Origin: Candidatus Micrarchaeia archaeon | Lineage (GTDB): Archaea > Micrarchaeota > Micrarchaeia > Anstonellales > Anstonellaceae | DNA length: 42,034 nucleotides | Direction of reading: 5' to 3' | Assembly (NCBI GenBank): GCA_041662045.1 | Contig: JBAZTI010000003.1 | Location: 1 to 42,034 of the forward strand | In this document: positions 1-42,034 of the stretch, piece after piece | How the letters are laid out: each line of letters starts with the position of its first letter | How positions within the stretch are numbered: position 1 is the stretch's first letter | Notes under the pieces: model-generated | The model's database searches: none | The model's input: only the letters and a program-made list of their open reading frames with translations | What the model was told of the DNA's origin: nothing | Made by a program: the position numbers and the translations under genes

Positions 1-2
1 GG

Positions 3-284
3 AAGGCGATAGGCCAGGGCGGCACGGGCGGCGAAGCCGACGTGTGCATGAACAGGCTGGTTGCCAAGCAGAACAACCTCAGCATAGATGCCGGAGGCGC
101 GGTTGCGCGGGTGAGGCTCAACAACACGGGGCAGCTGGAGTTCGACTACATCCCCGAAAGGAACACTTATTTAACCATTGTTGCAGAATTGGATTCCGAG
201 CCGCAGCACATCGAGTGGGCAGGGCCCCATGCCAGGGCTTCGAGCGGGGAGGCGGCCAAGCAGGGAGATGTTTATGGGAATTGA
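3..284 (+). CDS. C-terminal fragment of a hypothetical protein, open to the window edge
   Basis: The frame of ORF 42..284 stays open back to nt 3; TGA at 282-284. No recognisable motif. Confidence 0.35.
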   Translation, partial: KAIGQGGTGGEADVCMNRLVAKQNNLSIDAGGAVARVRLNNTGQLEFDYIPERNTYLTIVAELDSEPQHIEWAGPHARASSGEAAKQGDVYGN

Positions 285-293
285 CGCCGGTGT

Positions 294-962
294 TTGCGCA
301 TGAGGGTCAAGGACATCATGGACACGAAGTTCGCCTCGCTGCAGGCAGACGACAGGCTGGACCACATACTGGATGTGTTCGCGGACAGCAATGTAGTGGC
401 AGCCCCGGTCTTTTCAAAAGGCGATCTCATAGGCATCGTAACCTACGCTGACCTGGCAAAGTACTTCATGCCAAAGGACATGCTCTCGTTCATGGACGCC
501 TCGCCTGAGGGGCAGAAGATGACCGCGGCATCGGTTGCGAAAAAGCCTGTGCACCTGCTCACCCCGGACGAGCCCGTGAGCCTGGCTTTGGGAAAAATCA
601 TAGAGTCGTACGGCTGCGCGCCGGTGATGGCAGGCAAGAAGGTGATAGGCGTCATCAGGCCGAAAAATGTCATTGAGTTCTTCCTTGCCGAGCGCGCAAA
701 GACCGAGATTGCCGGCAAGAAGGCAGGCTCTGTGAAAAAGGAGCAGGATTACGAGGAAGACTCGACGTCGATTGACAGGATGCTTGAGATTGTGTCAAGG
801 GAAGGGCAGACCACGCCCAAGAAGCTGGCAAAGGAGCTTGGCATCACCGAGTCATCGGCAGAGGACCTGGCAAAGCTTTTGGGCAAGCACAAGCTCGTGG
901 ACATAAGCTACTCGCTGATGAAAGGCATGGTGATAAGGAGGCTGGAGCATGGCAGACGATAG
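294..962 (+). CDS. CBS-pair domain protein with a C-terminal winged-helix-like segment
   Basis: N-terminal tandem CBS-like motifs (VKDIMDTKFASL..., GIVTYADL, VIGVIRPKNVIEF). The C-terminus (TTPKKLAKELGITESSAEDLAKLLGKHKLV) looks like an HTH. The 3' end overlaps the downstream ATPase gene. Confidence 0.7.
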   Translation: MRMRVKDIMDTKFASLQADDRLDHILDVFADSNVVAAPVFSKGDLIGIVTYADLAKYFMPKDMLSFMDASPEGQKMTAASVAKKPVHLLTPDEPVSLALGKIIESYGCAPVMAGKKVIGVIRPKNVIEFFLAERAKTEIAGKKAGSVKKEQDYEEDSTSIDRMLEIVSREGQTTPKKLAKELGITESSAEDLAKLLGKHKLVDISYSLMKGMVIRRLEHGRR

Positions 963-2469
963 GAAATCGCCCCTGAAAAAGTCGCTGGAGGAGAAGGTGG
1001 AGCAGGTGCTTGAGTCCTACATCCTTGCGGACGGCTCGCTCACCGCAGGCGTGAGGATTGTGAGGCTGAAGGGCACGAGGCTGCCCACCTATATGCTCGA
1101 CGCCCCGAAAATCGAGGCCGGCACCGCGGCCGTCCTGAAGGAGATACAGCCTGAGCTTCTCAAGAAAGTGTCAATCTCCACCCAGGAGGCGCTCAACATC
1201 AAGATGGCGGAGCAGCTCAAGGCGAAATTCCTGGAGACCGGCATGCAGCTCATCAAGAGCAACATACCCCACCTGCCTGCAGGGAAGGTGGAGATGATTG
1301 CGCGCAGGATGATACAGGAGATGCTTGGGCTTGGCGACATAGACTTCCTTCTCCGCGACGAGCAGATAGAGGAGATTTGCATAAACAGCTCGGCCCAGCC
1401 GGTATGGATATACCACAGGAAATACGGCTGGATAAGGAGCAACCTTGTGATGGAGTCGGAAGGCCAGATATGGAACTATGCCAGCGGGATTGCCAGGGGG
1501 GTGGGCAGGCAGATAACCAACAAGACGCCCCTGCTTGACGCATATATATCATCGGGCGACCGCGTGAACGCAACCATTTCGCCCATTTCCTATTTCGGGA
1601 ACACGATTACAATCAGGAAGTTCGCGCGCAAGCCCTGGTCGATTACCGACTACATGAGGACAAAGACAATAACGCCCGAGGTGGCCGCGCTTTTGTGGCT
1701 TGCCATGCAGTACGAGACCAACCTGATAGTGTCGGGAGGCACGGGCGCGGGGAAGACCTCCATGCTCAACGTGCTTTCCATGTTCATCCCGGAGAACCAG
1801 CGCGTGATATCGATTGAGCAGACGCGGGAGATATCGCTGCCGGCAGACCTGCAGTGGGTGCCGCTCGTGGTGCGCGAGCCCACCGGGGAGGGGACGGGAA
1901 GCATTTCCATGCTGGACCTCATGGTGAACTCGCTGCGCATGAGGCCCGACAGGATAATAGTGGGCGAAATCAGGAGGGCGGAGGAGGCGGAGGTGCTCTT
2001 CGAGGCGATGCACACGGGCCACTCTGTGTGCGCCACCATGCACGCGGAGACAGTGTCCGAGACCATAAACAGGCTGCTCAACCCGCCCATCTCCATCCAG
2101 CCGCTCACGCTTCGGTCGCTGCAGCTCATAATCGCAATGCACCGCGACAGGCGCCAGAACATCAGGCGCGTGTTCGAGGTCGGGGAGATAGTGCCTGCGG
2201 AAAACGGGGTGAAGGAGAACATACTTTACACCTGGCACCCTGAAAGCGACTCGCTCAGGGCAGACAAGCAAAGCACGCGGCTCATCAGGAACATCAAGAC
2301 ATACACCAACATGAGCGACCGCGAGATTGAGCGCGACCTGGCGGGCAAGCAGGGCATACTGGAGTGGATGCTCGAGAAGGACATCAACGGCGTTGAGGAA
2401 GTGGGCGGGATAATCTCGGATTACTACGCCAACAAGGAGGAAGTGCTTGCGAGGGTGAAAAAGAAATGA
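949..2469 (+). CDS. Type IV pilus/archaellum-type secretion ATPase (GspE/PilB/FlaI-ArlI family)
   Basis: Walker A SGGTGAGKTS, Asp/Walker B region RPDRIIVGEIRRAEEAEV, His box HTGHSVCATMHA. 506 aa, typical for the family. Confidence 0.9.
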   Translation: MADDRKSPLKKSLEEKVEQVLESYILADGSLTAGVRIVRLKGTRLPTYMLDAPKIEAGTAAVLKEIQPELLKKVSISTQEALNIKMAEQLKAKFLETGMQLIKSNIPHLPAGKVEMIARRMIQEMLGLGDIDFLLRDEQIEEICINSSAQPVWIYHRKYGWIRSNLVMESEGQIWNYASGIARGVGRQITNKTPLLDAYISSGDRVNATISPISYFGNTITIRKFARKPWSITDYMRTKTITPEVAALLWLAMQYETNLIVSGGTGAGKTSMLNVLSMFIPENQRVISIEQTREISLPADLQWVPLVVREPTGEGTGSISMLDLMVNSLRMRPDRIIVGEIRRAEEAEVLFEAMHTGHSVCATMHAETVSETINRLLNPPISIQPLTLRSLQLIIAMHRDRRQNIRRVFEVGEIVPAENGVKENILYTWHPESDSLRADKQSTRLIRNIKTYTNMSDREIERDLAGKQGILEWMLEKDINGVEEVGGIISDYYANKEEVLARVKKK

Positions 2470-3380
2470 GCAGGACGCTGGTACCTTTAGCCCCGTTCGC
2501 CATCACGCGCCAGAGCCGCAGGATGCTCCACGGCTTCTGCCCCATAGGCGCGGCAATCAGGCCTGCGTTCCCCAATCTCCAGCGGGAGCTTGAGGAGTCG
2601 GGCAACAAGCTCCCTGCGACAGAGTACCTTGCAGGCGTGGTGCTGAGCACGGTGTTCTACTTCGTTGCGGTGTTCGTCGCCACCCTCCTGGTCGCGAACA
2701 AGTACTCGCCCGAGGGAATGGAGGCGCGCGCGGTCTCGCTTGCCTTTGCGGGCGTGGTTGCGCTGTGCACGTTCGGCTATGCCATGCTCTACCCCCGCCT
2801 GGTGGTGAGCCGCGCCTCCAGGGAGATAGACCGCAACCTGCTCTATGTCACGCGCCACCTCATGATACAGACGAGCGCGGGCGTGCCGCTCTTCGACTCC
2901 ATCGTCTCCATAAGCGAGAACTACAACGACCAGCGGCTGGACTACGGGGAGATATCCCGCGAGTTCGAGAAAATCGTGAAGGAGGTGCGGGGCGGCAAGG
3001 AGCTGACCGACGCGCTTGAGGGCTCTGCCTCGCGCATCACCTCGCCCGACTACAGGTGGCTCATCTGGCAGATTGCCAATGCCAGCAAGGCAGGGGCGAA
3101 CATCGGCTTCGTGCTCCGCCAGATGATGAGCTACCTTGCCGACGAGCAGAGGGTGAAGATACGCGACTACGGCTCGCAGCTCTCCCCGCTTGCCATCTTC
3201 TACATGCTGGTATGCATCATAGCGCCCACCATGGGCATAATCTTCCTGGTGATTGTCGCCACGCTTTCCAGCATCGCGGTCACAGAGGTGCTGCTGGGCA
3301 CGGCGCTTTTGATGTCCATTGTGGCGCAGATAGTGTTCATCGGGCTCATCAAGAGCAAGAGGCCGGTGGTTGCGATATGA
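2466..3380 (+). CDS. Pilus platform membrane protein, T2SS-F / TadB-TadC / FlaJ-like
   Basis: ATGA overlap with the ATPase gene. A soluble helical domain is flanked by TM helices, the architecture of TadC/FlaJ halves. Confidence 0.65.
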   Translation: MSRTLVPLAPFAITRQSRRMLHGFCPIGAAIRPAFPNLQRELEESGNKLPATEYLAGVVLSTVFYFVAVFVATLLVANKYSPEGMEARAVSLAFAGVVALCTFGYAMLYPRLVVSRASREIDRNLLYVTRHLMIQTSAGVPLFDSIVSISENYNDQRLDYGEISREFEKIVKEVRGGKELTDALEGSASRITSPDYRWLIWQIANASKAGANIGFVLRQMMSYLADEQRVKIRDYGSQLSPLAIFYMLVCIIAPTMGIIFLVIVATLSSIAVTEVLLGTALLMSIVAQIVFIGLIKSKRPVVAI

Positions 3381-4333
3381 AGGGGTTCGAGGCATTCACA
3401 GCCCATGTGCAGACGCTCCTCTACGATGCCGAGCTTGACGTCGAGCCGCGCAAGTTCATAGACAATGTGCTCATGGGGTGCTTTGCGCTTGGCGTGGCGG
3501 CAGGGGCAGCCGCATATTTCCTAGCCTCCCCCATGGTGGCGTACGCTGTTGCGCTTGCAATACTCCTGGGAGTGCCCGTCGCAATAAGCGCATACCTCAC
3601 CATGAGGGCGAACAAGCGCACTGCGCAGATAGAGGAGATGCTCCCCAGCTTCCTGTCCATGATGGCGTCCAACATACGCAGCGGGGCGACTTACGACAGG
3701 GCGCTTTTGCTTTCCAGCAGGAAGGAGTTCGGCCCGCTTGCGCGCGAGATAGACAGGGCGGCAAAGCAGACCATAGCGGGAAAGCCGCTGCAGGACGCGC
3801 TCATGGAGATGTCGAAGAGGACGCGCTCCGAGACGTTCGCAAAGACAATCCGCCTCATAGTGGAGGGGATAAACGCAGGGGGCAACCTGGCGGAGATGCT
3901 TGAGATCACGGCAATAGACATCAGGAAATCCTCCTCGCTCAAGAAGGAGGTTTCCGCGACCGTGCTTGTCTACAAGCTGTTCATAGTGATAGCCGCGACA
4001 GTGGGCGCGCCCCTGCTCTACGCGCTCACCGGCTTCCTGATAGACGTGTTCACCGGGATAAGGGGGGCGGGCGAGATGTCCCCGGGCGCGGCGCAGTCCG
4101 CGCAGCTGCCCATGTTCTCGGGCGGGGACGTCATTTCCCAGGACCTGTTCTTCGCATATGCCATAATCGCCATAGCCATGACCACGCTGCTCTCCACGCT
4201 CGCCTCGGGCGTGATAACCAGGGGCAAGGAGTCCGAGGGGCTGCCCGACCTCGGCTGGTCGTTCCTGCTTGCGTTTTCAGTCTTCTTCGGGGTAAGGCTC
4301 GTGCTCGGCTTCATGCTTGGCGCGGTTGCCTGA
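3377..4333 (+). CDS. Second T2SS-F / TadC / FlaJ-like pilus platform membrane protein
   Basis: In-frame ATG at 3377 overlaps the upstream TGA (ATATGA). Same TM-helical domain-TM layout as the preceding gene. The track ORF start at 3056 is an off-frame-looking extension. Confidence 0.65.
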   Translation: MKGFEAFTAHVQTLLYDAELDVEPRKFIDNVLMGCFALGVAAGAAAYFLASPMVAYAVALAILLGVPVAISAYLTMRANKRTAQIEEMLPSFLSMMASNIRSGATYDRALLLSSRKEFGPLAREIDRAAKQTIAGKPLQDALMEMSKRTRSETFAKTIRLIVEGINAGGNLAEMLEITAIDIRKSSSLKKEVSATVLVYKLFIVIAATVGAPLLYALTGFLIDVFTGIRGAGEMSPGAAQSAQLPMFSGGDVISQDLFFAYAIIAIAMTTLLSTLASGVITRGKESEGLPDLGWSFLLAFSVFFGVRLVLGFMLGAVA

Positions 4334-4356
4334 CCGCAGGAAAAGCAGGCGTTAGG

Positions 4357-4824
4357 CTAAACCACTTTCCCGGTCAGCGTGCCCGAGTCGGTGTATTCGA
4401 AGTCAGTCTCCCCGTCGGCATAGTAGCCGATGTTGACCTTCACCGAGTAGCTCGTGCCAGGGTTCCAGGCGGAAAGCGGGTCGAGCGAGACGATTGCGTC
4501 ATTGCCCTGCAGTATTTCCACTGGGGAGGCGGGCGCGATTGTGGCGTTCGACACTGTTTCTGTGCCGCGCACCGCGGTGATGTTGAAGATGCCGATGTCG
4601 GAGCCTGCGTTGTTCTTGAGCTTCAGCTTGAGCATGCCCGTGCTGTCGATGGACCAGCCGGCAGGGGTTATCTGCGAAAAGCCGGTTGCGCGGCTGCCTA
4701 TGAACGAGCCAGTGTCCACGATGCCAAGCGCCACGATTGCCGCTGCGGCCAGCGCGATTAAGAGGAGCGCCCAGCCATAGGTCATGAGGAAGTCAAGCGA
4801 TGCCTGCGCGCGCACGGATGCCAT
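4357..4824 (-). CDS. Archaeal type IV pilin-like protein (class III signal peptide)
   Basis: The N-terminus MASVRAQASLDFLMTYGWALLLIALAAAAIVALGIV has a short charged leader, Q/A-S and a long hydrophobic helix. A beta-rich C-terminal domain follows. A TATA-like TTTTTTATATG lies upstream on the minus strand. Confidence 0.7.
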   Translation of the reverse strand: MASVRAQASLDFLMTYGWALLLIALAAAAIVALGIVDTGSFIGSRATGFSQITPAGWSIDSTGMLKLKLKNNAGSDIGIFNITAVRGTETVSNATIAPASPVEILQGNDAIVSLDPLSAWNPGTSYSVKVNIGYYADGETDFEYTDSGTLTGKVV

Positions 4825-4905
4825 ACGAGGGATTTGCAGGGAAACATATAAAAAATGGCGGAAACCCGGGGCCGGCCCCTGCTCCGGCGCGCGGGAGGCG
4901 GGCGG

Positions 4906-6516
4906 CTAACCCATGCCCTTGCGCGCGCCTATGGAAAAGATGTCCCACTTCAAACCGTGCTTTTTCTCAAGCTCGTCAGCCATCTGGGACACGAGCGCGG
5001 CTTTCACCTTCTTGTACTGCCCGGGGGGAAGCTCCGCATTGCCTATCGCGTGCGCGAGGTTCTTGGCGTTGAAGCAGAACATGGAGTCGCGCACGTTCTC
5101 GCAGTTGTGGGAAAAGTAGATGTCCGCGCACGATTCGCAGCTGTCAACTTCGAATGCGCGCGTGAGCCTTTTCGAGTAATAGCAGTTCATGGAGAATGCG
5201 GAATCGAAGGTGAGCACCGAGCCGAACACGGCCTCGCATACCGACGCCCAGAAGCCATAGGCGCATTTCTTGTCCCAGGTGAGCGCAGAGCCCTTGTAGA
5301 TGTCATGCGAATTGACCACCACGGTGCAGTCCTTGAAGTTGGAGTTGTTGCCCGCTATTTTGTCAAGGTTGTAGTAGCATATGGGATGGAGGATTTCCGC
5401 CGCCTTGCCGATGTCCATGCGCAGGCGCGATGCCGCCTGCTCGCCCACCCCGATTTTGCCAATCCCGCGCAGCTCGTCGTCGGTTGCAAGCCTGCCCTCC
5501 AAATCGTGCAGCCTGAGGAAATGGGCGCGGTAGCCGCAGGAAAGCACCCTGTTGCCTGAAAGCGCGGATTCCGATTCAACATCCACGGGCGTGTGCCTCT
5601 GGAAAAATGCTTCGTATTTTTCCAGCCCGGACAATTCCTTCCCGAAAAGGAGCCGTGAGGTGCCGGAAAACGCCTTTTCTATTGGGGAGATGTCAAAGGG
5701 CGCCTCTGGCGCGTTCCTGAAACAAAGCTTTGGGTCCGGGCGGTAGTCCCCGCATTTCTCGATGAGCCCGAGCACTGAGAATGCCGAGCCTTTCTGCCTA
5801 AGCTCGCCTGCTATCTCGGACAGGAGCTTTTTCTTGAGGGAATGATACTTCTCCTTGGGGAGGGCGGTGTTGCCTATGGCGTGAGAGATGTTCTCCGCGC
5901 CGAAGCAGAACATGCACTCGATGCAGTTCTGCGCCTTTGCGCAGTAGTAGCAGTCCGAGAGCACCTCCACCATGTTGCACTCGAAGCAGCGGGTGAGCTC
6001 CGCGCCCACGCATTTCACGTTGTAGGAGTTCTTGTCAGCCCCGTGCTGGCCGAAAATGTATTCGCTCCTTCGCACATAGCGGGAATAGGCGACGTACTTG
6101 GAGTCCGCCACGCCGGAGGACTGAAGCACGAAATGGCTGTCCTGCACGTTGCAGCTGCCCTCCACGCTGCTGCAGTGCCCCAGCACCACGTTGCCTGCGT
6201 AGAAAGCGCGCTCCTGCACGGCTTGCGCCACGCTGTCGATGTCCTTCATTTCATTGAGGGAGAGCGGCTGGAATTTTTTCCCGAAATCGGCTTCCTCGAA
6301 AGAGATGAACCTTGCCCGCGGCGAATAGTCGGGCATGGAAAAGACGACTTGCTTGCCCGAGGCTGCGGATTTTTCCACCAGGAGCTTCTCCTGCATTTCC
6401 CTGAGCCACCCGGAGGCATCCGACAGGGGGCAGGTTTCCTCGCCGAGGAGCACGCGGCATGTGGAGCGCCACGCCTTGTCAAGCGCTTCGTATGTGGCTG
6501 AAGCCAACCCATGCAC
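4906..6516 (-). CDS. Cysteine-rich protein with an internal two-fold duplication, unknown function
   Basis: 536 aa. Both halves end in a near-identical module: C-x2-C ... NC-x2-C-MFCF-x-A-x-N-x3-AIGN-x2-LP-x3-Y-x3-K-x2-L-x-S-x2-A-x-EL-x2-K. Confidence 0.6.
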   Translation of the reverse strand: MHGLASATYEALDKAWRSTCRVLLGEETCPLSDASGWLREMQEKLLVEKSAASGKQVVFSMPDYSPRARFISFEEADFGKKFQPLSLNEMKDIDSVAQAVQERAFYAGNVVLGHCSSVEGSCNVQDSHFVLQSSGVADSKYVAYSRYVRRSEYIFGQHGADKNSYNVKCVGAELTRCFECNMVEVLSDCYYCAKAQNCIECMFCFGAENISHAIGNTALPKEKYHSLKKKLLSEIAGELRQKGSAFSVLGLIEKCGDYRPDPKLCFRNAPEAPFDISPIEKAFSGTSRLLFGKELSGLEKYEAFFQRHTPVDVESESALSGNRVLSCGYRAHFLRLHDLEGRLATDDELRGIGKIGVGEQAASRLRMDIGKAAEILHPICYYNLDKIAGNNSNFKDCTVVVNSHDIYKGSALTWDKKCAYGFWASVCEAVFGSVLTFDSAFSMNCYYSKRLTRAFEVDSCESCADIYFSHNCENVRDSMFCFNAKNLAHAIGNAELPPGQYKKVKAALVSQMADELEKKHGLKWDIFSIGARKGMG

Positions 6517-6580
6517 CTGCCATCAAAGCCAGCCAGATTGCTCCTGTTTGCCCCTCGCCCTGCGGGCGGCGCAATCCGCC

Positions 6581-7678
6581 CTACTCCTCTTTTTCCCGTG
6601 CCCTGTGCGCGGCGTTCCTCTTGCCCATGCCGGTCTGCTTGTCCCTCCCGGCCATCTTCTCGATCTCGTCCGTCGCCTGGCGCACCGCGGATTCTATCCG
6701 GAAGTCGAATGAGGATGCGTTGTAGGACTTGCGCGCGGCGTCAAGGCGCACGCGCACCGAGAAGCCCGAGCCCTCGTTCTTCACGTGGTAGGCAAGCGAG
6801 CGCACTTCCGAGCTCTTGCCAAGCCGCGCGAGGAGCTTCTCGCCCTCCCTTGCTATCTGCGAGGAGTATTCGCGCTTGTCGTGCGGCAGCCCGGAGATGA
6901 AGACGCGCGAGGCGCCCTTTTCCCCGGCAAGCGCCGAGTGCAGTATGTCCTTTGCAGTCACTATGCCGTGCGGGTAGCCGCCGTCCGCCACTATGAGGGC
7001 TGCGACGCGGGCGTCAAGCATCTTTTTCACGGCAGATGCCAGCGAGTCGCTTTCCCCGATGGTCTCCACCTGCTTTTTCACGTAGGAGGCTATGGGCTGG
7101 GCGTCGGCGCTGGTCTTCTCGCCCCCGCGGTAGAACGGGCTGGACTGCATCTTGCCTGACAGGTGGGTGGCAAGGTCGAAAACTGAGAGGAGCCCGGCGA
7201 TCTTGCCGTCCTTGGTCACCACCATCCTGCGGATGCTCTGGCGCCTCATTTCCGAGCGCGCCTGGCCGATGGAGGAGGAGATGTCAAGCGTGTGCACCGG
7301 CGTGGTCATCACCTCGGACACGCGCTTCTTCGTGAGCATCTTCTCCCCGAGGAGCTCCTGGAACAGCGTGCGGCGCGTGATTGCGCCCTGCACCTTGCCC
7401 TTGTCGATGACGGGGATTGCCTTGAAGCGGCCTGCGAAGAATGCGTTGCATGCGTCCATCACCGTGCTCTCGGGCGTCAGCGTTGGCGCGCGCTCCGAGA
7501 GCGGCCCGCACTTTTCCTTGGAGGGGTCGGTGTGCGAGCGGATTGCGCGCTCGTCGATTATGCCGAAGTACTTCCCGTCCCTTGTCACTATCACGGGCAG
7601 CCCTGTGCGGGAGATTTCGTTTATGGCGCGGCTGACAGGCTCGGACGCGTCAAGAATGCTCGGGTTTTCGATTTCCAT
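6581..7678 (-). CDS. Four-CBS-motif protein with a C-terminal HPF/RaiA-like (ribosome hibernation factor-like) domain
   Basis: Two CBS pairs in the N-terminal 250 aa. The C-terminal ~100 aa (VFISGLPHDKREYSSQIAREGEKLLARLGK..VRSLAYHVKNEGSGFSVRVRLDAARKSYNASSFDFRIESAVRQATDEIEKM) follows the beta-alpha-beta-beta-beta-alpha pattern of S30AE/HPF proteins. This is pattern recognition only. Confidence 0.6.
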   Translation of the reverse strand: MEIENPSILDASEPVSRAINEISRTGLPVIVTRDGKYFGIIDERAIRSHTDPSKEKCGPLSERAPTLTPESTVMDACNAFFAGRFKAIPVIDKGKVQGAITRRTLFQELLGEKMLTKKRVSEVMTTPVHTLDISSSIGQARSEMRRQSIRRMVVTKDGKIAGLLSVFDLATHLSGKMQSSPFYRGGEKTSADAQPIASYVKKQVETIGESDSLASAVKKMLDARVAALIVADGGYPHGIVTAKDILHSALAGEKGASRVFISGLPHDKREYSSQIAREGEKLLARLGKSSEVRSLAYHVKNEGSGFSVRVRLDAARKSYNASSFDFRIESAVRQATDEIEKMAGRDKQTGMGKRNAAHRAREKEE

Positions 7679-7735
7679 AAAGACACCCCATAAGTTCGCT
7701 GCTGAAGGCTCGCAGGCAAGGAATATATAGCCTGC

Positions 7736-8890
7736 CTATTGCAGGGCGGGTTGCCCGGATATGCCCTGCACGCGCGAGAGGTAGTCTGCATAGCCCTGCC
7801 AGCCGCCCTCCCCGTACATGTACAGGTCAGAGTCTGCAATCACCAGCCATATCCTGCCGCCGACGCTCCTGCAGCCGCTGCCCGCGCAGATGGAGAGCGA
7901 CTCGCCTATCCTGCCCAGGTAGCGGCCGTTCTGCGGCTCGAACACTTCCGCCCCATGAAGCAGCGGCACCTGGGAGCTTTCCTGCACGTCCTCGCCCGAC
8001 AGCGCCACTGTGCAGTGCCCGCTTGCCGCGTCCACGCTGTAGCACACCACATAGGCGTGCGAAAGCGCGCCAAGCCTGGCGGCTTTTGCGTTCCTGTACG
8101 CCCAGTAGGTTTCGCTTTCCCCAGGCGTGTACTTGGGGTAGACGCGGAAGTCCGAGTTTTCCGCAGGCTGCCATGCAACTGCAGCGAGGCTGGCGTTTTC
8201 CTCGCGCAGGGAGTTCAGTATCGCCTTGAAGATGAGCGAGTAGTCCTCGCAGTCGCCCCAGCCAAGCCCCATTGTTTCCTTCACCGACTGGAGGTGGTCG
8301 ATGCTTCCCGACACGATGTCCGAGCGGTAGTGTATCGAGAACGCGGTGTTCTCCATGAGGTGCGAGATGCACGCGAGGTTGAGGCTGCCGCCGTCCACGC
8401 AGTCCGAGAGCAGGCGCGGCACAAAGCCCTGCATCACGCGCTCCTGGTTCGGGTCGGAAATCCACGAGTAGTCATGCGGCAGGCGGGCATTTTCGCGGAA
8501 CCATGCGATCGAGGAGTTCAGGGTGAGCTCAAGCCCGGAAAGCTCTTCGCGGAGCTTGTCGGCCTCCTGCTGCTGCCCGGCAAGGCTTTCCTTGCTTGCG
8601 GAAAGCGCGTTCTCGGTTTGCAGGAGGCGGGACTGCAGCGAGGCGATGCTGGCGCTTGCATTGCCAAGCTCTGCGCTTGCCGCCCCAAGCTGCGACTGCG
8701 ACACTGCGTAGCGCGAGCTGAGCAGCGCATAGTCCGACTGCGACTGCGCAAGCCTTGAGGAGAATGTTGCATTGAGGGAGCCCATCCTGCCAGACAGCGC
8801 GGCATTCTCGCCGAAGAGGTAAAGCGCGCAGGATGCAAAGGCTATGATGAGGAAAACGGCTACCCCGCAGGCAATCCTGTTCGTGTCCAT
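7736..8890 (-). CDS. Membrane-anchored coiled-coil protein with a transglutaminase-like cysteine protease core
   Basis: N-terminal TM helix, an Ala/Ser/Leu/Gln-rich coiled coil, then a GWGDCEDYSLIF motif (G-x-C-x-D-y/f Cys core) with downstream His and Asp/Glu candidates. Confidence 0.5.
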   Translation of the reverse strand: MDTNRIACGVAVFLIIAFASCALYLFGENAALSGRMGSLNATFSSRLAQSQSDYALLSSRYAVSQSQLGAASAELGNASASIASLQSRLLQTENALSASKESLAGQQQEADKLREELSGLELTLNSSIAWFRENARLPHDYSWISDPNQERVMQGFVPRLLSDCVDGGSLNLACISHLMENTAFSIHYRSDIVSGSIDHLQSVKETMGLGWGDCEDYSLIFKAILNSLREENASLAAVAWQPAENSDFRVYPKYTPGESETYWAYRNAKAARLGALSHAYVVCYSVDAASGHCTVALSGEDVQESSQVPLLHGAEVFEPQNGRYLGRIGESLSICAGSGCRSVGGRIWLVIADSDLYMYGEGGWQGYADYLSRVQGISGQPALQ

Positions 8891-8899
8891 GGCCGCAAC

Positions 8900-9757
8900 T
8901 CATTTATCCGAGTCTTTTTTCTTCCCATCCGGCTCCCTGCGCACCAGCACCGAGAGCGCGGTCCCTGCGCGCAGGATGTTCACCGAAAGAGCGTACAGCA
9001 CCGGGATTACGGGCACTAGAAGGACAAGCGTGGCAAGCACCGAAAGCGCGAGCGTCACCTCGTCGCCAACCGCAAGGAGCGGGCAGGTCCTGAAGAACTG
9101 GAGGGGGATGAGGGAGAGCAGGGCGCAGGTGATGCCCGGGAGGAAGAGGCGGAGTATCGCCGGCGCGAGTATCACCAGCATGGAGACGAAGTTGGACGCC
9201 TTGCTCTCGTTGTCCTGGGAGGTGAGCGCGCGGAAGAGGTAGTAGAGGGAGAAAAGGGCGCACATTATGAGGAAGTCAAGCGTCACCAGGGAGAAGTTGC
9301 CCCCGCTTGACCAGAAGGACAGCCCCGATGCGAACACGAGCACCGCCGCTGCGCCTATGGCCGTCCAGTAGCCCGTGAGCCCGTCGAATATGGGCGCAAG
9401 CGCTATGTGCATGGAAAGGTCGAGCGACTGCAGGGGGTGCAGCCTGCCGTGGAATATCGCATGCAGCGCAACGGCGCCTGCGCCGATGCACAGCGCAAGC
9501 GGGATGGCGACGAGATATGCCGCAGTCGTGATTATGGTTTTCTGCGGCGGCGCCCATGCGCCCGAGGAAAGGTAGAGGAGCAGGGCGAGCGCGCAGAGGA
9601 AGACATAGGCAAACGGCGCCAGGAGCACCTCGCGCCTGGTTATCATCTTGCCCGAGGAGGAGAGGAAGTCGGCTATCTTGCCTGCGGCGAATATGTAGCA
9701 TGCGGCTGCCGCAAGCAGGGCAATGTCGCGGTACTGCGCAAGCGCTGGAACGTCCAT
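8900..9757 (-). CDS. Polytopic membrane protein, unknown function
   Basis: At least 7 predicted TM helices. Start is placed at the ATG at 9757 because a TATA-like ATTTAAAC lies ~28 nt upstream and inside the longer track ORF (start at 9805). Confidence 0.5.
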   Translation of the reverse strand: MDVPALAQYRDIALLAAAACYIFAAGKIADFLSSSGKMITRREVLLAPFAYVFLCALALLLYLSSGAWAPPQKTIITTAAYLVAIPLALCIGAGAVALHAIFHGRLHPLQSLDLSMHIALAPIFDGLTGYWTAIGAAAVLVFASGLSFWSSGGNFSLVTLDFLIMCALFSLYYLFRALTSQDNESKASNFVSMLVILAPAILRLFLPGITCALLSLIPLQFFRTCPLLAVGDEVTLALSVLATLVLLVPVIPVLYALSVNILRAGTALSVLVRREPDGKKKDSDK

Positions 9758-9814
9758 GTCAATGGTTCCTCCGGCTAGGTTTAAATCAGTATTTGCCCGC
9801 CGCATGCTTCGCGG

Positions 9815-10591
9815 TCAAACGGCGATTTCCATGCCGTCCTCTGCCGCAATGGTGCGCACGCCGGATGCCTTTTCTATCTTTTCAGCCTCCTTTTCCGGCC
9901 CGGCCTTAAGGAGCGACATGCCAAGATGCGTTATCACGCAGAGCTTTGGGGGCTTGCTGCAGCCTGACAGGAGGCGGGCGGTGTCGGATGTGAAAAGATG
10001 CCCGCCTATTGCATCGCGGCTGGGCTTGAGGTTGTTCGCTATGAGGGCATCGCAGCCTGAAAAATGCCTGGAAAGCGCCGGGAAGTATTCTGTGTCCGAA
10101 GTGTAGCCCACCCTTGCGCCGTCCATCTCCAGCACAAAGCCAAAGCCCGTGCCATCTTCATGCTTTACCGGCGTGGGAAGCAGGGCGGCGGCTTTCCTGC
10201 CGCTGCCAAGCGCAAGGGGCTTGCCAGGCACTGCCACGCGCGCTGACGAGAGCTTTTCCAGGAAATAGGACGAGATGCCCTTTTCCCCGTATTCGTCGCC
10301 CGCCAGGATGCTTTTAGACGCGACAAGCTCCCCTTTCTTCCTGCCAGGGAAGCAGTTTATCGCCTCGAGCATGAGCGCCGCGTCGTTTAAGTGGTCTATG
10401 TGGTTGTGCGTCACCACCACCACGCCAGTTTTCGTGGCATCCTGCGAAAAAGCCTTGCAGGCAACAAGCGCGCCCGGCCCGGGGTCCACGTGCATTTGCA
10501 GGCTCCCTTTGAGGAGGAAGCCGCCTGTGCGGCGCACCTGGGAAATCAGGTTGAACCTGCCCCCGCCTGTCCCGAGAAAAACGATTTCCAT
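9815..10591 (-). CDS. Metallo-beta-lactamase fold hydrolase
   Basis: HNHIDHLND (HxHxDH) motif, N-terminal MEIVFLGTGGG, downstream His/Asp ligand candidates. Confidence 0.8.
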   Translation of the reverse strand: MEIVFLGTGGGRFNLISQVRRTGGFLLKGSLQMHVDPGPGALVACKAFSQDATKTGVVVVTHNHIDHLNDAALMLEAINCFPGRKKGELVASKSILAGDEYGEKGISSYFLEKLSSARVAVPGKPLALGSGRKAAALLPTPVKHEDGTGFGFVLEMDGARVGYTSDTEYFPALSRHFSGCDALIANNLKPSRDAIGGHLFTSDTARLLSGCSKPPKLCVITHLGMSLLKAGPEKEAEKIEKASGVRTIAAEDGMEIAV

Positions 10592-10599
10592 ACATGCAC

Positions 10600-12734
10600 C
10601 TAGCGCTTTGCAACAGCGAATATGGCAGCTGAGGACATCAATATAAGGGCGAGAGGGCAGCCCTGCGCTGCGGCCGCCTGGAAAATGCCCGGCTGGGACA
10701 CCGTGATTTCCTCATCGGAGGAATAGCTGTTCCCGGCGGCATCTGACCAGGAAAGGGACACGATGTGCCTGCCCATGGGAAGCGCCACGGTCATGGGGGA
10801 AGCCGCGGAGTACGTGGAGCCGTTGACCGAAGCCTTCGGGGAGAGCGGGTCGCCCACTTTGGAGAAAATGACCTGGGTGTAAAGCGTGCCGTTTGAGTTG
10901 ATGTTTTCCACGCTGTCAATCGAGAGCGCCGGCTGAAGGAGCACGGTGGATATGCGGCTTTTCCCGTCCTGCTGGCCGCCGGAGCTCGCAGCGAGGCGCA
11001 CCGAGTAGGTGCCTGGCGGGCCCGGCGTGAATGGGAATTCAAACTCCGCCGGCGCGCTTAGCCTGCCAGCGGACTGCATGGTCTGGCTGCCGAACGTGAA
11101 GCCCAGGGAGAAGTCGGCGGGATAATGCGAGGCAGACAGGCTGGCGCGCGCAACCGCCTCCTTGCCCGCCACAAGGGGCTCGGGCAATTCGAATGACACT
11201 ATGGACAGCCCCGAGGGAGACTGGCTTGCGGAGTATTCAAGGCGCACTGCCCCGCCGCCCTCGCCTGCCACATAGACAGGCACCGCCCCTGCCGCGCCGC
11301 TGCTGAAGGGGATTTCCAGGCTGGCGCCCTGCGCGCCTGCAGTGTAAACGCCGTCAGGCAGCACCACGAAGAACCGGCCGCCCCGCCTCTGGGAGGGGAC
11401 CTTGAGGAGAACGCTGTTGCTTTCCCCCACGATGGTGCTGCCGTCGCGCAGCCCTGCCTCGAACATGGGAGGCGCGCGGATGGTCGGGTCGATTTTTATG
11501 GAAAGCGCGCGCCGCTCCAGGTAGGGCGAGTTCAGCGTGAGGGGGCAGGTATAGATATAGCTCATGGGAAGGGAGGATGATGCGTTTATCTCCCAGGCAA
11601 TGGAGGACACCCTGCCTGGCTCCAGTATGAGGTATTTTTCCCCCTCGTCAAGCGAAAGGCTGTCTGTGCCTGCGCAGTTTGCAAGCGACAGGGGGATGAC
11701 CCTGTAGTCAGTGCCTGCCACGGACAGGTAGGCGATTGTCCTGCCGCCCACAGGGAGCTCGTCTTCCGCCGCGGCAAGCTCGAAGGCACCCGATGGCTTT
11801 AGGTAATCCACGCCAAGCGTGCCTATGTTCCCTGCTATCGCGCCGCTTTTCTCGCCTGTGTCCCAGGACACCTTCACCCCGCTTTTGGAGACTGAGGCTG
11901 AAAGGGTGTCGCGGCGCGAGAACTCGGCATATTTGGACTCCTCGATGTGCATGGCGTCCAGCGCCCCGACCTCGAACCAGGTGGGGTCCACAGGCACCCA
12001 CTCGCCGACGTATGCCTCTGCCCAGGAGTGCCCCATCCAGTTTTGGAACTTGTCGCTGTAGACATAGCCTGACAGGTAGCGCACCGGGATGCCTATGGAG
12101 CGCGCAAGCGCGGTGAAAAGGGTGGAGTATTCCGTGCACACGCCCACCATGTGCTCCTTCACCCAAAGCGCGTCCTTTTCCTGCCCCACCATGCCGACGT
12201 CGTATTCCATGTGCCTGTTCACGTATATTGCAAGGAGCGCCACTTTCTCGAAAGGCGTCCTGGCCCAGATGTCACCTGCTGCGCAAGGGCGCGGATGGAA
12301 GCGTCGCCTGACTGCGTGCGGTTGGTTGCCGACAGGAAGGGGCTGAGGGAGGATGGCACGCTGTAGCTCTCGGGAAGCGAGGGGGTGGTGCGCGCGGTGG
12401 TGCGCACTGTGATGGACTTGGAATAGAAAAACGGGTTGGGAGGGTTCTGCTCGAAGATGGAGAGGTAGCCGTTGCCGCCGGAATCGTATTTTATCTGCTC
12501 GCCCGATTCCACCTCCTGGTATGAGGTGGCGGATGGGACCGAGACGTTGAGGCCCAGGCTCTGCATGGTGCCGCCGATTGCGGTCACTGTGCCCTGCGCC
12601 TTCACAAGCGCGGAAAGGGTGTGCGCAAGCTGGGGGGCGGGCGAATCGGCCGAGAAGACGGCTGTGCAGGAAAAGAGCAGGAGGACGGCAAGCGCGCATG
12701 CGAACTGCCTTGTTTGCCTGTGCATGATGCGCAT
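10600..12734 (-). CDS. Secreted transglutaminase-like protein with Ig-like repeats and a C-terminal TM anchor; apparent 1-nt frameshift near 12264
   Basis: The signal peptide and N-domain lie in ORF 12219..12734. The TGase core (VCTEYSTLFTALARSIGIPVRYLSGY, GHSWAEAY, VDPT) and the rest lie in ORF 10600..12699. The frames join at ...VTSG|ARTPFEK if one G is added to the GGG run. Confidence 0.7.
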
Positions 12735-12770
12735 GCGAAGGCGGTTTTAATAAGGGTTTTGACGCTGACC

Positions 12771-13931
12771 TCAGGCAAGGAACTTTTTCTTCTCAATCTT
12801 TTCGCGCAGGTAGTCGCCCACGAAAGAAAGGCGGGGCCCCTGCAGCGCGTCCTGCTCGATTTTCTTTTTCGTCCTCAGGACGGTTTTCAGCTCCTCCACC
12901 CAGTCCTTGTGGCAGGAAATCCAGTCGTAGGAAAGCATCTCCTCGGCGCGCTTGATGTCCACTTCCTTTGCGTTTATGGTGAGCTGGCCCAAAAAGTCGT
13001 AGTCCTTGATGTCGCGCATGGTCACGCCCACGAAGCGCGCCTCGGGCGTGGCGATGTCGTTGCCCAGGTAGGCGAGGTTCATGCTGCCTGACTTTATCGC
13101 CCAGTAGATGTACCAGCCCCAGGCGTCGCAGTCCGTGAACACTATCACGGGAAGCTTGCGGCTCGCGAGCTTGCGGATGAGGCGGCGGCAGCCGCGGCTT
13201 GCCTGCCCCTTGGGGGTGATGAGTATGCAGTTTTCCTTCCTCCAGAACTTGTCCTCGTTCAGCCTCTGCCACATTGCGTCCTTTTCCACTACGAGCACGT
13301 AGTCCGCGTCAACCGACTTGAATTCCATGCCGTTGTCAACATCCGAGGGGATCATCCAGCCGCTCCTGCCCTGCTTCGTGCAGTCTATCTCGGTCTCGTC
13401 CCCCCCGAACTTGTCCCGGAGCACCATGGGGCCTGCCACCACGCCTTTCCTGTCCGTGTTGAGGTTCAGGTCCTCGCGCTTCACTGAGAGGGCGACCTCG
13501 AGGTCCTCCACAAGCGGGTTGCTTTCGCTTTGCTCCGAGAAAAGCTCCTCGTCCAACGTGTCGCCGAGCGAGAACTTGAGCTGGTAGTACAGGCCCCTTA
13601 TGGAGGTGTGCGCATTCTCCTTGAGGAATTTCTTGCACTTGGAGGCGATTGCCACGGTCTGCATGAACTTGCGCGCCTGCCCCACGTTTATGAAGGTGCG
13701 CTCTTCCGTCTTGTCGCCAAGCCTGATGAAGCCCACGCCGTTGTCGTATATTATGTTGCCCTTGCTCCTAAGCGCGGTGGTGAAGGTGGGGGAGCTGTCC
13801 GCCTCGATTTGCGCAAGCATGTCCCTGCCCAGCCGCTCGAGCTTGCCCGCGATGAACTCGCTGCCCTTGCCCGAGTCGGATGCTGACGCGGATGCTTTTT
13901 TCGGTGATTCCTTTGGTGACATGCCAACCAC
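12771..13931 (-). CDS. top6A: DNA topoisomerase VI subunit A (Spo11-like)
   Basis: Catalytic-Tyr region IRGLYYQLK, Toprim motifs VVEKDA and FTDCDAWGWYI. GTG start overlaps the top6B stop (TAGTG); an alternative ATG lies at 13922. Confidence 0.92.
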   Translation of the reverse strand: MVGMSPKESPKKASASASDSGKGSEFIAGKLERLGRDMLAQIEADSSPTFTTALRSKGNIIYDNGVGFIRLGDKTEERTFINVGQARKFMQTVAIASKCKKFLKENAHTSIRGLYYQLKFSLGDTLDEELFSEQSESNPLVEDLEVALSVKREDLNLNTDRKGVVAGPMVLRDKFGGDETEIDCTKQGRSGWMIPSDVDNGMEFKSVDADYVLVVEKDAMWQRLNEDKFWRKENCILITPKGQASRGCRRLIRKLASRKLPVIVFTDCDAWGWYIYWAIKSGSMNLAYLGNDIATPEARFVGVTMRDIKDYDFLGQLTINAKEVDIKRAEEMLSYDWISCHKDWVEELKTVLRTKKKIEQDALQGPRLSFVGDYLREKIEKKKFLA

Positions 13932-15588
13932 TATTCCTCGCCTTCGTCTTCCTCGTTCTTTCCATTCCCGTTCCCGTTCTTGCCGTTCCCGCTCTTTGCC
14001 TCCTCCTCGCCCTCTTCGGACTCTATCTGCGTGGAGTACTTGGTCTCGATGAGCGTGATGAGCTTTTTCTCAATCTCGCCCGCCTTGCCCTTGCCCGCCA
14101 GGTCAGGCAGGTCGTGGGAAAGCTGGGAGACATAGCGGATGATTGCCTTTTTCCTCTCCTTCCTGTCATGGTCGCGGCGTATGCCTGAAAGGTATGCCTG
14201 CAGGTCGCGCGCAGCCTCCATTATCGCGTTCTTTATCTCCTGCACGATTTCCTCGTCGTTTGAGATTGCCTGCTTGCCTGCTGACGTGTAGGGCACGTAG
14301 ACTGATGAGATGTTCACGAAAACCGACAGGGGCTCCTCCTCGAAGTTCTTCAGCTTGTAGCGCTTCCAGTCGATTGCCTTCACCGCCTCGGTGATTGCGC
14401 AGCCCGAATTGTCGAACAGCAACGGAGCGCGGTTGGCATAGCGTATCACCTCGGACGAGGACATGTCGCCTGCGGCTTTCTTCCCTGCCCCGCCCCCGTA
14501 TGCGAGCGCGGCCTCCACCATGAAGGGGATGCCCCCCTTGTATATCTTTGGCGAGCGCTCGGAAACCACCACGAACTCGGGCGCAAGGATGTTTTTCAGC
14601 GACTTTTCCACCTGCTCCTTGCCGATGGGCTTTACAGAGTCCGTCGAAGGCGCAATCCATTTAACCGCGGGGTTTTGTATCGCCTTGATGATTTTCTCCG
14701 CCTCCACCCACTGCAGCTCCTTCGGGTTCTTGTCAAGTCAACATCAGGGCAAAGCGCCTTCACCTCGTCCACCTTTGCCGCGGAGAAGCGCGCGAAGCGC
14801 TCCTGCAGGAACGAGGAGACGCGGCGGCATTCCTTTTCCCTGTGCGCAAAGTCTATCAGGTCGTTTGTGGAAATCCCCATGGGGTGCGGCTGCACAACGA
14901 GGGGCTTGTCAGGCACCCTGTCGGACGAGCGGGGGAACGCGTGCGTCTGGCCCTCTGGGTCGTGGAGCGTTATCTGCAGGTGCGGGTTGGCAAGCGCGGT
15001 CCTGCGCACGTACTCGTACACGCCGAAGCTTGACTTGTCGTATTTCACGTCGGCAAACTCGCCTTCCACCGTGAGGCCGTGCCCGAACTCGCCATCATCC
15101 TTCACCAGGTTCAGGACAAGGGGGGTGTTTGACTTGAGGTCGATTGACACTTCGCATGTGATGCGCCGCGTGTCATAGCGCGAGATTACTTTCACGGGTT
15201 TTCCAGTCGTTATCTGGGAGTACATGGTGCAGCCCGATGCGCCGATTCCCTGCTGGCCGCGCTGCTGCGCATAGCGGTGGAACTTGGTGCCTGCAAGCAT
15301 CTGCCCGAGCGCCTTGCCTATGTGCTTCTCCGGAATGCCGGGCCCGTTGTCCTCCGCAATCACCTTGTAGCGCTCCTTGTCGATTTCCTTTATGGTGATT
15401 TCCACCTCGGGAAGCATGCCGCCCTCCTCGCACGCGTCAAGCGAGTTGGTCACGTATTCGTGCACAATGGTGGTGAGCGAGCGCGTTTTCCCCGAAAAGC
15501 CGAGCATCTGCTGGTTCTTCTTGAAAAACTCCGCAACGGAGTGCTCGCGGAACTCGGAAAAAATCTTTTCTGTCGACGTGGGTGCCAT
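13931..15588 (-). CDS. top6B: DNA topoisomerase VI subunit B (GHKL ATPase); apparent 1-nt frameshift near 14735
   Basis: Bergerat-fold motifs (EYVTNSLDA, DNGPGI, GQQGIGASG) lie in ORF 14632..15588. The transducer domain lies in ORF 13931..14707. The frames join as ...ALCPDVDL-DKNPKELQWVEAEK if one nt is restored in GACTT_GACAAG. Confidence 0.9.
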
Positions 15589-15691
15589 CTAACCAACTGG
15601 TGAAGCGCAACATTGCCGCAAACTGGTCAAAACAAAATGGGGGGCGGCATTTATTAATAGTTTCGGAATGCACGACGGAAGGAGCCGGCTT

Positions 15692-16219
15692 TCAGAAAAG
15701 CTTCCTCACTTCGTCCTCCTTTATCCTGCGCCTGCATTTCTCAAGGTAGGCGTACACGGATGCGTGGTTGGAGCCCTCTATTATGCGGAAAACCGCCTCC
15801 ATTGCATAGTTGAGGGTGTCAAGCCTGCAAATCACGCCCACGGTGTGCCCGTAGCAGGCGACGTCCGCGCCCACCTCCTCCTTTATTATCTCCTTGGTGC
15901 GCCCGTTCTCGCCAATCACGCGCCCCATTATCCTGTGGCGCGCCTTTTCGCTGCCCGCATAGTCCCGTAAATCTATGAGCTTGAAGCCGTATTCGTCGGA
16001 AAGCAGCCTAAGCGCGATTGCTGGCTCAAAGCCCCTGCCGATGGCCTTCACGATGTCCTTGCCTATGAACTCGTCTATCGGGTCGCCCGAAATTTCCACT
16101 GCGCCGTCCGAGTCCACGGAAATGCCCACCTTCATCCTGCGCTCCAGGTAGTCCTTGGTCTCGCCCGACTCCCCTAGAAGCGCGGTAACGCGCTCGGACG
16201 GGATTTTCACAATCTGCAT
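15692..16219 (-). CDS. Two-KH-domain RNA-binding protein (aDim2/Pno1-like)
   Basis: Two KH-type GxxG regions (LLGESGETK, VIGENGRTK). About 175 aa from MQIVKIP. A TATA-like TTTTAATAGG lies ~35 nt upstream. Confidence 0.7.
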   Translation of the reverse strand: MQIVKIPSERVTALLGESGETKDYLERRMKVGISVDSDGAVEISGDPIDEFIGKDIVKAIGRGFEPAIALRLLSDEYGFKLIDLRDYAGSEKARHRIMGRVIGENGRTKEIIKEEVGADVACYGHTVGVICRLDTLNYAMEAVFRIIEGSNHASVYAYLEKCRRRIKEDEVRKLF

Positions 16220-16264
16220 AAGCCCACATCTATGAGGGGATTGGCATTGCAAACCCTATTAAAA

Positions 16265-16348
16265 CTACATGAAGTCCGCCAATCCTTTCTGCGCTTGAAG
16301 GCGCCGACATGCCCGCCCGCCTACATGAAGTCCGCCAATCCTTTCTGC
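16265..16348. repeat. Perfect 28-nt direct repeat containing the stop codon and last 8 codons of the PolD large subunit gene
   Basis: CTACATGAAGTCCGCCAATCCTTTCTGC occurs at 16265-16292 and 16321-16348, a period of 56 nt. The second copy is the true gene end (..QKGLADFM*). Confidence 0.95.
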
Positions 16349-19300
16349 TTTTCAGGCTCTTCCGTGAAGATGCTCGTGATGTCCTTCCTGAAAAGCTCCA
16401 TCCTCTGCTTCATGTATGGGGGCAGGTGGTAGCGCTCTATGAGGCGCTCTGCGTGGTCCAGGTATTTCGTTATCCCGCCCTTGTTTATGGTGAGGAGCAG
16501 CTTTCCCCCGCACGCGTTGCACTTGCCCGAGAGCGGCACGCGGCGGTATTTCACCTTGCACTCCAGGCAGCGGAACTCCTGCTGCGAGAACGAGCGCAGG
16601 TTGCCGTATAAATCCGGGAAAAAGTGGTGCAGGAGCAGCCGCTCGGCGGCGTCCGCAGGGTCAACCGCGCGTATTTTCTCCTGCAGGGTGAATTGCGCCT
16701 CTATTTTCTCGCCCATGTCCTTGAATTTCAGGTAGGTACTCTGGTGCGGGCCTGCGGAAACGTCCGCGGTCTCGTGGGAGTAGGGAAGGGACCCGTACTG
16801 CTCGGGCTTTCCAAGCAGCTTCTTCACGGTGTCCAGCTTAAGCTCGGATGGGGAGGCGTACTTGTCCGAAAGCTCGTAAAGCTCGATGGGGTAGGCGGAG
16901 CACACCTCCATGGAGTGCGCCTCGTCGTCCACCTCGTTGGGGTCAAGCTCCGTGGTGAGCACCAGGGGCGCGTCCATTGTGCCGCCGCGCGACTCGGGAA
17001 GGAATGCGCGCGAGAAGTTCAAGAGGCCGTCCATGAGCAGTATCACCGTGTCCTCGTCGCCGTCCGCGTTCCTCCTTTTCGCGGTGTGGAAGAACGGGTG
17101 GGCAAACCCCACGTGCGCGTCCGTGAAGCCCACAACGCGCGCAAGCACGCCTGCCGAGGTGTGCGGCGAGAGCCCGATAACCAGGTGCCCCAGCAAATCC
17201 TCCTCCTTCGAAAGATTGTAGAAGCGGGGCATGCCGTAGAGCTTGTCAAGCAGGTCGTCGATGAAGCGCGAGACCGAGAACAGGGTGTGCGCGCCGCTCC
17301 TTGAGAGGATGATGTCCTGCGCGTTGAGCGCGATTACCTGCGAGGCGTGCTCGAGCGGCCTGCCGTCCTTGTCGTGGGAGTAGCCGAAGCCGCGCGCCTG
17401 CTCCGCGCTTATGCCCATCTCGTCTGGGCGGAAATGAGTGAGGGGGATGTCGGTCGCGTCGAAGCGGCAGGTGCCGTCGCGGAACACGAACACGCCGTGC
17501 GCGGCGCGCAGGAAGCCCTTTTCCAGCGGCTCGGGCGTCTTTGATGCGGAGAAAAGCCCTTCCACGCCCTTTATGTCGGCAGACTTCGAGGCGTCGATGC
17601 CCGTGCGCTCTGCCGCGCGCTCGTAAAGCTTTATTATGTCCACCGCGCGCCTGTCGTAGTGCTTGGTTGCCACGCGGCACTCCGAGCACTCCTCGCTGTT
17701 CTTCGGCCTGCCGCACTTGGGGCAGACCAGCAGGAGAGCCGCCCTGCCGCCGCACGCGCACAAAGGCGAGAACGTCGTGTTGCCGCAGGAGGAACAGCGC
17801 ATGCGCGCGATTTCCACCTCCACGCCCCTGCCCTCGCGCTCCCCCTTGGCGCGAAGCTTCGCATATGCGCGGCTTATGGACGCGTTCTTGTCTATGCGGG
17901 TGCCTATCGGGAAAAGCACGTTCACGCTCTTTTTCATGCGCCGCTCGCGCGCCTTCTCGGGCCTGCCCATGCGCGAGCCGATGTATGTGGGCGCCTTGGG
18001 CATTATCCTCATGCCGGAAAGCTCGGACAGGGTGCCGAGCACCGGCTTTTTCCCGTCGAAAAGCGCGTCGAACTTCTCGCCCGTGATTTTCTTGTCCACC
18101 ATTATCCCCATGGTCTTCAGAAGCGCATAGGCGTGCTCCCCGGATATTTTCACCCTGCCCTCCTGCACGCTGTGCGGCACGCAAAGCTCCTCAAGCGCGG
18201 CTTTTGCAGGCGAGGACTCCAGCTCGAAGGATTCGAGCTTCAGGAGCCCGTAGCTCGGCTTGCCTGTGCGGAGCCACAGGGCAAGGTCCCGCAGCTGCTC
18301 GTGCGTGATGTCGTGCCAGAAGTACGTGTAGGTGGGGTGCAGTGGCAGGCCCGTCCTTCGCGCAAATGCCACCGCCTCGCCTGCAGGGCAGCCAGGGCGG
18401 GGGGGCAGCGCCCCCTGCTTCTTCGCCATGAGCTCGAGGCGCTCCTCGCACCATGCGGCAGGGAAAAGCGGGTGGTTGCTTTTCAGGAAGTCCCCGATCG
18501 AGACGAGCATGTCTCCCAGGAAAAGTATGCGCTCGACGCTCGGCAGGAGGCGCTCGGCCTCGCTTGCAGACTGCACCTCGACGACCGAGCCGTCCTTGAG
18601 CTTCACGGTGGGGCCCAGTATGGAGTCGCACGGGGTGATGACCGTGCTCTTGCCGGGCCGCTCTATTTTCATCTGCGTGCCCACCGCGAGGAAGGAGTCC
18701 AGCATGTACATGCTTGCAGGGTGCACCGCCTTGCCCATTATGCCGCTTCCGCGCGACCTGCCATAGCGGAGCCGCCAGCCGCCCTTTGTGGAAGGGTATG
18801 AGAAAATGGCCCTGCCGGCCACCGATTCCTCGAGGAAGCGGAAGTCGGGCTTGGGCTCGAACGCGCCCTCCTTTTTCGCCACCTTTATGATGGAGTCCAT
18901 CCAGCCCCAGTCAAGCCCGATTTTTTTGGTGTACCTTGAGACCTTTGCCGCCTTTTGGGCGATGCCTTCGCATATGACAAGCGCGATGCCCGAGCGCACG
19001 CGGTTGGTTGCGACCCCTGGCACGTCGCGGTGCACAGACACCTCTGCGTCCTCGGTGGGGTCGCCGTCTATGCAGACAGGGCAGCTCTTCACTATGTGGC
19101 GTATGTCCGCCTCGGGCGGGCGGTACTGCAGGTGCGCGGAGCGCGTGCCGTAGACGTCGATTTCCTCAACATACCTGTCAAGGAGCTCGTCGGTTGGGCG
19201 GAAGTCGCCTATGCCGAGCTGCCTGCGCGCCACGTCGCCAAGCACCACCGCAAGCGCGGCCACCGTGCCGCCTGCGGAGCGGATGGGGCCTGCGAAATAA

Positions 19301-19719
19301 ATGGCGAGGTAGTCGCTGCCGTCCTGGTTGCTCCGTATCTCGAACTTGGATATGCCCTCTGTCGGCGCCACGAGCACGCCCTCGGTCAGTATGCCTACTC
19401 CTGTCCGCACGGACTGCTCGATGAGCCTTTGCTTGCTTCCGCGGATTATCTCGCCGCGCACTATCTTGAGCACCACCATGTGCGCGATGGTCTGGCGCGA
19501 GTGCCCCTCCTTCTCAAGCGCGCGGATGACCTCGGTGATGCCTGGCGGCCCGACAATCCCCTCCACGCGCGCTGCAACGTCGGCTGCGCGCTTTATCTCA
19601 ACGTAAGGCGCAGGGTCGAGCCCCTTGCCCCGCGCCTCCTCGGCAACCGAATAGGCGCGCTCGCGGGCTGACGCAAGCGAGGAGAAATACCTTTCCATTT
19701 CCTCGCTCCTTTCCGTCAT
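16321..19719 (-). CDS. polC: DNA polymerase II (PolD) large subunit DP2
   Basis: 1132 aa. The N-terminus YFSSLASARERAYSVAEEARGKGLDPAPYVEI..AARVEGIVG and the Cys clusters (CSSCGNTTFSPLCACGG, CPKCGRP..CSEC, CLECKVKY..CNACGG) are typical of DP2. ATGA overlap with the DP1 gene. Length leaves no room for an intein. Confidence 0.95.
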   Translation of the reverse strand: MTERSEEMERYFSSLASARERAYSVAEEARGKGLDPAPYVEIKRAADVAARVEGIVGPPGITEVIRALEKEGHSRQTIAHMVVLKIVRGEIIRGSKQRLIEQSVRTGVGILTEGVLVAPTEGISKFEIRSNQDGSDYLAIYFAGPIRSAGGTVAALAVVLGDVARRQLGIGDFRPTDELLDRYVEEIDVYGTRSAHLQYRPPEADIRHIVKSCPVCIDGDPTEDAEVSVHRDVPGVATNRVRSGIALVICEGIAQKAAKVSRYTKKIGLDWGWMDSIIKVAKKEGAFEPKPDFRFLEESVAGRAIFSYPSTKGGWRLRYGRSRGSGIMGKAVHPASMYMLDSFLAVGTQMKIERPGKSTVITPCDSILGPTVKLKDGSVVEVQSASEAERLLPSVERILFLGDMLVSIGDFLKSNHPLFPAAWCEERLELMAKKQGALPPRPGCPAGEAVAFARRTGLPLHPTYTYFWHDITHEQLRDLALWLRTGKPSYGLLKLESFELESSPAKAALEELCVPHSVQEGRVKISGEHAYALLKTMGIMVDKKITGEKFDALFDGKKPVLGTLSELSGMRIMPKAPTYIGSRMGRPEKARERRMKKSVNVLFPIGTRIDKNASISRAYAKLRAKGEREGRGVEVEIARMRCSSCGNTTFSPLCACGGRAALLLVCPKCGRPKNSEECSECRVATKHYDRRAVDIIKLYERAAERTGIDASKSADIKGVEGLFSASKTPEPLEKGFLRAAHGVFVFRDGTCRFDATDIPLTHFRPDEMGISAEQARGFGYSHDKDGRPLEHASQVIALNAQDIILSRSGAHTLFSVSRFIDDLLDKLYGMPRFYNLSKEEDLLGHLVIGLSPHTSAGVLARVVGFTDAHVGFAHPFFHTAKRRNADGDEDTVILLMDGLLNFSRAFLPESRGGTMDAPLVLTTELDPNEVDDEAHSMEVCSAYPIELYELSDKYASPSELKLDTVKKLLGKPEQYGSLPYSHETADVSAGPHQSTYLKFKDMGEKIEAQFTLQEKIRAVDPADAAERLLLHHFFPDLYGNLRSFSQQEFRCLECKVKYRRVPLSGKCNACGGKLLLTINKGGITKYLDHAERLIERYHLPPYMKQRMELFRKDITSIFTEEPEKQKGLADFM

Positions 19720-21194
19720 ATCCCCACCCCTTCCTTGAAGCCTATGTAGTTCATCTTGCCAGTCATCGCCTCCAGCACCGGCACGAGCCCGGGCGATGGC
19801 ACGTGGCCCATCCTCACCTGGAAGTCGGTCCTGTCCTGGAAGGTGCCGCTGTTCAGGAGAAGCGCGCCGCGGTAGAGCATGTGCCCGTTCTTGTGCACGT
19901 GCCCCATGTGCACCACGTCGGGCTCGTCCTCCATCACTAGGTAGTCGTGCGCCTCGGGCACTATGAGGTTCTGCCCGTAAATCGGGGAGAGGTGGCGGCG
20001 GCGCACAAGCTCCAGCATTGCCTCGTGCGGCTTGTCGTACGAAAGCCCGCCTGCCGCGATAATGGAGTCGAGCGAGTTGCCGTGGTATATGAGGTGGCGC
20101 AGGCCCTCTATCTCCACGCGCGAGGGGCTGCCCACGCGCACCACGTTGCCCTTTATCATGTCATAGGGGATGATGGGCTGGGGCTCTGCGCGGCGCACAG
20201 CGTCGTGGTTGCCAGGCCCCACTATCACGGTTATGTAATCGGGTATCTTCTCCATGAAGGAGTCGAACATCTCGTACTGCTTGTAGATGTCCTTCACCGC
20301 AAGCTCCTTCTCCTGCTCGGGGTAGATGCCTATCCCGTCCGCAACGTCGCCTGCGATAACGACGTACTTCACCTTGCCTGCCAAATCAGCCCTGCCCTCG
20401 GAGCCGTTGAGCCAGCTTATGAAGTGCGAGAACTCGCCTTCCAGGAACTTCTTGCTGCCCATGTGCAGGTCCGAGATGTAGGCGATGGACAGGTCGCGCT
20501 CGGACTTCCTCTGCTCGCGGGCAACCGGGATGTCCGGCCACTCCACGTTGTCGCAGATGAAAAGCTCGTCCACGCTCTTGCCGTCGAACGCCACTATGTC
20601 GTCGGAAAGTATCTTGTGGTGCACCTTGAAGCCAGCGGTGTCCTTCATCACTACCACCTTGGCAGAGCCCTCCTCGTCCTCCACTTCCAGAAGCACGTTG
20701 CCTTTTTTCGTCATCTGCTTCCTGTTCACCATTGCGATGAGGCGCACTTTCGTGTTCTGGACGGACTTGAGCTTGCTTGTGGGCACGATGGCGTTCTGGG
20801 TGATGCGGGCGCGCACGATCTTGGAGATTCTCGCGTACCTGTCGCGGAAATGCGCCACGAAGTCCTCGAGCTTGCCGGTGCAGCGGGACTTGCCGCTCAC
20901 GTCGGATTTTTCAATGACTTTGTAGTTAGGGGAGTATTCCTTTGCAACCGGGCGGAAGGAGGGCGAGCGGCTCACCGCCGTTTCCACGGGGATTTTTCCC
21001 TCAGCGGACAGCATCCCGTCGATGTCGTCCTTTGCGAGCATGAACTTGCCGCTTGAGATGATTTTTTCAAGCGCGGAAGGCTCGAGGGCGAAATTCTCGA
21101 GGAACGAGTATGCGTCTGGGGAGAGGCGGATGCCTGCGGCGTAGATGGAGTCGATGTCGGATTTCAATTTCCCACCCGCAACTTGCTGCCTCAT
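19716..21194 (-). CDS. polB: DNA polymerase II (PolD) small subunit DP1
   Basis: OB-fold region followed by calcineurin-like phosphoesterase motifs DLHMGS, GDVADG, GNHD, HGNS, GHVH. Confidence 0.93.
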   Translation of the reverse strand: MRQQVAGGKLKSDIDSIYAAGIRLSPDAYSFLENFALEPSALEKIISSGKFMLAKDDIDGMLSAEGKIPVETAVSRSPSFRPVAKEYSPNYKVIEKSDVSGKSRCTGKLEDFVAHFRDRYARISKIVRARITQNAIVPTSKLKSVQNTKVRLIAMVNRKQMTKKGNVLLEVEDEEGSAKVVVMKDTAGFKVHHKILSDDIVAFDGKSVDELFICDNVEWPDIPVAREQRKSERDLSIAYISDLHMGSKKFLEGEFSHFISWLNGSEGRADLAGKVKYVVIAGDVADGIGIYPEQEKELAVKDIYKQYEMFDSFMEKIPDYITVIVGPGNHDAVRRAEPQPIIPYDMIKGNVVRVGSPSRVEIEGLRHLIYHGNSLDSIIAAGGLSYDKPHEAMLELVRRRHLSPIYGQNLIVPEAHDYLVMEDEPDVVHMGHVHKNGHMLYRGALLLNSGTFQDRTDFQVRMGHVPSPGLVPVLEAMTGKMNYIGFKEGVGI

Positions 21195-21271
21195 TCGGCG
21201 ATTGCGGCCCTTTGCTGAAAAATGCGGCGGCCTTGCACCACAAAGCCGGCGCCGTTACGGATTAATATGCA

Positions 21272-21523
21272 CTATTGCGTTTTTATGGATTCCAGCGCGG
21301 AGAGGATGGTCCATATCTGCGTCCGCGCATGCATGGGCATGTTGATGTCCTCGGACACTGCCTCGATGGAGTACACGGCCGAGCCCACCTTTGTCGAAAG
21401 CTCGTCTGCGCTTTTCAGCCTTTCGCGCGCCTCCACGAGCGCCCGGCGGATGTTCTTGGGCACGGAGGTGTCCTCGGCGACGTTGTTGATGAGCTCGACC
21501 ACTTCGGAGATGTTCTTTTCCAT
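21272..21523 (-). CDS. UPF0147-family small helical protein
   Basis: MEKNISEVVELINNVAEDTSVPKNIRRAL..AR..L...........A...I..VSEDINMPMHARTQIWTILSALE matches my memory of the archaeal UPF0147 signature (D.sVP.NIRr ... DpNmP.h.Rt.iW). Start taken at the internal ATG. Confidence 0.7.
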   Translation of the reverse strand: MEKNISEVVELINNVAEDTSVPKNIRRALVEARERLKSADELSTKVGSAVYSIEAVSEDINMPMHARTQIWTILSALESIKTQ

Positions 21524-21634
21524 GTTCCCACCTGCGCCAGTGTCACAAGCCGCGTGCGGCTCCAAAGATAATATGCAGTGTAAACGAAAGGCGGACGAAT
21601 TACATTCAAAAAGCTTATAATGAAACTTCCCGGC

Positions 21635-21901
21635 TCACTTTTTCCCAGCCTTGCCCCCCGTTATGGCGAAAGACGCGTTTGCAAGCGCAACCAGCGTGGC
21701 TGCGGCGTTCAGGACGATGAAAACCGCGTCGCCTATGTCGATGCTGTGCAGCGTCAGGAGGAAGCTTCCTGCGCCGTAAAGGAGCGCGAATTGGAGAGGC
21801 ACGCGCGCCTGCCTGCTGCGCAGCGCCTGCCGGAATTCCCATGCCCAGCCGGCAAGAATGAAAAGGAGCCCCAGGACGCTTATGTAATCCGCCACGCGCA
21901 A
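21635..21901 (-). CDS. Small membrane protein (3 TM helices)
   Basis: 88 aa, three hydrophobic helices, basic C-terminus. Confidence 0.45.
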   Translation of the reverse strand: MRVADYISVLGLLFILAGWAWEFRQALRSRQARVPLQFALLYGAGSFLLTLHSIDIGDAVFIVLNAAATLVALANASFAITGGKAGKK

Positions 21902-22107
21902 TCACCGCAATCATTTCGGGCATGGGGTTTTAAAATCGTCCCATTCTACAAAGACAAAAGCCGGCACCGGGGGCTTATCCACGCCCCCGCTCAGCCGCGC
22001 ATTGCATGTTGTTCTGAAATTTCGTTTTCGGAACGGGGCCGTTCCACATCCCCGCGCAGGTGTTCATAATATTAACATTTACATCGGCTAATCTCATCCG
22101 TTAGCAC

Positions 22108-22180
22108 GGGGCCGTGGGCTAACCTGGTACGCTACCGCGTTCGGGACGCGGTGATCTGTGTTCAAATCACAGCGGCCCCA
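22108..22180 (+). tRNA. tRNA-Pro (anticodon CGG), no intron, CCA not encoded
   Basis: Acceptor GGGGCCG/CGGCCCC, anticodon stem CCGCG/CGCGG with loop TTCGGGA, T arm CTGTG-TTCAAAT-CACAG, discriminator A. The D stem has only 3 bp. Confidence 0.85.
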
Positions 22181-22184
22181 TTGA

Positions 22185-22258
22185 CATTTTCACGTAGGTG
22201 AAAATGGCAATAAGTTGTGCGAAGCACAACTGTATCGTCAAGTTGCAAGAGCAACTTG
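22185..22258 (+). repeat. Cluster of three consecutive hairpins between tRNA-Pro and the convergent nth stop
   Basis: CATTTTCAC-GTAG-GTGAAAATG (22185-22206), AGTTGTGC-GAA-GCACAACT (22213-22231), CAAGTTGC-AAGA-GCAACTTG (22239-22258). The 22-mer AAGTTGTGCGAAGCACAACTGT recurs at 23175-23196. Confidence 0.85.
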
Positions 22259-22261
22259 GCG

Positions 22262-22915
22262 CTATTTTTTCTTTAATCCTACTTTAGGGCACAGCTTGTT
22301 CACTGGGCACATTTCGCATTTCGGCCGGCGCGCTATGCAGATTGCCCTGCCGTGGTGCACGAACAGGTCGGAAATCCTGAGCCAGTCCTTGCGCGGGAGA
22401 AGCGCCATCAGGTCTCGCTCTATTTTTTCCTGCTGCCTCTCTCGCGTCCAGCCAAGCAGATGGCTTATCCTGATGGCGTGCGTGTCAACTGGCACGCCCT
22501 CCACCACGCCGTATGCGTTGCCAAGCACAATGTTTGCCGTCTTTCGCGCAACGCCTGGAAGCTTTAGCATCTCCTCCATGGTGCGCGGCACCTGCCCCTT
22601 GTGCTTTTCAGCAATTATCCTGCAGGAGGCGCGTATGTTTTTCGCCTTGTTATGGTAAAAGCCCGTGGAGCGGACAAGGGTTTCAAGCTCGGAAATGTCA
22701 GCCTCGGAAAAGTCTTTTGCAGACCTGTATCTCCTGAAAAGCGCAGGCGTCACAATGTTCACGCGCGCGTCGGTGCACTGCGCCGAGAGGATGGTGGCCA
22801 CAAGAAGCTGGAGAGGCGTGGTGTGCACAAGGGAGCATTTTGCATCAGGGTAGGCGCGCTTGAGAAGGGTTACGATTTTTCGCGCGCGGTCTTTTTTGGC
22901 AGGAAAACTTTCCAT
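22262..22915 (-). CDS. nth: Endonuclease III (DNA glycosylase/AP lyase)
   Basis: HhH-GPD region LPGVARKTANIVLGNAYG, catalytic-Lys context, C-terminal 4Fe-4S cluster loop C-x6-C-x2-C-x5-C (CIARRPKCEMCPVNKLC). Confidence 0.92.
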   Translation of the reverse strand: MESFPAKKDRARKIVTLLKRAYPDAKCSLVHTTPLQLLVATILSAQCTDARVNIVTPALFRRYRSAKDFSEADISELETLVRSTGFYHNKAKNIRASCRIIAEKHKGQVPRTMEEMLKLPGVARKTANIVLGNAYGVVEGVPVDTHAIRISHLLGWTRERQQEKIERDLMALLPRKDWLRISDLFVHHGRAICIARRPKCEMCPVNKLCPKVGLKKK

Positions 22916-22936
22916 GCCGGGCTTTCATCCTGAAGG

Positions 22937-22945
22937 CTTTTTAAC
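22937..22945 (+). promoter_or_regulatory. TATA box of tRNA-Arg
   Basis: TTTTTAACC centred 30 nt upstream of tRNA position 1. The identical 9-mer precedes tRNA-Leu. Confidence 0.6.
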
Positions 22946-22970
22946 CGTTCAACAATACAATAGTGCGCCA

Positions 22971-23125
22971 CGGGCCCGTGGCGCAGCCTGGATAGCGCGG
23001 CAGACTTCTATCCGTAGGGGGCAGATGACTCAGATAATATCCCCCTAACGGTTCACCCCCAATTTGGGCGCATGAACCGGCGATGGAGAAATCTGAAGGT
23101 CGTGAGTTCAAATCTCACCGGGCCC
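22971..23125 (+). tRNA. tRNA-Arg (anticodon TCT) with an ~80-nt intron after position 37 (about 23010-23089)
   Basis: Acceptor GGGCCCG/CGGGCCC, D arm GCGC-AGCCTGGATA-GCGC, anticodon stem GCAGA / TCTGA (27:43 is G.A), loop CT-TCT-A, T arm GTGAG-TTCAAAT-CTCAC, discriminator G. The intron folds into two long stems. Confidence 0.8.
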
Positions 23126-23135
23126 GTTCTTTTTT
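23126..23135 (+). terminator. Oligo-T termination tract after tRNA-Arg
   Basis: TTCTTTTTTC immediately follows the discriminator base. Confidence 0.5.
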
Positions 23136-23137
23136 CA

Positions 23138-23219
23138 AGAAGGTCGTGATCGTCAACTGCGTAGCAGTTGGCGAGAAGTTGTGCGAAGCACAACTGTGAG
23201 TTCAAATCTCACCGGGCCC
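23138..23219 (+). repeat. Second copy of the tRNA-Arg 3' part, interrupted by a pair of hairpins
   Basis: GAAGGTCGTGA (23138-23148) equals 23094-23104. GTGAGTTCAAATCTCACCGGGCCCG (23195-23219) equals 23101-23125. The 46-nt insert holds CAACTGC-GTA-GCAGTTG and AGTTGTGC-GAA-GCACAACT. Confidence 0.9.
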
Positions 23220-23244
23220 GAATTTCCTTTTTATTAAGAAGTAC

Positions 23245-23667
23245 TCATCCCCTGGCAATCCTGTCCTTTTGCGCTACAGATGCCTTGTTGCTGGCGTCGG
23301 TCACAAGCCCGCCAATCAGGCTTTGCGCAAAGCCGGTGTTGCTGTAGGCAAACGAAGTTTTGAAGTCCTTTGCCTTTGCCTCCAGGCTGAGGAGCGCAAG
23401 GTGGACGTCGTAATCCGTGACTTTCCTGTCCTTTATCTGGGAGCACAAGTTCCTGCCCAAAAGCTCGCGCAGGTGCTTGCCCTCGGTGGAATTCACATCG
23501 GTGCTTGCAAGCTTTTTCTCGACTTCTGACAAGGCTGTCCTGACGTTCAGGATCTCAGCAAGGGTTATCGGGGGCATGAACTCAAGATTCTTGAGGGTTT
23601 TTACATAGGGCTCGATAGGGTCGTGGGAGGAGCCGAAGCCGGTCATTTGGAACAGGAAGATTGCCAT
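23245..23667 (-). CDS. Hypothetical protein (140 aa)
   Basis: Start is placed at MAIFLFQ, 26 nt downstream of a TATA-like GCAATAAAAGGGG. The longer track ORF would overlap argS and its promoter. No motif recognised. Confidence 0.45.
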   Translation of the reverse strand: MAIFLFQMTGFGSSHDPIEPYVKTLKNLEFMPPITLAEILNVRTALSEVEKKLASTDVNSTEGKHLRELLGRNLCSQIKDRKVTDYDVHLALLSLEAKAKDFKTSFAYSNTGFAQSLIGGLVTDASNKASVAQKDRIARG

Positions 23668-23715
23668 GCCTTGTTTATGCCCGCTTCCCCTTTTATTGCT
23701 TGCGCAAGGCTGAAG

Positions 23716-23728
23716 CATTATATTATTG
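23716..23728 (+). promoter_or_regulatory. TATA box of argS (leaderless)
   Basis: CATTATATTATTG centred ~25 nt upstream of the ATG at 23747. Confidence 0.5.
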
Positions 23729-23746
23729 ATGCGGCAAGATAGGCGC

Positions 23747-25555
23747 ATGTACCTGAAGCTGAAGGGGGAACTTGCGTCCGCGGTTGCGCGCGCGTCAGGC
23801 GTGTCCGAGGAGGAGGCAGAGGCGTCCATCGAGCTTCCCAGGGGGCAGTTCGGCGACGTGGCAAGCTCGGTGTGCTTCATGCTGGCTAAAAAGGAGAAGA
23901 AAAGCCCTGTGCAGCTTGCCGCGGAAGTGTGCGCGAAGCTTGAGCTTCCAGAATGGGTGGCTGAGGCAAAGACTGCCGGCCCCTACATCAACTTTTTCCT
24001 CTCTGACAAGTTTTACGCGGAGCTTTTGCAGGAAGCTGCAAAGGCAGGCGCTGCGTTTGGCAGGGGAAAGGGGCGCAGCGGGAAAACGATAATCGAGTTT
24101 CCCTCCGTGAACCCGAACAAGCCATGGCACATCGGGCACCTGAGGAATGCGCTTCTGGGCGATTCGGTGGCGCGCGTGCTTGAGGCGGCAGGCGAGAACG
24201 TGGAGAGGGCAGATTACATTGACGACCTGGGGCTCCAAGTAGCGCAGTCGTTCTGGGGATACCTGAACCTCGGGAAGACGCCAGAGGGAAAGCTTGACTT
24301 GTGGCTGGGCAAGGAGTATGTGGAGGCTGCAAAAAGGTTTGAGGAAAGCGAGGAAGTGCAGAAGCAGGTAAGGCAGCTTGTCAAGGAGATGGAGGAAGGC
24401 GAGGGCAGGAACGCGTCCGAGTGCCGCAAGCTTGTGGAAAAATGCGTCGCGGCGCAGTATGAAACGGCGTTCAAGTTCTCAGTCTACCACGACGTGATGA
24501 TATTCGAGTCGGACATATTGCGCACCATTTTCGAGGAGGGCATGGCGCGCATCAAGGAAAATCCGGCAATTGTCAAGGAAACGGAAGGCAAGAACGCGGG
24601 CTGCCTGGTGGCAAAGATGACGTCGCCCGAGTTTGCCAGCATGGAGTCGCCGGACAAGATACTGGTGAGGAGCGACGGGACCGCCACCTACACAGGCAAG
24701 GACGTGATTTTCCAGCTCTGGAAGTTCGGCTTGCTCAAGAGCGACTTTTCCTACTCAGAGTTCATGGTGCAGCCAAACGGCGAGGCATGCATGATGAGCG
24801 CAAAGAAGGGGAAACCTGGGAAGTTCGGCAATGCCAGCCGCGTGATAAACGTGATTGGCATGGAGCAGGCATACCCCCAGAAAGTGATAAAGGAAATACT
24901 GCTTTCCATGGGGTACAGGAAGGAGGCGGAAAGGTCCGTGCACCTTTCCTACGAGCATGTTGGGCTCGAGGATTCCAAATTCTCGGGAAGGCAGGGAACG
25001 TGGGTGGGATACACCACGGACGAGCTGTTTGAGGAAGGGGTGAAGCGCGCAGAGGGGAAGATAAAGCCAGATGTGCAGGGAGTGGAAAGAGGGAAGATTG
25101 CCGCAGCCATTGCCGCTGCCGCAATACGCTTCACGATGATTAGGACAACCCCTGAGAAGAAAATAACATTCCGCTGGGACGACGCGCTCTCGCTTGAGGG
25201 TGACTCCGCGCCATATGCCATATATGCGCATGCGCGCGCGCACAAGATATTCGAGAAGGGAGGGGCAGGGGAGGCTGGCGCGGCATTCGAGCCTGCGGAA
25301 AAGGAGCTTTTGAAGAAAGTGATGCTGCTTGATTTTGTTGTTTCCGAGTCTGCAAGGCAGCTGCGCCCGCACATCGTCGCTGAATATTGCCTTGACCTGG
25401 CTGCGCTTTACAACAAGTTCTACAATGCCTGCCCAATCCTATCGTGCGAGGATGAAAAGGCGAGGGAGGGCAGGCTTGCCACAAACTTCGCAGCCAAGGT
25501 GGCGATGTCAAACGCGCTTGGCGCAATAGGGGTGCCTGCGCTTGAGAGGATGTAG
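23747..25555 (+). CDS. argS: Arginine--tRNA ligase
   Basis: Class I signature region FPSVNPNKPWHIGHLRNALLGD (HIGH). N-terminal Arg-tRNA-binding-like and C-terminal DALR-like helical domains. About 600 aa. Confidence 0.9.
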   Translation: MYLKLKGELASAVARASGVSEEEAEASIELPRGQFGDVASSVCFMLAKKEKKSPVQLAAEVCAKLELPEWVAEAKTAGPYINFFLSDKFYAELLQEAAKAGAAFGRGKGRSGKTIIEFPSVNPNKPWHIGHLRNALLGDSVARVLEAAGENVERADYIDDLGLQVAQSFWGYLNLGKTPEGKLDLWLGKEYVEAAKRFEESEEVQKQVRQLVKEMEEGEGRNASECRKLVEKCVAAQYETAFKFSVYHDVMIFESDILRTIFEEGMARIKENPAIVKETEGKNAGCLVAKMTSPEFASMESPDKILVRSDGTATYTGKDVIFQLWKFGLLKSDFSYSEFMVQPNGEACMMSAKKGKPGKFGNASRVINVIGMEQAYPQKVIKEILLSMGYRKEAERSVHLSYEHVGLEDSKFSGRQGTWVGYTTDELFEEGVKRAEGKIKPDVQGVERGKIAAAIAAAAIRFTMIRTTPEKKITFRWDDALSLEGDSAPYAIYAHARAHKIFEKGGAGEAGAAFEPAEKELLKKVMLLDFVVSESARQLRPHIVAEYCLDLAALYNKFYNACPILSCEDEKAREGRLATNFAAKVAMSNALGAIGVPALERM

Positions 25556-25586
25556 AATTATAAATAAAGCAATGGGGAAAATAGGC

Positions 25587-25838
25587 ATGGCAAAAAAATC
25601 AGTGCAAAAAGTCAAGAAATTCGATGTGATATTCGAGAGGGACGAGAGCGGCTATGTTGTGGCGCTTGTCCCTGAGCTTCCGGGCTGCCACACGCAGGCA
25701 AGGACGCTTTCCGAAGCGACGAAGATGATAAAGGAAGCCATTGAGATTTACCTTGAGGTGGCGCCTGTCAACGGGAAGGCAAGCAGCTCATCAAGATGCA
25801 TGGGCATACGGCAGGTCGCAGTCCCTATTCCGGCGTGA
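25587..25838 (+). CDS. hicB: HicB-like antitoxin (UPF0150 fold)
   Basis: FDVIFERDESGYVVALVPELPGCHTQARTLSEATKMIKEAIEIYLE is the classic HicB N-domain pattern. TATA AATTATAAATAAAG lies ~25 nt upstream. An alternative ATG lies at 25572. Confidence 0.75.
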   Translation: MAKKSVQKVKKFDVIFERDESGYVVALVPELPGCHTQARTLSEATKMIKEAIEIYLEVAPVNGKASSSSRCMGIRQVAVPIPA

Positions 25839-25842
25839 GGCG

Positions 25843-26070
25843 ATGAAGCTTCGCCCAATCCCGGTGAAAAAGGCGATTGCCCTTCTTAAGAAGCTTGGCT
25901 ATAACGAGGTGCGCCAGCGCGGCTCGCATCTCATCATGCAAAATGGGAAGGGCAGGATAATTGTGGTGCCGATCCACACAAAGGAAATCGGCGTTGGGCT
26001 TCTAAGGGCAATTATCCGCGAGCTTGGACTGAGCAGGGAGGCATATTTTTCAGCATTTGATAAGGTGTAG
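25843..26070 (+). CDS. hicA: HicA-family mRNA interferase toxin
   Basis: PVKKAIALLKKLGYNEVRQRGSHLIMQN..GRIIVVPIH.KEIGVGLLRAIIRELGLS matches the YcfA/HicA pattern (G-S-H ... P-x-H). Confidence 0.8.
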   Translation: MKLRPIPVKKAIALLKKLGYNEVRQRGSHLIMQNGKGRIIVVPIHTKEIGVGLLRAIIRELGLSREAYFSAFDKV

Positions 26071-26072
26071 GC

Positions 26073-26339
26073 ATGACAAATATCCGGGAACTTGCTAGGA
26101 AAATCGCAGCCATCGAGCGCAGGAACGCGCGCGTGGAGGACGACAAGGCGTGGGAGACAAGCCTTGCGCGCAGGGGGGCGCTTGTTGCTTTCACATACAT
26201 TGCGGTTGGCGCATACCTTGCCGCAATAGGCGTGCCTGACCCGTGGCTCAACGCCATAGTGCCTGCCGTAGCATTCATGCTGTCCACGCTCACGCTTCCC
26301 TACTTGAAAGTGATTTGGCTGAAAGGGAAGAGAAAGTAG
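26073..26339 (+). CDS. Small two-TM membrane protein
   Basis: 88 aa, charged N-terminal helix then two hydrophobic helices. Starts 3 nt after the hicA stop. Confidence 0.45.
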   Translation: MTNIRELARKIAAIERRNARVEDDKAWETSLARRGALVAFTYIAVGAYLAAIGVPDPWLNAIVPAVAFMLSTLTLPYLKVIWLKGKRK

Positions 26340-26343
26340 CGCT

Positions 26344-27003
26344 TCATTTCCCATCGATTATTTTTTCTATCTCGCCGTAAGTGTCCACAAAGTGAAGGAG
26401 CGAGAGGTCGCTTTTGCCCTGCGGGAGGAAGTCCTTGCGAAGCGGATTTTCCTCAAGCCATTTGAAAAGCCCTTGCCAGTATGCCCTGTTCACGCATATT
26501 ATCGGCACGGTGTCCACAATGCCGGTCTGCATGAGAACAGCATACTCGAAAAGCTCGTTTAGCGTGCCAAAGCCGCCAGGGTAGAAGATGAGCGCCTCGC
26601 TCTTTATGGACATTATGAAGCGGCGCACGAACAGGAAGTGGAAGGTCGCCTCGTGGGAGAATATCTTGTCCGTTACCTTTTCGCCTTCCAGAAGCTCTGC
26701 CTTGAGGCCGAATGATGGCGCGCCAGCCTCGGTTGCGCCGCTGTTTGCCGCATACATTATGCCCGGCCCGCCACCGCTTAGTATGGCATGCCCCGATTTG
26801 CCCAGCCTGAATGCGACGTCCTTGCAGTGGTCGTAGTATTGGCTGCCCTTGCGCACGCGGTGCGAGCCGAAGAATGCCACGAGCTTCCTGTCCGTCTTCC
26901 CGATGAGCGAGAGCCCTTGGCTTATCTCGTCTTTCACCTTGTCCACGGTCCAGCCTGTGCGCTCGAAGTATTGCTTGTTCTTGTGCAATCGGCTCATATT
27001 CAC
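26344..27003 (-). CDS. LOG-family (TIGR00730) nucleotide phosphoribohydrolase
   Basis: GGGPGIM and PGGFGTLNELFE motifs. Confidence 0.85.
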   Translation of the reverse strand: MNMSRLHKNKQYFERTGWTVDKVKDEISQGLSLIGKTDRKLVAFFGSHRVRKGSQYYDHCKDVAFRLGKSGHAILSGGGPGIMYAANSGATEAGAPSFGLKAELLEGEKVTDKIFSHEATFHFLFVRRFIMSIKSEALIFYPGGFGTLNELFEYAVLMQTGIVDTVPIICVNRAYWQGLFKWLEENPLRKDFLPQGKSDLSLLHFVDTYGEIEKIIDGK

Positions 27004-28127
27004 ACAGCCACCACTTTCCCCCTTTCCGCAATGAGCACGCGGTTGCCGTTCTGGTAGACCGCGTGGATGGTTGCCGTTATCGGGGATGCGCGCGCAAAGA
27101 CAATGTCGCGGTGCGTGCCCGATGCCACCTTGCCTGCGTGCGAGGAGGACGAGCCGAAGTGGTCGGAGCGGCCGTATGCAATGTGCACGCCTGCCTTTTC
27201 AGCCTCAAGCACAGGCACGCCGGGGGCAGAGCGCGCTGCGTCGTTCATCCCGAGCCCGAGCTCGGCGATGTTCGCGTTCCTCTCGTCGCGCGCAATGTCA
27301 TCGATTACCCGCCCTGCCTCGGAGCAGTCGCCCTGCACGCGCACAACCATGTTCCCCTCCACATGGAGGAATGCGACTTTCCTGTCCTTGTAGGAGTAGC
27401 TTGGCAGCACGCCCTTTGTCTGCGAGGCGCCGTAAAGCGAGCGCCCCTCGGCGGTGGCTGCCTCGTAAAGCGGGGTGAAAAGCTCGCCCGATGGGAAGTT
27501 GATGAACTCGCCAGCCATCCTGCACATGCCTGCATCGAGCAGCCAGTTGGAGGCGCGGGTGTCAAGGTAAAGCCGCGTGCCGCGCGGCACGCCAGCGCCG
27601 TCGAATGTGGCCTCAAAGCCGACAGCAGGCCGGACGACCGCAAGCAGGCGCCTGCCCCGCTCGGAAATGCGCGAGTAGTCAGCAGCCATGGCAGGCTCCA
27701 TTTCAGGCGTGACGCCAGGCATGGAAACCACGCGCAGGTGCGCGGCTTTTTTTGCGATGTTTTTCAGCGGGGCGGATGCCGAGTGCTCGGTCATCGCTAT
27801 CACGATGTCCGCGCTTGCTATGAACGCCGCAAGATCGTCCACCCTCCCGCCGTCGTGCGTGGCCGCAGCGGCTGGAAGGTCGGCGTTGGGGGAGGGGGTG
27901 TCGGGGTATTTCACCACGGGAAGCACGCGGAAGCCGGTGTGCTCGGCCAAAAGCGACGCAGCATTGTGCCAGCGCGAAAGCAGCTCTGCGCGGGCAAGCC
28001 TCGCAGCGGAGGGCCTGGCGCCGTAGTCTGTCAGGAAAAGCAGCCGCTCGCCCCTGCGCGGGGAAAGCATGTTCTGGAGAAGGCGCGCAATCTGCTCTGT
28101 TGCCATGGGCTTCATATCGGCTGCCAT
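27000..28127 (-). CDS. M29 (AmpS/PepS)-like aminopeptidase
   Basis: INFPSGELFTP, IAELGLGMN, VHIAYGRSD and SGTHRDIVF resemble the conserved M29 blocks (N-x-P-x-GE-x-F, E-x-G-x-G-x-N, H-x-A-x-G, H-x-D). Confidence 0.55.
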   Translation of the reverse strand: MAADMKPMATEQIARLLQNMLSPRRGERLLFLTDYGARPSAARLARAELLSRWHNAASLLAEHTGFRVLPVVKYPDTPSPNADLPAAAATHDGGRVDDLAAFIASADIVIAMTEHSASAPLKNIAKKAAHLRVVSMPGVTPEMEPAMAADYSRISERGRRLLAVVRPAVGFEATFDGAGVPRGTRLYLDTRASNWLLDAGMCRMAGEFINFPSGELFTPLYEAATAEGRSLYGASQTKGVLPSYSYKDRKVAFLHVEGNMVVRVQGDCSEAGRVIDDIARDERNANIAELGLGMNDAARSAPGVPVLEAEKAGVHIAYGRSDHFGSSSSHAGKVASGTHRDIVFARASPITATIHAVYQNGNRVLIAERGKVVAV

Positions 28128-28183
28128 ATGCGTGAATTGCGCGGCAAGGAATAAAACGCTTGCCAGGGAGAAGTGGAAAGCCG

Positions 28184-28735
28184 CTAAAGCAGCCTAAGCA
28201 GGCGCCTTATGCCGGAATAGAGGCGCACATGCTCCTTGTCCTGGTATGTGCATTCCCACGTAACCTTGTCGATGTCGTATTTTGCCTCGCCTATGAGGAC
28301 GTCGGTGCTTGTTGCAACGGGTATCCCCCTCTCAACCAAGCCTGAGACCACGGACGATACGCATACGAATGTGTGGAAGCCCGCCACTATTGCGAGCTTG
28401 GGCGGCGGGACCAGGCATTTTTCAAGGTCGGGAAAAGCGTGCTGGAATGGCTTTTCGAAGATCACAATGTCGCCTGTGCCTGAGAGCGCGGCATTGACGA
28501 TGCTCTCGCACAGGGGGGGCTCGGAGAGGAGATTCTTCCATATGATGATTGTTTTTGCTCCGGCTTTGGCGCTTTTTTCAACCAGCTTGCGCATGTTCTC
28601 AAGCTTTGCATCGAAATCTTCGTAGGCCTTCCGGTAGAGCCGCATGGCGTCAGGCGAGTTGGAAAACTGCACGTCCACGGCAATCACTGCGATATCGCTT
28701 GGCTTGAGCAGGGGGCCTGGCTTGCGAAGAAACAT
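28184..28735 (-). CDS. Isochorismatase-like cysteine hydrolase
   Basis: AVIAVDVQ (Asp), KPFQHAF (Lys region) and IVAGFHTFVCVSSV (Cys) follow the D-K-C pattern of the fold. Confidence 0.55.
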   Translation of the reverse strand: MFLRKPGPLLKPSDIAVIAVDVQFSNSPDAMRLYRKAYEDFDAKLENMRKLVEKSAKAGAKTIIIWKNLLSEPPLCESIVNAALSGTGDIVIFEKPFQHAFPDLEKCLVPPPKLAIVAGFHTFVCVSSVVSGLVERGIPVATSTDVLIGEAKYDIDKVTWECTYQDKEHVRLYSGIRRLLRLL

Positions 28736-28825
28736 GCGCCAATTAGAGGGGCAAAGTGATTTAAAGTTATTATGATTGTCTGGAAGTGTATAGCTTGCCC
28801 TTGGGCGCAGGAGCGCGGAGAAACC

Positions 28826-28873
28826 GATATAAAGAGATATATCAAAATGGACCTATCCAGAAACAGATATATC
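28826..28873. promoter_or_regulatory. AT-rich repeats upstream of the PadR operon (candidate operator and TATA)
   Basis: Inverted repeat GATATA-AAGAGA-TATATC (28826-28843). AGATATATC is repeated at 28835-28843 and 28865-28873. The second copy sits ~24 nt upstream of the padR ATG. Confidence 0.35.
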
Positions 28874-28892
28874 CAATAGGCGGCGGGCTTCC

Positions 28893-29219
28893 ATGGAAAC
28901 CAAGGCAAAATATTCGCACCCCGAGATGAAGGGGGGCAACTGCGTTTTCCTGCTCTGGCTCATAGGCAGGCAGGAGGCGCATGGCTATCAGATAATAAAG
29001 CTTCTCAAGGAAGAAGGCATGCACGTGGGGGCAAACAGGCTTTACCCTGTGCTTAGGAACATGCTCCGTGACGGCGTGATATCGCAGAAGGAGATGCGCG
29101 ACGGGAAGCGCGTAAGGAAGGTATATGTCATAACCCCGAAAGGGAGAAAGGCTCTTAAGGAAAGCAAGAGGCTTTTCCAAGGGATTGCGGGGGAATTCGC
29201 AAGGGAGATGCTTGAATGA
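28893..29219 (+). CDS. PadR-family transcriptional regulator
   Basis: GYQIIKLLKEEG..VGANRLYPVLRNMLRDGVISQK......RVRKVYVITPKGRKAL is the PadR winged-helix signature. Confidence 0.85.
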   Translation: METKAKYSHPEMKGGNCVFLLWLIGRQEAHGYQIIKLLKEEGMHVGANRLYPVLRNMLRDGVISQKEMRDGKRVRKVYVITPKGRKALKESKRLFQGIAGEFAREMLE

Positions 29220-29905
29220 GCAAGAAGAGCGACGACGTTATGCGCCTTGAGGGCGTGTGCAAGATATACGAGATGGGCGAGGACAAGCTCTATGCGCTGA
29301 ACAATGTGGACCTGGTGATAAAGAGGGGCGAGTTCGCCTCCATCCTTGGCCCATCCGGCAGCGGCAAGTCCACGCTTTTGCACATACTGGGGCTTCTTGA
29401 CGAGCCCTCGCGGGGGGAGATATACCTGGACGGCATCGAGGTGCACAAGCTGAACGACGACGAGCGCGCGCACCTGCGCGGCAAGAAGATAGGGTTCATA
29501 TTCCAGATGTTCAACCTCATCCCAAGCCTCACCGTGCTTGAGAACGTGACGCTGCCGGCGCTCATTTACGAGTCGGACCCGGAAAAAGCGCAGCAGAAGG
29601 CGGTTGAGACGCTTCGGCAGATAGGGATGGGCGAGCGGCTGGGGCATTACCCCAACCAGCTTTCGGGCGGGCAGAGGCAGAGGGTGGCGATTGCGCGCGC
29701 CCTCATCAACGACCCGGAGATAATACTTGCGGACGAGCCGACCGGCAACCTGGACACCAAGACGGGCCACGAGGTTCTCGCAATGTTCCATGACCTGCAC
29801 AGGCAGGGCAAGACCATGATAATAGTGACGCACGACACCAATGTCGCAAAAATCACCCACCGGACAATCCGCGTGGTGGATGGCAAAATCGCCAAGGAAA
29901 GCTAG
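29216..29905 (+). CDS. ABC transporter ATP-binding protein (MacB/LolD-type)
   Basis: Walker [11 protein letters not shown]-loop, signature LSGGQRQR, Walker [13 protein letters not shown]-loop VTHD. Confidence 0.92.
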
Positions 29906-29915
29906 AGGTGAGAAT

Positions 29916-31421
29916 ATGGAAAACAGGATATTTGCAGTTTTGGCGCTCGCGCTTTGCCTTGCAGGCGCCGCGCATGCCACGCTTTACGTGGACTCGTATT
30001 CCGTGTCCCCGGCAAGCCTCAACCCCGGGCAGGAGGGAGTGGTCACTTTTGCCATACAAAACCCCATACCGACCGGCTTGACAACCACCGACCAGCTGGA
30101 GAGCGTGCAGGTATTCTATGCCGCGCCTGCCGGGATTGAGTACAAGGCAGCAAGCCCGTTCATGGTGGGCACCATAAGCGCCGGCGGCTCGGCATTGGTC
30201 ACAGTGCCTTTCAAGGTCCGCGCAGACGTGAAGGGAGGGGTGATAACCGCCCCGTTTTACATTTCCATGAAGGACGCGACAGACCTCAAGACAATAAATG
30301 CCGGGATAACCGTGGTGAACCCGGCCATACTGTCATTCAGCTCGGACCACCAGACCGTGCTTTCCACCGACCTGATAAACCTCACAATCACCAACAACGG
30401 GGGCTCGGCCTCCAGGGCATCGCTTTCGTTCGCAGCAGGGAGCAATTTCTCGTTCGTAGGCCTGACCTCGATATACATCGGCGACATCAAGGAATCCGTT
30501 TCGGTGATGGTGCCCCTTGACTCGAGGAAAGTGGCCGAAGGCGTGACAGGGGTGCCGTTCGTGCTTTCCTACACGGACGACGGCGGCAACAGCATTTCGT
30601 CCTCAAACACGCTCACGCTGGCAATCAAGAAGGAGAAGGCGGACGTGGCATTCACCCAGCTTGAGCCCATTGTGACCAACAAGGACAATGTGCTTCGCAT
30701 GAAGGTGAAGAACAACGGAAGGCCGCTTGAGGACTTCCGCGTTTACCTGACCGACGAGCTGGTAAAGGCAAAGGACTCGACGCCGATAAAGCTCGGGACG
30801 CTTGGCACCGATGACGAGAAGACGTTCGAGATCCTGGTCTTCGTCACCCAGCAGCCGGGCCTGAAGGCCACCTCATTCCAGATAAAGTGGGTGGAGGAGG
30901 ACGTGGACAAGGAAGAGGCCATCAGCGTGCCGATTGCGATAAGCTCGGACGCAGAGGTCGGGATATACCTGGATGCCAAGCCCGCCCCGATTGCGGTGGG
31001 CGGGGACTACACGCTCTCAGCTACAGTTTCCAACCTGGGCTCGTACAAGATAGCCAACGTGGTGGTGTCTCTCGAGGAGAGCGACGCGTTTGTCGGTCTC
31101 AACGTGCAGAAGGAGCAGTACATAGGCAACCTGGACAATGACGCATTCTCCACAGTGCAGTACAAGATACGCGTGAAGCCCGCCATTGAGGCAGGCCAGT
31201 ACCCGCTTGTTTTCAAGGTGCGCTACAAGGACCAGTCCGGCCTTTGGATTGAGAAGGAAATCAGGACGATGGTGAGCGTAAGGCCTGCAAGCGAGGGAGT
31301 GGCAAAGGACAACGGCAGCGGAACGCTTATGCTCATCGGGGGCGTGGCAGTGGTTGCGGTTGGCTACTGGTACTTCAGGATGAGAAAGCCCAAGCATGGG
31401 CTTTCTCAGAAGTCGAGCTAG
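29916..31421 (+). CDS. Secreted CARDB/S-layer-like repeat protein with a C-terminal TM anchor
   Basis: RBS-like AGAGGTGA precedes the ATG. Signal peptide MENRIFAVLALALCLAGAAHA, repeated beta-rich modules, C-terminal LMLIGGVAVVAVGYWYF plus a basic tail. Confidence 0.7.
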   Translation: MENRIFAVLALALCLAGAAHATLYVDSYSVSPASLNPGQEGVVTFAIQNPIPTGLTTTDQLESVQVFYAAPAGIEYKAASPFMVGTISAGGSALVTVPFKVRADVKGGVITAPFYISMKDATDLKTINAGITVVNPAILSFSSDHQTVLSTDLINLTITNNGGSASRASLSFAAGSNFSFVGLTSIYIGDIKESVSVMVPLDSRKVAEGVTGVPFVLSYTDDGGNSISSSNTLTLAIKKEKADVAFTQLEPIVTNKDNVLRMKVKNNGRPLEDFRVYLTDELVKAKDSTPIKLGTLGTDDEKTFEILVFVTQQPGLKATSFQIKWVEEDVDKEEAISVPIAISSDAEVGIYLDAKPAPIAVGGDYTLSATVSNLGSYKIANVVVSLEESDAFVGLNVQKEQYIGNLDNDAFSTVQYKIRVKPAIEAGQYPLVFKVRYKDQSGLWIEKEIRTMVSVRPASEGVAKDNGSGTLMLIGGVAVVAVGYWYFRMRKPKHGLSQKSS

Positions 31422-31434
31422 GGGCTCGGCTAAG

Positions 31435-31470
31435 ATGAGAAAGCGCAAGCCGGCGCTTTCCCAGAAGTAG
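31435..31470 (+). repeat. Degenerate duplicate of the last 13 codons + stop of the preceding gene
   Basis: ATGAGAAAGCGCAAGCCGGCGCTTTCCCAGAAGTAG (MRKRKPALSQK*) versus the gene end ATGAGAAAGCCCAAGCATGGGCTTTCTCAGAAGTCGAGCTAG (MRKPKHGLSQKSS*, 31380-31421). Confidence 0.8.
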
Positions 31471-31523
31471 CAATCATCCCGTGCCAATGCATCTGCAGGG
31501 CGGCATCAGGCCGAGGTGTATGA

Positions 31524-32744
31524 GTGAAACTCATCGACATATTGGTATATTCGCTCAAGAGCCTCGCGCACCGCAAGATGCGCGCCTGGCTCACCGTGCT
31601 GGGCATTGTGATAGGCATAGCCGCGGTGATATCGCTGATGACCCTGGGGCAGAGCTTCAATGACTCTGTCAACAAGCAGCTCTCCGCGCTTGGCTCCAAT
31701 ACCATTTTCATCACCCCCGCGGCAGAGTCTTCCGGAGGGTTTGGTAACGCGCCCATGAACCCTACCGCTGGCAAGCTTTACGACAAGGATGCGGAAAGGA
31801 TAAAGCGCGTGCCAGAAGTGTCCGACATCGCGCGCATACTTACCTCAAGGGGGAGCGTGGGCTACAGGGAAAAGAACCTCACAGCGAGCATAATAGGCGT
31901 GGAGCCTGGCGTTTTTGAGAAGACGACCGCGCTCAAGATTGCGGCAGGGCGCTTCCTGCAGGAGAACGACAGGCGCGTGGTGGTGATAGGCGACCAGGTG
32001 GCGTACGACACGTTTGGCAGCAGGAACACGCTTTCCGTGAACTCCGTGATCCTGATAAAGGGGATAAAATACAAGGTGGTGGGCATACTGGAAAAGTCCG
32101 GCGGAGGCTTTGGCTACAGCAACACGGACACAGGCATTTACATACAGTTCACCGAGGCGCGCGAGATGTTCAAGGCTTCCCTTGCCCCAAACGAGGTGCA
32201 GGCAATGGTACTGTCCGTGCGCGAAGGCTCTGACATGCCGGATGTGGTGGACAAGATAAAAAACGAGCTGGACGCCTCGCACAAGGTCAAGCCGGACAGC
32301 AGGGATTATTCCGTGGTGGACCCTGCAAGCATACAAAAGGCGGTGAGCAGCGTGCTTTCCATGATAACTGTTTTCCTCGGCGCGATAGCGGGCATTTCGC
32401 TCCTTGTCGGGGGGCTGGCAATCGCGTCCTCAATGTTCACATCGGTGATTGAGAGGACGCATGAAATCGGCGTGCTGAAGGCGATTGGCGCAACTAGGGG
32501 GGACATACTCGGCATATTCGTCATAGAGGCAGGGGCTATCGGGGGCATTGGCGGCGTGTTTGGCGTGCTCATAGGCATGGCAGTGGCTTACGCGGCCACA
32601 GTGTTCGGGCTGCCCTCTGCGGTTGGCTGGCCGCTCATTCTGTTCGGGGTGGGCTTTGCAGTCGTGATCGGCCTGGCGTCAGGCTTCGTGCCTGCGAGGA
32701 ACGCGGCAAGGATGACGCCCGTGGATGCGCTTAGGTATGATTGA
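31524..32744 (+). CDS. ABC transporter permease, MacB/FtsX family
   Basis: N-terminal TM helix, large periplasmic MacB_PCD-like domain, C-terminal FtsX-type 3-TM bundle (ERTHEIGVLKAIGATRGDIL). GTG start. Confidence 0.85.
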   Translation: MKLIDILVYSLKSLAHRKMRAWLTVLGIVIGIAAVISLMTLGQSFNDSVNKQLSALGSNTIFITPAAESSGGFGNAPMNPTAGKLYDKDAERIKRVPEVSDIARILTSRGSVGYREKNLTASIIGVEPGVFEKTTALKIAAGRFLQENDRRVVVIGDQVAYDTFGSRNTLSVNSVILIKGIKYKVVGILEKSGGGFGYSNTDTGIYIQFTEAREMFKASLAPNEVQAMVLSVREGSDMPDVVDKIKNELDASHKVKPDSRDYSVVDPASIQKAVSSVLSMITVFLGAIAGISLLVGGLAIASSMFTSVIERTHEIGVLKAIGATRGDILGIFVIEAGAIGGIGGVFGVLIGMAVAYAATVFGLPSAVGWPLILFGVGFAVVIGLASGFVPARNAARMTPVDALRYD

Positions 32745-32753
32745 GGGGCTTTG

Positions 32754-33968
32754 ATGAAACTGCTTGACATTTTCAAATACTCGATGGAAAGCCTCAGGCA
32801 CCGCCAGATGAGGTCATGGCTCACCATACTGGGCATTGTGATAGGCATTGCCTCGGTGGTGGCGCTCCTGACCATCGGCGAGTCGCTGAACACCGAGGTG
32901 AACAGGCAGCTCACGGCGCTTGGCGCGAACATGATATCCATCTCGCCGTCCACCGACCCGTTTGCCAACCCCTTCACATCCGCTTCATCGGGCAAGCTGT
33001 TCGAAAACGACGCGGAGAGGCTCAAGAGGATACCCGACGTGGTGGACGTCTCGCGGGTGGTGTACGGAAGGGCGAGCCTGGGCTACAAGGACAAGAAGAT
33101 AACCTCGCTTGTGATGGGAATAGACCCCAAAGTGTTCGAGACCATGTCCTCGATAGAGGTTGCAAACGGCAGGTTCCTGCAGGACAATGACAGGGGGGTG
33201 GTCGCAGTAGGCGGCCAGTTCGCAGAGGACGCATTCGGCGTCAGGAACAGGCTCAACGTGGGCTCCTACATCACCATCAACAATGAGAAATACCCCATAA
33301 TCGCGGTGCTGGCAAAGTCTGGCGGCGGGTTTGGCCTCAACACGTTTTTGGACAATGGGGTGTTTGTCACCTACCACGACGGCAAGGAGATTTTCAGGGA
33401 CAGCCTGGCGGACAAGGAGGTCAACGAGATAGACGTCACGGTGCGCGAGGGCGCGGATATGGACGAAGTGGTGGAGAAGATAACGCTTGAGCTTGCCGCA
33501 GCGCACAAGCTGCGCGTGGAGGACAAGGACTTCTCGGTTGTGGACCCCAAGACAATACAGGCATCCGTGGATTCCGTGCTTTCACTGATCACCGCTTTCC
33601 TTGGCGCAATAGCGGGCATCTCGCTGCTTGTTGGCGCGCTTTCCATTGCCAACAACATGTTCACGTCGGTGTTCGAGCGCACGCACGAGATTGGCGTGCT
33701 GAAAGCGATAGGCGCCACGCGGGGGGACATCATGAAGATATTCGTGTTCGAGGCAGGCGCTGTTGGCGCCATAGGCGGCTTTGCAGGCGTGCTCCTCGGC
33801 TACGCCCTTGCGCTTTCCGCGAACTTTTTCGGCCTGCCAACAGGCGTGAACCCGCTGGTTGGCCTGTTCGGCGTGGCATTCGCATTCGGCATAGGAATGG
33901 TGTCGGGCTGGGCGCCTGCCAACATGGCATCCGCGCTCTCGCCAGTGGACGCGCTCAGATATGAATAG
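32754..33968 (+). CDS. ABC transporter permease, MacB/FtsX family (paralog)
   Basis: Same architecture and the same ERTHEIGVLKAIGATRGDI motif as the preceding gene. Confidence 0.85.
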   Translation: MKLLDIFKYSMESLRHRQMRSWLTILGIVIGIASVVALLTIGESLNTEVNRQLTALGANMISISPSTDPFANPFTSASSGKLFENDAERLKRIPDVVDVSRVVYGRASLGYKDKKITSLVMGIDPKVFETMSSIEVANGRFLQDNDRGVVAVGGQFAEDAFGVRNRLNVGSYITINNEKYPIIAVLAKSGGGFGLNTFLDNGVFVTYHDGKEIFRDSLADKEVNEIDVTVREGADMDEVVEKITLELAAAHKLRVEDKDFSVVDPKTIQASVDSVLSLITAFLGAIAGISLLVGALSIANNMFTSVFERTHEIGVLKAIGATRGDIMKIFVFEAGAVGAIGGFAGVLLGYALALSANFFGLPTGVNPLVGLFGVAFAFGIGMVSGWAPANMASALSPVDALRYE

Positions 33969-33969
33969 G

Positions 33970-33978
33970 TTTTTAACC
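33970..33978 (+). promoter_or_regulatory. TATA box of tRNA-Leu
   Basis: TTTTTAACC centred 28 nt upstream of tRNA position 1. Confidence 0.6.
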
Positions 33979-34001
33979 AATTCTTCCAAATTCACTCTCG
34001 C

Positions 34002-34167
34002 GCAGGGATAGCCAAGCTTGGTCAAAGGCGCAGGACTCAGAGAGCCCTTTTTGCTCCTCCCGCAAGCGCTCGTCGCAAAAAGCGCTCGCGGAAAAGTAAA
34101 ATGTGCAACAAGGTCTTCGGAAATCCTGTCGGTTAGCCGTTCGTGGGTTCAAATCCCCCTCCCTGCA
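34002..34167 (+). tRNA. tRNA-Leu (anticodon CAG) with an ~81-nt intron after position 37 (about 34042-34122)
   Basis: Acceptor GCAGGGA/TCCCTGC, D arm GCC-AAGCTTGGTCAAA-GGC, anticodon stem CAGGA/TCCTG, loop CT-CAG-A, long variable arm (CGG-TTAG-CCG), T arm GTGGG-TTCAAAT-CCCCC (one U.C mismatch), discriminator A. Confidence 0.8.
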
Positions 34168-34184
34168 CTTCGCTCTTGCTCAGT

Positions 34185-34248
34185 GCAGGTCGGTTTCGAC
34201 CTGCGGTCGAAATCCCGCCAGCAAGCTGGCGGTCCCCCTCCCTGCACT
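34185..34248 (+). repeat. Degenerate second copy of the tRNA-Leu T-arm/3' end, embedded in two hairpins
   Basis: Hairpin GCAGGTCG-GTTT-CGACCTGC (34185-34204), T-loop-like GGTCGAAATCC, hairpin CGCCAGC-AA-GCTGGCG (34216-34231), then TCCCCCTCCCTGCACT (34233-34248), identical to 34154-34169. Confidence 0.85.
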
Positions 34249-34882
34249 AATCCTTTTTTCCCCTGCCAGTGTCGTAAAGGAGGATGCCTGGGCTCGGCGC
34301 ATAATCGGCATTCCAGTCCTGCAAGTCGAAAAGGTGCCTGGTGCCCCCGTCCGCCGCTTTTATCCCGAACCGCTTGCAAAGCGAGATGGAATAATCCATG
34401 ATGCGCGCGTGCATGCCGTGCAGGCAGATTCCAAGCGCGTGCTTCATGACCAGATCGAATACGTTTTCGCCTTCCTGCGCGTTGAGTTCCGGCACTTTGA
34501 ATGCTTTCACCACCTTGTCGGTGACGCCGCATGCCCTGCAGGGCGTTCCTATCCTGAAAACCAGATCTATGTCGCTTGATGCGCACAGGGGGCTGCCCTT
34601 TATCCTGCCGCCCACCATGTACAGCCTGACCCTGCCCGGGTCCATGCCGCAGTGCGAGTGCGCCTTCACCATGATGGCATATTCCTCGGCCAGGAGCCTC
34701 GCATACTCCGGAAGCCTGACATAGGCGCTTAGAAAGGTTTCCCGCTGCCCGCGGAGATTTTCCGGAGCCCCGTCAAGATCCATGATAAGCTTTTGCAAGT
34801 TGCGCGCCAAGGTTGCGCTTGGGCGGCCGGCAATCAGTGCGCCAGCCGTTGCTTCCGCCTGCTTATAGAGGGGGCCGTTCAC
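34247..34882 (-). CDS. Nucleotidyltransferase (Pol-beta superfamily) domain protein
   Basis: VGGRIKGSPLCASSDIDLVF fits the G-S-x(n)-D-x-D minimal NTase motif. Confidence 0.5.
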   Translation of the reverse strand: MNGPLYKQAEATAGALIAGRPSATLARNLQKLIMDLDGAPENLRGQRETFLSAYVRLPEYARLLAEEYAIMVKAHSHCGMDPGRVRLYMVGGRIKGSPLCASSDIDLVFRIGTPCRACGVTDKVVKAFKVPELNAQEGENVFDLVMKHALGICLHGMHARIMDYSISLCKRFGIKAADGGTRHLFDLQDWNADYAPSPGILLYDTGRGKKD

Positions 34883-35148
34883 AGGTTTTTTGTGTTAGAA
34901 AATGTTTATATATATTGACGTGCGCCTCGGTGCGGCTTGCACTCCCTGCACATAATAAGTAAGCATTAGTGCGCGTCAGATAAAATTTGAAATCATCCTG
35001 GGTCGGGGAGTCCAATCCCTTTCCCATCATCGAATCCACTTGTCCTCATGCGCGCACTCCTCTTGTGCCCCCTCCCGTATTTAACCCTGCCTTTTGCGCG
35101 CAAGGGCAAACCTAATTAAATCTTTGATGGGGATTTGCTGCGATAGGC

Positions 35149-35304
35149 ATGGCGGTATCAGAGTGCCCGGAATGCACGTTCCACATCCAGCTTGAGGAAG
35201 GGCTGGAGGTAGGGCAGGTCATCGCCTGCCCGGACTGCGGGGCGAAGATAAAGCTTGTGAAGGAGTTCCCGCCGGTGTTTGCGCGCGTGGGAGAGGAGCG
35301 GTGA
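35149..35304 (+). CDS. Small zinc-ribbon protein (LysW-like fold), 51 aa
   Basis: Not in the ORF track (<60 aa). MAVSECPECTFHIQLEEGLEVGQVIACPDCGAKIKLVKEFPPVFARVGEER has CPEC..(17)..CPDC as in LysW-type ribbons, but lacks the EDWGE tail. TATA-like CCTAATTAAATC lies ~30 nt upstream. Confidence 0.5.
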   Translation: MAVSECPECTFHIQLEEGLEVGQVIACPDCGAKIKLVKEFPPVFARVGEER

Positions 35305-35308
35305 GGGA

Positions 35309-36788
35309 ATGGCGGCCGGAAAAACAGCTTTTGCTTCGCTTGTATTCATTTCCCTCATGCTTCCCGCCGCCTTTTGCGCCTGGAGCCAGGCGCTTGACGT
35401 TTTCGTGGCAGACTCAAACGGCCTGCCTGTGCAGGGCGCGAGCATCAGGATAACCTACCAGAAGGCTAGCGGCACCGCAGGCAACGACGGGCTTGTAGAG
35501 GGGAAAACAGGGGAGGACGGGAAATACTACGCGGGCCTTGAAAACACCGTGCCGGAGGGGCTTGAGGACAGGGCGATAAGCGTGGAGGCGCGCGCATACG
35601 GCTGGCTGGAGGAGAAGCAGGCATTGGCTGATGGCAGCGGGCAGGCCGCGGTGGTGGCGTTTGCCGCGCCGTTTGAGCTTTCGAAGGCCACAATAACCGT
35701 GCTCCAGGCAAGCGGGCTGCCGGCAATCGGCGCCTCGGTGTACATAAGCGGAAGCGAGGTGAAGCTGGCCACGGATTACATGGGAAAAGCGGCAGTTTAC
35801 GCGCCTTCGGGGCTTGAGCTGTCGGGCTTTGTCTCGTATGGGGGCGAAGGGGAGTACTTTTCAGCGGCAGCAGGCAGCGGCAGGGAAATCACGGTAACCC
35901 TCCCTGCAGGGGGGGATGCCGGGTCTGGCGGCACCGTGCTTTCGGTGACATTCATAGCTCCTGACAAGTCGGCGCTTGCAGGGGAAAAGGCGGTATTCAC
36001 GTTCGAAGGCAGGAACGTTTCCGCATACACGGACGCAGGAGGGGTGGCGTCAGTTGAAATCCGGGAAAGCGGTCCTGTGCTTGCAAGCGTGAGGAAGAAC
36101 GACCATGACTACGAGTTCTCATTCAACGTGACTGGACGGCAGCCCGAAAAGCGAAACCGCGGCGCTTGCCCCGCTCCTCAAGATAGACTATTTCGAGTCA
36201 AGCCCCGAGGGAAACGGGTGCTACCAGCTCGCGGCAAAGGTGAGCGACCCGAGGGCGAACAGGCCGATAACGGTTCGGATGATGCAGGTGAACAGCGACA
36301 GCGTGCCTGTGGGCGAGATAAAGGTGTCGGTGGACGAAAACGGGGTCTATGCCGGAAGGGTGTGCGTCAGGGAGGACGCGCTGGTGAGGGTGGTGGCGTC
36401 AAACGCCTATGAGACCACGGAGAAGGCGTTTTCGCTTGCCGCGTCAGTCAAGCCGCCGCCCCAGCCCGAGCCTGGCGAGCCTGAGCCCCAGCCGGTTGCG
36501 CCTGAGCCTTCGGTTCCGGCCCAGCCTGCAAGGGCAGTCACGCTTGAGGAAACGCTGGGCACGCTTGCCGCAGCGGCGGTGATGGTTGCGCTGGTGGCAG
36601 GGATAGGGATTGTCTTCCTTGGCAGGCACAACCCCCAGGCTGCAGGAGGGATGCTGAAGGCGGCAGGCCAGATGCAGGAGCTTTTCATGAGAAGCATAGC
36701 GCGCCCGATACTGGAGTACCTCAGGTCGGTCTTCAAGAAAAAGGAGCCGCCGCAGCAGACTTTCGGGCAGCAGCAAAAGGGGCAATGA
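35309..36788 (+). CDS. Secreted protein with carboxypeptidase-regulatory-like beta-sandwich repeats, a Pro/Glu linker and a C-terminal TM anchor; apparent 1-nt frameshift near 36131
   Basis: The signal peptide MAAGKTAFASLVFISLMLPAAFCAWS and repeats lie in frame 1 up to ..YEFSFNV. A credible continuation (LDGSPKSETAALAPLLKIDYFESSP...PPPQPEPGEPEPQP...TM) lies in the frame of ORF 36240..36788. The frame-1 continuation is Arg/Gly-rich nonsense. Confidence 0.6.
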
Positions 36789-36833
36789 CCGGTTCTTTCC
36801 ACTTGAGCCGGCTGAAATGAGTCTGGCGCGCCA

Positions 36834-37083
36834 TTATTTGAGCCGAATCGCATCAAGGTTCATCGGGGCTCGCGAGTCGATGCGCAACGCTAGTTGCGCA
36901 GATTTTCAGCCTCAGCTGAAAAGACGAGCGGGCTCTACTTGAGCCTGATGGCATCCAAATTCATGGGTGCGCGCGAGTCGACGGACAACCGCAGTTGGAC
37001 GGATTTTCAGCGCAGCTGAAAACAAGAGCGCCATCCTATTTCAGCCTGATAGCATCAAGATTCATTGGCGCTCTTGAATCGAT
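36834..37083 (-). repeat. Tandem array (period 101 nt, 3 copies) of the aCPSF1 3' coding tail plus a hairpin-bearing spacer
   Basis: Tails at 37036-37083 (in the gene), 36935-36982 and 36834-36881. Spacers of 53 nt each hold TTTTCAGC-N3/4-GCTGAAAA (37004-37022, 36903-36922) and a CAAC-N4-GTTG stem (36882-36899 is perfect). Confidence 0.95.
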
Positions 37084-38973
37084 GTGGAACATCTTGGAGA
37101 TGGTGCGCGACAGGTCCTCGCACTTTGCCTCGTCCCCGTGCAGCGTGAATACGCGCTCGGGCTTGGGGTGCATGTTCTTGAGGAGCGAGAGCAGCTGCTG
37201 CCTGTCGGAGTGGCCTGAATAGCCCTCCACAGTCTCTATCTGCATGTTTATCTTGAGGGATGCCGCGCGGCCGTCCTCGCCTATGGTGGGCACTTCCTTC
37301 ATGCCGCGCTGTATCTTCCGCCCGAGCGACAAGGCTGACTGGTAGCCCACGAAGAACATGGCGTTTTTCGGGTCGTCGGCCATGAGCCGCAGGTATTCGA
37401 CGGAGGGCCCGCCTGAAAGCATGCCCGAGGGCGCGATTATGATTGCAGGCCCGCCGTCCGCGATTTCCTGCCTGTCCTTCTTCACAGGCTCGAATATGCG
37501 CGACTCGAAGGGCGAGTCGTTGGAGAGTATGCGCCGCTGTATGTTGTGGCGCAGGTACTCGGGGTACGCGGTGTGTATTGCAGACGCCTCGAGAATCATG
37601 CCGTCTATGTAGACAGGGTAGTTGAAGTCCTTGTTGCGGCTGGCGTATTCCTCAAGCACCAGCATGATTTCCTGCGAGCGGCCCACCGCGAATGTCGGGA
37701 TGAGCACTTTCCCCCCCCTCTGGCAGACCGAGAGCGCAAGGTCCACGAGCTTCTTGTCGGACTCGAACCTGTTGGGCTGGACGTCGTTCCTGCCGCCGTA
37801 CGTGCTGTCTATGAAAAGGGTCTCCACGCGCGGGAAGTTGGAGTTCGCCTGGTCGAACAGGCGGGTGAAGCCGTACTTTATGTCCCCCGAGAAGACAAGG
37901 TTGTGCAGGCCCTCGCCCACGTGCAGGTGCACCATGGAGCTGCCAAGTATGTGCCCTGCGTTGTAGAAGGTGAGCTTGACCTCGGGCGTGATGTCGATGA
38001 CCTCGTTGTAGCCCACGGTAACCATGTGCGCAAGCTCCTTCTGTATGTCCTTTATGCCGTACGGGACCGCGTACTGGGAGTTCTTGCTTGCAATGGAGAC
38101 GAAGTCCATCTGGAGCAGCATTGCAAGGTCGCGGGTCGGCGGGGTGCAGTAGACAGGCCCGTCGTAGCCGTATGCGAAGAGATAGGGTATGAAGCCGCAG
38201 TGGTCCATGTGCGCGTGCGTGAGCACCACGGCGTCTATCTGGGAAAGCTCGAGCTTCATCTCGTTGAGGTACGGGTATGCCTTGGAAGGCTCGAACGTCT
38301 CGGGGTTTATGCCGCAGTCCACAAGCACGTTGCTGTTGGGCGTCTGGATGAGCGCGGAGCTCCTGCCCACCTCGTAAAAGCCGCCAAGCGCGGTCACCTT
38401 CACCCAGTCGCTTTTCGTGGGGAGCGGGGAGCATATCTTCTTGCCCAATGACTGCAGGAACTTCTTGCGGTTGCCCGCCTCCTTGAGCATGGTGGCGCGC
38501 ACGCCCTTTATGGTGGACGAAGGCATTGTCGGGGTGCGCTGCACCACGGGCGCCCAGCGCGTCTTCTGTATTATCGCCTTGAGGGTGGTGCCGCCCTTGC
38601 CTATCACCAGCCCTGGCTTGAGCGCCTCGATGTTCACTTCCGAGAAGTCCGGGTTGAAGCGGATGTCCGACACCCCCGCGTCCTCGGGGATGGACTCCTT
38701 TATTATTGCAAGCGCCTCCTCGGCGGGGAGGAGCGCGGACGGGTCGCTTTTCACAAGAATCCGCTTGCGTATGGTGCCGGCAATCTTGCGGATGAGCTGG
38801 TCGTTCTCGTAGAAGGAGACGATGTCCTTGACATACACCACTATGTCAAGCCCCTCGGCATCCACCTTGACCAGCTTGCATTCGCTCGGCACGAGTTCCT
38901 CTATCTTCTTCTCTATTTCCTTGAAATCCAAATCGTCGCCTTCGTAAGCTGCTGTTTCAGAGGCACCAGTCAC
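37036..38973 (-). CDS. aCPSF1/FttA: KH-domain beta-CASP metallo-beta-lactamase ribonuclease (archaeal transcription termination factor)
   Basis: Two N-terminal KH domains (VIGKGGTTLKAI), an MBL motif HAHMDHCG, beta-CASP and RMMBL regions, 645 aa. ATGA-type overlap with the psmB stop. Confidence 0.93.
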   Translation of the reverse strand: MTGASETAAYEGDDLDFKEIEKKIEELVPSECKLVKVDAEGLDIVVYVKDIVSFYENDQLIRKIAGTIRKRILVKSDPSALLPAEEALAIIKESIPEDAGVSDIRFNPDFSEVNIEALKPGLVIGKGGTTLKAIIQKTRWAPVVQRTPTMPSSTIKGVRATMLKEAGNRKKFLQSLGKKICSPLPTKSDWVKVTALGGFYEVGRSSALIQTPNSNVLVDCGINPETFEPSKAYPYLNEMKLELSQIDAVVLTHAHMDHCGFIPYLFAYGYDGPVYCTPPTRDLAMLLQMDFVSIASKNSQYAVPYGIKDIQKELAHMVTVGYNEVIDITPEVKLTFYNAGHILGSSMVHLHVGEGLHNLVFSGDIKYGFTRLFDQANSNFPRVETLFIDSTYGGRNDVQPNRFESDKKLVDLALSVCQRGGKVLIPTFAVGRSQEIMLVLEEYASRNKDFNYPVYIDGMILEASAIHTAYPEYLRHNIQRRILSNDSPFESRIFEPVKKDRQEIADGGPAIIIAPSGMLSGGPSVEYLRLMADDPKNAMFFVGYQSALSLGRKIQRGMKEVPTIGEDGRAASLKINMQIETVEGYSGHSDRQQLLSLLKNMHPKPERVFTLHGDEAKCEDLSRTISKMFHIDSRAPMNLDAIRLK

Positions 38974-39614
38974 TGCAGGAGCTTTTCCACTTCTGCGCGC
39001 TCATACCTTCTGAAGCCCGCCTTGGTTATCGTGACCAGGTCCACGCGCTCGCCCGTTGCGGCGTCGCGCTTCATTGCCGCAGCGACGGCCTTTGCGGCCG
39101 CGCGCGCATTGTCCTTTATGCTGCCGCCTTCCTTGTAAAGCTCCTCAAGGAGCCCGTATGCCACCGGAGAGCCTGAGCCCGTGGAGACGTACTTCTCCTC
39201 GGACAGGCCGCCCAGCGCGTCCAGGCTGTACACCTCGGGCTTGTCCTCGGTCCCGGCAATCACGAGCTGGACGTAGAACGGGTAGAACTTGTAGTTGTGG
39301 AGCACGTTCGAAAGCAGGCTCGCGGCCGCCTTCACCGTGATGTTCTTCCCGTGCTTGAAGCGGTAGAGGCTTGCCTCCGCCTGCATGAGCCGGATGAGCG
39401 CCTGCGCGTCCCCAACGCCACCCGCAATTGTCATGCCGAGGTGGTCGTCAATCTGGTAGACCTTCTGTATGTCCTTGTTGGCTATGAAATACCCCATGGT
39501 GGCGCGCTTGTCCGACGCCAGGATGACGCCGTCAGAGCAGACAACGCCTACCGTGGTGGTGCCGGTCGAAAGCTTCTTTATATCGTCGTTTTGGTCGCGC
39601 GCCATAAGAAACAC
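38970..39614 (-). CDS. psmB: Proteasome subunit beta
   Basis: The propeptide ends in G|TTTVGVVCSDGVILASDKRATMG (Thr1 nucleophile context). An alternative start lies at 39605. Confidence 0.93.
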   Translation of the reverse strand: MFLMARDQNDDIKKLSTGTTTVGVVCSDGVILASDKRATMGYFIANKDIQKVYQIDDHLGMTIAGGVGDAQALIRLMQAEASLYRFKHGKNITVKAAASLLSNVLHNYKFYPFYVQLVIAGTEDKPEVYSLDALGGLSEEKYVSTGSGSPVAYGLLEELYKEGGSIKDNARAAAKAVAAAMKRDAATGERVDLVTITKAGFRRYERAEVEKLLQ

Positions 39615-39863
39615 CTCGATGCCTGTTCGCCCTGCAGATTTCTTCCACTCCTGAAAGTATAAGTTATAGAGACAGAAGAACTGGAACGCAATCGTTAAGC
39701 GGGGAAAGGCTTATATAGCTGTTGCCGGGCGGCAAAGCGGCGGGGCGCACGGCTGGGCAGGCGCATCATGCCGGCCCGAGGCACATGCCCCCTGCGCGCG
39801 CCTACGCCTGGCATCGCGCGCGCCTTGGGCATGCTTTTAATTCCTCACTGCGATTTTGGGAGC

Positions 39864-40442
39864 ATGGCAGGGGAAGATGAAAAGAAAGCGGGGGAAGGGC
39901 TTCCCGGGGAAAAGGGAGAGGAAGCCCCAGAAGAGCCGCTTGAGGGCAAGGAAGAGCCTGAAGAGGAGAGGAAAATCGCCTCGCGCGGCATACCCTCAAA
40001 GGATTCGCTGTTCCTGCCGCCTTTCAACTCCCCCGAGCTCCGCTCCTTCCAGGACGGCAACGAGAACATCACAAGGAACGCTTGGAACCTTGAGGAAGTG
40101 GTGAACTTCGTGTTCCCCAAGCGCTACCAGGCAAAGTACCATGAGATTGCGATAGGCTTCATGGGGCTCCTGCTTGAGAGAAGCGCGCTTTCAGGGGACG
40201 AGATCGGGAACTTTGTCTCGCAGAACGGAATCTCGAAGGCGACATTCTACAACCGCGTGCTGCCGCGCCTGAGGCGCGTGGGCATGATAAAGGTGGAAAG
40301 GCAGACAATAATCGCGCTTGAGAACAAGAGGAAGTTCCGCCCAATGGCAATCACGCTTTCGAAGACGTTCGGCAATTACCTGACAAAGATTGGCGACTCG
40401 TGGCTTGCCATCGTGGATGACAGCCGGTCGAAGAAAAAGTAG
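39864..40442 (+). CDS. Hypothetical protein: acidic N-terminal region plus a winged-helix-like C-terminal domain
   Basis: Start is placed at MAGEDEKK, ~27 nt downstream of CTTTTAATT. The C-terminal LSGDEIGNFVSQNGISKATFYNRVLPRLRRVGMIKV resembles wHTH regulators. Confidence 0.5.
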   Translation: MAGEDEKKAGEGLPGEKGEEAPEEPLEGKEEPEEERKIASRGIPSKDSLFLPPFNSPELRSFQDGNENITRNAWNLEEVVNFVFPKRYQAKYHEIAIGFMGLLLERSALSGDEIGNFVSQNGISKATFYNRVLPRLRRVGMIKVERQTIIALENKRKFRPMAITLSKTFGNYLTKIGDSWLAIVDDSRSKKK

Positions 40443-41267
40443 CTACTCCTGCTCGTTGACGTCGTAGAAAATCGTCTCGCCCGGGTGCACGCGTATGCCC
40501 TCGCCCTCCACAAATTCGTAGGGGCAGAGCTTTTCCGAGTGCTTGCAGCCGCGCATCTTCAGGATCTCAATGGCGCGGTACCTGCCTGACTGGTAGCGCG
40601 GGTGGTGGAGGAGTATCACGCCGTCCGACAGGTACTCCATGCCCGTAGTTATCCTCATTTTCTCGGTGTTTATGCCCTCGCCCGAAAGCAGCGTGGTGCA
40701 CTTCCACTTGCGCAGCAGCTCGAAAAGCAGCAATTCGGCCTCGCGCGCCTGGTAGAGCGACTCGAAAAGCATTGCATAGGAGGTCAGGGAGTCTATTGCC
40801 AAGCGCTTGGCGCCAATCGATGAGATGGTGTCCCAGATGAGCCCGCCGCCCTCGTCCACCAGCTTTTTCACCTCGTGGGGGCGGTAGTTGATGGAGGTGA
40901 AGAGCCCCTCCTTTTCAAGCCCTGCAAAGTCAAAGCCGTACCTGCCCATGTGCTTTATTATCGAGGTGCTCGGCTCCTCGAAGGAAAGCAGCACGGATGG
41001 CTCGCCATATGCAGCCGCGCCGTTGTGCAGGAACTGGGCGAGGAATGTTGTTTTCCCGCAGCCGGCATCGCCCATCACGAGCGTGGTGCTTTCCTTCTCA
41101 AACCCGCCGTTTATGAGCTCGTCAAGCCCGGAAATGCCCGATGGCGTCCTGTCTGGCGGCGTGCGCTGCCTTGCAGGCGCCGGCGCTGCCTGCGGCTGCC
41201 TAGCCGCTGCGGGCAAAGCCTGCGCTCCTGGGGCTTGGCGCGAAGAAGTGGCTGCCATGGATGGCAT
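40443..41267 (-). CDS. KaiC/RecA-superfamily ATPase (single domain) with an Ala/Pro/Gln-rich N-terminal tail
   Basis: SGISGLDELINGGFEKESTTLVMGDAGCGKTTF (canonical Walker A), Walker B-like KRLAIDSL, KaiC-like C-terminus. Start is ATG 41267 or 41258; the track ORF start at 41348 runs through the promoter. Confidence 0.75.
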   Translation of the reverse strand: MPSMAATSSRQAPGAQALPAAARQPQAAPAPARQRTPPDRTPSGISGLDELINGGFEKESTTLVMGDAGCGKTTFLAQFLHNGAAAYGEPSVLLSFEEPSTSIIKHMGRYGFDFAGLEKEGLFTSINYRPHEVKKLVDEGGGLIWDTISSIGAKRLAIDSLTSYAMLFESLYQAREAELLLFELLRKWKCTTLLSGEGINTEKMRITTGMEYLSDGVILLHHPRYQSGRYRAIEILKMRGCKHSEKLCPYEFVEGEGIRVHPGETIFYDVNEQE

Positions 41268-41277
41268 TCTCTCAGAA

Positions 41278-41288
41278 CTTTTATAAAG
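41278..41288. promoter_or_regulatory. Near-palindromic TATA element shared by the two divergent KaiC-like genes
   Basis: CTTTTATAAAG (reverse complement CTTTATAAAAG) lies 11-20 nt from the minus-strand ATGs and ~44 nt from the plus-strand ATG at 41332. Confidence 0.5.
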
Positions 41289-41331
41289 ATGCACAACAAG
41301 TACTTCACGACTGAAAATCCGAGTGGTCCCC

Positions 41332-42033
41332 ATGCCCTTGCCAGACATCTACCCGACCGGCATAAAAAGCCTGGACAAGGTGCTCGGCGGCGGCATGCCC
41401 CCCGCGGGAAACGTGCTTCTTTACGGCGACCCCCTGTGCGGGAAAAAGCCATTGATGATGCAGTTCATCTACGAAGGGCTGAGGATGAACATCCCCGGGA
41501 TTTTCGTGCTGACTGACTTCGGGTTTGAGGACTGGAGGGCGATGATGGCGCAGTCCGGCTGGGACATTTCGGAGTTCGAGGGCAACGGGCTTTTGCAGGT
41601 GGTGGACTGCTACTCCAAGCAGTACAACCCGAAGCTTGAGGACGAGGGCATTGTGGCATATGTGGACGGCTCGTCCGACCTGTCGGCCATTTCCATGCAG
41701 CTCTCAGGCCTGCAGGAGCAGATTGCGAAGATTGCGGACAACCACAGGCTTGGCTTCCACACGCTGTCCTCGCTCCTTGAGACCAACCAGCCTGAAAGCG
41801 TGTTCCGATTCATGCAGTTCACCACGGGCAAGTTCCGCCGCATGGGCGCGAATGCCATGTACGTGGTGGAGAAGGGCATGCATGACGAGAAGCACGTCAA
41901 GATGATAGAGCACCTCATGGACGGAGTCATCGAGTTCAACGAGGACAAGCTGCACGTGAGGGGCATGATGGGCGCATCGCCCTACTGGCACAACTACGAG
42001 GTGCGGCAGGACGGGATAAAAGTGAAGGTGTGA
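41332..42033 (+). CDS. KaiC/ArlH-like RecA-superfamily protein with a degenerate Walker A
   Basis: TGIKSLDKVLGGGMPPAGNVLLYGDPLCGKKPL: the P-loop reads GxxxxGKK rather than GK[ST]. About 233 aa. TGA at 42031-42033. Confidence 0.7.
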   Translation: MPLPDIYPTGIKSLDKVLGGGMPPAGNVLLYGDPLCGKKPLMMQFIYEGLRMNIPGIFVLTDFGFEDWRAMMAQSGWDISEFEGNGLLQVVDCYSKQYNPKLEDEGIVAYVDGSSDLSAISMQLSGLQEQIAKIADNHRLGFHTLSSLLETNQPESVFRFMQFTTGKFRRMGANAMYVVEKGMHDEKHVKMIEHLMDGVIEFNEDKLHVRGMMGASPYWHNYEVRQDGIKVKV

Positions 42034-42034
42034 G

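Follow-up and report, generated by a model that had tools for sequence, protein, structure and literature searches.

An apparently lineage-specific 56-nt insertion that duplicates the end of the DNA polymerase D large-subunit gene, a probable member of a recurrent class of gene-end duplications in Micrarchaeota

The window that we analysed, 42,034 nt in length, is the entire contig C3 of a metagenome-assembled genome (MAG) of a Candidatus Micrarchaeia archaeon, which we refer to as G000 (1.21 Mb in 91 contigs, 83% complete, 6% contamination). On its minus strand lie the genes for both subunits of DNA polymerase D (PolD). The gene for the small subunit, DP1 (19716..21194; Pfam Metallophos and DNA_pol_E_B), is upstream and overlaps by 4 nt the gene for the large subunit, DP2, a 1132-aa ORF at 16321..19719 with Pfam PolC_DP2_N, central and catalytic domains (E<=1e-96). 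Downstream, at 15692..16219 on the same strand, is a gene with two KH domains (Pfam KH_1), which we call aDim2-like because its product matches P. horikoshii PH1566 (2e3u/3aev, E=5e-33) and PNO1 chains. An earlier note on this DNA had described, between these two genes, an exact 28-nt duplication of the DP2 gene end including its stop codon, a GC-rich spacer of 28 nt and a distal copy situated just ahead of the TATA box of the aDim2-like gene, and all of this is borne out. Indeed, CTACATGAAGTCCGCCAATCCTTTCTGC is present twice, at 16265-16292 and at 16321-16348, the copies being 100% identical (28/28) and 56 nt apart from start to start. Read in gene sense, that is, on the minus strand, the repeat consists of a single G, the eight codons of QKGLADFM (CAG AAA GGA TTG GCG GAC TTC ATG) and the stop codon TAG; its first base thus precedes the codon for Q, and its last three are the stop. 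The 1132-aa ORF is closed by the proximal copy (16321..16348), which is the functional gene end. The two copies are parted by a GC-rich filler (16293..16320, minus strand), which reads GCGGGCGGGCATGTCGGCGCCTTCAAGC in gene sense. Directly after the distal copy (16265..16292, minus strand) comes TTTTAATA (16264-16257), the TATA-like box of the aDim2-like gene, 45 nt ahead of its ATG at 16219, and relatives have a TATA-like box at the same position. Since the distal copy is positioned after the DP2 stop and in the -1 frame relative to DP2, it is predicted to be untranslated.

The rest of the 1.21-Mb assembly contains no further occurrence of the repeat or of the spacer. By our own estimate, the chance recurrence of an exact 28-mer within 56 nt is expected about 1e-10 times per window of such size, and this figure, together with a block-shuffled control, excludes chance as the source of the polD repeat.

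The duplicated codons encode a segment that can be placed by homology. The last 199 aa of the DP2 ORF align to the DP2 chains in the PDB with E=1e-54 (phmmer), and query residue 191 falls on residue 1197 of P. abyssi DP2, so that the Q of QKGLADFM corresponds to Q1198; the ORF thus ends at the place where T. kodakarensis reads ...EKQRTLMGF and P. abyssi has 1197 and then Q1198. The internal PIP box of P. abyssi DP2 is made up of Q1198, L1199, L1201 and I1202; this box sits in the pocket of PCNA, and P. abyssi PolD needs it for full-length synthesis stimulated by PCNA; a further, far C-terminal cPIP lies 40-60 residues beyond it (Madru et al., PMC7101311). The micrarchaeal DP2 is without the linker and the cPIP, and QKGLADFM is its very C-terminus. 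Both its position, homologous to Q1198-I1202, and its likeness to the motif Qxx[LIM]xx[FY][FYWM] agree with an internal PIP box, and Q[KR]GLA[DE]FM followed by a stop is kept in all 14 of the congeners that were read (14/14). From alignment and motif, then, QKGLADFM is the homologue of the Thermococcales DP2 internal PIP box, and it is predicted to bind PCNA. Only insertions that rebuild the gene end would be expected to survive at polD, because the tail encodes the homologue of a PIP box that PolD needs.

Close relatives reveal which of the two copies is likely to be the older. A query of 1.3 kb around the polD/aDim2 junction found a match in 29 of 41 related genomes, and the comparison of intergenic regions proposed in the earlier note shows the insertion to be missing both from the single-tail congeners and from L027, a JGI metagenome contig of independent origin. 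In gene sense, 101 nt separate the stop of polD from the ATG of aDim2 in the window, as against 33 nt in G012, 40 nt in G015, 41 nt in G017 and 43 nt in G003, and each of these four congeners has a single polD tail, with its stop 2-9 nt ahead of a TATA-like box. L027 carries the identical 27-nt polD tail once, with TAG followed directly by CTTTAATATAG. When 56 nt are subtracted from G000, the stop-to-ATG distance becomes 101-56=45 nt, matching the single-copy arrangement. Given single-tail relatives and a spacing that is restored by removing 56 nt, the distal copy is the old gene end: the distal copy and the TATA box represent the ancestral context, and the event itself is the insertion of the filler and one tail copy. 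The polD insert is therefore bracketed by local copies of the gene end and faces empty sites in relatives, which is the hallmark by which we recognise gene-end cassettes in Micrarchaeota. A simple tandem duplication, or replication slippage, was considered and rejected, since the filler is missing from the empty sites of L027, G003, G017, G012 and G015; it is also countered by the filler being unlike either the 28 nt upstream or the 28 nt downstream of the tail.

The 56-nt insertion appears to be lineage-specific, as judged from 176 genomes of the order, among which a short-range duplication of the polD tail is seen in G000 and G006 only. In G006 the gene's own tail is followed by a 24-nt filler and a second tail, the distal copy having suffered a 1-base deletion and lost its stop. 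The claim that the event in the window is recent is borne out, with two reservations. The identity of the copies supports it, and recency is favoured because the G006 counterpart is visibly older and because a search of 175 further genomes of the order found the G000 insertion in none of them. However, zero differences in 28 nt bound the divergence of the copies only to less than about 10% (at the 95% level), and their identity could partly reflect conservation, since L027 has the same 27-nt tail yet is only ~85% identical overall. An exact match to the aDim2-like protein, sought as a sign of an independent assembly of the same strain, gave no record.

The junction between polD and aDim2 varies greatly among congeners, from 33 nt to 5.2 kb. 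It measures 72-312 nt in G002, G007, G022, G011 and G019, about 0.75-0.8 kb in G009 and G018, 2.0-2.4 kb in G006 and G020, where the inserts hold a convergent gene of 633 or 744 aa, and 5.2 kb in G014. In G007 there is a 15-nt copy of the polD tail with zero spacer. G011 has a 135-nt hairpin insert directly after the polD stop, ending GCCGACTTCATGTA just ahead of the TATA box, with a 14-nt remnant of the tail between the hairpin cassette and the TATA. This insert shares its first 39 nt (90% identical) and its CACCGCCCAAACCCCCC end with contig C21 of G000, where the copy is flanked by a different, 23-nt exact duplication, and so one cassette family is found at two loci with duplications of 23 nt and ~14 nt. 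The junction is a hot spot that has been struck repeatedly and independently.

These comparisons bear on the concern that the structure might be an artefact, that is, a stutter or a strain-variant chimera in a short-read metagenome assembly. The fragmented and slightly contaminated state of the MAG lends this some credence, and a 28-nt repeat is short enough for collapse or mis-threading at small k. Stutter can only repeat existing sequence, however, whereas the filler is novel and present nowhere else in the assembly; no de Bruijn path could include the structure unless the junctions of the filler with the proximal and with the distal copy were both present in reads; the site is an internal one, 16 kb into a contig of 42 kb; and independent assemblies of other species show a like structure at the polD end (G006, G011) and at other gene ends. 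We consider an artefact very improbable.

The earlier note had also claimed a like architecture at other gene tails in the window, which a repeat scan confirms and extends to the whole assembly. With a loose threshold of 18 nt and up to 2 mismatches, 205 short-range direct repeats were found, compared with 17 in a block-shuffled control. Those with spacings in multiples of three are mostly intragenic and represent protein repeats; the remaining spacings cluster at 42-83 nt with a mode of 54-59 nt, none being shorter than 42 nt and few longer than 100 nt. The tail of aCPSF1/FttA, stop included, is present in three copies, the tails of aRF1, a DEAD-box helicase and a PurF-like enzyme are duplicated together with their stops, and two paralogues ending in MENSWGFII and a stop have tails in 3-5 copies each. 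Tails of surface and membrane proteins are duplicated too, as are several tRNA 3' ends and one gene head (contig C19). The affected genes are conserved ones: DP2, aCPSF1, aRF1, the DEAD-box helicase, the PurF-like enzyme and the tRNAs. Events differ in how much is duplicated, from 8 to 38 nt, and the inserted DNA ranges from fillers of 16-35 nt through hairpin cassettes of 45-65 nt to kb-size cargo. With genes called crudely (1295 of them, 91% coding), the end of the gene-proximal copy lies 0-3 nt past the stop in 7 of about 10 tail events, approximately five times what uniform placement would give. In addition, the tail pairs that are not identical show 43 nucleotide differences in total, of which 38 are synonymous where 19% would be expected (P=3e-22), and because the differences are almost all synonymous, the distal copies would once have evolved as working gene ends. 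The polD pair, having zero differences, is uninformative for this test.

The aRF1 locus offers a close parallel. In its empty state (G021) the stop directly adjoins the TATA box belonging to a conserved element downstream; short fillers are found at this place in other congeners, and inserts of 0.6 kb (G020) and 2.4 kb (G003) keep 7-9 nt of the old tail directly before the TATA. Genome-wide, TATA-like and T-rich 7-mers are enriched more than 10-fold in the 30 nt after stops, and GC-rich filler is not enriched after stops as a general motif (5.8% vs 5.1%). The polD event is one instance of a process, recurrent in G000 and in other Micrarchaeota, by which DNA comes to lie at the ends of conserved genes while the gene end itself is always kept intact. 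No published account of gene-end duplications in DPANN archaea or Micrarchaeota was found in the literature that we searched. We think that the class documents a recurrent way in which compact DPANN genomes, with stops that abut promoters, may accept DNA without breaking genes, and that the polD case is a clean and young example of it, in which the filled site can be set against matching empty ones. Here a conserved replication gene has taken an insertion exactly at its stop, and is intact only because its end was rebuilt.

Where might the filler itself have come from? It is unique in its own genome and in 23 genomes of the genus with up to 3 mismatches allowed, and local or genomic templates yield partial matches only at the level of shuffled controls, for which reason a templated filler, made by template switching or microhomology-mediated end joining (MMEJ), was rejected. 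It folds no better than shuffled sequences (z=+0.58), has no terminal inverted repeats and has no match in Rfam, and we accordingly rejected a structured RNA or hairpin cassette as its identity. It shows no similarity to other fillers and is not built of the strong hairpins of the dispersed family. Global alignment of the G000 and G006 fillers gives P=0.22, a value at which homology is not demonstrable, and the 7-mer that the two share when anchored at the junction (P ~0.015) is equalled in score by unrelated fillers. Among viruses and plasmids, exact 22-mers of the filler found no match in IMG/VR viral contigs, and phage and plasmid collections returned noise only. A search of 596 Gb of species-representative genomes produced a single match, in a Lysobacterales MAG, which extends to 24 nt (CGGGCATGTCGGCGCCTTCAAGCG) and adjoins a Mu Gam-like gene in what is a bacterial prophage region. 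By our own estimate, about 0.07-0.15 chance matches of a 22-mer are expected in 596 Gb, and the two extra bases lower this figure about tenfold, so that the match, at near chance level, is suggestive of a foreign origin but not decisive. As a check for contamination, other Lysobacterales sequence was sought in our MAG, and only the 24-nt match itself was found. The filler is possibly foreign.

A short and possibly foreign insert flanked by direct repeats brings CRISPR adaptation to mind: Cas1-Cas2 might have integrated a spacer off target and duplicated a target of repeat length. Off-target integration that seeds new arrays is described in the passages of PMC7054753 and 10.1101/148544 that cite Nivala et al. 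2018. The polD case resembles such neo-CRISPR loci in that, outside any CRISPR, an insert the size of a spacer is flanked by a duplication the size of a repeat, and the filler's match lies in a prophage-like region. The matched prophage is bacterial, however, and not an archaeal virus; Cas1 is missing from G000, and only 2 of 23 congeners have it (PF01867). The one congener array examined, in G016, has 30-nt repeats and 34-37-nt spacers, so that the CRISPR unit of the lineage is about 30+35 nt rather than 28+28, and duplication lengths in the class are not fixed. The insertions, moreover, are found at gene ends, and to our knowledge Cas1-Cas2 has no gene-end preference. We regard this explanation as close to refuted.

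The filler and the distal copy might alternatively do something: separate polD from the aDim2 promoter as terminator or insulator, bind a regulator, or act as a -1 frameshift extension that adds a second PIP box. The distal copy does sit directly upstream of a TATA box, and the -1 frame can be read without interruption from shortly ahead of the proximal copy to the QKGLADFM of the distal copy and its stop. This frame nevertheless has a TGA two codons before the proximal copy and no evident slippery site, and its openness is treated here as coincidence. The arrangement is also not conserved, being seen in 2 of the order's 176 genomes and there with unrelated fillers; the filler has neither a fold nor an Rfam family, the G006 distal copy is decaying, and congeners have no conserved sequence ahead of the aDim2 TATA. 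A functional element thus strikes us as most improbable. We read the duplication as a scar because its distal copy is predicted to be untranslated and is without sign of function, and a harmless, neutral scar of the insertion process is most likely what it is.

How was the scar made? Our leading reading is that a real, lineage-specific insertion of 56 nt, made up of the filler, a 27-nt tail copy and 1 base, took place at the boundary between the DP2 stop and the next promoter, with replacement of the gene end by homologous recombination as its most likely route, to which we give an even chance at best. DNA from a close relative would bring in a polD end together with part of its own downstream flank. 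On the left side this incoming DNA would recombine within polD, and on the right it would be joined immediately ahead of the resident tail, through a short stretch of homology or none. The old gene end would thereby be pushed downstream and stranded against the aDim2 TATA, and the proximal copy would supply the working C-terminus and stop. Homology would cease where conserved coding sequence ceases, and distal copies would be former working ends. A unit formed in this manner might pass between lineages, with the gene as its left homology arm and the distal tail copy as its right arm, and recombination between the two 28-nt copies might delete it precisely. Selection would also play a part, since in a compact genome, where stops abut the next promoter, inserted DNA should survive only if the gene end is intact; survivors would for this reason carry a rebuilt end, and the PIP-box end would never be lost. 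The sequences themselves show the structure, its derived state, the empty sites and the statistics of the class; we infer that recombination was the route, that the insert is without function and that it can be reversed. If homologous end replacement is true, stacked old ends would represent a readable record of recombination between lineages.

End replacement fits the boundary at the stop, the synonymous divergence of older copies and a retained old end of 8-38 nt. Several findings nonetheless speak against it. The polD copies are identical even at synonymous sites where most congeners differ, which makes in-place copying of the resident tail simpler than import; import would fit only with a very close donor, or with an L027-like donor that has the same tail. 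A donor with this filler after its polD stop was not found among the congeners, the genus or the 176 genomes of the order, and the last 2 kb of polD gave no signal of a recombination mosaic, a comparison of low power because the nearest relatives are only 85-90% identical. The near-constant period of 54-59 nt is not predicted by random right-hand joints. In addition, the hairpin-cassette family is found at different loci with locus-specific duplications, which argues that the cassettes, at least, insert with duplication of their target.

This last observation leads to the idea that the polD tail was likewise duplicated in place, by nicks about 28 nt apart with the right nick at the boundary of stop and TATA, filling of both sides and ligation of the filler between them, much as happens when a transposon duplicates its target site or when captured DNA is used to repair a break with 5' overhangs. 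The identity of the copies (28/28) and a filler unrelated to local sequence both agree with this, and the 24-nt match to a bacterial Mu-like prophage region is what captured foreign DNA would show, although its near-chance level (about 0.01-0.1) weakens the point. On the other hand, the right boundary falls on stop codons at a rate far above that of a cut made without regard to sequence, and the differences between older copies are almost only synonymous, which disfavours simple target duplication followed by neutral decay. The variable duplication length similarly disfavours a transposase of fixed stagger. Ku, reverse transcriptase, TnpB, Cas1 and an intact integrase or other tyrosine recombinase were all sought in the MAG (83% complete, 17% missing) and none was found, the trace of a transposase being a single broken Y1_Tnp fragment. 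Known prokaryotic transposases make target duplications of a fixed 2-15 bp, and the 28 nt at polD, or 8-38 nt across the class, are far longer and more variable. The polD case is alike to transposon target-site duplications and MITEs in its short non-coding insert, its direct duplication of the target and the empty sites of relatives; it differs in a filler without inverted ends or fold and in boundaries that track stop codons. We consider target duplication in place a possible explanation, if on present evidence an unlikely one.

A bolder proposal is that Micrarchaeota possess an undescribed insertion mechanism, with no known recombinase, that would act at stops and tRNA ends, rebuild those ends by duplicating 8-38 nt, prefer a unit of about 56 nt and load short foreign DNA. 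The filler would then be a captured, CRISPR-independent, spacer-like record, and polD the youngest and cleanest case. Should such dedicated machinery exist, it would amount to a new kind of mobile-DNA system, but we hold this proposal to be doubtful.

Tyrosine integrases are the classic means by which a gene end is regenerated, and the polD scar might be what is left of a site-specific integrative element whose attP mimicked the polD tail and whose interior was later deleted to 28 nt between attL and attR. As in att duplications at the 3' ends of tRNA and protein genes, there is an insertion at a gene 3' end with direct repeats, and the proximal repeat rebuilds the gene, the DP2 ORF ending intact with the conserved QKGLADFM and stop. 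A like pattern is present at tRNA 3' ends in the same genome, and tyrosine recombinases of ~400 aa are multi-copy in congeners (17 in G003, 11 in G017). The polD case differs, however, in having just 28 nt between the repeats and a genome in which no recombinase (PF00589) was found. No gene-tail repeats flank the integrase units that were inspected in G003 and G019, and we rejected the integrase elements of congeners as the autonomous counterpart, since they are multi-copy but without such repeats. An integrase origin would further require that the interior was deleted almost wholly, time after time, at independent loci that all differ in att specificity. Because one cassette family has locus-specific flanking repeats, with different duplications at different loci, the repeat would come from the target and not from a fixed attP. 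We think that an integrase remnant is highly unlikely.

Returning to end replacement, two known systems offer partial likenesses. In naturally transformable bacteria, homology-facilitated illegitimate recombination combines one homologous anchor with one illegitimate or micro-homologous joint and results in short insertions of foreign flanking DNA. The polD case may be likened to it in its one homologous anchor, the conserved gene, and its one illegitimate joint, but the bacterial process predicts neither a modal period of 54-59 nt nor a consistently short (15-38 nt) retained old end, and we know of no description of it in DPANN archaea. The second likeness is with the displaced C-terminal ends and orphan 3'-end arrays of rhs, cdiA-CT and T6SS effector loci. 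Those systems swap variable toxic tips, along with immunity genes, under diversifying selection, whereas at polD the motif is a conserved housekeeping one, the copies encode the same peptide and there is no cargo gene. By analogy, however, in both an incoming end would replace the resident one and leave the old end downstream, untranslated, and in those arrays, as may be the case here, older copies record earlier functional ends.

Within the window, the tail of the aCPSF1/FttA gene (MNLDAIRLK*) is present in three tandem copies with a period of 101 nt (36828-37065, minus strand), and all 11 of the nucleotide differences among these copies are synonymous; a hairpin, TTTTCAGCTG..GCTGAAAA, is present in every unit of the array. 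Elsewhere in the same genome, two paralogous genes are each followed by an array of 3-5 units (contig C7, 26148-26420; contig C27, 6095-6200), all of which re-encode MENSWGFII* with synonymous changes only. In these units the opening codons, ATGGAAAAYTC, pair with the bases directly past the stop codon, the arms of this pairing covary from copy to copy, and a second, variable hairpin comes after it. The copied C-terminal anchor tail of a CARDB/DUF11 surface protein (window 31379-31468, plus strand), which sits 55 nt downstream, is diverged, reading MRKRKPALSQK* and carrying an indel as well as non-synonymous changes.

At the aRF1 locus (contig C30, 8166-8282; L039/L041), a 38-nt copy of the tail, with four synonymous differences, begins immediately after the gene end, and a 52-nt cassette of two hairpins interrupts this copy. 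The hairpin CAGGAG..CTCA..CTCCTG of this locus is also found on contig C45 (576-674), behind a tRNA 3'-end duplication. Downstream of the aRF1 tail copy lies an element of ~250 nt, and since its sequence is 93-94% identical between species yet a search of Rfam returned no match for it, we think that this element probably represents a structural RNA that has not been annotated. On contig C19 (7253-7386) it is a gene head that is repeated: the sequence AGTGGTCTTCATGGTGAAAT.. is present three times at a period of 56 nt, and its final copy forms the start of the next ORF (MVKYTIDK).

Two intron-containing tRNAs on the plus strand of the window, both detected with Rfam and not with ARAGORN, have 3' ends that recur downstream: that of the tRNA at 22972-23220 after 94 nt, with 25 nt exact, and that of the tRNA at 34002-34248 after 79 nt, with 16 nt exact.

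[quoted passage not shown] In two congeners a gene is inserted convergently between polD and the aDim2-like gene, encoding 633 aa in G006 (L023, contig C31, 710-2611) and 744 aa in G020 (L024, contig C82, 565-2799). These genes are homologous, and the GHG...SC(E/S)T pattern in their C-terminal region suggests a putative His/Cys peptidase. The filler between the polD tail copies has a 24-nt exact match, near chance level, in a Lysobacterales MAG (JALHRS010000057.1; L068, 6174-6197), where it adjoins a Mu Gam-like gene.

As for mobile elements, some congeners carry multiple copies of tyrosine recombinase genes of ~400 aa, with 17 in G003 and 11 in G017 (L034-L038, from G003, G017 and G019). Behind every recombinase gene in the units examined from G003 and G017 lie 2-3 modules, each ~145 nt long and made of inverted GTTGCGCAGCT/AGCTGCGCAA motifs, which are probably arm-type binding sites. 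Three units from G003 and one from G019 were tested for gene-tail repeats, and none of the four is flanked by them. Just one transposase-like remnant was seen, an IS200-type Y1 (HUH) fragment (contig C36 of the window's genome, 8171-8371, minus strand), which spans model positions 33-99 and contains an in-frame TAG. Cas1 was found in only 2 of the 23 genomes of the genus, and in the congener G016 cas1 adjoins a CRISPR array (L069, 8029-9693, contig C7) of 26 repeats, in which the 30-nt repeat ATTTCAATACCACAATGGTTAATTCGAGAC alternates with spacers of 34-37 nt.

Follow-up and report, generated by a model that had tools for sequence, protein, structure and literature searches.

The last 16–50 bases of several genes in a contig of Micrarchaeota (DPANN) recur just 3′ of those genes, past a short stretch of hairpin DNA. 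In the window, by which we mean the whole stretch of 42,034 nucleotides analyzed, five or six loci within 21 kb have this pattern. The repeating units measure 44–101 nt, and 27–63 nt, or up to 265 nt, of hairpins lie between the copies. Our tentative reading, which we hold to be quite possible if short of probable, is that gene-end cassettes have been added serially by recombination with DNA of other Micrarchaeota lineages.

Results

Duplicated Gene Ends and Chance Expectation

A sequence-only reading had listed duplications at five genes (PolD-DP2, tRNA-Arg, CARDB-like, tRNA-Leu, and aCPSF1) and a hairpin-only version after tRNA-Pro, and all were found where it had placed them, the tRNA-Pro run without duplication (Table 1). 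Within 150 nt, the window has three exact direct repeats no shorter than 16 nt, whereas 100 shuffles gave none. Hairpins whose stem reaches 8 bp or more number 16, compared with 3.7 on average after shuffling, and ten of these lie in noncoding DNA (7% of the window), all at the listed loci. Chance is thus no explanation for the pattern.

Table 1. Genes, gene-end copies, and hairpin modules of the window
Locus	Feature	Positions	Strand	Remark
PolD-DP2	Gene	16321–19719	minus	Pfam PolC_DP2 domains
PolD-DP2	Functional 3′ end, last 28 nt	16321–16348	minus	Stop codon 16321–16323
PolD-DP2	28-nt spacer between the two ends	16293–16320	minus	GCGGGCGGGCATGTCGGCGCCTTCAAGC
PolD-DP2	Distal exact 3′-end copy, then native intergenic TTTTAATAG...	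16265–16292	minus	Flank matches L101
tRNA-Pro	Gene	22108–22180	plus
tRNA-Pro	Three-hairpin run: A/T-flanked stem 22185–22206; Hb 22213–22231; ATC + Hc 22236–22261	22185–22261	plus	No duplication
tRNA-Arg(TCT)	Gene	22972–23126	plus
tRNA-Arg	Conserved element GGGGGTGAACCnTnAGGGGG..CCCCCTA in intron	23012–23060	minus
tRNA-Arg	Functional 3′ part (GAAGGTCG...GGGCCCG) + T-rich trailer ttcttttttcaa	23095–23138	plus	Read as gene-proximal unit
tRNA-Arg	Displaced copy of 3′ part	23139–23220	plus	Interrupted at 23150–23196
CARDB-like	Gene	29841–31421	plus
CARDB-like	Proximal tail unit with hairpins hpA, hpB	31380–31433	plus
CARDB-like	Displaced tail copy	31435–31470	plus	MRKRKPALSQK, then stop
tRNA-Leu(CAG)	Gene	34002–34167	plus
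tRNA-Leu	Functional 3′ end, T-loop to 2 nt past discriminator A73	34154–34169	plus
tRNA-Leu	Module: trailer 34170–34182, X 34183–34189, H1 34194–34212, TC, H2 34215–34232	34170–34232	plus
tRNA-Leu	Displaced exact 3′-end copy, then T-run	34233–34248	plus
aCPSF1/FttA	Gene	37036–38973	minus	Pfam
aCPSF1	Functional end, copy A	37036–37083	minus	IDSRAPMNLDAIRLK, then stop
aCPSF1	Module A: X_A, T-run + H1 (37004–37022), TC, degenerate H2	36983–37035	minus
aCPSF1	Displaced copy B	36935–36982	minus	VDSRAPMNLDAIRLK, then stop
aCPSF1	Module B: X_B, H1 (36903–36922), TC, H2 (36881–36900, TGCGCAACTAGCGTTGCGCA)	36882–36934	minus
aCPSF1	Displaced copy C	36834–36881	minus	IDSRAPMNLDAIRLK, then stop
aCPSF1	Fourth end, decayed remnant	36800–36817	minus	..CAGCCGGCTCAAGTGG; direct sequence reading

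The aCPSF1 Array

At aCPSF1, three 48-nt ends (stop codons at 37036, 36935, and 36834) and a decayed fourth copy follow one another. Copy B differs from copy A at 12 nucleotides and just one amino acid, copy C at 11 nucleotides and no amino acid. Across seven pairs of 48 nt each (window A/B/C, L005, L046, L053, and L095; L-numbers denote related loci), 9–13 nucleotides differ and the amino acid is changed in only 0–2 codons per pair, against 6–8.5 under neutral drift (P ≤ 5e-5 for each); in an FtsX copy pair of L007, all three differences are synonymous. The displaced copies were once functional, as their codons show, and are probably of foreign origin, transferred between lineages. Same-cell retro-copying, which the sequence-only reading had offered, gives no account of copies with synonymous-only differences. 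A stable, structure-protected 3′ transcript fragment, gene end and hairpins together, would in that case have been reverse-transcribed and inserted, and the unit borders at hairpin feet, the distal copies adjoining a T-run terminator, and the reverse transcriptases of the clade (a diversity-generating retroelement, DGR, with RT-16 RNA in L005) would agree with this. RNA of the same cell, however, gives identical copies and a retro-copy is nonfunctional from birth, with which the synonymous-only differences and the diversity step described below conflict; nor are the differences adenine-specific, as a DGR would make them, and the window has no reverse transcriptase. We consider an RNA-mediated origin very improbable.

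The distal copies decay: L046 has acquired a nonsense codon, L053 has lost the stop, and L095 shows a D>G change, and the outermost copies are down to remnants of ~15 nt, in the window (36800–36817) as in L003, L018, L047, and L088. In L005, the distal copy aligns collinearly, flank included, with L056, which has one end only, and it is the closer to that end (6 vs. 9–10 differences, with the same TAA stop), although such native-copy calls from 48-nt comparisons have few informative sites. Decay also bears on the idea that the extra ends still serve, as alternative 3′ exons reached through bulge-helix-bulge (BHB) splicing or ribosome bypassing, all under selection. The peptide is indeed preserved in the copies, real T-loop introns occur at the tRNA-Leu junction position and are homologous between tRNA-Leu (L004, L047) and tRNA-Arg (L099), and Micrarchaeota have a splicing endonuclease of broad specificity (PMC3239211); yet besides the decay, the 101-nt unit length disrupts the reading frame, inspection of the aCPSF1 junction flanks found no BHB-type complementarity, and the first copy is complete already. 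We give this idea next to no credence.

The repeated element had been described as hairpins only, which does not fit the unit found: a surrogate gene end and a gene-specific, co-varying post-stop arm, X, precede the hairpins. In copy A, the CAAGAGCGCCA codons are the pairing partner of X_A (TGGCGCTCTTG), and each functional end folds together with the segment behind its own stop codon into a terminator-like hairpin, X pairing with the 5′ part of that end at −20.5 (window copy A), −22.9 (L095), and −20.7 kcal/mol (L005). X co-varies with its gene end (AGA-GCG-CCA with TGGCGCTCT, GAG with CTC), and the displaced units B and C of the window have lost the match to their own X. The H2 hairpin of module B is also present in L095 and L046.

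Among 12 genomes of the clade, aCPSF1 has a third-codon-position diversity of 0.33 over most of its length but of 0.54 over the final 15 codons, a level that none of 40 other stretches of equal size attains, and the step starts at the duplication boundary, junction J. In 18 genomes, neither a large element nor a second, distant aCPSF1 end was found within 10 kb, which makes scars of large elements unlikely for this gene; the aCPSF1 end was not found in viral contigs either.

tRNA-Leu, Enzymes, and Relatives

At tRNA-Leu, the repeat is an exact one of 16 nt. Its module has an X (GTGCAGG) whose sequence complements the 3′ end of the tRNA, an A/T-flanked hairpin (H1), and a G+C hairpin (H2), and from X on, it is identical in L004, a different species whose neighboring genes are just 65–69% identical. 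L005 has, at the same tRNA-Leu, three tRNA-Leu 3′ fragments, a tyrosine integrase, and a 1.19-kb ParDE cassette flanked by exact 38-nt repeats; by this island, integration evidently occurs at the same gene in a sister genome. The window itself, as already observed, holds no recombinase: a search for integrase, transposase, reverse transcriptase, and Cas1 found none there, and about 1.5 Mb of related loci yielded one integrase only.

Empty sites, for which a comparison with sister genomes had been proposed, exist in independent assemblies (e.g., at the DP2, tRNA-Arg, and tRNA-Pro hairpin sites), and the architecture itself likewise recurs in such assemblies, at the same genes. The duplicated-end pattern is present in the window archaeon and in its relatives. 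All sequences come from metagenome assemblies, and an assembler might have concatenated strain variants, but the architecture recurs in contigs of separate projects, built with different assemblers, the tRNA-Leu module is shared by different species, structured hairpins stand between the copies, and the empty DP2 site is identical in four samples. An assembly artefact is hardly believable.

PolD-DP2, tRNA-Arg, and CARDB-Like Ends

Relatives L101–L104 have a 42-nt intergenic region that lacks the PolD-DP2 spacer. This spacer has no second occurrence among all sequences compared and contains the gene end again in inverted, imperfect form. The exact duplications, here and in L010, give no sign of foreign origin.

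The last 25 nt of tRNA-Arg recur at 23196–23220 as part of a 32-nt copy (GAAGGTCGTGA...) that is split by a two-hairpin insert of 47 nt (23150–23196; ATC-Hc'-GAG-Hb) with a 3-bp TGA duplication. The 22-nt Hb of this insert equals the copy at 22212–22233 after tRNA-Pro. L099 and L100 have one tRNA-Arg 3′ copy, then a T-run; the tRNA-Pro hairpin series recurs in L100 with compensatory stem changes and is absent from L099. The anticodon-loop intron of tRNA-Arg (80 nt, about 23011–23090) contains an element whose family also forms the spacer between the duplicated ends of aCPSF1 (L053) and FtsX (L007).

Several of these features would be expected from template switching during replication or repair, fork-stalling or break-induced, at tRNA genes with high transcription and at terminator hairpins, where the nascent strand would copy a short stretch elsewhere, sometimes on the opposite strand or in a foreign homologue, and re-prime upstream, duplicating the end. 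They include the inverted copies of the adjacent gene end within spacers (the DP2 spacer and X), stems with symmetrical indels and compensatory changes, an Hb insert apparently templated from a locus 1 kb away, the variable duplication length, and the concentration of events at convergent gene ends. The spacer, however, differs from the native downstream sequence, the same junction recurs across many lineages with conserved modules, and synonymous-only copies would require a foreign template every time. We deem template switching distinctly unlikely.

The CARDB-like locus does contain a duplication (31379–31413 and 31434–31468, 86% identical), but calling it a gene end was mistaken, the tail being a hairpin element into which the ORF reads. 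Here, hpA (ATGAGAAAG..CTCAGAAG) is coding, and the present stop codon lies in the loop of hpB (TCGAGCTAGGGGCTCGGCTAAG); the locus is an array of hairpin pairs. In relative L056, the functional end is similar to the displaced copy.

Hairpins as Mobile Palindromes

The hairpins are best read as separately mobile palindromes of a clade-specific family. They are also found without duplication, in a tRNA intron, and with 3–5-bp target duplications, and their density is 0.4–2.7 per kb in the window's clade vs. about 0.1 per kb in other Micrarchaeota. Sharing of hairpin sequence, as first proposed, holds for AAGTTGTGCGAAGCACAACTGT, identical after tRNA-Pro and tRNA-Arg, and for the two near-identical A/T-flanked stems of aCPSF1; the others are alike in architecture only.

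It seems unlikely to us, though worth serious consideration, that MITE- or REP-like two-hairpin palindromes alone made the pattern, inserting at gene ends and duplicating a long, variable target whose copies diverged later. The identity of Hb at two loci, the small target duplication in the displaced tRNA-Arg copy, a 50-nt two-hairpin insert with a 5-bp duplication in the tRNA-Leu 5′ end (L006, L007, and L052), the nesting of insertions in L005 and L058, the density in the clade, and a patchy distribution with highly similar carriers all favor this, as do the exact DP2 and L010 duplications and the placement of hpB before the displaced copy at two unrelated genes, which suggests that duplication can arise during hairpin insertion. 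In-situ duplication, however, yields neither near-synonymous copies nor a diversity step at J, duplications of 3 to about 52 nt are unlike those of any single transposase, no transposase was found in the window, and X, being gene-specific and co-varying with the gene end, is no part of a generic element.

Discussion

Under the serial addition that we tentatively prefer, a cassette would comprise, in order, a surrogate 3′ gene end from a fixed junction J, the arm X, and one or two palindromic hairpins, with X folding back on its own gene end into a terminator-like hairpin followed by a T-run. It would join the gene body at J; its end would then take over as the working end, the resident end would be shifted downstream to decay there, and repeated rounds would stack ends with the newest adjoining the gene. 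The outcome would be of the Campbell type, a single crossover with a molecule bearing a target copy, or could alternatively come from unequal crossover with a donor already carrying an array; small mobile palindromes would settle in the 3′ flanks, nest, and travel with the cassettes, and the candidate activity would be either an integrase supplied in trans or the homologous recombination of the host, working on short homology. We infer both this recombination route and the direction of insertion, by which the proximal copy is the incoming one.

Near-synonymous copy pairs, distal decay, the native-copy match, X co-variation, the diversity step at J, empty sites with recurrence, the L005 integrase island, and published precedent support this reading. 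Counting against it are units too small for ordinary double-stranded circles, a number of loci that would need many target-specific elements, the scarcity of recombinases, the lack of a full-size element or distant copy near aCPSF1 (18 genomes) and of any aCPSF1 end in viral contigs, the exact DP2 and L010 duplications, hpB at two unrelated genes, and the few sites behind the native-copy identification. What stands of the integration first proposed is an integration-like topology, supported by new ends beside the gene and older, decaying ones outward, together with empty sites and probably foreign, formerly functional copies; its hairpin-only element does not stand, and scars of large elements are unlikely for aCPSF1.

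As stated earlier, and as far as we checked, none of the systems described so far has exactly this signature. In Escherichia coli icd, e14 and phage 21 supply the target gene with a surrogate 3′ end. As here, such integrative elements leave the gene intact with a displaced end copy downstream, silent differences between the copies can occur, and in tRNA genes the junction is in the T-loop; unlike them, our loci have hairpins rather than a gene-bearing element between the copies, no nearby integrase, many targets in 21 kb, and up to four stacked ends. Archaeal integrated elements sit in the 3′-distal portions of protein-coding as well as tRNA genes; their att sites span 8–69 bp, a range that includes the repeat lengths here, and one site is reused in tandem (PMC6563490, PMC8371274). 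In the tycheposon islands of Prochlorococcus, elements accrete in tandem at att sites, and newcomers likewise shift older elements outward, leaving partial tRNAs and arrays of partial gene ends (10.1101/2020.12.28.424599). Our units differ from tycheposon and cis-mobilizable accretion in measuring 50–100 nt rather than kilobases, in targeting protein-coding genes too, including the essential aCPSF1 and PolD, and in each having a gene-specific terminator arm. Cis-mobilizable elements without an integrase are a known kind, and the L005 ParDE cassette is likewise a nonautonomous unit between att-like repeats.

REP/BIME and MITE sequences are small palindromic repeats that resemble our hairpins in lying in 3′ intergenic DNA, clustered and nested, and in their conserved outer stems, variable centers, and one-clade expansion; they differ in that our copy numbers are low and no RAYT or other transposase was found, and we know of no REP that duplicates 16–50 nt of the upstream gene end. 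Fujishima et al. 2010 reportedly described tRNA introns transposed between tRNA genes in Thermoproteales, comparable to our homologous T-loop introns in tRNA-Leu and tRNA-Arg and to the element common to a tRNA intron and gene-end spacers, although our modules lie outside the mature RNA or ORF, between duplicated gene ends. Whatever the enzyme, spare ends resembling the working ends of other lineages point to a frequent, hitherto undescribed swapping of gene ends.

Gene-end duplications in the window and in its relatives

The duplicated gene ends are present in the window at the positions where the sequence-only reading had placed them, and its names for PolD DP2, the CARDB-like surface protein and aCPSF1/FttA are borne out by Pfam. 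The window, a complete metagenomic contig of 42 kb that related loci place among the Micrarchaeota (DPANN), has three tRNA genes, tRNA-Pro, tRNA-Arg(TCT) with an intron and tRNA-Leu(CAG) with an intron; they were the only Rfam matches at the gathering and E<=1 thresholds, and exact-protein look-ups of the window genes returned no record. Direct repeats that are exact over 16 nt or more and lie within 150 nt of each other number three, as against none in 100 shuffles, and 16 hairpins have stems of 8 bp or longer, as against a shuffle mean of 3.7. Ten of these 16 fall in the non-coding 7% of the window, every one at the gene ends considered here (DP2, the three tRNAs, the CARDB-like gene and aCPSF1). 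The downstream copy of tRNA-Arg is 32 nt long and is interrupted by an insert of two hairpins, 47 nt in all, that carries a 3-bp duplication. At the CARDB-like gene, the 'gene end' is itself a hairpin element into which the ORF reads, and the locus is an array of hairpin pairs; arrays of this type have two or three units in the related loci L001 and L006/L051 and a single unit in L056 (L numbers denote contigs or loci of other Micrarchaeota from independent assemblies).

With aCPSF1 queries, one genome scan and one metagenome scan recovered approximately 40 Micrarchaeota loci from many projects and assemblers. The aCPSF1 end is followed by a module and a displaced, downstream copy in L005, L010, L046, L053, L061 and L095 and by short remnants in L003, L018, L047 and L088, and it is single in many other genomes examined. 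The tRNA-Leu 3' end occurs in one to three copies in the window, L004, L005, L006, L009, L047 and L091 and is single in L001, L012, L052, L054 and L056, and the same pattern is found at the FtsX gene of L007 and at another gene of L006. The duplication of gene ends is thus real and recurrent, and an origin in sequence assembly is scarcely credible. Empty sites, which it had been proposed to seek in sister genomes, are present for DP2, tRNA-Arg, tRNA-Leu and aCPSF1: in four samples (L101-L104), the intergenic region after DP2 is clean and 42 nt long, and tRNA-Arg lacks the module in L099 and L100. tRNA-Pro lacks hairpins in L099; in L100, it carries the hairpin series of the window with compensatory stem changes and two additional hairpins. 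A mechanical screen sought matches of at least 18 of 24 nt to a stop-containing gene end, no more than 300 nt downstream. Of the 191 genes from the window's clade, 5 had such a match, as did 7 of the 292 from other Micrarchaeota, and the reversed-query control gave none; the L003 4913 match was a false positive caused by TPR repeats. No second copy of the DP2 spacer was found in the window and the relatives' loci examined.

Three observations concern the surroundings of DP2. The topoisomerase VI subunit B gene, a single gene of 551 aa in relatives, is divided in the window into two overlapping ORFs by a frameshift that is either genuine or an error of sequencing. For the KH-domain gene downstream of DP2, an ATG is the probable start (175 aa, as in all homologues), the TTG start of the 186-aa ORF being disfavoured. 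Finally, the DP2 of L099 (1661 aa) contains an intein bearing a LAGLIDADG domain, and that of the window (1132 aa) has none.

Coordinates of the genes, hairpins and other elements discussed
Feature	Locus	Position	Strand
PolD DP2	window	16321-19719	minus
CARDB-like surface protein	window	29841-31421	
aCPSF1/FttA	window	37036-38973	minus
Topoisomerase VI subunit B, frameshift	window	14725-14737	
Topoisomerase VI subunit B, overlapping ORFs	window	13931-14707; 14632-15588	
KH-domain gene, probable ATG start	window	near 16220	
PolD DP2 with intein	L099	12847-16025	
tRNA-Pro hairpin pair, Hb-GT-ATC-Hc	window	22213-22261	
tRNA-Arg hairpin pair, ATC-Hc'-GAG-Hb-GT	window	23150-23196	
GGGGGTGAACCnTnAGGGGG-(variable loop)-CCCCCTAGGG	window	23012-23060	
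same element	L100	7373-7421	
same element	L014	18455-18640	
same element	L053, L007	spacers	
aCPSF1 upstream hairpin/doublet	L004	1727-1750	
same hairpin/doublet	L005	9961-9982	
same hairpin/doublet	L006	9980-10026	
same hairpin/doublet	L046	2644-2665	
tRNA-Arg T-loop intron	L099	5222-5262	minus
DGR	L005	17189-19497	
DGR reverse transcriptase	L005	18364-19497	
DGR RT-16 RNA (Rfam 81.8 bits)	L005	18106-18276	
CRISPR array	L061	6660-8640	

Coding signature and order of the copies

The three aCPSF1 ends of the window, the functional copy A and the displaced copies B and C, differ at 11-12 of 48 nt, and all encode (I/V)DSRAPMNLDAIRLK followed by a stop codon. Across seven aCPSF1 copy pairs from five genomes, the amino acid is changed in 0-2 codons per pair, where neutral drift of one copy would be expected to change 6-8.5 (P<=5e-5 per pair); in the FtsX pair of L007, all three differences are synonymous. 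Such near-silent differences indicate that the copies diverged as working gene ends in separate lineages and not after a local duplication. The distal copies have decayed, with a nonsense codon in L046, a lost stop in L053 and a D>G change in L095, and the outermost are remnants of approximately 15 nt. Displaced copies are not maintained after their displacement, and that they serve as functional alternative ends is very improbable. From the decay of the distal copies, it follows that order reflects age, the newest copy adjoining the gene. Both the distal copy of L005 with its flank and the distal CARDB tail with its flank match the single-end outgroup L056 better. Among 12 genomes of the clade, the last 15 codons of aCPSF1 have a diversity at third codon positions of 0.54, as against 0.33 for the rest of the gene; no other segment of this length, among 40 compared, reaches 0.54, and the rise starts at J, the junction where the repeated gene end begins. 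Recurrent replacement of the end would produce such a step. When the body of aCPSF1 was scanned in sliding segments for recombinant tracts, no informative signal emerged; the clade is star-like, with identities of 83-92%.

Anatomy of a unit

Read in gene orientation, one unit consists of the gene 3' end from J, a post-stop arm X, a T-run leading into an A/T-flanked hairpin H1 (TTTTxxGC..GCxxAAAA), the dinucleotide TC and a G+C hairpin H2, after which the next gene-end copy begins. The aCPSF1 junction is constant in the six arrays having this module type (..CA/TCGAC.., J at the slash); at tRNA-Leu, the repeat runs from a J in the T-loop to 2 nt past the discriminator base. The native flank or T-run adjoins the last copy and not the first, and the spacer is therefore inserted DNA; for the same reason, native downstream DNA repeated by local tandem duplication or rolling-circle copying can be ruled out as its source. 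The X arm can pair with the opening codons of the gene end that precedes it and co-varies with them: in copy A of the window, CAAGAGCGCCA pairs with TGGCGCTCTTG, and L095 has a GAG-CTC pairing where other units have GAC-GTC. Duplexes between gene end and X in functional units have energies of -20 to -23 kcal/mol, and the displaced units B and C have lost the match to their own X. The cassette co-evolves as one piece, and its gene end, X and T-run resemble, in combination, a terminator hairpin belonging to the gene itself.

Mobile hairpins and shared small elements

The hairpins are mobile in their own right. Hb, a hairpin of 22 nt, has the same sequence after tRNA-Pro and within the displaced tRNA-Arg copy; the tRNA-Leu 5' end of L006, L007 and L052 carries a 50-nt two-hairpin insert with a 5-bp duplication; and hairpins are nested inside the H1 loop in L005 (190 nt of hairpins) and L058. 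Four settings share a second spacer family, GGGGGTGAACC..TAGGGGG..CCCCCTAGGG: it lies in the tRNA-Arg intron of the window, downstream of tRNA-Leu in L014, and between the duplicated ends of aCPSF1 in L053 and of FtsX in L007. Strong hairpins reach 0.4-2.7 per kb in the window's clade as against approximately 0.1 per kb in other Micrarchaeota, and the exact hairpin patterns were not found to recur in other genomes; the families are lineage specific. The hairpin hpB (..GCTCGGCTAAG) stands before the displaced copy at two unrelated genes, and the duplications at DP2 and in L010 are exact. Both facts leave some room for a duplication of the gene end by mobile hairpins as they inserted, which we regard as unlikely though worth serious attention, and for a switch of template during replication, for which the chances are poorer still.

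Several elements are shared more widely. The conserved element GGGGGTGAACCnTnAGGGGG-(variable loop)-CCCCCTAGGG, for which no Rfam match was found, is common to distant Micrarchaeota in differing contexts (tRNA intron, tRNA trailer and gene-end spacers). In several genomes, a hairpin or hairpin doublet, CTTTTTCGn..nCGAAAAAG-GggCCCC-TTTTTGC..GCAAAAAG, is conserved immediately before the start of aCPSF1, and this doublet is also nested in tRNA-Leu modules (L058). The tRNA-Pro hairpin pair is circularly permuted at tRNA-Arg, a single case that a circular or tandem intermediate could produce.

Introns, too, vary. Homologous introns of approximately 40 nt occupy T-loop position 59/60 in the tRNA-Arg of L099 and the tRNA-Leu of L004 and L047, unrelated introns occupy this position in L010 and L014, and the tRNA-Arg of the window has an anticodon-loop intron in place of the T-loop intron; the intron content of the same tRNA gene changes freely among close relatives. 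The T-loop inserts of these five loci look like true introns. At the aCPSF1 junctions, inspection revealed no flank complementarity for an archaeal BHB intron.

Relation to known mobile elements

The likening of the repeats to att-type site-specific integration holds in part: as in tyrosine-integrase elements, direct repeats containing the target 3' end flank inserted DNA (in the window, and as 38-nt repeats in L005), and related genomes have the empty site, but the window ORFs include no Phage_integrase match. Nor do they match any transposase, RT or Cas1 family, and copying of the ends through RNA is improbable. The sole integrase found among the loci examined belongs to an island at the tRNA-Leu site of L005, where a ParDE cassette of 1.19 kb, bounded by exact 38-nt repeats, and three 3' fragments of the tRNA are accompanied by a Dam methylase with nuclease, a DGR and a tyrosine integrase; classical accretion therefore occurs at one of these targets. 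The DGR lies inside the island, beside the tRNA-Leu fragments, and has short repeats approximately 515 nt apart in an upstream 290-aa ORF. At aCPSF1, the 10 kb around the gene yielded neither a large element nor a distant copy in any of 18 genomes, and scans of viral contigs with aCPSF1 and a degenerate pattern of its last 11 codons gave no matches. Synteny is lost exactly at the aCPSF1 stop codon, with the duplicated end absent, in L008 and L062, where a Dam methylase with nuclease follows, and in L001, L002 and L063, where the next genes encode a TrmB regulator and an unknown protein of 475 aa. In L001 and L062, the region behind aCPSF1 was examined for a large element, and this was rejected, other genes being present (TrmB; Dam methylase with nuclease; Fic) but no integrase and no distal copy.

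Other classes of element were compared as well. The fixed-length target-site duplication of MITEs and insertion sequences is not seen, the lengths being 3, 5, 11, 16, 24-28, 39 and 48-52 nt; hairpin families have two to three copies each in the window and the relatives' loci examined. As to REP/BIME elements, the G+C hairpins are preceded by ATC or TC linkers, and no RAYT gene was seen in the loci examined. The differences between aCPSF1 copies involve all four bases, unlike DGR VR/TR pairs, and the varying duplication lengths within one genome do not agree with ectopic CRISPR spacers or casposons. A CRISPR array of approximately 30 units (30-nt repeat GTCTCGAATTAACCGATGTGGTATTGAAAC, period approximately 64-65) lies approximately 1.4 kb upstream of aCPSF1 in the Micrarchaeota contig L061.

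The system is a miniature, serial, multi-target form of att-type gene-end duplication combined with clade-specific mobile palindromes, and we found no description of such a system in the literature searched. The best-supported explanation, which we hold tentatively and at somewhat short of even chances, is that foreign gene-end cassettes are added serially by recombination, with an outcome like that of a Campbell-type insertion. Such addition would account for the coding signature and the age order of the copies, and also for the constancy of J, the match of each gene end to its own X and the diversity step. The enzyme could be an integrase acting in trans, or the host could recombine on short homology. 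Serial addition fits what is known of integrated elements of archaea, with their 3'-distal targets, att sites of 8-69 bp and tandem site reuse (PMC6563490, PMC8371274), and the outward displacement of older elements that leaves partial-tRNA scars (10.1101/2020.12.28.424599); an integrase of relaxed specificity is known, but its action is limited to identical segments of 104 bp or more (PMC8371274). More speculatively, with perhaps a modest chance of being right, the arrays may represent a self-contained mobile unit of approximately 50-100 nt without a recombinase of its own, in which the surrogate end of an essential gene is joined to a terminator arm that matches it and to palindromic hairpins. 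Such a unit would spread between Micrarchaeota lineages by adding itself at a structure-defined junction, either by way of hairpin intermediates in single-stranded form or with the host recombining on very short homology, and as a by-product would continually renew terminators and seed new introns and 3' UTRs.

Implications

If gene-end cassettes are indeed added serially, gene ends would be exchanged frequently between lineages of DPANN archaea, whose recombination machinery is thought to be sparse. The last approximately 45 nt of the essential aCPSF1/FttA would then have had a different history from the gene body (PolD has exact duplication only), and phylogenies and synonymous-rate estimates would have to allow for it. 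Serial addition would also provide a concrete route to the gain of terminator hairpins, 3' UTRs and non-canonical tRNA introns, and a signature for which any genome could be screened: stop-containing repeats with silent differences only and hairpins between them. Should the arrays turn out to be ordinary integrase scars, they would still represent an unusually dense, miniature form of att-site accretion in a very small genome.

Follow-up and report, generated by a model that had tools for sequence, protein, structure and literature searches.

The 3′ part of a live tRNA-Arg gene in this Micrarchaeota genome is followed closely by a second, interrupted copy of itself. In the window, by which we mean the whole 42,034-nt stretch that was analysed, the last 32 nt of tRNA-Arg(TCT) recur 12 nt downstream, split into 11 and 25 nt by a 46-nt pair of hairpins (Table 1). 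We read this second segment as a non-functional, displaced attachment-site copy (attR-like), that is, as an att-type scar with miniature palindromic cassettes, and give this reading a probability of roughly 60%. A preliminary description of the same DNA had reported the duplication, and all the elements it named are there, each of its coordinates being one too low; the copy it saw downstream is present as well, at a distance of 12 nt (23127-23138) and not the 13 nt it gave.

Table 1. Features of the tRNA-Arg locus and of related loci in the window
Feature	Position	Strand	Evidence
Three hairpins directly behind tRNA-Pro(CGG) (gene 22108-22180), same module family as the tRNA-Arg insert	22181..22264	.	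folding, z = -7.1
Functional tRNA-Arg(TCT) gene with 80-nt canonical intron	22972..23126	+	Rfam RF00005, 47.4 bits; BHB scan
Repeat copy 1, attL-like, within the live gene: tRNA positions 42-73 (variable loop, T-arm, acceptor 3′ strand, discriminator)	23095..23126	+	exact matches
TTCTTTTTTCAA, oligo-T tract, the sole DNA separating the two 32-nt copies	23127..23138	+	read from sequence
Repeat copy 2, left part, GAAGGTCGTGA, tRNA positions 42-52	23139..23149	+	exact match to 23095-23105
Hairpin A, TCGTCAACTGC-GTA-GCAGTTGGCGA, 11 bp with one G-T	23150..23174	.	folding; covarying homologue at 22235-22261 behind tRNA-Pro
Hairpin B, AGTTGTGC-GAA-GCACAACT, 8 bp	23177..23195	.	folding; 22-nt identity
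Repeat copy 2, right part, tRNA positions 49-73; displaced attR-like pseudo-3′ end joined to the resident downstream flank	23196..23220	+	exact match
Second oligo-T tract, CCTTTTTATT	23226..23235	+	sequence; alignment
tRNA-Leu(CAG) (gene 34002-34167), same architecture as tRNA-Arg	34154..34247	+	repeat and hairpin search
FttA/aCPSF1 3′-end displacement array (ORF 37036-38973)	36834..37083	-	sequence comparison

The upstream copy belongs to an intact gene. Our own BHB scan, which was validated on this canonical intron, places it at 23011-23090 (position 37/38), with a central helix of 4/4 pairs and an outer helix of 4 bp at the junctions 23010/23011 and 23090/23091; the 5′ part and intron of the gene are also kept in the genomes L045 and L069. 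Oligo-T is a termination signal for archaeal RNA polymerase, and TTCTTTTTTCAA probably terminates transcription of tRNA-Arg. The second oligo-T tract that had been noted behind the copy is likewise present. It is probably the original trailer of tRNA-Arg: in the alignment, CCTTTTTATT falls at the place of a T-rich trailer that L002 and L003 have after their last copy and L045 after its only one. The flank past copy 2 then reaches a convergent gene that ends at 23245.

The repeat is not due to chance. There are two exact matches to GTGAGTTCAAATCTCACCGGGCCCG, 23102-23126 and 23196-23220; with 3 mismatches permitted, two matches were still not reached in any of 100 shuffles. The GAAGGTCGTGA 11-mer alone would be unremarkable, since searched window-wide with 1 mismatch it gives two matches in 9 of 100 shuffles; at this locus, though, the copy is exact, collinear and adjoins the 25-mer. 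The duplicated segment begins inside the tRNA, stops precisely at the discriminator base and matches without a single difference (100% identity), and the T-rich trailers behind the two copies are unrelated, which fits insertion by recombination and not tandem slippage. The locus shows one feature of an att duplication by a tRNA-targeting tyrosine-integrase element: a direct repeat (25 + 11 nt exact) of the 3′ part of a tRNA, with the intact tRNA at the upstream copy. The attL/attR pair around a 46-nt element that had been suggested earlier stands as a general type of explanation and fails in its geometry, because the hairpin pair sits inside copy 2. Only 12 nt lie between the copies at 23095-23126 and 23139-23220; when just the uninterrupted 25-mer is counted as the repeat, the space becomes a 69-nt mini-element. 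Neither stretch holds an integrase gene or cargo. This counts against the att explanation, as 12 nt is far too little unless the hairpins and the 11-mer belong to the element. Pfam searches of the ORFs and tblastn detected no integrase, transposase or Cas1 gene within the 42-kb window.

The insert within copy 2 (23150-23195) has GTGA at either side, so that its borders are ambiguous over 4 nt. It consists of two perfect hairpins (MFE -25.9 kcal/mol, z = -5.8), and the 22 nt at 23176-23197 that hold hairpin B are identical to 22212-22233 downstream of tRNA-Pro, where B and A follow in reversed order relative to the tRNA-Arg insert. The window's tRNA-Pro(CGG) has no 3′-end duplicate behind it; the first of its trailer hairpins is kept with compensatory changes behind tRNA-Pro in L007. 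The hairpins had been assigned to a dispersed family, and this holds in a limited sense: both have counterparts behind tRNA-Pro, insert-related palindromes occupy only two loci in the window, and kindred modules lie behind tRNAs and in one tRNA intron elsewhere, in numbers too small for a family to be claimed across the genome. At tRNA-Leu(CAG), TCCCCCTCCCTGCAC stands at 34154-34168 and again at 34233-34247, with a 64-nt two-hairpin mini-element (34169-34232) in between that is homologous to an element behind tRNA-Pro in L003. Across the cassettes the sense strand is the more stable in only 8 of 17, and so there is no evidence for the hairpins acting as RNA; we reject a strand-specific RNA structure on these grounds. 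Box-like strings in the cassettes stand in the wrong order for a C/D-box or H/ACA guide RNA, as judged by eye only.

Related genomes supply the states that an integration history would leave behind. An empty-site version, which the preliminary description had suggested looking for, is found in the close relative L045: its ArgRS is 80% identical, its tRNA-Arg has the same intron and T-arm, and there is a single 3′ end with no duplicate. The duplicated architecture itself recurs in independent MAGs at tRNA-Arg, tRNA-Pro and tRNA-Leu. Elsewhere the tRNA 3′-end copies are 14-15 nt long, run from T-loop position 59/60 to the discriminator and lie behind hairpin cassettes of 63-88 nt; they occur in L002 and L069 (Arg), L003 (Arg, Pro), L026 (Arg, three copies), L119, L130 and at the window's own tRNA-Leu. 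In 822 kb of Micrarchaeota DNA, exact repeats of at least 12 nt that flank a hairpin at a spacing of 40-160 nt are essentially all at tRNA genes.

The same sites take up much larger insertions. The 3′ ends of tRNA-Leu and tRNA-Pro in sister genomes are attachment sites of integrase-bearing mobile elements. In L204, a 5.3-kb stretch leads from tRNA-Leu and a first 12-nt repeat through an integrase, a restriction-modification gene and a hairpin to the second copy of the repeat. L201 and L202 carry two integrase-type elements and a two-hairpin mini-element in tandem at tRNA-Leu, with three repeat copies between; tRNA-Leu also leads into an integrase in L206-209 and L056, as does tRNA-Pro in L054. 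The right-hand repeat boundary of the tRNA-Leu integrase elements, immediately after TGCAC, is the same as that of the window's tRNA-Leu cassette. The left ends of the Leu mini-elements resemble those of the integrase elements in a way that is suggestive only, the similarity being too weak to claim homology. As to mobile elements carrying a tRNA-Arg 3′ fragment, which had also been proposed as a check, the metagenome contig L147 has a 1.2-kb VapBC toxin-antitoxin element between 14-nt tRNA-Arg(TCT) 3′-end repeats, integrase absent. Viral contigs contained no free element with the 32-nt tRNA-Arg segment, nor any match to hairpin B, the Leu/Pro cassette core or the tRNA-Arg 3′ 29-mer. No kilobase element was found at the tRNA-Arg locus in close relatives. 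A scan of one metagenome with the tRNA-Arg 3′ 21-mer returned mostly unrelated archaeal tRNAs and was informative only for L119, L130, L147 and L185. The plainer possibility raised at the outset, that the copy is an ordinary att scar, is borne out indirectly, by the empty site in L045, the integrase elements at tRNA-Leu and tRNA-Pro, and L147.

An essential protein gene in the same window is laid out in the same way. In the FttA/aCPSF1 array, the live last 16 codons (37036-37083) are followed by two hairpins, copy 1 (36935-36982), two further hairpins and copy 2 (36834-36881). The 3′-end copies differ at 11 of 45 nt with 0 amino-acid changes (p<2e-5). In the sister genome L201, the live end is the sequence nearest to displaced copy 1 (6 differences), and the displaced copy is the one nearest to displaced copy 2 (8 differences). 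Given the synonymous-only divergence and these affinities, each copy was presumably once a functional end, with new ends arriving gene-proximally. On sequence comparison, the pattern indicates that recombination replaced the end serially, as opposed to slippage or duplication of a target site. On this evidence, the gene for an essential transcription-termination factor has repeatedly had its 3′ end swapped for recoded, protein-identical versions, which is a clear mark of gene ends being turned over by recombination in a reduced DPANN genome.

The att-type reading of the tRNA-Arg locus can be put as follows. DNA with its own copy of the tRNA 3′ part would have recombined site-specifically into the tRNA-Arg gene; the incoming copy and T-tract would now complete and terminate the live tRNA (attL side), and the resident 3′ part would have been displaced downstream. 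Between and inside the copies would lie a miniature, integrase-less cassette of about 69 nt with a T-rich left end and two perfect palindromes. Such a cassette could be the stump of an integrated element left by deletion, or else a mini-element, itself non-autonomous, that the abundant tyrosine integrases of the lineage move in trans, and an integrase may well have made this particular duplication. Repeated events at one site would give rise to arrays in which the newest copy adjoins the gene. Where the upstream duplicate is missing, the cassette would lie inside the sole gene copy and would survive only if a BHB forms, thereby becoming a non-canonical intron. A double-stranded DNA circle of about 70-100 bp is a physically implausible substrate for integration, so that movement in trans would need another vehicle. 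In addition, the repeat at tRNA-Arg measures 25 or 32 nt (from position 42 or 49), as against 14-15 nt at other tRNAs and a 12-nt core in the tRNA-Leu elements, so that two or more recombination systems or kinds of event may have been at work. The arrangement at the window's tRNA-Arg is known from one assembly.

Transposition with target-site duplication would account for a repeat by other means: nicks about 15 bp apart, in the T-loop and at the tRNA end, made by a casposase/Cas1-like or other transposase, with gap repair copying the resident 3′ end. We consider this unlikely. The regularity of the duplications at other tRNAs (14-15 nt, position 59/60 to 73) speaks for it and matches in length the 14-15-bp duplications of casposons, some of which lie at tRNA 3′ ends (PMC5137440, PMC4779613). 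Casposons, too, are known as tandem arrays and solo remnants (PMC4779613). However, the repeat at the window's tRNA-Arg is 25 or 32 nt and not 14-15, the cassettes have local hairpins only and no terminal inverted repeats, and Cas1 was not seen by Pfam in the window or in the fetched loci. The position relative to the tRNA differs as well, since the casposon duplication of A. boonei overlaps its tRNA by only 5 bp (PMC5137440), whereas the duplication here is wholly inside the gene. The integrase elements at tRNA-Leu, moreover, share the right-hand repeat boundary. The tRNA-Arg copies are identical and therefore uninformative on whether the duplicate is of resident origin; the FttA copies are not resident duplicates, as 11 synonymous and 0 replacement changes are impossible by resident duplication and neutral decay. 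We therefore reject a casposon or Cas1 as the main explanation, on the absence of terminal inverted repeats, the absence of Cas1 from the window and the fetched loci, the wrong position relative to the tRNA and the synonymous-only divergence of FttA.

It is quite improbable that the locus arose by a purely local accident, in which slippage or template switching at palindromes duplicated the tRNA 3′ end and the tRNA-Pro module was later copied in, with no recombinase. A donor-like module with 22 identical nt does lie only 950 nt away, GTGA microhomology borders the insert on both sides, the window has no recombinase gene, and the lack of hairpin strand bias (8/17) is expected of palindromes in DNA, which intrastrand templating can restore. 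A tandem duplication, however, should copy the trailer too; the 32 nt are the same in both copies, and yet TTCTTTTTTCAA bears no relation to AATTTCCTTTTTATT. Local events would also have to strike the same boundaries, with homologous cassettes, at one tRNA after another across several genomes, in slots that are elsewhere filled by kilobase integrase elements, and to leave the horizontal or serial-replacement signature that the FttA copies bear.

A third explanation makes the structure a functional RNA: either copy 2 serves read-through transcripts as an alternative 3′ exon, copy 1 and the hairpins forming a long T-arm intron, or the hairpins and the 3′ fragment form a tRNA-like small RNA. The preliminary description had likewise thought of a 3′ tRNA half with a T-arm intron, and had proposed a search for a BHB at the insert borders; that search found none in any register, and the idea is abandoned. 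Over the 46-50-nt insert, all five registers give at most 3/4 central pairs and no flanking helices, and the long copy 1-to-copy 2 registers fail too, so that both intron readings are rejected. The interrupted copy comprises only tRNA positions 42-73 behind a T6 tract and is not a complete tRNA gene. It has no TATA-like box ahead of it, and the window holds no orphan 5′ half. With no BHB at the insert and no 5′ half, it is not a spliceable tRNA half, and a split 3′-half gene of the Nanoarchaeum/Caldivirga type is rejected because the copy starts at position 42, 12 nt behind a complete gene.

What lends a functional RNA some appeal is the splicing repertoire of the phylum. Micrarchaeota splice introns at 53/54 and 59/60, and the splicing endonuclease of ARMAN-2 (Micrarchaeum) cleaves 59/60 introns in vitro (PMC3239211). 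In L001, L211 and L213, the sole copy of the tRNA-Arg gene has a 42-nt hairpin insert at 59/60 with an hBHBh′-like motif (outer helix 5 bp, central pairs 3/4, inner helix 5 bp). By its predicted structure, the T-loop insert of this L001-type lineage looks like a genuine non-canonical intron, and such genes need splicing of this kind; part of it, GTGCTGACAA, is common to the duplicate-flanked cassette in L002 and L069. In L002, L069, L130 and the window's tRNA-Leu, the 59/60 junction shows a relaxed motif with a central helix of 3-4/4 pairs and the T-stem as outer helix, and at the tRNA-Arg locus a cloverleaf-like structure can be sketched from copy 2 with its hairpins. Against this, the tRNA-Arg of the window has no BHB register, either for the 46-nt insert or for the long intron, a T6 tract lies ahead of the copy, and the central-helix complementarity across the 59/60 cases is not above chance, just as the hairpins show no sense-strand bias. 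Selection would have nothing to act on, because the spliced and unspliced products are the same tRNA. The FttA array has no BHB register common to the window and L201, and its splicing is rejected as well. We thus regard a functional RNA as very improbable. An assembly artefact, a misjoined or collapsed repeat in a metagenome-assembled contig, is hardly credible: the arrangement comes from a single assembly, JGI and NCBI listing one and the same 42,034-nt contig, and the contig of the close relative L210 stops at exactly this spot, but the whole structure is 126 nt, shorter than a read, its two copies have different flanks, equivalents exist in MAGs or contigs of unrelated studies (L002, L003, L069, L026, L119), and the L201 array at tRNA-Leu turns up once more in L202, a separate assembly of a different sample.

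Returning to the att-type scar, archaeal tRNA duplications made by tyrosine-integrase elements include the 44-bp repeat that SSV1 shares with tRNA-Arg as well as the pNOB8-type layout, and tRNA gene fragments of integrative-element origin have been catalogued in Thermococcaceae (PMC3293823, PMC9897764). As in the pNOB8-type layout (PMC3293823), the integrase of the relatives adjoins the reconstituted tRNA on the same strand, and, as with such duplications in general, tandem elements and an empty site exist. In contrast to them, the repeats of the window are separated by 12 nt, or by a palindromic cassette of 69 nt, with neither integrase nor cargo. Cassettes of 46-88 nt form a family found at several tRNAs, and FttA, an essential protein gene, has the same type of array. 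The palindromes themselves recall REP/BIME elements and MITEs in being short, perfect and paired, in standing at gene 3′ ends with compensatory changes and a near-identical copy elsewhere in the genome, and in showing no strand bias. Unlike those, they have few copies in 42 kb and keep to att arrays and to the flanks and introns of tRNA genes, not being generally intergenic; no RAYT/IS200-type gene was seen in the DNA examined.

The CIMEs of Streptococcus ICEs are integrase-less, att-flanked units, kilobases long, that are built by accretion. Remnants of another kind are the solo-TIRs of casposons in Methanosarcina mazei (PMC4779613). Like both, the Micrarchaeota cassettes would be non-autonomous or remnant units that keep site duplications and stand in tandem with autonomous elements at the 3′ end of a conserved gene. 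They measure tens of nucleotides where CIMEs measure kilobases, and they lack the inverted terminal repeats from which the M. mazei solo-TIRs derive. Closer to home, non-canonical BHB introns lie at T-loop position 59/60 in tRNAs of ARMAN-2 (Ca. Micrarchaeum) (PMC3239211), in the same phylum and at the very position where the 14-15-nt duplicates start. Unlike these, the insert in the window lies at about 48-52/53, without a BHB and in a dead copy, and so is not an intron.

A broader scheme can be proposed for Micrarchaeota, possible in our view and still doubtful: integrase-less palindromic cassettes of about 45-90 bp would insert site-specifically at the T-loop or 3′ half of tRNAs and at the 3′ ends of essential genes, each bringing a replacement end and building ordered arrays, with loss of the upstream duplicate yielding the non-canonical 59/60 introns that are typical of the phylum. 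The direction from duplicate to intron may be suggested by the range of states that a few genomes present, namely the empty site, the kilobase integrase element, tandem elements, the duplicate-flanked mini-cassette and the lone T-loop cassette with a BHB. This series offers a concrete and testable case for the debated origin of non-canonical archaeal tRNA introns, and it fits the model, proposed from Caldiarchaeum, that tRNA introns and fragments arise through mobile-element integration (Sugahara et al. 2012). If cassettes are indeed a source of introns, intron birth would be readable from natural intermediate states. The comparison also flags an abundant integrase family with defined tRNA targets in Micrarchaeota.

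Taken alone, the tRNA-Arg duplicate is probably an integration scar of an ordinary kind, and one that can mislead annotation; what is unusual is its miniature, array-forming character. Rfam at its gathering threshold overlooks several intron-containing tRNAs, such as the tRNA-Leu of L204, which were recovered by motif search. At default settings, ARAGORN missed the tRNA-Arg gene at 22972-23126, and with introns enabled it fused both copies into a bogus 251-nt 'tRNA-Ala'.

The duplicated tRNA-Arg 3' end lies in a core region of the chromosome of a Micrarchaeota (DPANN) archaeon; the region encodes PolD DP1 and DP2, Topo VI, endonuclease III, ArgRS, FttA/aCPSF1, a proteasome subunit, KaiC-like ATPases and type-IV-pilus-like genes, and no integrase, transposase or Cas1 was found in the gene content of the 42-kb window. 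The gene, a tRNA-Arg(TCT) with an 80-nt intron at position 37/38 (47.4 bits, Rfam), is followed by a repeat of its last 32 nt that is split by a 46-nt insert; the preliminary description of this repeat was exact apart from its coordinates, every one of which was 1 too low. The 25-mer of the tRNA 3' end did not recur in shuffled sequences, and the insert folds as two perfect hairpins, A and B (-25.9 kcal/mol, z = -5.8). A hairpin 950 nt upstream, behind tRNA-Pro, matches hairpin B and its flanks exactly over 22 nt, and a covarying homologue of hairpin A is found there too, the two modules standing in the opposite order. The locus can equally well be described as a 69-nt mini-element between 25-nt direct repeats, in which a left end rich in T, 11 nt of tRNA-like sequence and hairpins A and B can be told apart, a layout that fits the family pattern at other tRNAs (T-rich end, two hairpins, core).

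Coordinates of the features discussed, in the window and in relatives' loci or metagenome contigs (L numbers)
Locus	Feature	Position	Strand	Remark
window	tRNA-Arg(TCT)	22972-23126
window	tRNA-Arg intron splice sites	23010|23011, 23090|23091		bulge-helix-bulge (BHB) scan
window	copy 1	23095-23126		last 32 nt of tRNA-Arg
window	spacer			12 nt, TTCTTTTTTCAA, between copies 1 and 2
window	copy 2, overall	23139-23220
window	copy 2, left part	23139-23149		GAAGGTCGTGA
window	insert in copy 2	23150-23195		46 nt
window	copy 2, right part	23196-23220		GTGAGTTCAAATCTCACCGGGCCCG, then second T-tract
window	spurious 'tRNA-Ala(agc)'	22971-23221		251 nt
window	hairpins behind tRNA-Pro	22181-22264		three
window	tRNA-Leu(CAG)	34002-34167
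window	tRNA-Leu(CAG) array	34154-34247
window	tRNA-Leu(CAG) 3' copy	34233-34247		last 15 nt
window	FttA/aCPSF1	37036-38973	minus
window	FttA 3'-end array	36834-37083	minus
window	CARDB/DUF11 ORF	29841-31421		ends ...MRKPKHGLSQKSS*
window	CARDB/DUF11 end and copy	31380-31468
window	Topo VI subunit B	13931-15588	minus	two overlapping ORFs
window	HATPase part	14632-15588	minus	ORF
window	transducer part	13931-14707	minus	ORF
L052	protein gene end and copy	1040-1180
L201	elements at tRNA-Leu	14400-21896		sister MAG
L201	RT-16 RNA	18088-18258		Rfam
L204	tRNA-Leu 5' fragment	7572-7646		13 nt
L014	tRNA-Leu 5' fragment	328-453		26 nt
L119	tRNA-Arg(CCT)	128-314	minus

We favor an explanation by att-type recombination with serial replacement of gene ends, to which we assign a probability of about 0.6. 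Incoming DNA would bring a new 3' end and displace the resident one, such that copy 1 with TTCTTTTTTCAA would be the incoming 3' end with its terminator, and copy 2 with CCTTTTTATT the resident end after displacement, directly joined to the downstream gene. These two trailers are unrelated even though the 32-nt copies match exactly, and this speaks against tandem slippage. The main uncertainty is the enzyme acting at tRNA-Arg and the vehicle of the mini-cassettes; the cassette could be a non-autonomous unit or else the stump that a larger element left behind. Hairpin stability shows no sense-versus-antisense bias (8 of 17 cassettes), indicating that the hairpins behave as DNA palindromes rather than strand-specific RNA, with candidate roles such as recombinase sites, accessory-protein sites or self-templating palindromes.

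An assembly artefact might be suspected, given that the window's own arrangement is present in one assembly only; however, the same layout recurs at the window's tRNA-Leu and in relatives' loci, which makes an artefact very unlikely. The tRNA-Leu(CAG), the second intron-containing tRNA of the window, repeats its last 15 nt after a 64-nt two-hairpin segment. Among 80 syntenic or related Micrarchaeota loci fetched via ArgRS, the closest present every state at the orthologous tRNA-Arg. The single 3' end that the preliminary description had proposed to look for in relatives was found in L045, an empty site with tRNA and intron as in the window. In L002 and L069 a complete tRNA and T-tract are followed by a three-hairpin segment (72-73 nt between maximal exact repeats) and then by the last 15 nt again, with an additional third copy in L069, itself split by ~90 nt of hairpins. 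L003 carries a 14-nt duplicate behind tRNA-Arg after 72 nt and repeats the pattern at its tRNA-Pro, and the distant Micrarchaeia locus L026 has three copies with two homologous, diverged cassettes between them, whose stems are preserved by compensatory changes. In all four loci the copies start at T-loop position 59/60 and end exactly at the discriminator base. The tRNA-Pro cassette of L003 is homologous to the window's tRNA-Leu cassette (TTTCGnnnTGCnnnCGAAATCCCGCC), which means that cassettes move from one tRNA gene to another. Across 822 kb of Micrarchaeota DNA, essentially all exact repeats that are 12 nt or longer and flank a hairpin at 40-160 nt spacing lie at tRNA genes.

Autonomous elements occupy the same sites in relatives. 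The sister genome of the window, the MAG that also gave the empty tRNA-Arg site (FttA 95% identical to the window's), carries at tRNA-Leu (L201, tRNA-sense strand) element A, with an integrase, a reverse transcriptase with RT-16 RNA and a D12 methylase, then CCCTCCCTGCA, element B (1.2 kb, ParE/DUF7557), CCCTCCCTGCA, a two-hairpin mini-element, TCCCCTCCCTGCA and a T-tract; the distal part of this array is reproduced in L202, a second assembly from another sample. The L201 region looks like a defence-gene island; its integrase is a tyrosine integrase, the RT-16 RNA lies ahead of the reverse transcriptase, and the tRNA-Leu body is beyond the locus end. A complete 5.3-kb unit at tRNA-Leu(CAA) in L204 comprises the tRNA, a 12-nt repeat, a tyrosine integrase (398 aa, same strand, 110 nt downstream), an MmeI-like restriction-modification gene and, after a hairpin that abuts the core, a second occurrence of the 12-nt repeat. 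Such tRNA-integrase loci share the pNOB8-type layout of archaeal integrative elements (PMC3293823). An integrase also follows tRNA-Leu in L206-209 and L056, and a 34%-identical one follows tRNA-Pro in L054; homologues number thousands, mostly in Micrarchaeota. At tRNA-Arg(TCT), the metagenome contig L147 holds a 1.2-kb VapBC element, with no integrase, between 14-nt 3'-end repeats. Taken together, these elements and repeats at tRNA-Leu, tRNA-Pro and tRNA-Arg suggest that in this lineage the 3' ends of tRNA genes serve as active attachment sites. The slot and the right-hand repeat boundary (TGCAC|) are common to mini-cassettes and autonomous elements; at their left ends the mini-elements at tRNA-Leu also resemble the integrase elements, which is suggestive only.

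The array behind FttA/aCPSF1 provides evidence on mechanism that is independent of the tRNA loci. Two hairpins, displaced copy 1, two further hairpins and displaced copy 2 follow the gene, and each copy comprises the final 15 codons and the stop codon. The three versions of the end differ pairwise at 11 of 45 nt and encode the same peptide, DSRAPMNLDAIRLK*, all differences being synonymous, a conservation matched in 0 of 50,000 random-substitution trials. Judging from this synonymous-only divergence, each copy must once have been a functional end; neither target-site duplication nor slippage, each followed by neutral decay, can yield it. In L201, FttA has one displaced copy, behind ~220 nt of hairpins. 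The window's copy 1 is closest to the L201 live end (6 differences) and copy 2 to the L201 displaced copy (8 differences), and the window's lineage has thus gained a new, differently recoded end on the gene-proximal side, where att-type recombination predicts its arrival.

The preliminary description had offered, besides an attL/attR pair, a 3' tRNA half with a T-arm intron. This interpretation was partly right. The structure is att-like, and the insert is not an intron: a scan that recovers the canonical tRNA-Arg intron found no BHB motif in any of the five registers open to the 46-50-nt insert, and none for a long intron that would reach from copy 1 into copy 2. Nor is copy 2 a tRNA half; it holds only tRNA positions 42-73, behind a T6 tract. 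In L001, and in the independently assembled L211 and L213, the T-loop of one tRNA-Arg(TCT) gene without duplicate holds a hairpin insert of 42 nt, which makes an hBHBh'-like motif with the T-stem as outer helix, a 3/4 central helix, 3-nt bulges and an inner helix of 5 bp in L001 (4/5, by inspection, in L211). If spliced at 59/60, the transcript is predicted to regain UUCAAAU. For ARMAN-2, a Micrarchaeum, both introns at 59/60 and their cleavage by an epsilon2 endonuclease have been described (PMC3239211). The L001 intron shares its 3' end (GTGCTGACAA) with the 5' part of the duplicate-flanked cassette in L002 and L069. We infer that the change runs from duplicate-flanked cassette to intron.

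Direct repeats of tRNA 3' parts are a textbook remnant of integrative elements, and the tRNA-Arg locus, confirmed as first observed, is by itself an ordinary scar. What is unusual is that the hairpin cassettes, of which we found no description in the searchable literature, are miniature and recurrent, form ordered arrays, and stand behind an essential protein gene with synonymously recoded displaced ends. Also unusual is the occurrence of duplicate-flanked beside BHB-forming cassettes at one T-loop position, a known site of non-canonical introns in Micrarchaeota, which lends support to the model in which mobile elements disrupt tRNA genes, and extends it.

Several further observations concern these and other genes. 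The three strong hairpins between tRNA-Pro and its T-tract come with no 3'-end duplicate; the first (CATTTTCAC/GTGAAAATG) is conserved with compensatory changes behind tRNA-Pro of L007, a similar one occurs behind the tRNA-Pro of L040 and L056, and in L007 and L040 a 3' fragment of a different tRNA follows. By inspection, both copies of the tRNA-Leu(CAG) T-stem show an apparent U50-C64 mismatch, which could reflect a chimeric 3' end. In L204 and L014, fragments of the tRNA-Leu 5' end recur ahead of the gene with a hairpin in between, which shows that 5'-side duplications occur too. In L119, a tRNA-Arg(CCT) whose 32-nt 3' module is identical to that of the window's tRNA-Arg(TCT) has a canonical intron of some length and, at 43/44, an insert of 35 nt (T5 tract and hairpin, GTGA at either side, no BHB). 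A 73-nt cassette and then a degenerate 3' copy of 13 nt follow this tRNA gene, which is perhaps a pseudogene or else derives by deletion from an arrangement like that of the window. A diverged copy (MRKRKPALSQK*) follows the CARDB/DUF11 surface-protein ORF after 21 nt, its internal hairpin keeping the stem through compensatory changes (GCCC/GGGC to GCGC/GCGC), and another Micrarchaeota protein gene, in L052, ending ...RECMMFPRDRTRVHP*, has a diverged in-frame copy, PWCMMFPRDRARVYP*, 42 nt later that differs in amino acids. ARAGORN at default settings misses tRNA-Arg(TCT) as well as tRNA-Leu; with introns enabled, it miscalls tRNA-Leu as tRNA-Ser and joins the real tRNA-Arg 5' half to the second 3' copy as the spurious tRNA-Ala, such repeats being a recognized cause of spurious calls (PMC9897764). 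Finally, the two ORFs of Topo VI subunit B may reflect a frameshift, a sequencing error or a gene that is truly split.

Follow-up and report, generated by a model that had tools for sequence, protein, structure and literature searches.

Organization of the locus and its repeated gene tail

The window, i.e., the whole stretch of 42,034 nt analyzed here, contains at 29.2-34.0 kb an ABC operon with the order PadR, ABC ATPase, surface protein, and two FtsX permeases. The gene for the surface protein, third in this order, spans 29841..31421 on the plus strand in the ORF list and likely starts at the ATG at 29916; the next gene in the operon, encoding the first FtsX/MacB-type permease, lies at 31524..32744 on the same strand. 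The surface protein begins with a signal-peptide-like sequence (MENRIF...), matches the Pfam domains CARDB (3.5e-6), NPCBM_assoc, and DUF11, and has a C-terminal membrane helix followed by a basic tail (...YWYFRMRKPKHGLSQKSS). Apart from the genome analyzed here, the genus is represented by 22 genomes, and 19 of them encode an orthologue. Identity of the operon to G007 (72-76%) exceeds that to G003 (65-67%), while the flanks are closer to G003 (78-80%) than to G007 (66-69%). For the first permease, identity amounts to 75-79% with G007, G001, and G011 and to 60-63% with G003 and G006.

Read directly from the sequence, the surface-protein gene ends with ATGAGAAAGCCCAAGCATGGGCTTTCTCAGAAGTCGAGCTAG (31380-31421), encoding MRKPKHGLSQKSS. 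Located 13 nt past the gene end, ATGAGAAAGCGCAAGCCGGCGCTTTCCCAGAAGTAG (31435-31470) encodes MRKRKPALSQK. An earlier note on this DNA had reported these two tails, their distance, and their near-identity, and the sequence reads exactly as described there. Using a repeat search, we detected a 35-nt direct repeat (31379-31413 and 31434-31468) with 30/35 identical positions (86%) and a spacing of 55 nt. Within the window, a degenerate 34-nt pattern for both copies matched at these two places alone, and it had zero matches in 100 dinucleotide shuffles. Applied to the whole 1.21-Mb genome, a 24-nt core pattern found both copies and one unrelated site on contig C6; it matched copy 1, which is palindromic, on both strands. 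In a wrong-partner control, 27-nt gene tails were compared with mismatched downstream regions, and 0 of 5 x 1115 trials reached at least 22/27 matches. As neither the shuffles nor this control yielded comparable matches, low complexity of Lys/Arg codons, the objection that the note had raised against itself, does not explain the repeat, and chance is ruled out by the same shuffles and genome-wide control.

Relative to the gene, copy 2 is shifted to the +1 frame, and it sits behind two stops, TAG and TAA, so that its translation would not be expected; the note had likewise called a 12-aa peptide unlikely. Its suggestion of a wider theme of duplicated gene tails also held up, as we found the tail duplicated at 12 genes genome-wide, compared to 0.4 expected. 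Within the window, aCPSF1 shows a stack of old gene ends.

The double-hairpin unit

Each copy is palindromic, a feature that had been overlooked in the first reading. Copy 1 forms tail hairpin 'a' (31380..31413, plus strand), whose arms (31381-31392 and 31397-31408) enclose the loop AGCA and are complementary at 12/12 positions, resulting in a perfect 12-bp stem. Copy 2 forms tail hairpin 'b' (31435..31470, plus strand), with arms at 31436-31446 and 31453-31463 that are complementary at 10/11 positions. Two of the five differences between the copies represent a compensatory pair, C-G to G-C. RNA folding of the region 31360-31500 revealed three consecutive stable hairpins (-63 kcal/mol, z = -4.5), placed in the 102-nt gap ahead of the first permease gene. 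The additional structure found by the fold is linker hairpin B, AGTCGAGC-TAGGG-GCTCGGCT (31411..31431, plus strand), which carries the TAG stop of the gene (31419-31421) within its loop. A linker hairpin 3' of copy 2 is absent.

Tail hairpin 'a', the motif AGAAG, the linker hairpin, and the motif CTAAG make up a complete 55-nt double-hairpin unit (31380..31434, plus strand), and this unit encodes the present C-terminus MRKPKHGLSQKSS and its stop. In G003, G006, G022, and G021, the homologue of linker hairpin B is the second of the linker hairpins found at this locus; compared to the G003 version, hairpin B shows a C to T change (CAG to TAG) and one extra G. In the tail hairpin at the locus, 4/12 pairs are changed on both sides. 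The conserved feature is the DNA palindrome together with the unit junctions, rather than the 12-aa peptide.

Sixteen aligned junctions and 79 additional model matches show a common architecture consisting of hairpin A, AGAAG, a short perfect-palindrome hairpin of variable sequence, and CTAAG. The 5' arm of hairpin A is composed of ATG and purine-rich codons and the 3' arm is complementary to them; at clean filled and empty sites, the canonical unit measures 54 nt (18 codons). Linker stems follow the pattern AG-YYGNGC...GCNCRR-CT, with GTAG in some alone. Over the 16 junctions the linker hairpin is 95.9% paired, with 5/8 pairs changed on both sides, and over 79 junctions the stems comprise 598 Watson-Crick, 4 G.T, and 3 A.C pairs. 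Perfect hairpins can arise and be repaired through template switching (PMC8794818), and we infer that such templated correction, and not selection at the RNA level, accounts for the perfection of the stems.

A functional RNA offers another explanation of these structures: the hairpins would stabilize, terminate, or process the operon mRNA, or form a bulge-helix-bulge intron, and the duplication would have been selected for structure dosage. Their position in an intercistronic gap, their stability, and the covariation in both hairpin types are consistent with such a role, and so is the excess of G.T over A.C mispairs in the tail hairpins (48 vs. 19), although the scoring favored G.T. However, the near-pure Watson-Crick linker stems do not resemble RNA-selected helices, no known RNA family was matched in Rfam at any threshold, and the locus contains neither an intrinsic-terminator consensus nor a terminator-like T-run. 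Moreover, units within ORFs are stop-free with lengths in multiples of three, and most orthologous loci are devoid of the element. We regard an RNA-level function as improbable. The intron variant was rejected, as a strict bulge-helix-bulge scan of 31340-31520, looking for a 4-bp helix set between two 3-nt bulges and flanked by outer helices, returned 0 matches (the control recovered one of two tRNA introns) and relaxed scans produced noise and, at C1 and C21, lengths incompatible with multiples of three. We also examined AGAUGA...CAGAAG manually as a potential kink-turn or C-D box and discarded this reading, since the register of the tandem G.A is shifted by one nucleotide.

Distribution, insertion sites, and polarity

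We built a covariance model (R1) for the unit and ran it on 23 genomes of the genus and 121 of the order. Matches were obtained in 17 of the 23 genus genomes, with up to 19 per genome, and zero matches in six small genomes of the genus. In the order, 20/121 genomes had matches, nearly all of them within the genus and rarely outside it. The unit architecture is also present at unrelated genes of the genome analyzed here, G000 (C7, C27, C21, C1, C11, C34, C22, and C30) and, at the orthologous locus, 3' of the gene in G003, G006, G021, and G022. In G007, this locus has a tail hairpin, but the model detects no linker junction there. We found no description of such repeats in the literature on Micrarchaeota or DPANN.

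With a MAG of 91 contigs, 6% estimated contamination, and discordant ancestry of the operon, one may suspect an assembly artefact in which two strain alleles were joined in tandem or the contig is chimeric. However, five genomes that were assembled independently carry the same modular arrays at the orthologous locus, and 17 genomes carry them at many further loci; the linker between the two copies is a bona fide member of the family and not allele sequence. We therefore give an artefact hardly any credence.

Comparison of filled and empty sites revealed exact 54-nt in-frame inserts in UvrB, where the predicted junction in G022 reads ...FEAH-MGKSREDF..., and in an agmatinase-like gene. A reductase gene carries a 54-nt insert in G000 only, nine of ten compared orthologues being empty, and Bud32 contains inserts of 54 nt and, in one allele, 102 nt, and 16 nt of native sequence are directly repeated there. 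Units thus occur inside ORFs and not just between genes. All clean inserts are multiples of 3, free of stops, in a common register (ATG...AAG|ATG), and located directly 5' of a native ATG, GTG, or ATT, and this native codon usually precedes purine-rich codons. Their lengths and lack of stops point to translation rather than splicing, so that units within ORFs are presumably translated as part of the host protein. The direct repeats flanking the units vary, comprising AT/ATG (reductase, UvrB), RTG (agmatinase-like gene), 16 nt (Bud32), and 35 nt (surface-protein locus), and no terminal inverted repeats were evident at the examined filled and empty sites. As a separate observation, simple transposition does not explain the gene-specific match of the 3' arm to the local tail.

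Ordinary recombination would require no specialized element; DNA of a related strain would have replaced the gene end via short homology at ATGAGAAAG, pushing the resident end downstream. The operon being a mosaic relative to its flanks agrees with such an exchange, as do the junction motifs that recur as apparent break points and the displaced tails at other genes, which retain their stops and differ mainly by synonymous changes (e.g., VKKRR* with CGA to AGG). Yet recombination cannot account for the 54-nt in-frame mid-gene inserts in UvrB, the reductase gene, and the agmatinase-like gene, and the inserted piece always has the two-hairpin architecture with covarying stems. We consider this explanation unlikely.

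Among the sister species, copy 1 matches the active tail of G003 at 32/33 and that of G021 at 31/33 positions, and copy 2 matches the active tail of G006 at 32/33 positions with a 3-nt indel. The 90 nt upstream in that sister-species comparison are identical at 51/90 positions, with 12/30 at third codon positions. The discordant ancestry of the whole operon complicates taking this island of identity as a sign of mobility. The copy that the earlier note had called a 'diverged duplicate' is hence a real, non-chance second copy of the tail but not a plain duplicate of its neighbor, given that the two copies are identical to each other at 30/35 positions and each to the active tail of another species at 32/33. 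This relationship also bears on replication slippage, i.e., a local tandem duplication of the last ~55 nt followed by divergence, with the hairpins being incidental. Slippage would produce tandem copies with a 55-nt period, as observed, and exact recent duplications exist in some arrays elsewhere (27/27 at both C7 and PolD). In addition to the closer match of each copy to a different species, it is contradicted by the extent of the repeat, since 35 of the 55 nt are shared and the other 20 nt are unrelated, and by the segment between the copies, which belongs to a dispersed, covarying hairpin family. Slippage appears very improbable to us.

The note had proposed that orthologues would reveal the ancestral tail. 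In the comparison, the two copies resembled the active tails of two different sister species, and the module that serves as the active tail in G017 occupies the last, displaced position in G003 and G006. Since units adjoin native sequence on the 5' side in every clean comparison of filled and empty sites, copy 2 is, by analogy, probably the older, displaced tail. Alternatively, the two modules may be older than the divergence from G003 and G006, and lineages may later have lost different units; copy 2 has the AGAAG motif and forms a complete tail hairpin of its own, which fits both modules being old.

Insertion model, mobilization, and relation to known repeats

The explanation that we favor, with moderate confidence, is that the two similar tails are neighboring modules of a small double-hairpin insertion unit, non-coding by design and belonging to a family dispersed in the genus, and that the unit precedes the older tail. 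The insertion point of such units would be directly upstream of an ATG-like native codon (ATG, GTG, or ATT). Within genes they would be read through as 18 extra residues, whereas near a gene end a unit would extend the tail or, if it contains a stop, replace the tail and strand the old one downstream. At the surface-protein gene, the unit at 31380-31434 would have been placed ahead of the older tail module at 31435-31470. With a linker hairpin that contains TAG and exceeds the usual length by 1 nt (giving 55 nt), the gene would now end in the unit with MRKPKHGLSQKSS, leaving the old end MRKRKPALSQK as an untranslated fossil. The unit was presumably once open and in frame and later acquired the CAG to TAG change and the additional G. 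Its relatives would have spread by a mechanism acting at the DNA level.

If this is true, the scattered duplicated gene tails in this genome all trace back to a single family of tiny structured insertion units instead of being unrelated oddities, and the stranded tails represent a built-in fossil record of successive C-termini. The family would then be an archaeal counterpart of Rickettsia palindromic elements (RPEs) that originated independently in another reduced, host-dependent lineage, and a streamlined genome would tolerate selfish DNA by keeping it at gene ends and in a register of 18 codons without stops. Real protein sequences would be altered, namely the tails of surface proteins as well as loops in UvrB and Bud32. 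In the annotation of DPANN genomes, the units would account for small ORFs that are spurious, for seeming extensions at 3' ends, and for unusual insertions in universal proteins.

Two enzyme classes were considered as mobilizers. Tyrosine integrases (PF00589) are encoded in 0/6 element-free and 12/17 element-bearing genomes, a distribution confounded with genome size and phylogeny, and none is encoded in G000; as a pointer to the mobilizing enzyme, this pattern is suggestive only. A Y1 transposase (PF01797) is found in 6/23 genomes, G000 having a broken fragment with a stop, and several element-rich genomes lack it; we rejected this candidate due to its poor correlation with element presence. 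More speculatively, and with correspondingly tentative support from us, the units may represent an undescribed class of 18-codon double-hairpin elements in Micrarchaeota that homes to ATG plus purine-rich codons, copies part of its target into the first hairpin, and spreads via an enzyme or a replication template-switch route that differs from all characterized transposition, thereby rewriting C-termini and leaving datable stacks of former ends.

Several known systems were excluded. A CRISPR mini-array, with identical repeats and unique spacers of at least 25 nt, does not fit, as the junction 'repeats' differ in every unit and the pieces between them are palindromic and 10-60 nt long. Integron attC sites, being single imperfect palindromes with RYYYAAC/GTTRRRY cores that go with an IntI integrase, do not fit two separate perfect hairpins without a GTTRRRY core by inspection, in a genome without a PF00589 gene. 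A lox/dif-like recombination site differs in architecture, and a 55-nt interval would be too short for excision by lox/dif-type recombinases. The copies are much too short for a diversity-generating retroelement, their differences are not confined to adenines, and among the ORFs read around the locus we saw no evident reverse-transcriptase gene.

The units work like RPEs, although we do not class them as members of that group. RPEs are short, dispersed, hairpin-forming repeats that lie in frame in unrelated housekeeping genes and are read through, with no mobilizing enzyme known (PMC10969869). Our units are likewise dispersed, hairpin-forming, multicopy, and in frame in unrelated genes with empty sites in relatives. 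However, they measure 54 nt as opposed to about 100-150 bp, consist of two side-by-side hairpins with conserved AGAAG and CTAAG-ATG junctions, reside in an archaeal host (Micrarchaeota), show a strong bias to ATG-purine-rich sites and gene 3' ends, form tandem arrays, and strand a copy of the gene tail. With REP/BIME/REPIN sequences they share short palindromes at gene 3' ends and between operon genes, as well as mosaics of alternating hairpin types with conserved structure and variable sequence. In contrast to the strictly extragenic REPs, the units also lie inside ORFs and have no conserved GTAG head, and a Y1/RAYT-type gene is restricted to the few genomes named above. Similar to MITEs (e.g., Correia/NEMIS), the units look non-autonomous, are multicopy and structured, show a patchy distribution among close relatives, and are sometimes fused to ORFs, but no clear terminal inverted repeats, target duplication of fixed length, or parent insertion sequence were found for them. 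Template-switch (quasipalindrome) mutation accounts for perfect stems and for the one-step C-G to G-C swap (PMC8794818), but it is a local mutational process that alone does not disperse a unit to new genes.

The arrays of orphan C-termini at rhs and cdiA-CT loci resemble our locus in that a new end is placed at a conserved junction motif and the old end remains intact but unexpressed downstream; as for C-terminal displacement, copy 2 keeps its ORF and stop and has no means of expression. Stacks of old ends build up in both systems, here at aCPSF1. The pieces described here differ in being 30-60 nt long and hairpin-bounded and in having no role in toxicity or immunity, and identical units are inserted at sites remote from gene ends as well.

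Tail repeat and hairpins at the surface-protein gene

The CARDB-like surface-protein gene, the third in a PadR-ABC ATPase-surface protein-FtsX x2 operon, lies on the forward strand at 29841/29916-31421 and ends with ATGAGAAAGCCCAAGCATGGGCTTTCTCAGAAGTCGAGCTAG. As the earlier note had read, a second copy of its tail, ATGAGAAAGCGCAAGCCGGCGCTTTCCCAGAAGTAG, begins 13 bases after the gene end, with frame and stop both intact. A repeat search of the window returned the two tails as a 35-nt direct repeat (31379-31413 and 31434-31468; 86% identity, spacing 55). A degenerate 34-nt pattern spanning both copies matched the window only at the copies themselves and never in 100 shuffles; across the whole 1.21-Mb genome, a 24-nt core pattern found both copies and one unrelated site on contig C6. 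The tail repeat is genuine, and the low-complexity Lys/Arg codons against which the note had proposed a shuffle check are not its source.

Both copies are palindromes. Copy 1 (31380-31413) pairs perfectly over 12 bp, TGAGAAAGCCCA / TGGGCTTTCTCA, around a 4-nt loop, and copy 2 (31435-31470) pairs 10 of 11 positions, TGAGAAAGCGC / GCGCTTTCCCA. A third, linker hairpin between them, AGTCGAGC-TAGGG-GCTCGGCT (31411-31431), holds the TAG stop of the gene within its loop. A 141-nt stretch around the site has a folding energy of -63 kcal/mol (z = -4.5). The copies differ at five positions. Two of these are partners in a single base pair (C-G to G-C), and of the other three, one opens the closing pair, one lies in the loop and one creates an A.C mismatch. 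Among eight modules compared, 4 of the 12 tail-hairpin pairs at this locus are changed on both sides.

A family of hairpin units in the genus

The stretch at 31380-31434 (55 nt) represents one unit, i.e., a purine-rich tail hairpin starting with ATG, AGAAG, a linker hairpin, and CTAAG. Modular arrays of the order [ATGA(G/A)AAA...variable hairpin...TTTYTCAGAAG], linker hairpin, CTAAG, next ATG module lie 3' of the orthologous gene in other genomes of the genus, these relatives being labelled as MAGs of Candidatus Micrarchaeota / Micrarchaeia. Genomes G003 and G006 have two units apiece plus a final tail, G021 has two and G022 one, and G007 has a displaced hairpin tail. In the source genome (G000, a MAG with 6% estimated contamination), the junction motif recurs at unrelated genes on contigs C11, C34, C22 and C30, at a gene upstream of EF-1alpha, and inside two ORFs (C21, C1). 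Two paralogous genes ending with GWGNMENSWGFII have their MENSWGFII tail repeated by arrays of five units (C7:26150-26420) and three units (C27:6060-6200); one block is exactly duplicated within the C7 array, which is a recent array expansion.

In an alignment of 16 junctions the linker hairpin is 95.9% paired, with 5 of 8 pairs changed on both sides. R1, a covariance model of the unit junction, matched 17 of the 23 genomes of the genus at many different loci (at most 19 per genome) and gave no match in six small genomes of 0.8-1.0 Mb (G010, G018, G002, G012, G004, G016). Of the 121 genomes from the order, 20 had a match at E <= 1e-4, 16 of them in the genus (G000 included). Full-length identity between units of unrelated genes in different genomes exceeds 80%; the family has thus dispersed instead of its units forming locally each time.

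Four clean comparisons of filled and empty sites define the unit. The UvrB gene is filled in G022 (exactly 54 nt, with ATGAAAAAC as the native codon just 3') and empty in G000. An agmatinase-like gene carries 54 nt in G003, G006 and G017 (native 3' codon GTG) and is likewise empty in G000. A Bud32-like kinase gene contains 54 nt in G000 (C21:6913-6966) and 102 nt in G022, is empty in G003, G021, G006 and G017, and has ATG as native 3' codon; the first 16 nt of this insert are a perfect direct repeat of native ATGAAAAAGGCGCTTG. The cleanest lineage-specific insertion seen is in an FAD-dependent reductase-like gene (C1:30690-30743), where 54 nt inserted in frame before ATT encode 18 aa, MENSGRNFPEAEPAGSGK, in G000 only; the site is empty in all nine orthologues compared within the genus. 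Furthermore, an aminoacyl-tRNA-synthetase-like gene has two 54-nt units in G003, one in G022 and, judging by BLAST gaps at a site that the alignment did not resolve, none in G000. All internal inserts are stop-free multiples of three in a single register, ATG...AAG|ATG; outside ORFs, tail units also measure 51, 53, 55 and 63 nt. By a rough tally of 93 junctions, 19 are open on both sides, 31 are read through and leave the native tail as the C-terminus, 22 belong to tail arrays, and 21 are other.

In the linker stems of 79 aligned junctions, 598 pairs are Watson-Crick, against 4 G.T, 3 A.C and 8 other mispairs. A helix selected as RNA would normally tolerate G.U. The linker stems are DNA-perfect palindromes whose sequence differs strongly from copy to copy. 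The tail hairpins show 48 G.T against 19 A.C, an excess given no weight because the scoring favoured G.T. For the hairpins, Rfam returned no family, no terminator-like site was found, and a strict bulge-helix-bulge search gave no motif. The linker pattern fits templated correction of quasipalindromes, a process described in PMC8794818, or recognition as DNA hairpins.

Ancestry of the operon and its tails

By PolD and reductase, the relatives of the source species are G003, G017, G006, G022, G020 and G021 (PolD 89% identical to G003 and G017; reductase 82-86%), and identity to G007, G001 and G011 is about 72%. The operon (29.2-34.0 kb) is 72-76% identical in nucleotides to G007, G001 and G011 and 65-67% to G003, G006 and G017, whereas its flanks show the reverse (78-80% to G003, 66-69% to G007). 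This opposition to flanks and PolD implies that the operon allele was exchanged at some time. The discordant stretch at 29200-34000 indicates allelic replacement of a surface/transport locus.

The 92 nt at 31380-31471 stand out within this foreign-looking operon as an island of identity. Copy 1 matches the active tail of G003 at 32 of 33 positions and that of G021 at 31 of 33, copy 2 matches the active tail of G006 at 32 of 33 plus a 3-nt indel, and the linker agrees with G003's second linker at this locus in 28 of 30 positions, apart from one extra G. Directly upstream, G003 is matched at only 51 of 90 positions (12 of 30 third codon positions). For either copy, the tail of another species is a closer match than the adjacent copy, so the two did not arise by a recent local duplication; what the earlier note called a diverged duplicate is a real second tail, yet not simply a copy of the one beside it. 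Either the copies are older than these species, with different units retained in different lineages, or the conserved junctions are places at which modules move or recombine.

In all clean filled/empty cases the unit precedes the native sequence on its 5' side. What G017 uses as its active tail (MRKKPEKHAKQ*) is found in the sisters G003 and G006 as the final, displaced module, and G007 has the clade-typical MRKPK tail downstream of a different active tail. By analogy with these cases, copy 2 is probably the older gene end. The window linker differs from that of G003 by CAG to TAG and the extra G; with the G003 linker in its place, the 55-nt unit would shorten to 54 nt and stay open, as MRKPKHGLSQK-PSQGSAK-MRKRKPALSQK*. 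In the most likely order of events, the unit began as read-through sequence with copy 2 as the true C-terminus, and a later nonsense change severed copy 2. Its former translation would explain the intact frame and stop.

Spread of units and other recurring tails

Direct repeats that flank the units range from 2-3 to 35 nt and therefore do not fit a fixed-stagger transposase; a Y1 transposase occurs in only 6 of the 23 genomes. In the first hairpin, the 3' arm corresponds to codons of the local gene itself, a match that requires either copying from the target or templated homogenisation afterwards. Tyrosine integrase (PF00589) is present in 12 of the 17 other genomes and in none of the six element-free ones, which lack even Xer-type recombinases of this family, a pattern confounded with genome size; it was not found in G000. 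No fresh insertion was caught among the closest genomes, since these are only about 80% identical in DNA. In behaviour, Rickettsia palindromic elements (PMC10969869) and REP/BIME mosaics come closest to the family, and in its effect on gene ends C-terminal displacement arrays do; by the tests applied it is not counted as a member of any of the three. Literature searches on Micrarchaeota/DPANN gave no description of such repeats.

In G000, 12 of 1115 ORFs have their last 27 nt recurring within 300 nt downstream at 20 or more of 27 positions, where 0.4 would be expected. PolD (27/27) and aCPSF1 are among them, so the shared theme claimed by the note holds at this level. Their tail repeats (16265-16348 and 36834-37083, minus strand) lack the AGAAG/CTAAG junction, however: the PolD large-subunit tail is repeated exactly after a 29-nt spacer, and that of aCPSF1 in periods of about 101 nt with its own inverted repeat around each copy. 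Since some of these loci lack an R1-type junction, more than one cassette type is involved genome-wide. The stop is retained in many of the copies, whose differences fall at synonymous sites; this is expected of ends that used to be translated, whether as read-through units or as successive snapshots of a functional tail.

Further genes, at C5:25801, C30:8255, C1:11366, C6:30728, C42:1573 and C11:1992, have a repeat of their last 27 nt, 30-110 nt downstream, that retains the stop and differs mostly at synonymous sites, e.g., ATAGGCGCTTTCCTAAGGTACAAGTAG vs ATAGGCGCGTTCCTGAGGTACAAATAG. Rfam reports two tRNAs with long introns, at 22972-23126 (155 nt) and 34002-34167 (166 nt), both absent from the ARAGORN output; the strict bulge-helix-bulge motif was found in the second and not in the first. 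Hairpins shaped broadly like those of the unit family (AG-YYGNGC-GAA-GCNCRR-CT) lie at 22185-22258, 23130-23215 and 34168-34248, with AGTTGTGCGAAGCACAACT seen twice. The tRNA-linked hairpins follow tRNA-Pro, split the second copy of a tRNA-Arg 3' end, and separate two tRNA-Leu end copies; several contain GCGAAGC, an unusually stable DNA mini-hairpin.

Follow-up and report, generated by a model that had tools for sequence, protein, structure and literature searches.

Streptococcal CIMEs are an example of non-autonomous miniature elements flanked by att sites. In phage 21 and e14 at icd of E. coli, the integrated DNA replaces the 3′ end of the gene, and what remains of the resident end is a displaced pseudo-copy. 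The ends of IS200/IS605 elements are similar hairpins that are bound by one transposase, and the tRNA-like processing elements include the t-elements of haloarchaea and plant mitochondria as well as mascRNA. For archaea, a model of elements integrated at tRNA genes is available (Sugahara et al. 2012, PMC3293823). In IS608, the distance from target to hairpin is 19 nt and that from hairpin to end is 10 nt, with the guide 5′ of the hairpin foot (PMC3201880). The casposase of Aciduliprofundum boonei makes duplications of 14-15 bp and needs a segment of the tRNA-Pro T-loop as a 'leader'; the duplication at the A. boonei casposon overlaps the tRNA by only 5 bp (PMC5137440).

Here, we analyzed a 42,034-nt stretch of DNA from Candidatus Micrarchaeia (the window), in which the repeated 3′ end of a tRNA-Leu gene marks the insertion of a 65-nt non-coding cassette with three hairpins. 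We consider it fairly probable that the 79-nt period of the repeat is one copy ('variant A') of a cassette family that is mobile among Candidatus Micrarchaeia. Its members sit at tRNA gene ends and at the end of at least one protein gene, beside a copy of the end concerned, and in Micrarchaeia, which are DPANN archaea, the family is apparently undescribed so far. To our knowledge, few structured insertions are smaller than these cassettes. The features of the tRNA-Leu locus are:

34002-34167, plus strand: tRNA-Leu(CAG) gene (Rfam RF00005, 37.7 bits against a threshold of 29, full length).
34042-34122, plus strand: tRNA-Leu intron of about 81 nt at the canonical 37/38 position, with a relaxed BHB.
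34154-34169, plus strand: first copy of the 16-mer, made up of the 'core' (tRNA positions 60-73, 34154-34167) and CT.
34168-34181, plus strand: linker CTTCGCTCTTGCTC, about 14 nt.
34182-34189, plus strand: anti-core AGTGCAGG, complementary to CCTGCACT of either flanking copy.
34183-34247, plus strand: three-way junction of P1, hp1 and hp2 (family covariance model, 85.5 bits, E = 2e-19).
34192-34214, plus strand: hp1, GGTTTCGACC-TGC-GGTCGAAATC, a family-conserved hairpin of the form TTTY-stem-loop-stem-RAAATC.
34215-34232, plus strand: hp2, CCGCCAGC-AA-GCTGGCGG, in which 7 of 8 pairs covary.
34233-34248, plus strand: second copy of the 16-mer, made up of the core (34233-34246) and CT.
34254-34259, plus strand: oligo-T (T6), read from the sequence and now 3′ of the cassette.

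The first-pass annotation had reported that the 3′ end of tRNA-Leu is present twice, and exact copies of TCCCCCTCCCTGCACT do occur at 34154-34169 and 34233-34248, 79 nt apart, with no third site even when up to two mismatches are allowed. Two matches were found in none of 100 dinucleotide shuffles. A chance repeat is ruled out by these shuffles together with recurrence in independent assemblies, and an assembly artefact by the same architecture in independent NCBI, JGI and ENA assemblies. The functional tRNA-Leu gene uses the first copy: its positions T60-A73 are 34154-34167, the discriminator A73 is 34167, and CCA is not encoded. The exons are matched in more than 25 Micrarchaeia loci; a default ARAGORN run made no call at tRNA-Leu(CAG). 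The second copy lies outside any tRNA, because the T-stem 5′ strand and the T-loop are both missing upstream of it, and a permissive Rfam scan of 34150-34275 gave no tRNA match in the second unit. It had also been claimed that a good oligo-T tract follows only the second copy, and the sole run is indeed the T6 at 34254-34259, likely the archaeal terminator of the tRNA-Leu transcription unit. Directly downstream, 34247-34882 on the minus strand encodes an orphan ORF of 211 aa, which was considered as a split integrase and rejected, as it has no Pfam match and is not an integrase. The search gave one other homologue of it, a distant protein named 'glutamine synthetase adenylyltransferase' at source, and its equal length to the ORF behind tRNA-Arg is a coincidence.

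The unit consists, in order, of linker, anti-core, hp1, hp2 and the copy of tRNA positions 60-73. The linker motif CGCTCTTG also occurs in units behind tRNA-Pro (as CGCTTTG) and FttA. Extended through TC to the GG at 34192-34193, the anti-core mirrors core positions 64-73; this GG can pair inside hp1 instead. Both hairpins reported upstream of the second copy are present, at 34185-34204 and 34215-34232. The former, an 8-bp hairpin of GCAGGTCG and CGACCTGC, is limited to variant A and overlaps hp1. The latter is hp2, the sequence of which differs among variants and which in every case is a hairpin immediately 5′ of the core copy. GGTCGAAATCC forms the 3′ arm of hp1, and the TTTY..RAAATC hairpin is also present in the units that follow tRNA-Arg, tRNA-Pro and the protein gene FttA. 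The earlier reading of a degenerate T-arm had to be abandoned, since the T-loop-like motif is the element's own and is also found behind FttA. A copy of the tRNA 3′ half starting at the anticodon stem was likewise rejected: the 72% match between GAAATCCTGTCGGTTAGC and GAAATCCCGCCAGCAAGC is explained by the element's AAATCC motif, which occurs away from tRNAs too.

The left boundary is fixed at A|TC (T-loop position 59/60 in tRNAs), and the copied target runs from there to the gene end; the boundary reads GTTCAAA|TC in tRNAs and GTTCCACA|TC in FttA. There is no ORF within the unit, and inspection of the Leu, Arg and Pro unit sequences revealed no terminal inverted repeats consistent between left and right unit ends. 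A MITE (a derivative of a DDE transposon) was discarded on the same grounds, the repeat being the gene's own end.

The folding z-score of 34183-34247 is -7.2, and values across units range from -5.4 to -7.2. In an alignment of 13 distinct units, which was fitted by the covariance model and therefore favors the structure, 94.8% of cells are paired and double changes occur in 17 of 26 pairs. Compensatory changes were found at 7 of 10 pairs of helix P1, in which the local tRNA end supplies the 3′ strand. None of 500 shuffles reaches the observed covariation, and no slid control has more than 7 compensated cells, against 56 in the alignment. Within this modeled alignment, covariation shows the predicted three-way-junction fold to be under selection. 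No curated family in Rfam 15 matched at the gathering score or up to an E-value of 10 (the best match, at 23.9 bits versus a threshold of 48, is an unrelated sRNA on the opposite strand), and no core motifs of hammerhead or other small ribozymes were seen by eye.

The 30 related tRNA-Leu loci carry zero, one or two tandem units each, of at least six sequence variants. Units are absent from L013, L018/L036, L024, L027, L030, L037, L040, L041 and L044; one unit is present in the window, L026, L031, L043 and L006, and two in L033, L035 and L039. Locus L017, where the three copies contain a scaffold gap (N10), was left out of the inference. The oligo-T tract is always 3′ of the last core. The empty-site comparison that the first-pass annotation had proposed yielded nine or more related loci (L013, L018, L041 and L044 among them) with oligo-T directly after the tRNA. 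Comparison among relatives shows the cassette to behave as an insertion that is present or absent and stacks in tandem. From anti-core to core, variant A of L033 is identical to that of the window and that of L035 is 1 nt off (98-100%). The upstream MacB genes of L033 and L035 are 65% identical to that of the window and 80% identical to each other, and the window's nearest relatives by flank (83%) are without variant A, their sites being empty. Near-identical units thus occur in hosts with flanks only 65% identical, and these comparisons show horizontal spread of variant A, with exchange of the cassette between divergent hosts. In both mixed arrays, variant A is the tRNA-proximal unit.

The cassette occurs behind three tRNAs and one protein gene. 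The true homologue of the Leu unit behind tRNA-Arg is found in related genomes. The tRNA-Arg unit (L048/L049, and an array in L039) ends in TCTCACCGGGCCCG and the tRNA-Pro unit (L048) in TCTCAGCGGCCCCA, each end being exactly positions 60-73 of the local tRNA. The corresponding genes of the window are followed by:

23127-23220, plus strand: second copy behind tRNA-Arg(TCT), consisting of linker, AAGGTCGTGA, a 45-nt two-hairpin insert and TGTGAGTTCAAATCTCACCGGGCCCG.
22181-22262, plus strand: trailer of tRNA-Pro with three hairpins (z = -7.3).

The second copy at tRNA-Arg in the window is of a related but different type and folds as a cloverleaf. The layout of the tRNA-Leu locus had been said to parallel it; the likeness is a loose one, and the Arg locus differs in having a longer 3′-half copy and a two-hairpin insert. 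The tRNA-Pro trailer and the tRNA-Arg insert have one hairpin (GTTGTGCGAAGCACAACTGT) in common, letter for letter, and a core copy is absent from 22181-22262.

The protein gene in question is FttA (aCPSF1), where two units lie between three copies of the gene end:

36834-37083, minus strand: cassettes behind FttA.
37083-37036, minus strand: FttA gene end, G0.
37035-36983, minus strand: unit 1.
36982-36935, minus strand: copy G1.
36934-36882, minus strand: unit 2.
36881-36834, minus strand: copy G2.

Comparison of the three copies (last 15 codons) reveals differences at 11-12 of 48 nt, by which 0-1 codons are changed non-synonymously, a pattern with a probability of <5e-5 under random drift. 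As the copies differ almost only synonymously, they are best regarded, from their sequences, as functional gene ends that were imported or displaced, and not as duplications of the target that have drifted. The closest relative at FttA (L070) has a cassette and a synonymous copy in the same place; seven other FttA loci are without a cassette, among them L031, which retains a short degenerate copy of the gene end. Synonymous codons of G0 (TCA AGA GCG) pair perfectly over 10 bp with the unit 1 linker, and the anti-core of this unit has its pairing partner 25 nt upstream of the junction instead of at it. An overlap of G2 with the start of the downstream gene (TAATG) was considered and rejected, relatives showing the next gene to be convergent.

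Larger elements are also found at tRNA-Leu, which on present comparisons is an insertion hotspot in relatives. A 404-aa tyrosine integrase (PF00589) is encoded 93 nt past tRNA-Leu in L034, a 4.7-kb island bounded by the same 13-nt core lies distal to the two units of L033, and L009 has a group II intron beside the gene. In the manner of att sites, the 14-nt core flanks the unit and the 13-nt core flanks the L033 island. Homology between this island and the L034 integrase element amounts to about 20 nt of the left end and one 79-nt coding match, which is uninformative on a common parent. The 42-kb window encodes no recombinase, transposase, Cas1 or integrase, and none is linked to any unit. In IMG/VR, the 16-mer occurs only inside unrelated coding regions, with no viral attP, and searches with hp1 patterns gave chance matches or none. 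Searches of INPHARED and PLSDB with blastn gave no match, and neither these databases nor IMG/VR contained a free or larger parent with hp1 and hp2.

We favor, and infer, entry through a recombination event that takes place on the A|TC boundary, where T-loop and T-stem meet, or immediately to its right. Entry would be site-specific, possibly via tyrosine integrases like the one beside tRNA-Leu in L034, or homology-assisted, with the repeated gene end serving as an arm. The incoming DNA would carry its own version of the gene end, so that the upstream copy would complete the functional tRNA and the resident end would be shifted downstream beside the native oligo-T. The tRNA would still be made from the first copy by RNase Z cleavage after A73 and CCA addition, the cassette probably being co-transcribed as a structured 3′ trailer. 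Several points count against recombination. As a substrate for integration, a double-stranded circle of 79 bp is physically implausible. Identity across the loop is normally required by tyrosine integrases with a T-loop crossover, whereas the identity of the cassette starts only at T60. The model also gives no account of how the anti-core comes to match each new target.

A bolder reading, which we put forward tentatively, is that these are ultra-small (about 65-80 nt) structured mobile cassettes of a previously undescribed class. They would recognize the T-loop motif GTTCAAA|TC and its look-alikes in protein genes, carry a guide-like segment that complements the target end as well as a replacement gene end, and build polar arrays behind essential genes. 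If so, either insertion would proceed by a new mechanism, guide-assisted or using a folded single strand, or the insertion of mobile elements would be linked directly, at the level of mechanism, to the birth of non-canonical 59/60 tRNA introns.

A miniature transposon that moves as a single strand (HUH/Y1, IS200/IS605-like) seems to us unlikely. Its top strand would fold, and the anti-core just 5′ of hp1 would be a guide pairing with the last bases of the target; insertion would take place 3′ of the target, and the right end would carry the same sequence because the same guide must recognize both. Such an element would account for the absence of terminal inverted repeats and the two subterminal hairpins, and for an anti-core that is placed 5′ of the hp1 foot, at a distance of 2 nt, and can pair equally with the bases before the left and the right junction. 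The target-hairpin and hairpin-end distances of the cassette are 24 and 14 nt, compared with 19 and 10 nt in IS608 (PMC3201880). In the Leu, Arg and Pro units, anti-core pairing covaries with the target. The units are inserted in tandem and in one specific orientation, and the 14-nt repeat flanking the unit could be read as identical left and right cleavage sites. However, hp1 is unlike hp2, which differs between variants and, unlike hp1, has no guide 5′ of its foot. The FttA copies, at 48 nt and synonymously different, are unexpected for a transposon end, the anti-core of FttA unit 1 pairs 25 nt off the junction, and no TnpA was seen.

That the cassette is a host-useful RNA, instead of or besides a selfish insertion, is a doubtful proposition. 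It would be a tRNA-like 'top-half' mimic, with P1 imitating the acceptor/T-stem stack and ending in the tRNA's 3′ strand and discriminator, and would act as an RNA of about 65 nt freed by RNase P and RNase Z, or as a guide for 3′ processing. Many close relatives do without the cassette, no Rfam family matched, and the FttA units end in 34 more nt of coding copy, not in a tRNA-like end. These observations speak against a mimic, even though there is no terminator between tRNA and cassette, loops of the UUCG type and G-U-compatible pairs occur, helix covariation is strong, P1 has 10-11 positions (near the 12-bp acceptor/T stack), and G0 at FttA forms its 10-bp pairing with the linker.

We regard it as quite improbable that the cassette is the remnant of a larger virus or plasmid, with attL and attR adjoining after an internal deletion. 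Direct repeats of a tRNA 3′ end are a classic integration signature, and bona fide integrated elements occur at the same site in relatives. The same junctions and architecture in at least six Leu variants and at Arg, Pro and FttA would not arise from independent deletions, though, and a remnant would not explain the compensatory evolution of the interior. No large element with the cassette's arms was found, those of L033 and L034 included. The first-pass annotation had named, as what would refute it, an attR left behind in this lineage only; that scenario fails in view of at least six variants, three tRNAs, covariation and sharing across hosts.

We consider cut-and-paste or Cas1-type (casposase-like) insertion with a fixed 14-15-bp target duplication beside the T-loop very unlikely. 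A 14-nt duplication that begins right after the T-loop in three tRNAs recalls the A. boonei casposase, with its T-loop 'leader' and 14-15-bp duplications (PMC5137440), and new units seem to be added proximally. Yet terminal inverted repeats are absent, Cas1 is absent from the window, the duplication at FttA is 48 nt with copies diverged under coding constraint, and distal cores have element-specific variants of the left edge (TTCCCC, CCCCCC).

The first-pass annotation had also suggested evaluating the hairpin insert for a BHB. None that removes one unit (77-81 nt) was found in a search that very relaxed motifs could escape: the best candidate (59/60 to 59′/60′), its bases locked in hp2, pairs over 3 bp in the outer helix, at 3/4 positions in the central helix and nowhere in the inner helix, versus 6 bp, 3/4 and 2 bp for the canonical intron of the same gene. 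A BHB intron or alternative 3′ exon, in which position 59 is spliced to the second copy, is hardly credible, as the first copy already completes the tRNA and splicing is needless, although relatives have genuine 59/60 T-loop introns in tRNA-Leu and tRNA-Arg where the core begins, the 3′ part of these resembles hp2 of variant A, and a passage in PMC3239211 reports micrarchaeal EndA to be broad in specificity.

A mobile cassette entering by recombination, the reading we prefer, would make these loci a tractable case of gene-end targeting in little-studied DPANN archaea, with mobile DNA at the ends of essential genes (tRNAs and the termination factor FttA) that are left unbroken. The FttA locus is a natural experiment in which 'imported gene end' and 'target duplication' can be separated. 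For annotation, where an intron-containing tRNA in these genomes is followed by a second copy of its end, that copy should not be taken for a pseudogene or an assembly error. The questions touched on include the gain of non-canonical archaeal tRNA introns and mobile elements as drivers of tRNA gene disruption.

Compared with att-flanked elements at tRNA genes, the cassette likewise lies between direct repeats of the tRNA 3′ end, the gene is completed by the copy on the element side, units accrete in tandem at one site, and integrase-bearing elements occur there in relatives. In contrast, its insert is 63-77 nt and geneless with a conserved, covarying three-hairpin fold, one family has four targets, and it has a segment complementary to the target end. 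As in phage 21 and e14 at icd, the alternative 3′ end at FttA is mainly synonymous, but about 53 nt of hairpins lie between the copies, twice in tandem, where the phage case is a whole prophage. With the single-strand transposons of the IS200/IS605 family and their miniature derivatives (PATEs), the cassette shares hairpin ends that are not inverted repeats, a target-pairing guide on the 5′ side of the hairpin foot, and comparable distances. Unlike IS200/IS605, which have a 4-5-nt target, the cassette has repeats of 14-48 nt, two unlike hairpins, no transposase seen and FttA copies of coding grade. The tRNA 3′-end target, the adjacent T-loop determinant and the 14-15-bp duplication resemble casposons, from which the cassette differs in having neither terminal inverted repeats nor genes and in its 48-nt duplication at FttA. 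An acceptor-like helix that ends in the tRNA 3′ strand downstream of the gene is reminiscent of t-elements and mascRNA; the cassette differs in its mobile distribution and in lacking a T-arm. Finally, the 59/60 boundary and a similar hairpin beside T60 are shared with the non-canonical tRNA introns of archaea (Thermoproteales), for which transposition has been proposed, and Micrarchaeia relatives have homologous 59/60 T-loop introns in two tRNAs. Unlike these introns, the cassette lies outside the mature tRNA, with a duplicate 3′ exon and no BHB. Because the cassette and the mobile T-loop introns share the 59/60 boundary and a hairpin, the family bears on the origins of tRNA introns.

The tRNA-Leu gene of the window is followed by a cassette that is a structured, horizontally shared, stackable insertion polymorphism, always lying between two copies of the end of its target gene. 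As the first-pass annotation had noticed, the 16-mer at the tRNA-Leu 3' end, TCCCCCTCCCTGCACT, is duplicated. It occurs exactly at 34154 and 34233 and at no other site (two matches in 0 of 100 shuffles), and the sole oligo-T run (34254-34259) is located after the second copy. Bases 1-14, hereafter the core, span tRNA positions 60-73, from the final T-loop base through the 3' strands of the T-stem and acceptor to the discriminator. Each unit consists of a linker, an anti-core, a conserved hairpin (hp1) and a variable hairpin (hp2), followed by the copied gene end.

Features of the tRNA loci in the window
22181-22262: tRNA-Pro trailer, three strong hairpins (z = -7.3)
22972-23126: tRNA-Arg(TCT), intron-containing, found by Rfam
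23127-23220: tRNA-Arg second copy; its T-stem 5' strand holds an insert of 45 nt with two hairpins
34002-34167: tRNA-Leu(CAG), intron-containing, found by Rfam
First segment between the 16-mer copies: linker, 14 nt
Between the 16-mer copies: anti-core AGTGCAGG, complementary to CCTGCACT of either copy
34192-34214, between the 16-mer copies: hp1 hairpin
34215-34232, between the 16-mer copies: hp2 hairpin

The first copy runs on directly from the T-arm, so tRNA-Leu itself should be unaffected, and the cassette is probably part of the tRNA 3' trailer. The T-stem (34146-34158, GTGGG/CCCCC) has a U50-C64 mismatch that is kept in most Micrarchaeia loci. Both intron-containing tRNAs were missed by a default ARAGORN run and wrongly labeled with its intron option. 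Their 37/38 introns (tRNA-Leu, 34042-34122; tRNA-Arg, 23010-23091) are unusually long, ~81-83 nt, and are conserved, yet extra hairpins lengthen them in relatives, to ~140 nt (L018, L031; L numbers denote related loci). Core-genome genes in the window include PolD DP2, Topo VI, a proteasome subunit, FttA/aCPSF1 and ArgRS, and the best ArgRS and FttA matches (84-95% amino-acid identity) assign it to Candidatus Micrarchaeia (DPANN). Topo VI subunit B (13931-15588, minus strand) is seen as two overlapping ORFs, HATPase (14632-15588) and transducer (13931-14707), through a frameshift or because the gene is split.

About 30 Micrarchaeia tRNA-Leu(CAG) loci sharing these exons came from a scan over species-representative genomes and another over JGI metagenomes; in most of them synteny is kept, and a MacB-type permease lies upstream. 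Downstream of the tRNA these loci have 0, 1 or 2 tandem units, each 77-91 nt long, so the proposed empty-site comparison succeeded. The 14-nt core closes each unit, and oligo-T invariably follows the last core. At least six variants (A-F) have one common architecture: linker YTCRCTYYKYTC, anti-core (R)TGCAGG, TC, hp1 GGGTTTTGC-loop-GCAAAATC, and hp2, whose sequences are unrelated between variants. The window unit is variant A, which from anti-core to core is identical in L033 and differs by one base in L035. The flanking permease gene of these two hosts is only 65% identical to that of the window (80% between the two), and their tRNA introns differ as well. L041 and L042, nearest to the window by flank (83%), lack this variant. 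Variant A is tRNA-proximal in both mixed arrays, A+C (L033) and A+B (L035). Such a pattern marks an insertion that has been spreading recently. Near-identical variant A across divergent flanks, and its absence from the nearest relatives, rule out an ancient duplication passed on vertically; the scar of a larger element deleted in this lineage only, which the first-pass annotation had allowed for, does not hold either, variant A being shared by hosts with divergent flanks.

Another small element, tttttCCGCAgaaaaaTGCGG-GGYGCAGTCGAA..TTCGAGT.GCRCC-CTGCA, follows the last core in L038, L042, L043, L017 and L035; its 3' end is a 7-nt tRNA-end copy (CCCTGCA), then oligo-T. A CCCTGCA copy is also present in L010, 27 nt downstream. 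In bacterial Omnitrophota, tRNA-Leu genes with the same T-arm/acceptor sequence have short 3'-end repeats downstream (L005, 150-nt spacing; L007, 10-nt tandem), unrelated in sequence to the archaeal units.

Units also occur behind other tRNAs. Around ArgRS homologues the order EndoIII / tRNA-Arg / 130-aa ORF / ArgRS is kept, and in L048/L049 an 84-nt unit follows tRNA-Arg, with the linker of Leu units, the same hp1 (GTTTTGCGC-TTCG-GCGCAAAATC) and a 3' end, TCTCACCGGGCCCG, equal to tRNA-Arg positions 60-73. With three Leu units as input, a covariance model recovers all of these Arg units, including a tandem array in L039, and detects one more unit in L048, located after tRNA-Pro, whose 3' end is TCTCAGCGGCCCCA, tRNA-Pro positions 60-73. 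In Leu, Arg and Pro units alike, the stretch immediately 5' of hp1 complements the core of its own locus (Leu TGCAGG-TC-GGG, Arg CCGGTG, Pro TGtGtCCGCTG). The parallel drawn earlier with the window tRNA-Arg locus holds in part: a 3' copy with a hairpin insert is there (cloverleaf fold, z = -5.0), but it is of a different type, comprising the 3' half from ~position 43. In L050/L051 its counterpart has diverged, and the T-stem there is compensated (GAGAG/CTCTC). The tRNA-Pro trailer hairpin GTTGTGCGAAGCACAACTGT is identical to 23178-23197 of the tRNA-Arg insert, and TCGTCAAGTTGC..GCAACTTGGCG resembles the other insert hairpin, in swapped order, as though the genome had a second family of repeated hairpin modules. 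TTTTGCC..GGCAAAA-type hairpin clusters lie in intergenic regions away from tRNA ends (L009 ~3750-3900, L031 ~560-700, L039 ~3650-3730), and such modules may be common across these genomes.

The units share a three-way junction formed by the core/anti-core helix (P1), hp1 and hp2. In an alignment of 13 distinct units, guided by the model and, as a caveat, fitted to it, 94.8% of cells are paired and both sides change at 17 of 26 pairs (56 cells), a level reached by 0 of 500 shuffles; sliding partners by 1-3 columns left no more than 7 of these cells. The changes come from each of the three helices (P1 7/10, hp1 3/8, hp2 7/8 pairs). Single-sequence folds, independent of the model, gave the same junction (z-scores -5.4 to -7.2).

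The fourth target is a protein gene, and it helps to tell the possible mechanisms apart. A weak covariance-model match lies directly downstream of FttA in the window.

Features of the FttA locus in the window
37083-37036, minus strand: G0, last 15 codons and stop of FttA
Within 36834-37083, minus strand, after G0: unit 1, G1 (48 nt), unit 2, G2

Unit 1 has linker GATGGCGCTCTTG, hp1 TTTTCAGC-TGC-GCTGAAAA, then hp2. The linker sequence GGCGCTCTTG can pair without mismatch with CAAGAGCGCC of G0, and it includes the CGCTCTTG motif of Leu linkers, which the tRNA-Pro unit has as CGCTTTG. On its left side the repeated segment is bounded by GTTCCACA|TCGA, similar to the tRNA boundary GTTCAAA|TC. G0 and its downstream copies G1 and G2 differ mutually at 11-12 of 48 positions, and all translate as IDSRAPMNLDAIRLK* with one I/V change only (P <= 5e-5 that 10-14 random substitutions would leave no more than one codon changed non-synonymously). 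As the changes are almost only synonymous, all three diverged while serving as working gene ends, and the copies were imported with cassettes or displaced by them; target-site duplications drifted in place are ruled out by the same divergence. In the closest relative (L070/L071), whose FttA is 95% identical, this place is taken by a multi-hairpin cassette of 250 nt together with a further synonymous copy. FttA is not followed by a cassette in L072-L075, L031 or L039; L031 has a short degenerate FttA-end copy directly after the stop codon. The convergent Big_1/DUF7382 surface-protein gene (35279-36788) is in two frames (35279-36412 and 36240-36788), and its orthologues are single ORFs of 485-497 aa.

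The tRNA-Leu 3' flank is a hotspot, with three other kinds of mobile DNA there in relatives. L034, syntenic with the window, encodes a 404-aa tyrosine integrase (PF00589, E = 5e-21) starting 93 nt after tRNA-Leu, and this region is an integrated element. The integrase (1553-2767) has a C-terminal zinc ribbon, and genes for a DNA methylase and an HFX_2341-like protein come after it; a similar arrangement, with a tyrosine integrase directly after tRNA-Leu, lies at the L010 contig end. In L033 a 4.7-kb island follows two units and ends in CCCCCTCCCTGCA and oligo-T. A group II intron domain V/VI (60-135, plus strand; Rfam, 43.5 bits) adjoins the tRNA-Leu 3' flank on the opposite strand in L009 (MAG GCA_026396415.1, closest to the window by FttA). 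T-loop introns of ~40-48 nt occur at 59/60 in tRNA-Leu (L022, L031, L033) and tRNA-Arg (L045, L050), with a reasonable hand-derived BHB (T-stem, AA|T bulge, TCA:TGA, AA|C bulge, GCCG:CGGC). They are homologous between the two tRNAs, a hint that introns are mobile in Micrarchaeia. The 3' part of these introns, GCCAGC-loop-GCTGAC-AA|T60, is similar to variant A hp2, GCCAGC-AA-GCTGGC-GG|T60; cassette and intron therefore abut the same nucleotide.

The most likely reading is that cassettes enter by recombining at the A|TC boundary; incoming DNA would supply the functional gene end and the resident end would be pushed toward the native terminator. Recombination at A|TC would explain the fixed left boundary in three tRNAs and in the T-loop-like FttA site, make the repeat length (14 vs 48 nt) the mere distance to the gene's end, and explain the synonymous divergence of FttA copies, the left-edge variants that distinguish distal cores by element (variants D and F, TTCCCC; island, CCCCCC) and tandem accretion beside integrase-bearing elements. 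Since target-homologous sequence lies on both sides, ordinary homologous repair could also copy an existing cassette into empty alleles. The main rival is an IS200/IS605-like element: the anti-core and hairpin geometry resembles the guide and hairpin ends of those elements, but the FttA data fit poorly. A BHB intron, raised earlier, found no support, no BHB able to excise one unit being found, unlike the canonical tRNA-Leu intron, which registers as a relaxed BHB. A coding element is ruled out, as the unit has no ORF; no recombinase is encoded in the 42-kb window.

The cassette has no match in Rfam or among phage, plasmid or IMG/VR sequences, and a literature search returned nothing on such a family. 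Repeats of tRNA ends arising from integration are textbook. As far as our searches and knowledge go, what is undescribed is the combination: a gene-less family of 65-80-nt cassettes with a conserved, covarying three-way junction; anti-cores matched to the target; four targets, one a protein gene with coding-grade displaced ends; and a boundary in common with mobile T-loop introns. Among known systems we file the cassettes with miniature integrative cassettes, with a substantial chance that their mechanism is new.

Follow-up and report, generated by a model that had tools for sequence, protein, structure and literature searches.

The displacement of a gene's 3' end by incoming DNA has clear precedents. 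At rhs, cdiA-CT and T6SS effector-immunity loci, C-terminal displacement is accompanied by arrays of orphaned 3' ends (Jackson et al. 2009, as cited in PMC5361080), and in Escherichia coli the icd gene is the integration site of e14 and phage 21, which insert at its 3' end and supply a new one (Hill et al. 1989, as summarised in PMC6379469); the old end is left downstream as a pseudo-3' fragment of 163 bp, according to the same summary (PMC6379469). Homology-facilitated illegitimate recombination, with its one-sided anchor, is known from naturally transformable bacteria (PMC3240628; Prudhomme 2002 and Meier & Wackernagel 2003, as cited in PMC5361080). The locus described here lies in a 42,034-nucleotide stretch of contig JBAZTI010000003.1 from a Candidatus Micrarchaeia archaeon, the whole of which we call the window, and was compared with about 40 related Micrarchaeota loci (designated L with a number, the window locus being WIN). 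Like the rhs, CDI and T6SS loci, it consists of a conserved gene and then a same-strand string of displaced 3' regions, of which the newest would lie nearest the conserved part, and it has the appearance of horizontal acquisition; for those loci an upstream homologous anchor and a downstream illegitimate joint have been proposed, an integrase being unnecessary, as far as the account in PMC5361080 goes. There, however, the tips are different toxins with their immunity genes and displacement diversifies function, whereas here one 15-residue peptide, belonging to an essential housekeeping enzyme, is encoded by every tip, and displacement is visible at synonymous sites only. The units are also far shorter, at 101 nt against kilobases, the tips are separated by a conserved hairpin module, and the genome is that of a DPANN archaeon.

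The gene in question, which codes for the transcription-termination nuclease aCPSF1/FttA, occupies positions 37036..38931 on the minus strand (631 amino acids from the TTG start used by homologues; an alternative upstream GTG at 38973 is also open). It matches the Pfam families KH_TffA, Lactamase_B (metallo-beta-lactamase), Beta-Casp and RMMBL, and is identical to P0001/P0002, annotated as 'beta-CASP ribonuclease aCPSF1, Ca. Micrarchaeia'. The last 15 codons of aCPSF1 encode its dimer-interface (dimerisation) motif, which has been experimentally validated (PMC3553952). In the window the functional copy of these codons, tail 1 (37036..37083, minus strand; IDSRAPMNLDAIRLK and a TAG stop), is preceded directly on its 5' side by a block of 105 nt (37084..37188, minus strand; from an alignment of 17 close relatives) that is nearly invariant across the clade, third positions included, 45-nt windows within it having identities of 0.84-0.98 vs 0.71-0.84 in the tail. 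Downstream, and all on the minus strand, come module 1 (spacer 1, 36983..37035), with a T-tract at 37022-37019, a first hairpin, TTTTCAGC-TGC-GCTGAAAA, at 37022-37004 and a second, CAAC-TGCG-GTTG, at 36997-36986 that adjoins tail 2; tail 2 itself (36935..36982), a displaced intact copy encoding VDSRAPMNLDAIRLK and a stop, with 12 differences from tail 1, 11 of them synonymous; module 2 (spacer 2, 36882..36934), which begins with a T-tract and carries hairpins TTTTCAGC-TGAG-GCTGAAAA (36922-36903) and GCGCAAC-TAGC-GTTGCGC (36899-36882), the latter adjoining tail 3; and tail 3 (36834..36881), a displaced intact copy again encoding IDSRAPMNLDAIRLK, with a TAA stop. Both downstream tails are flawless, which is compatible with recent displacement and also with selection. 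Beyond the third unit, on the same strand, a pattern scan found the decayed left end of a further module (TGGCGCGCCAGACTCATTTCAG) fused to a fourth tail remnant (36789..36833), this remnant being a 5'-truncated and decayed tail end, AGCCGGCTCAAGTGG, at 36813-36799. The array is bounded by the 3' part of a convergent Ig-like/CarboxypepD_reg surface-protein gene (36240..36788, plus strand). That gene is fast-evolving and, in the window contig, frameshifted near 36133-36135.

Coordinates, translations and a tandem period of 101 (TRF) all agree with the initial annotation, which had described three 48-nt tails after the aCPSF1 gene. The two spacers are indeed homologous with two hairpins each, although their identity, given earlier as two-thirds, is slightly higher (40/53 nt). 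As also reported there, an in-frame TGA cuts off copies 2 and 3, lying 9 codons upstream of each, and no ORF exists between units in the window. Readthrough or frameshifting into tail 2 was rejected because the spacer length, 53 nt, cannot be divided by 3 and the in-frame TGA stands before each downstream tail. The modules have a T-tract 10-20 nt past the stop and then a hairpin of the form T-run/stem/A-run, an arrangement after each stop that makes the module a plausible portable terminator; hairpins of this type are common in intergenic regions of the compared genomes. A search of positions 36500-37400 with Rfam covariance models gave no match at E<=1, and a scan for consensus terminators gave none either, the scan demanding more T's than are present in the array.

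Pairwise, the window tails differ at 12, 11 and 12 of 48 nt, and a recount confirms the earlier figures: 33 of the 35 differences are synonymous or stop-to-stop, and I/V is the sole amino-acid change. Of the 16 variable columns, 12 are third codon positions, 3 are first positions of Arg or Leu codons where the change is synonymous, and one is the I/V position. In 200,000 column shuffles, none gave as few amino-acid differences as the 2 observed (mean 21.8, minimum 8); the three-tail pattern is genuine and lies well outside what chance would give. Conservation of this degree is confined to the one reading frame on the two strands: of the antisense frames, two are interrupted by stops and the third shows 6 amino-acid changes. 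An overlapping plus-strand gene was accordingly rejected as the explanation of the conservation, the period of 101 also shifting the frame by 2 per unit. Each tail pair shows about 10 synonymous and at most 1 non-synonymous differences, and within-array totals over all arrays are 67 synonymous vs 7 non-synonymous. The distance between tails within arrays (9-12 of 45) equals that between species (11.2±2.8) and is at least as large as random synonymous re-encoding would produce (8.4±2.2). The longest identical run common to all three window tails is 5 nt; pairwise runs reach 8-10 nt, at differing positions. Divergence of the copies in place is excluded, since silent copies would have decayed and since it would demand at least a 20-fold rate difference between adjacent copies. 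This, with the saturation described below and its uncoupling from the phylogeny of the gene body, bears out the earlier proposal that each tail evolved as the functional end of an aCPSF1 gene.

The functional tails of the clade are synonymously saturated, uncoupled from the gene-body phylogeny and turning over across the clade. Among close relatives, the gene body and adjoining genes show no such saturation: amino-acid-matched codon identity is 0.379 in the tail vs 0.635±0.06 in the body (P<1e-5), the tail being the lowest of 285 windows by this measure, and third-position identity is 0.33-0.53 in the tail, as compared with 0.62-0.75 in psmB, in KaiC-like genes and in the body of aCPSF1. The codons of the tails are also more varied than sampling at random from the body's codon usage would make them (0.415 vs 0.485±0.025, P=0.002): GAT/AAT account for some 50% in the tails, whereas GAC/AAC are strongly preferred in the gene body. 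The current functional tail of the window is itself compositionally foreign: its GC3 is 6/15 (0.40), lower than in any other of 617 windows, against 0.849 in the remainder of the gene (binomial 8.5e-5). We rejected the suggestion that the tail is variable merely because of its 4- and 6-fold degenerate codons, since the amino-acid-matched control still gives P<1e-5, and likewise the suggestion that the tail is normal and the body unusually conserved, since psmB and the KaiC-like genes equal the aCPSF1 body in third-position identity. Nor is there specific support for the tails having hitch-hiked on imports of the fast-evolving downstream surface-protein gene: the latter follows the body phylogeny (Mantel 0.72), and the correlation of tail distance is weak with both and no higher for the downstream gene (0.37) than for the body (0.35). 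A search for donors identified none. The nearest tails are still 6-8 of 48 positions apart (tail 3, for example, has as its nearest relatives the functional tails of L017 and L035, each with 6/48 differences), and synonymous sites are saturated; with tail distance so weakly correlated with body and downstream-gene distance (0.35-0.37), donors are untraceable.

Gene-end displacement recurs in the relatives, at different stages and with different junctions, and the downstream copies are decaying. Arrays or remnants occur in 8 lineages besides the window. Extra full-length tails were found in six lineages (WIN, L005, L015, L035, L025 and L010), where the hairpin spacers fall into three unrelated types and the junctions lie at three distinct positions (types A, B and C), and 5'-truncated remnants in WIN, L015, L016 and L003, the last identical in three independent assemblies (L003, L047 and L048). 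A second tail is missing from the majority of relatives, among them a population represented by 10 assemblies. The orphans are complete on their 3' side, truncated on their 5' side and without an upstream ORF, and their start points vary: the I/V codon in type A, 3 codons earlier in L025, the Met codon in L010, the L-D codons in L012 (R2) and the I-R codons in the remnants. Remnants lying farther downstream are truncated. The two copies in L010 are still identical (37/37 nt), while four of six downstream copies in relatives are defective, against none of 29 functional tails (Fisher p=2.9e-4), the defects being Ser to stop, stop to Tyr, D to G and L to I; thus L015 has a stop at codon 3 of its copy, L025 has lost the stop, and L035 carries the D to G change. 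Direct repeats of the gene's 3' end flank inserted DNA in WIN, L005, L015, L025 and L035, and in L012 with cargo genes. The order in L012 is aCPSF1 tail, TPR gene, 26-nt tail-end repeat (25/26), DUF7557 and ParE toxin pair, and 18-nt repeat. The same insertion place holds a D12 methylase and an ORF with a weak PD-(D/E)XK nuclease domain in L027, and TrmB and an ORF in L001. L005 also has a second gene, for a pilin-like surface protein, with an orphaned copy of its last ~25 codons. The initial annotation had offered switchable 3' ends or an autoregulatory structured UTR as alternatives. These are without support because all copies encode the same peptide, the array is absent from most relatives, and the relatives' copies include nonsense and stop-loss changes.

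The module between the tails behaves differently from the tails. The same type-A module and junction stand between different tails in WIN, L015 and L035. The spacer-2 junction type recurs in L035, where the spacer is 100% identical to the 3' 29 nt of module 2 (29/29 nt), and in L015 (24/25); the spacer-1 type, right end and junction together, recurs in L005 (22/25 nt). These are independent assemblies from other samples. In L005 the module is longer, at 217 nt, but shares both its ends. Across the roughly 440 kb examined, the module was located only downstream of aCPSF1. Hairpin 2 shows one compensatory double change (GCGCAAC/GTTGCGC vs GGACAAC/GYTGTCC), and the first codon of the following tail co-varies with module type, as is expected if arrays spread by tail-to-tail recombination. 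WIN and L035 are identical over the 3' 29 nt of the type-A module although the third-position identity of their gene bodies is 0.74. The type-A module is thus conserved far more than neutral expectation, and a displacement model leaves the 53-nt module partly unexplained: a conserved module between saturated tails implies either that the module has spread horizontally in recent times, with tails swapped again and again, or that a function or constraint is at work which the model does not capture.

On balance we read the array as probably a stack of orphaned aCPSF1 gene ends, the product of protein-silent C-terminal displacement by imported DNA. Foreign Micrarchaeota-type DNA would have recombined into the locus at least twice, and probably three times, each time bringing an intact aCPSF1 tail and then a short U-tract/hairpin terminator module. 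The left crossover may be placed in the nearly invariant ~100 nt just 5' of the tail, a putative anchor, and the right joint would fall at or inside the resident tail. The newcomer would become the functional end, and the resident tail would be shifted downstream, no longer selected, complete on its 3' side and variably truncated on its 5' side. The synonymous differences would thus record donor-recipient divergence while each tail was functional, and not divergence since they were brought together. Serial displacement by an incoming tail with its 3' UTR, the explanation preferred in the initial annotation, is supported by the stages and junctions in relatives, by the decay of four of six downstream copies against none of 29 functional tails, and by the foreign composition of tail 1. 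The direction (newest copy closest to the gene), the anchor and the enzymology we infer. One option is homologous or homeologous recombination combined with an illegitimate joint, where pairing of a donor's second tail with the recipient's tail could spread whole arrays; the other is a site-specific recombinase acting in trans. The first resembles homology-facilitated illegitimate recombination in having one anchor, the block 5' of the tail, and variable distal joints of a microhomology type, features that agree with the way junctions differ between types A, B, C and L012 and with the uneven 5' truncation of displaced tails. By itself, however, that process does not account for finding one module-tail junction in several lineages and two times in the window. 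We know of no demonstration of it in DPANN archaea.

It is possible, though we think it rather unlikely, that serial displacement proceeded instead by site-specific integration, with the 3' end of aCPSF1 as an att site used by small elements that carry replacement tails, the recombinase being encoded elsewhere or a hijacked host enzyme of Xer type. The 53-nt modules would then be miniature or decayed elements, and hairpin 2 at the junction the recombinase site. Such a reading accommodates the L012 cassettes, bounded by near-identical tail-end repeats of 26 and 18 nt and carrying cargo that, like the candidate restriction-modification pair, is typically mobile (a toxin-antitoxin pair); it also suits the recurrence of one module and junction between different tails (WIN, L015, L035), the 217-nt version in L005, the restriction of the module to the downstream side of aCPSF1 in about 440 kb, and the conservation of hairpin 2 far beyond neutral, its compensatory double change included. 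The parallel with e14 in icd is close in that incoming DNA provides the terminal codons and leaves the gene intact, with cargo bounded by tail-end repeats in L012. The duplication of tRNA 3' halves at att sites is analogous. Unlike icd, however, the window has neither an integrase nor an element body between copies, only 53 nt, and three stacked ends rather than two; its tails share no conserved crossover core (5 nt at longest), an identical core being found only in L012 (25/26) and L010 (37/37); and junction positions vary by lineage, through types A, B, C and L012. A palindromic TCAGGCTGA in the I-R-L codons was considered as a recombination core and is weakened as a candidate, since it varies among lineages. 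Units of 53-101 nt are implausibly small for autonomous recombination substrates. Pfam screens of 34 window ORFs and of 67 downstream ORFs from 23 loci found no integrase, recombinase or mobile-element gene in the window or within ~6 kb downstream, among the families listed (25 of 40 and 25 of 50), and IMG/VR searches with the tail pattern, the junction pattern and aCPSF1 relatives returned no viral contig with a tail or junction. The sole transposase met, an IS200-like Y1 gene, belongs to L006, a locus with one tail, and lies 2.3 kb away. An IS200/IS605 or PATE origin of the hairpins is unsupported, as that transposase adjoins no array and similar hairpins are widespread in intergenic DNA.

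A function of the downstream tails in place seems improbable to us. They might be expressed as 17-residue mimics, starting from a TTG in hairpin 2, that modulate FttA dimerisation, or be kept as 'backup' ends by second-order selection, should deletions between units often bring them into the functional position. In favour, the peptide is known to form a protein-protein interface, both downstream tails of the window are flawless, an in-frame TTG lies two codons 5' of the tail in WIN (twice), L015 and L035, and the module is conserved while tails vary synonymously only, even among lineages that share it. Four of six copies in relatives are nonetheless defective (L015, L025 and L035 among them, as detailed above), L005 has CTG instead of TTG, the second tail is absent from most relatives, the population of 10 assemblies included, a U-tract terminator stands between tail 1 and the putative start codon, and that codon has no recognisable ribosome-binding context. 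As for backup ends, 25% divergence and shared runs of at most 10 nt should make homologous deletion between units rare, and such selection would be weak. We hold it quite improbable that tails and module form a dedicated cassette-exchange system that re-codes an invariant, essential 45-nt segment at the nucleotide level only, with the module as the site of an unknown recombinase and the downstream tails kept as a reservoir of synonymous alleles that have already been tested. A possible purpose is that the termination-factor gene of a DPANN symbiont thereby evades nucleic-acid-guided targeting by host CRISPR spacers, antisense RNAs or Argonaute. Tail hypervariability confined to a protospacer-sized segment with sharp borders is compatible with this, as are codon diversity above random draws, the conserved module and the two intact reservoir copies in the window.

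That the array is an assembly artefact, in which gene ends of co-occurring strains were chained into one contig, is very improbable. Several related lineages do share samples, the three-unit array is known from one assembly only, and 101 nt is a common Illumina read length; against this, the joining spacers are absent upstream of any functional tail, so that there is no shared k-mer path, both junction types turn up again in assemblies made independently by other projects, where the periods are 100, 114 and 265 nt, and the L003 remnant is the same in three assemblies. Ordinary tandem duplication of a 101-nt unit in place, by slippage or unequal crossing-over and followed by divergence, is barely credible even with a period of exactly 101 twice over, an exact gene-end duplication in place in L010 and, in L029, a 39-nt unit present in 3.5 identical copies in this intergenic region, because silent copies would change at all codon positions, a ratio of 67:7 would need a functional copy evolving 20 times or more as fast as its neighbour, the tails of an array are no closer to each other than those of different species, and tail 1 is compositionally foreign.

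If displacement by imported DNA is the right reading, recombination has repeatedly rewritten the end of a highly conserved, vertically inherited archaeal gene and left the protein unchanged. Because the peptide is fixed, the stacked tails would act as molecular fossils, in which the history of donor lineages (synonymous differences) is separated from the time since displacement (non-synonymous decay). Mechanisms of gene flow in DPANN archaea are poorly understood, and such arrays would offer a direct handle on DNA exchange between DPANN lineages. C-terminal displacement, known from polymorphic toxin loci, would here affect a housekeeping gene and be invisible to protein-level analysis and standard annotation, and the inclusion of gene ends of this kind would distort phylogenies or dS estimates. 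The 3' end of aCPSF1 also appears to be a hotspot for selfish cargo in Micrarchaeota, namely a toxin-antitoxin pair and a candidate restriction-modification pair.

Other repeat-based systems offer weaker likenesses. As in integron arrays, units are apparently added beside a fixed site while older ones move distally, a CAAC...GTTG hairpin marks the boundary, and L012 carries toxin-antitoxin cargo, but the resemblance is superficial: there is no IntI or attI, and hairpin 2 is, by inspection, an 18-nt single stem, in contrast to attC sites of 57-141 nt with R''/L''/L'/R'. Membership of the integrons was rejected because hairpin 2 is too short and no tyrosine recombinase occurs among the families listed; the archaeal integron paper does not list Micrarchaeota (PMC9668308). 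A diversity-generating retroelement was rejected too, since A occupies only 2-7 of the 16 variable columns, whichever copy serves as template, as well as 9 invariant ones, the changes are synonymous, and no RT is present among the window families listed. Nor is the window array CRISPR-like, its repeats being 75% identical, with no Cas among the window families listed. CRISPR-like geometry is seen only in L010, where a 37-nt exact repeat is separated by a 39-nt spacer.

The window belongs to the core chromosome of an archaeon of Candidatus Micrarchaeota (DPANN); PolD, topoisomerase VI and ArgRS are among its genes, and its nearest relatives are Micrarchaeota MAGs. The aCPSF1/FttA gene, identified by homology (38931..37036, minus strand), immediately follows a gene for a proteasome subunit, and its 3' end is faced by a convergent gene for an Ig-like/CarboxypepD_reg surface protein (35279-36788, plus strand). 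This neighbour evolves very fast (36-78% identity where aCPSF1 of the clade shares 91-97%); it is one ORF of about 500 aa in relatives and is split into two frames here, with a break near 36133-36135, which means either a pseudogene with a frameshift or an error in the sequence.

The last 15 codons and stop of aCPSF1 (tail 1, 37083-37036) are repeated on the same strand as tail 2 (36982-36935) and tail 3 (36881-36834) with a period of exactly 101, and a fourth, truncated tail end (36813-36799), fused to a decayed left end of the spacer module, follows 3' of tail 3. The tails differ pairwise at 12, 11 and 12 of 48 positions, 33 of these 35 differences being synonymous or stop-to-stop, a bias that none of 200,000 column shuffles of the alignment came close to; no other reading frame accounts for the conservation, which disposes of the overlapping gene that the initial annotation had named as the finding's possible undoing. 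The two 53-nt spacers match at 40 of 53 positions, and each comprises a T-tract soon after the stop, a TTTTCAGC-loop-GCTGAAAA hairpin and a second hairpin with a CAAC-loop-GTTG core directly abutting the next tail; a search of the array region against Rfam gave no family match. An in-frame TGA precedes both tail 2 and tail 3, as the annotation had stated, and lies nine codons 5' of each; the annotation's observation of three synonymously differing tails is confirmed. The three-unit array is known from one assembly, each of its junctions being corroborated independently.

About 40 distinct related aCPSF1 ends were gathered from reference genomes, JGI metagenomes, ENA and Logan. Most of them bear just one tail, frequently with only 4-10 nt between it and the convergent gene, and one such population is represented by ten assemblies. 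A second or third full-length tail occurs in six lineages, namely the window and five related loci. Spacers of the window's kind (type A) recur in L015 and L035, both near-identical to window spacer 2 (in L035 the 3' 29 nt are 100% identical), and in L005, where a 217-nt spacer has both module ends in common with type A. L025 has a 36-nt hairpin spacer of unrelated sequence, a duplication that begins three codons earlier and a serine codon exchange between AGC and TCC, and L010 has a 37-nt exact duplicate around a 39-nt hairpin. This last duplicate (L010, 6871-6983) takes in the final codons and stop of the convergent gene, which is encoded on the opposite strand; judging from this arrangement, the two genes must earlier have overlapped by about 9 nt and would have been un-overlapped by the duplication.

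Every displaced copy is whole at its 3' side and the point of 5' truncation differs; truncated remnants are present in the window, in L003 (identical in three independent assemblies), in L015 and in L016. Four of the six full-length downstream copies in relatives are defective (Ser to stop in L015, stop to Tyr in L025, D to G in L035 and L to I in L005), as against none of 29 functional tails (Fisher p=2.9e-4), and copies farther downstream are fragments only. Such a gradient fits a newest copy beside the gene with older ones decaying, and argues against a conserved function of the downstream copies. A small residual chance remains that the conserved module and the intact reserve tails reflect a dedicated system. 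The right half of the type-A module is identical between lineages with 26% synonymous divergence while the tails on either side are saturated, so the module may either have spread recently with tails swapped around it or be constrained, in which case it might serve as a recombinase site, or form a structure that happens to contain an in-frame TTG two codons 5' of each downstream tail.

Duplication of the units in place is ruled out, since untranslated copies are expected to change at every codon position. Adjacent tails over all arrays found show 67 synonymous and 7 non-synonymous changes, and the functional copy would have had to evolve at least 20-fold faster than its neighbour 100 nt off. 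Tails within an array are 9-12 of 45 positions apart, against 11.2±2.8 between species, and lie at or beyond the 8.4±2.2 expected for random synonymous encodings of the peptide. These distances and the synonymous bias indicate that the differences arose while each copy was selected as a real gene end, as the initial annotation had argued, and that the copies came together recently. The plain tandem-repeat reading likewise fails a defining feature. The site is nonetheless also prone to plain tandem duplication, for L029 has about 3.5 exact copies of a 39-nt repeat, AAAACCCGCAAGCCCGCCCAACAGGCAAACAAAGCGTAC, just past the aCPSF1 stop (about 6930-7070).

The functional tail itself turns over across the clade. 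When 14-15 close relatives, whose aCPSF1 is 91-97% identical, are compared in pairs, invariant residues have the same codon in 63.5±6% of cases over the gene body and in only 37.9% over the tail (amino-acid-matched, P<1e-5), and none of 285 sliding windows is more diverged than the tail. The border is sharp: the 105 nt 5' of the tail are almost invariant, third positions included, and nearly all third positions of the tail vary. Third-position identity is 0.62-0.75 in the aCPSF1 body and the neighbouring psmB and KaiC-like genes, against 0.33-0.53 in the tail, so an unusually conserved aCPSF1 body is not the explanation. Similarity of tails is uncoupled from that of gene bodies, and tail codons vary more than they would if drawn independently according to the codon usage of the gene (0.415 against 0.485±0.025, P=0.002), GAT/AAT making up about half of uses in tails where the body strongly favours GAC/AAC. 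Third-position G+C of window tail 1 is 6/15, against 0.849 elsewhere in the gene (no other of 617 windows is as low; binomial 8.5e-5), and the current tail is therefore compositionally foreign.

C-terminal displacement of the aCPSF1 end is the best-supported explanation, and the serial displacement first proposed from this sequence alone finds support in the relatives' arrays, the decay of older copies, the tail turnover and the foreign tail 1. Incoming DNA, whether from a different lineage of Micrarchaeota or from an element that passes between such lineages, would bring a tail and a short terminator module, recombine via the conserved block 5' of the tail and join at or inside the resident tail, which would thereby be shifted downstream. 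The tail peptide is an experimentally validated dimer-interface motif, and deletion of the last 12 residues leaves a mostly monomeric, impaired enzyme (PMC3553952); all surviving events would thus supply an intact tail, which would explain why differences are exclusively synonymous. The modules open with a U-tract, the signal with which aCPSF1 acts in archaeal termination (PMC8716108), and hold T-run/stem/A-run hairpins such as are frequent in the intergenic DNA of these genomes, so that the module looks like a portable, possibly bidirectional terminator. That junctions differ and spacers are unrelated (types A, B and C, and L012) suggests that illegitimate joining took place several times independently. 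Four lineages share the type-A junction, which the window has twice, and module type co-varies with the codon that opens the following tail; both observations fit best if arrays already present spread and grow when a donor's second tail recombines with a recipient's tail. The donor lineages of the window tails were not traceable among the related tails compared, because synonymous sites are saturated. No recombinase gene was present among the Pfam families listed for the window and downstream of 23 loci, and searches of IMG/VR for tails, junctions and aCPSF1 relatives gave nothing.

Of known systems, the array is most like C-terminal displacement at rhs, CDI and T6SS loci, where orphaned 3' regions string up behind a conserved gene and the proposed route combines an upstream homologous anchor with an illegitimate joint (PMC5361080). 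The present array is set apart by the essential housekeeping role of aCPSF1, by displacement that leaves the protein unaltered, by units of 101 nt and by its occurrence in an archaeon; it is thus a known kind of process in a silent, housekeeping-gene form, and the stack of tails is a record of recombination in DPANN archaea. The array also resembles e14 in icd, where the prophage provides a replacement 3' end and leaves a 163-bp pseudo-icd' (PMC6379469), but no element or integrase was found with the aCPSF1 array. For an integron (no integrase found), a DGR or a CRISPR-like array, a defining feature is lacking in each case. In a scan of about 400 ORFs, recurrent 3'-end displacement was confined to aCPSF1. 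In L005 a type-IV-pilin-like surface protein of 488 aa (3600-4000), ending ...AAVYGDANLGYNFWNT*, has a partly diverged orphan of its last ~25 codons (...AAVYGDANISYNYWNA) about 150 nt downstream, with a 21-nt identical core; this second case shows that aCPSF1 is not alone in such displacement in these genomes.

The 3' end of aCPSF1, a gene conserved universally, is also a hotspot of integration. In the more distant L012 (6879-8272) two cargo units directly follow aCPSF1, one a TPR-protein gene whose stop codon lies inside the flanking tail-end repeat and the other a DUF7557 antitoxin-like gene paired with a ParE-family toxin, and each unit lies between direct repeats of the aCPSF1 tail end that are 26 or 18 nt long and near-identical. 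In L027 (6612-7937; the same as L008) a D12 N6-adenine methyltransferase gene and a convergent ORF with a weak, below-cutoff PD-(D/E)XK nuclease-domain match, a candidate R-M pair, separate aCPSF1 from its usual downstream neighbour; the same pair lies about 3.8 kb further downstream in L005 (10693-12018), a difference in position that suggests a mobile module. L001 has a TrmB regulator and an uncharacterised gene inserted at this end. An insertion of about 330 nt between the aCPSF1 stop and the convergent gene in L022 and L031 has, by eye, apparent imperfect flanking direct repeats like the 3' end of the convergent gene, GCC(T/C)TTTTCCG..CCATGCCT, suggesting that this gene's end can also be duplicated. 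The single-tailed L006 (the same as L024) carries an IS200-like Y1 (HUH) transposase gene (9167-9682; Pfam Y1_Tnp, 1.3e-25) about 2.3 kb downstream of aCPSF1, adjoining a tRNA gene. Intergenic clusters of 3-5 successive short hairpins (stems of 8-12 bp, loops of 3-4 nt, a T-run before and an A-run after) occur in L021 (3500-3615), L006 (9857-10031), where they flank both sides of a tRNA gene, and L005 (6940-7090); one hairpin of an L005 spacer matches one in L021 at 91% identity, and the clusters may belong to a family of bidirectional terminators or REP-like elements that is spread throughout Micrarchaeota genomes.
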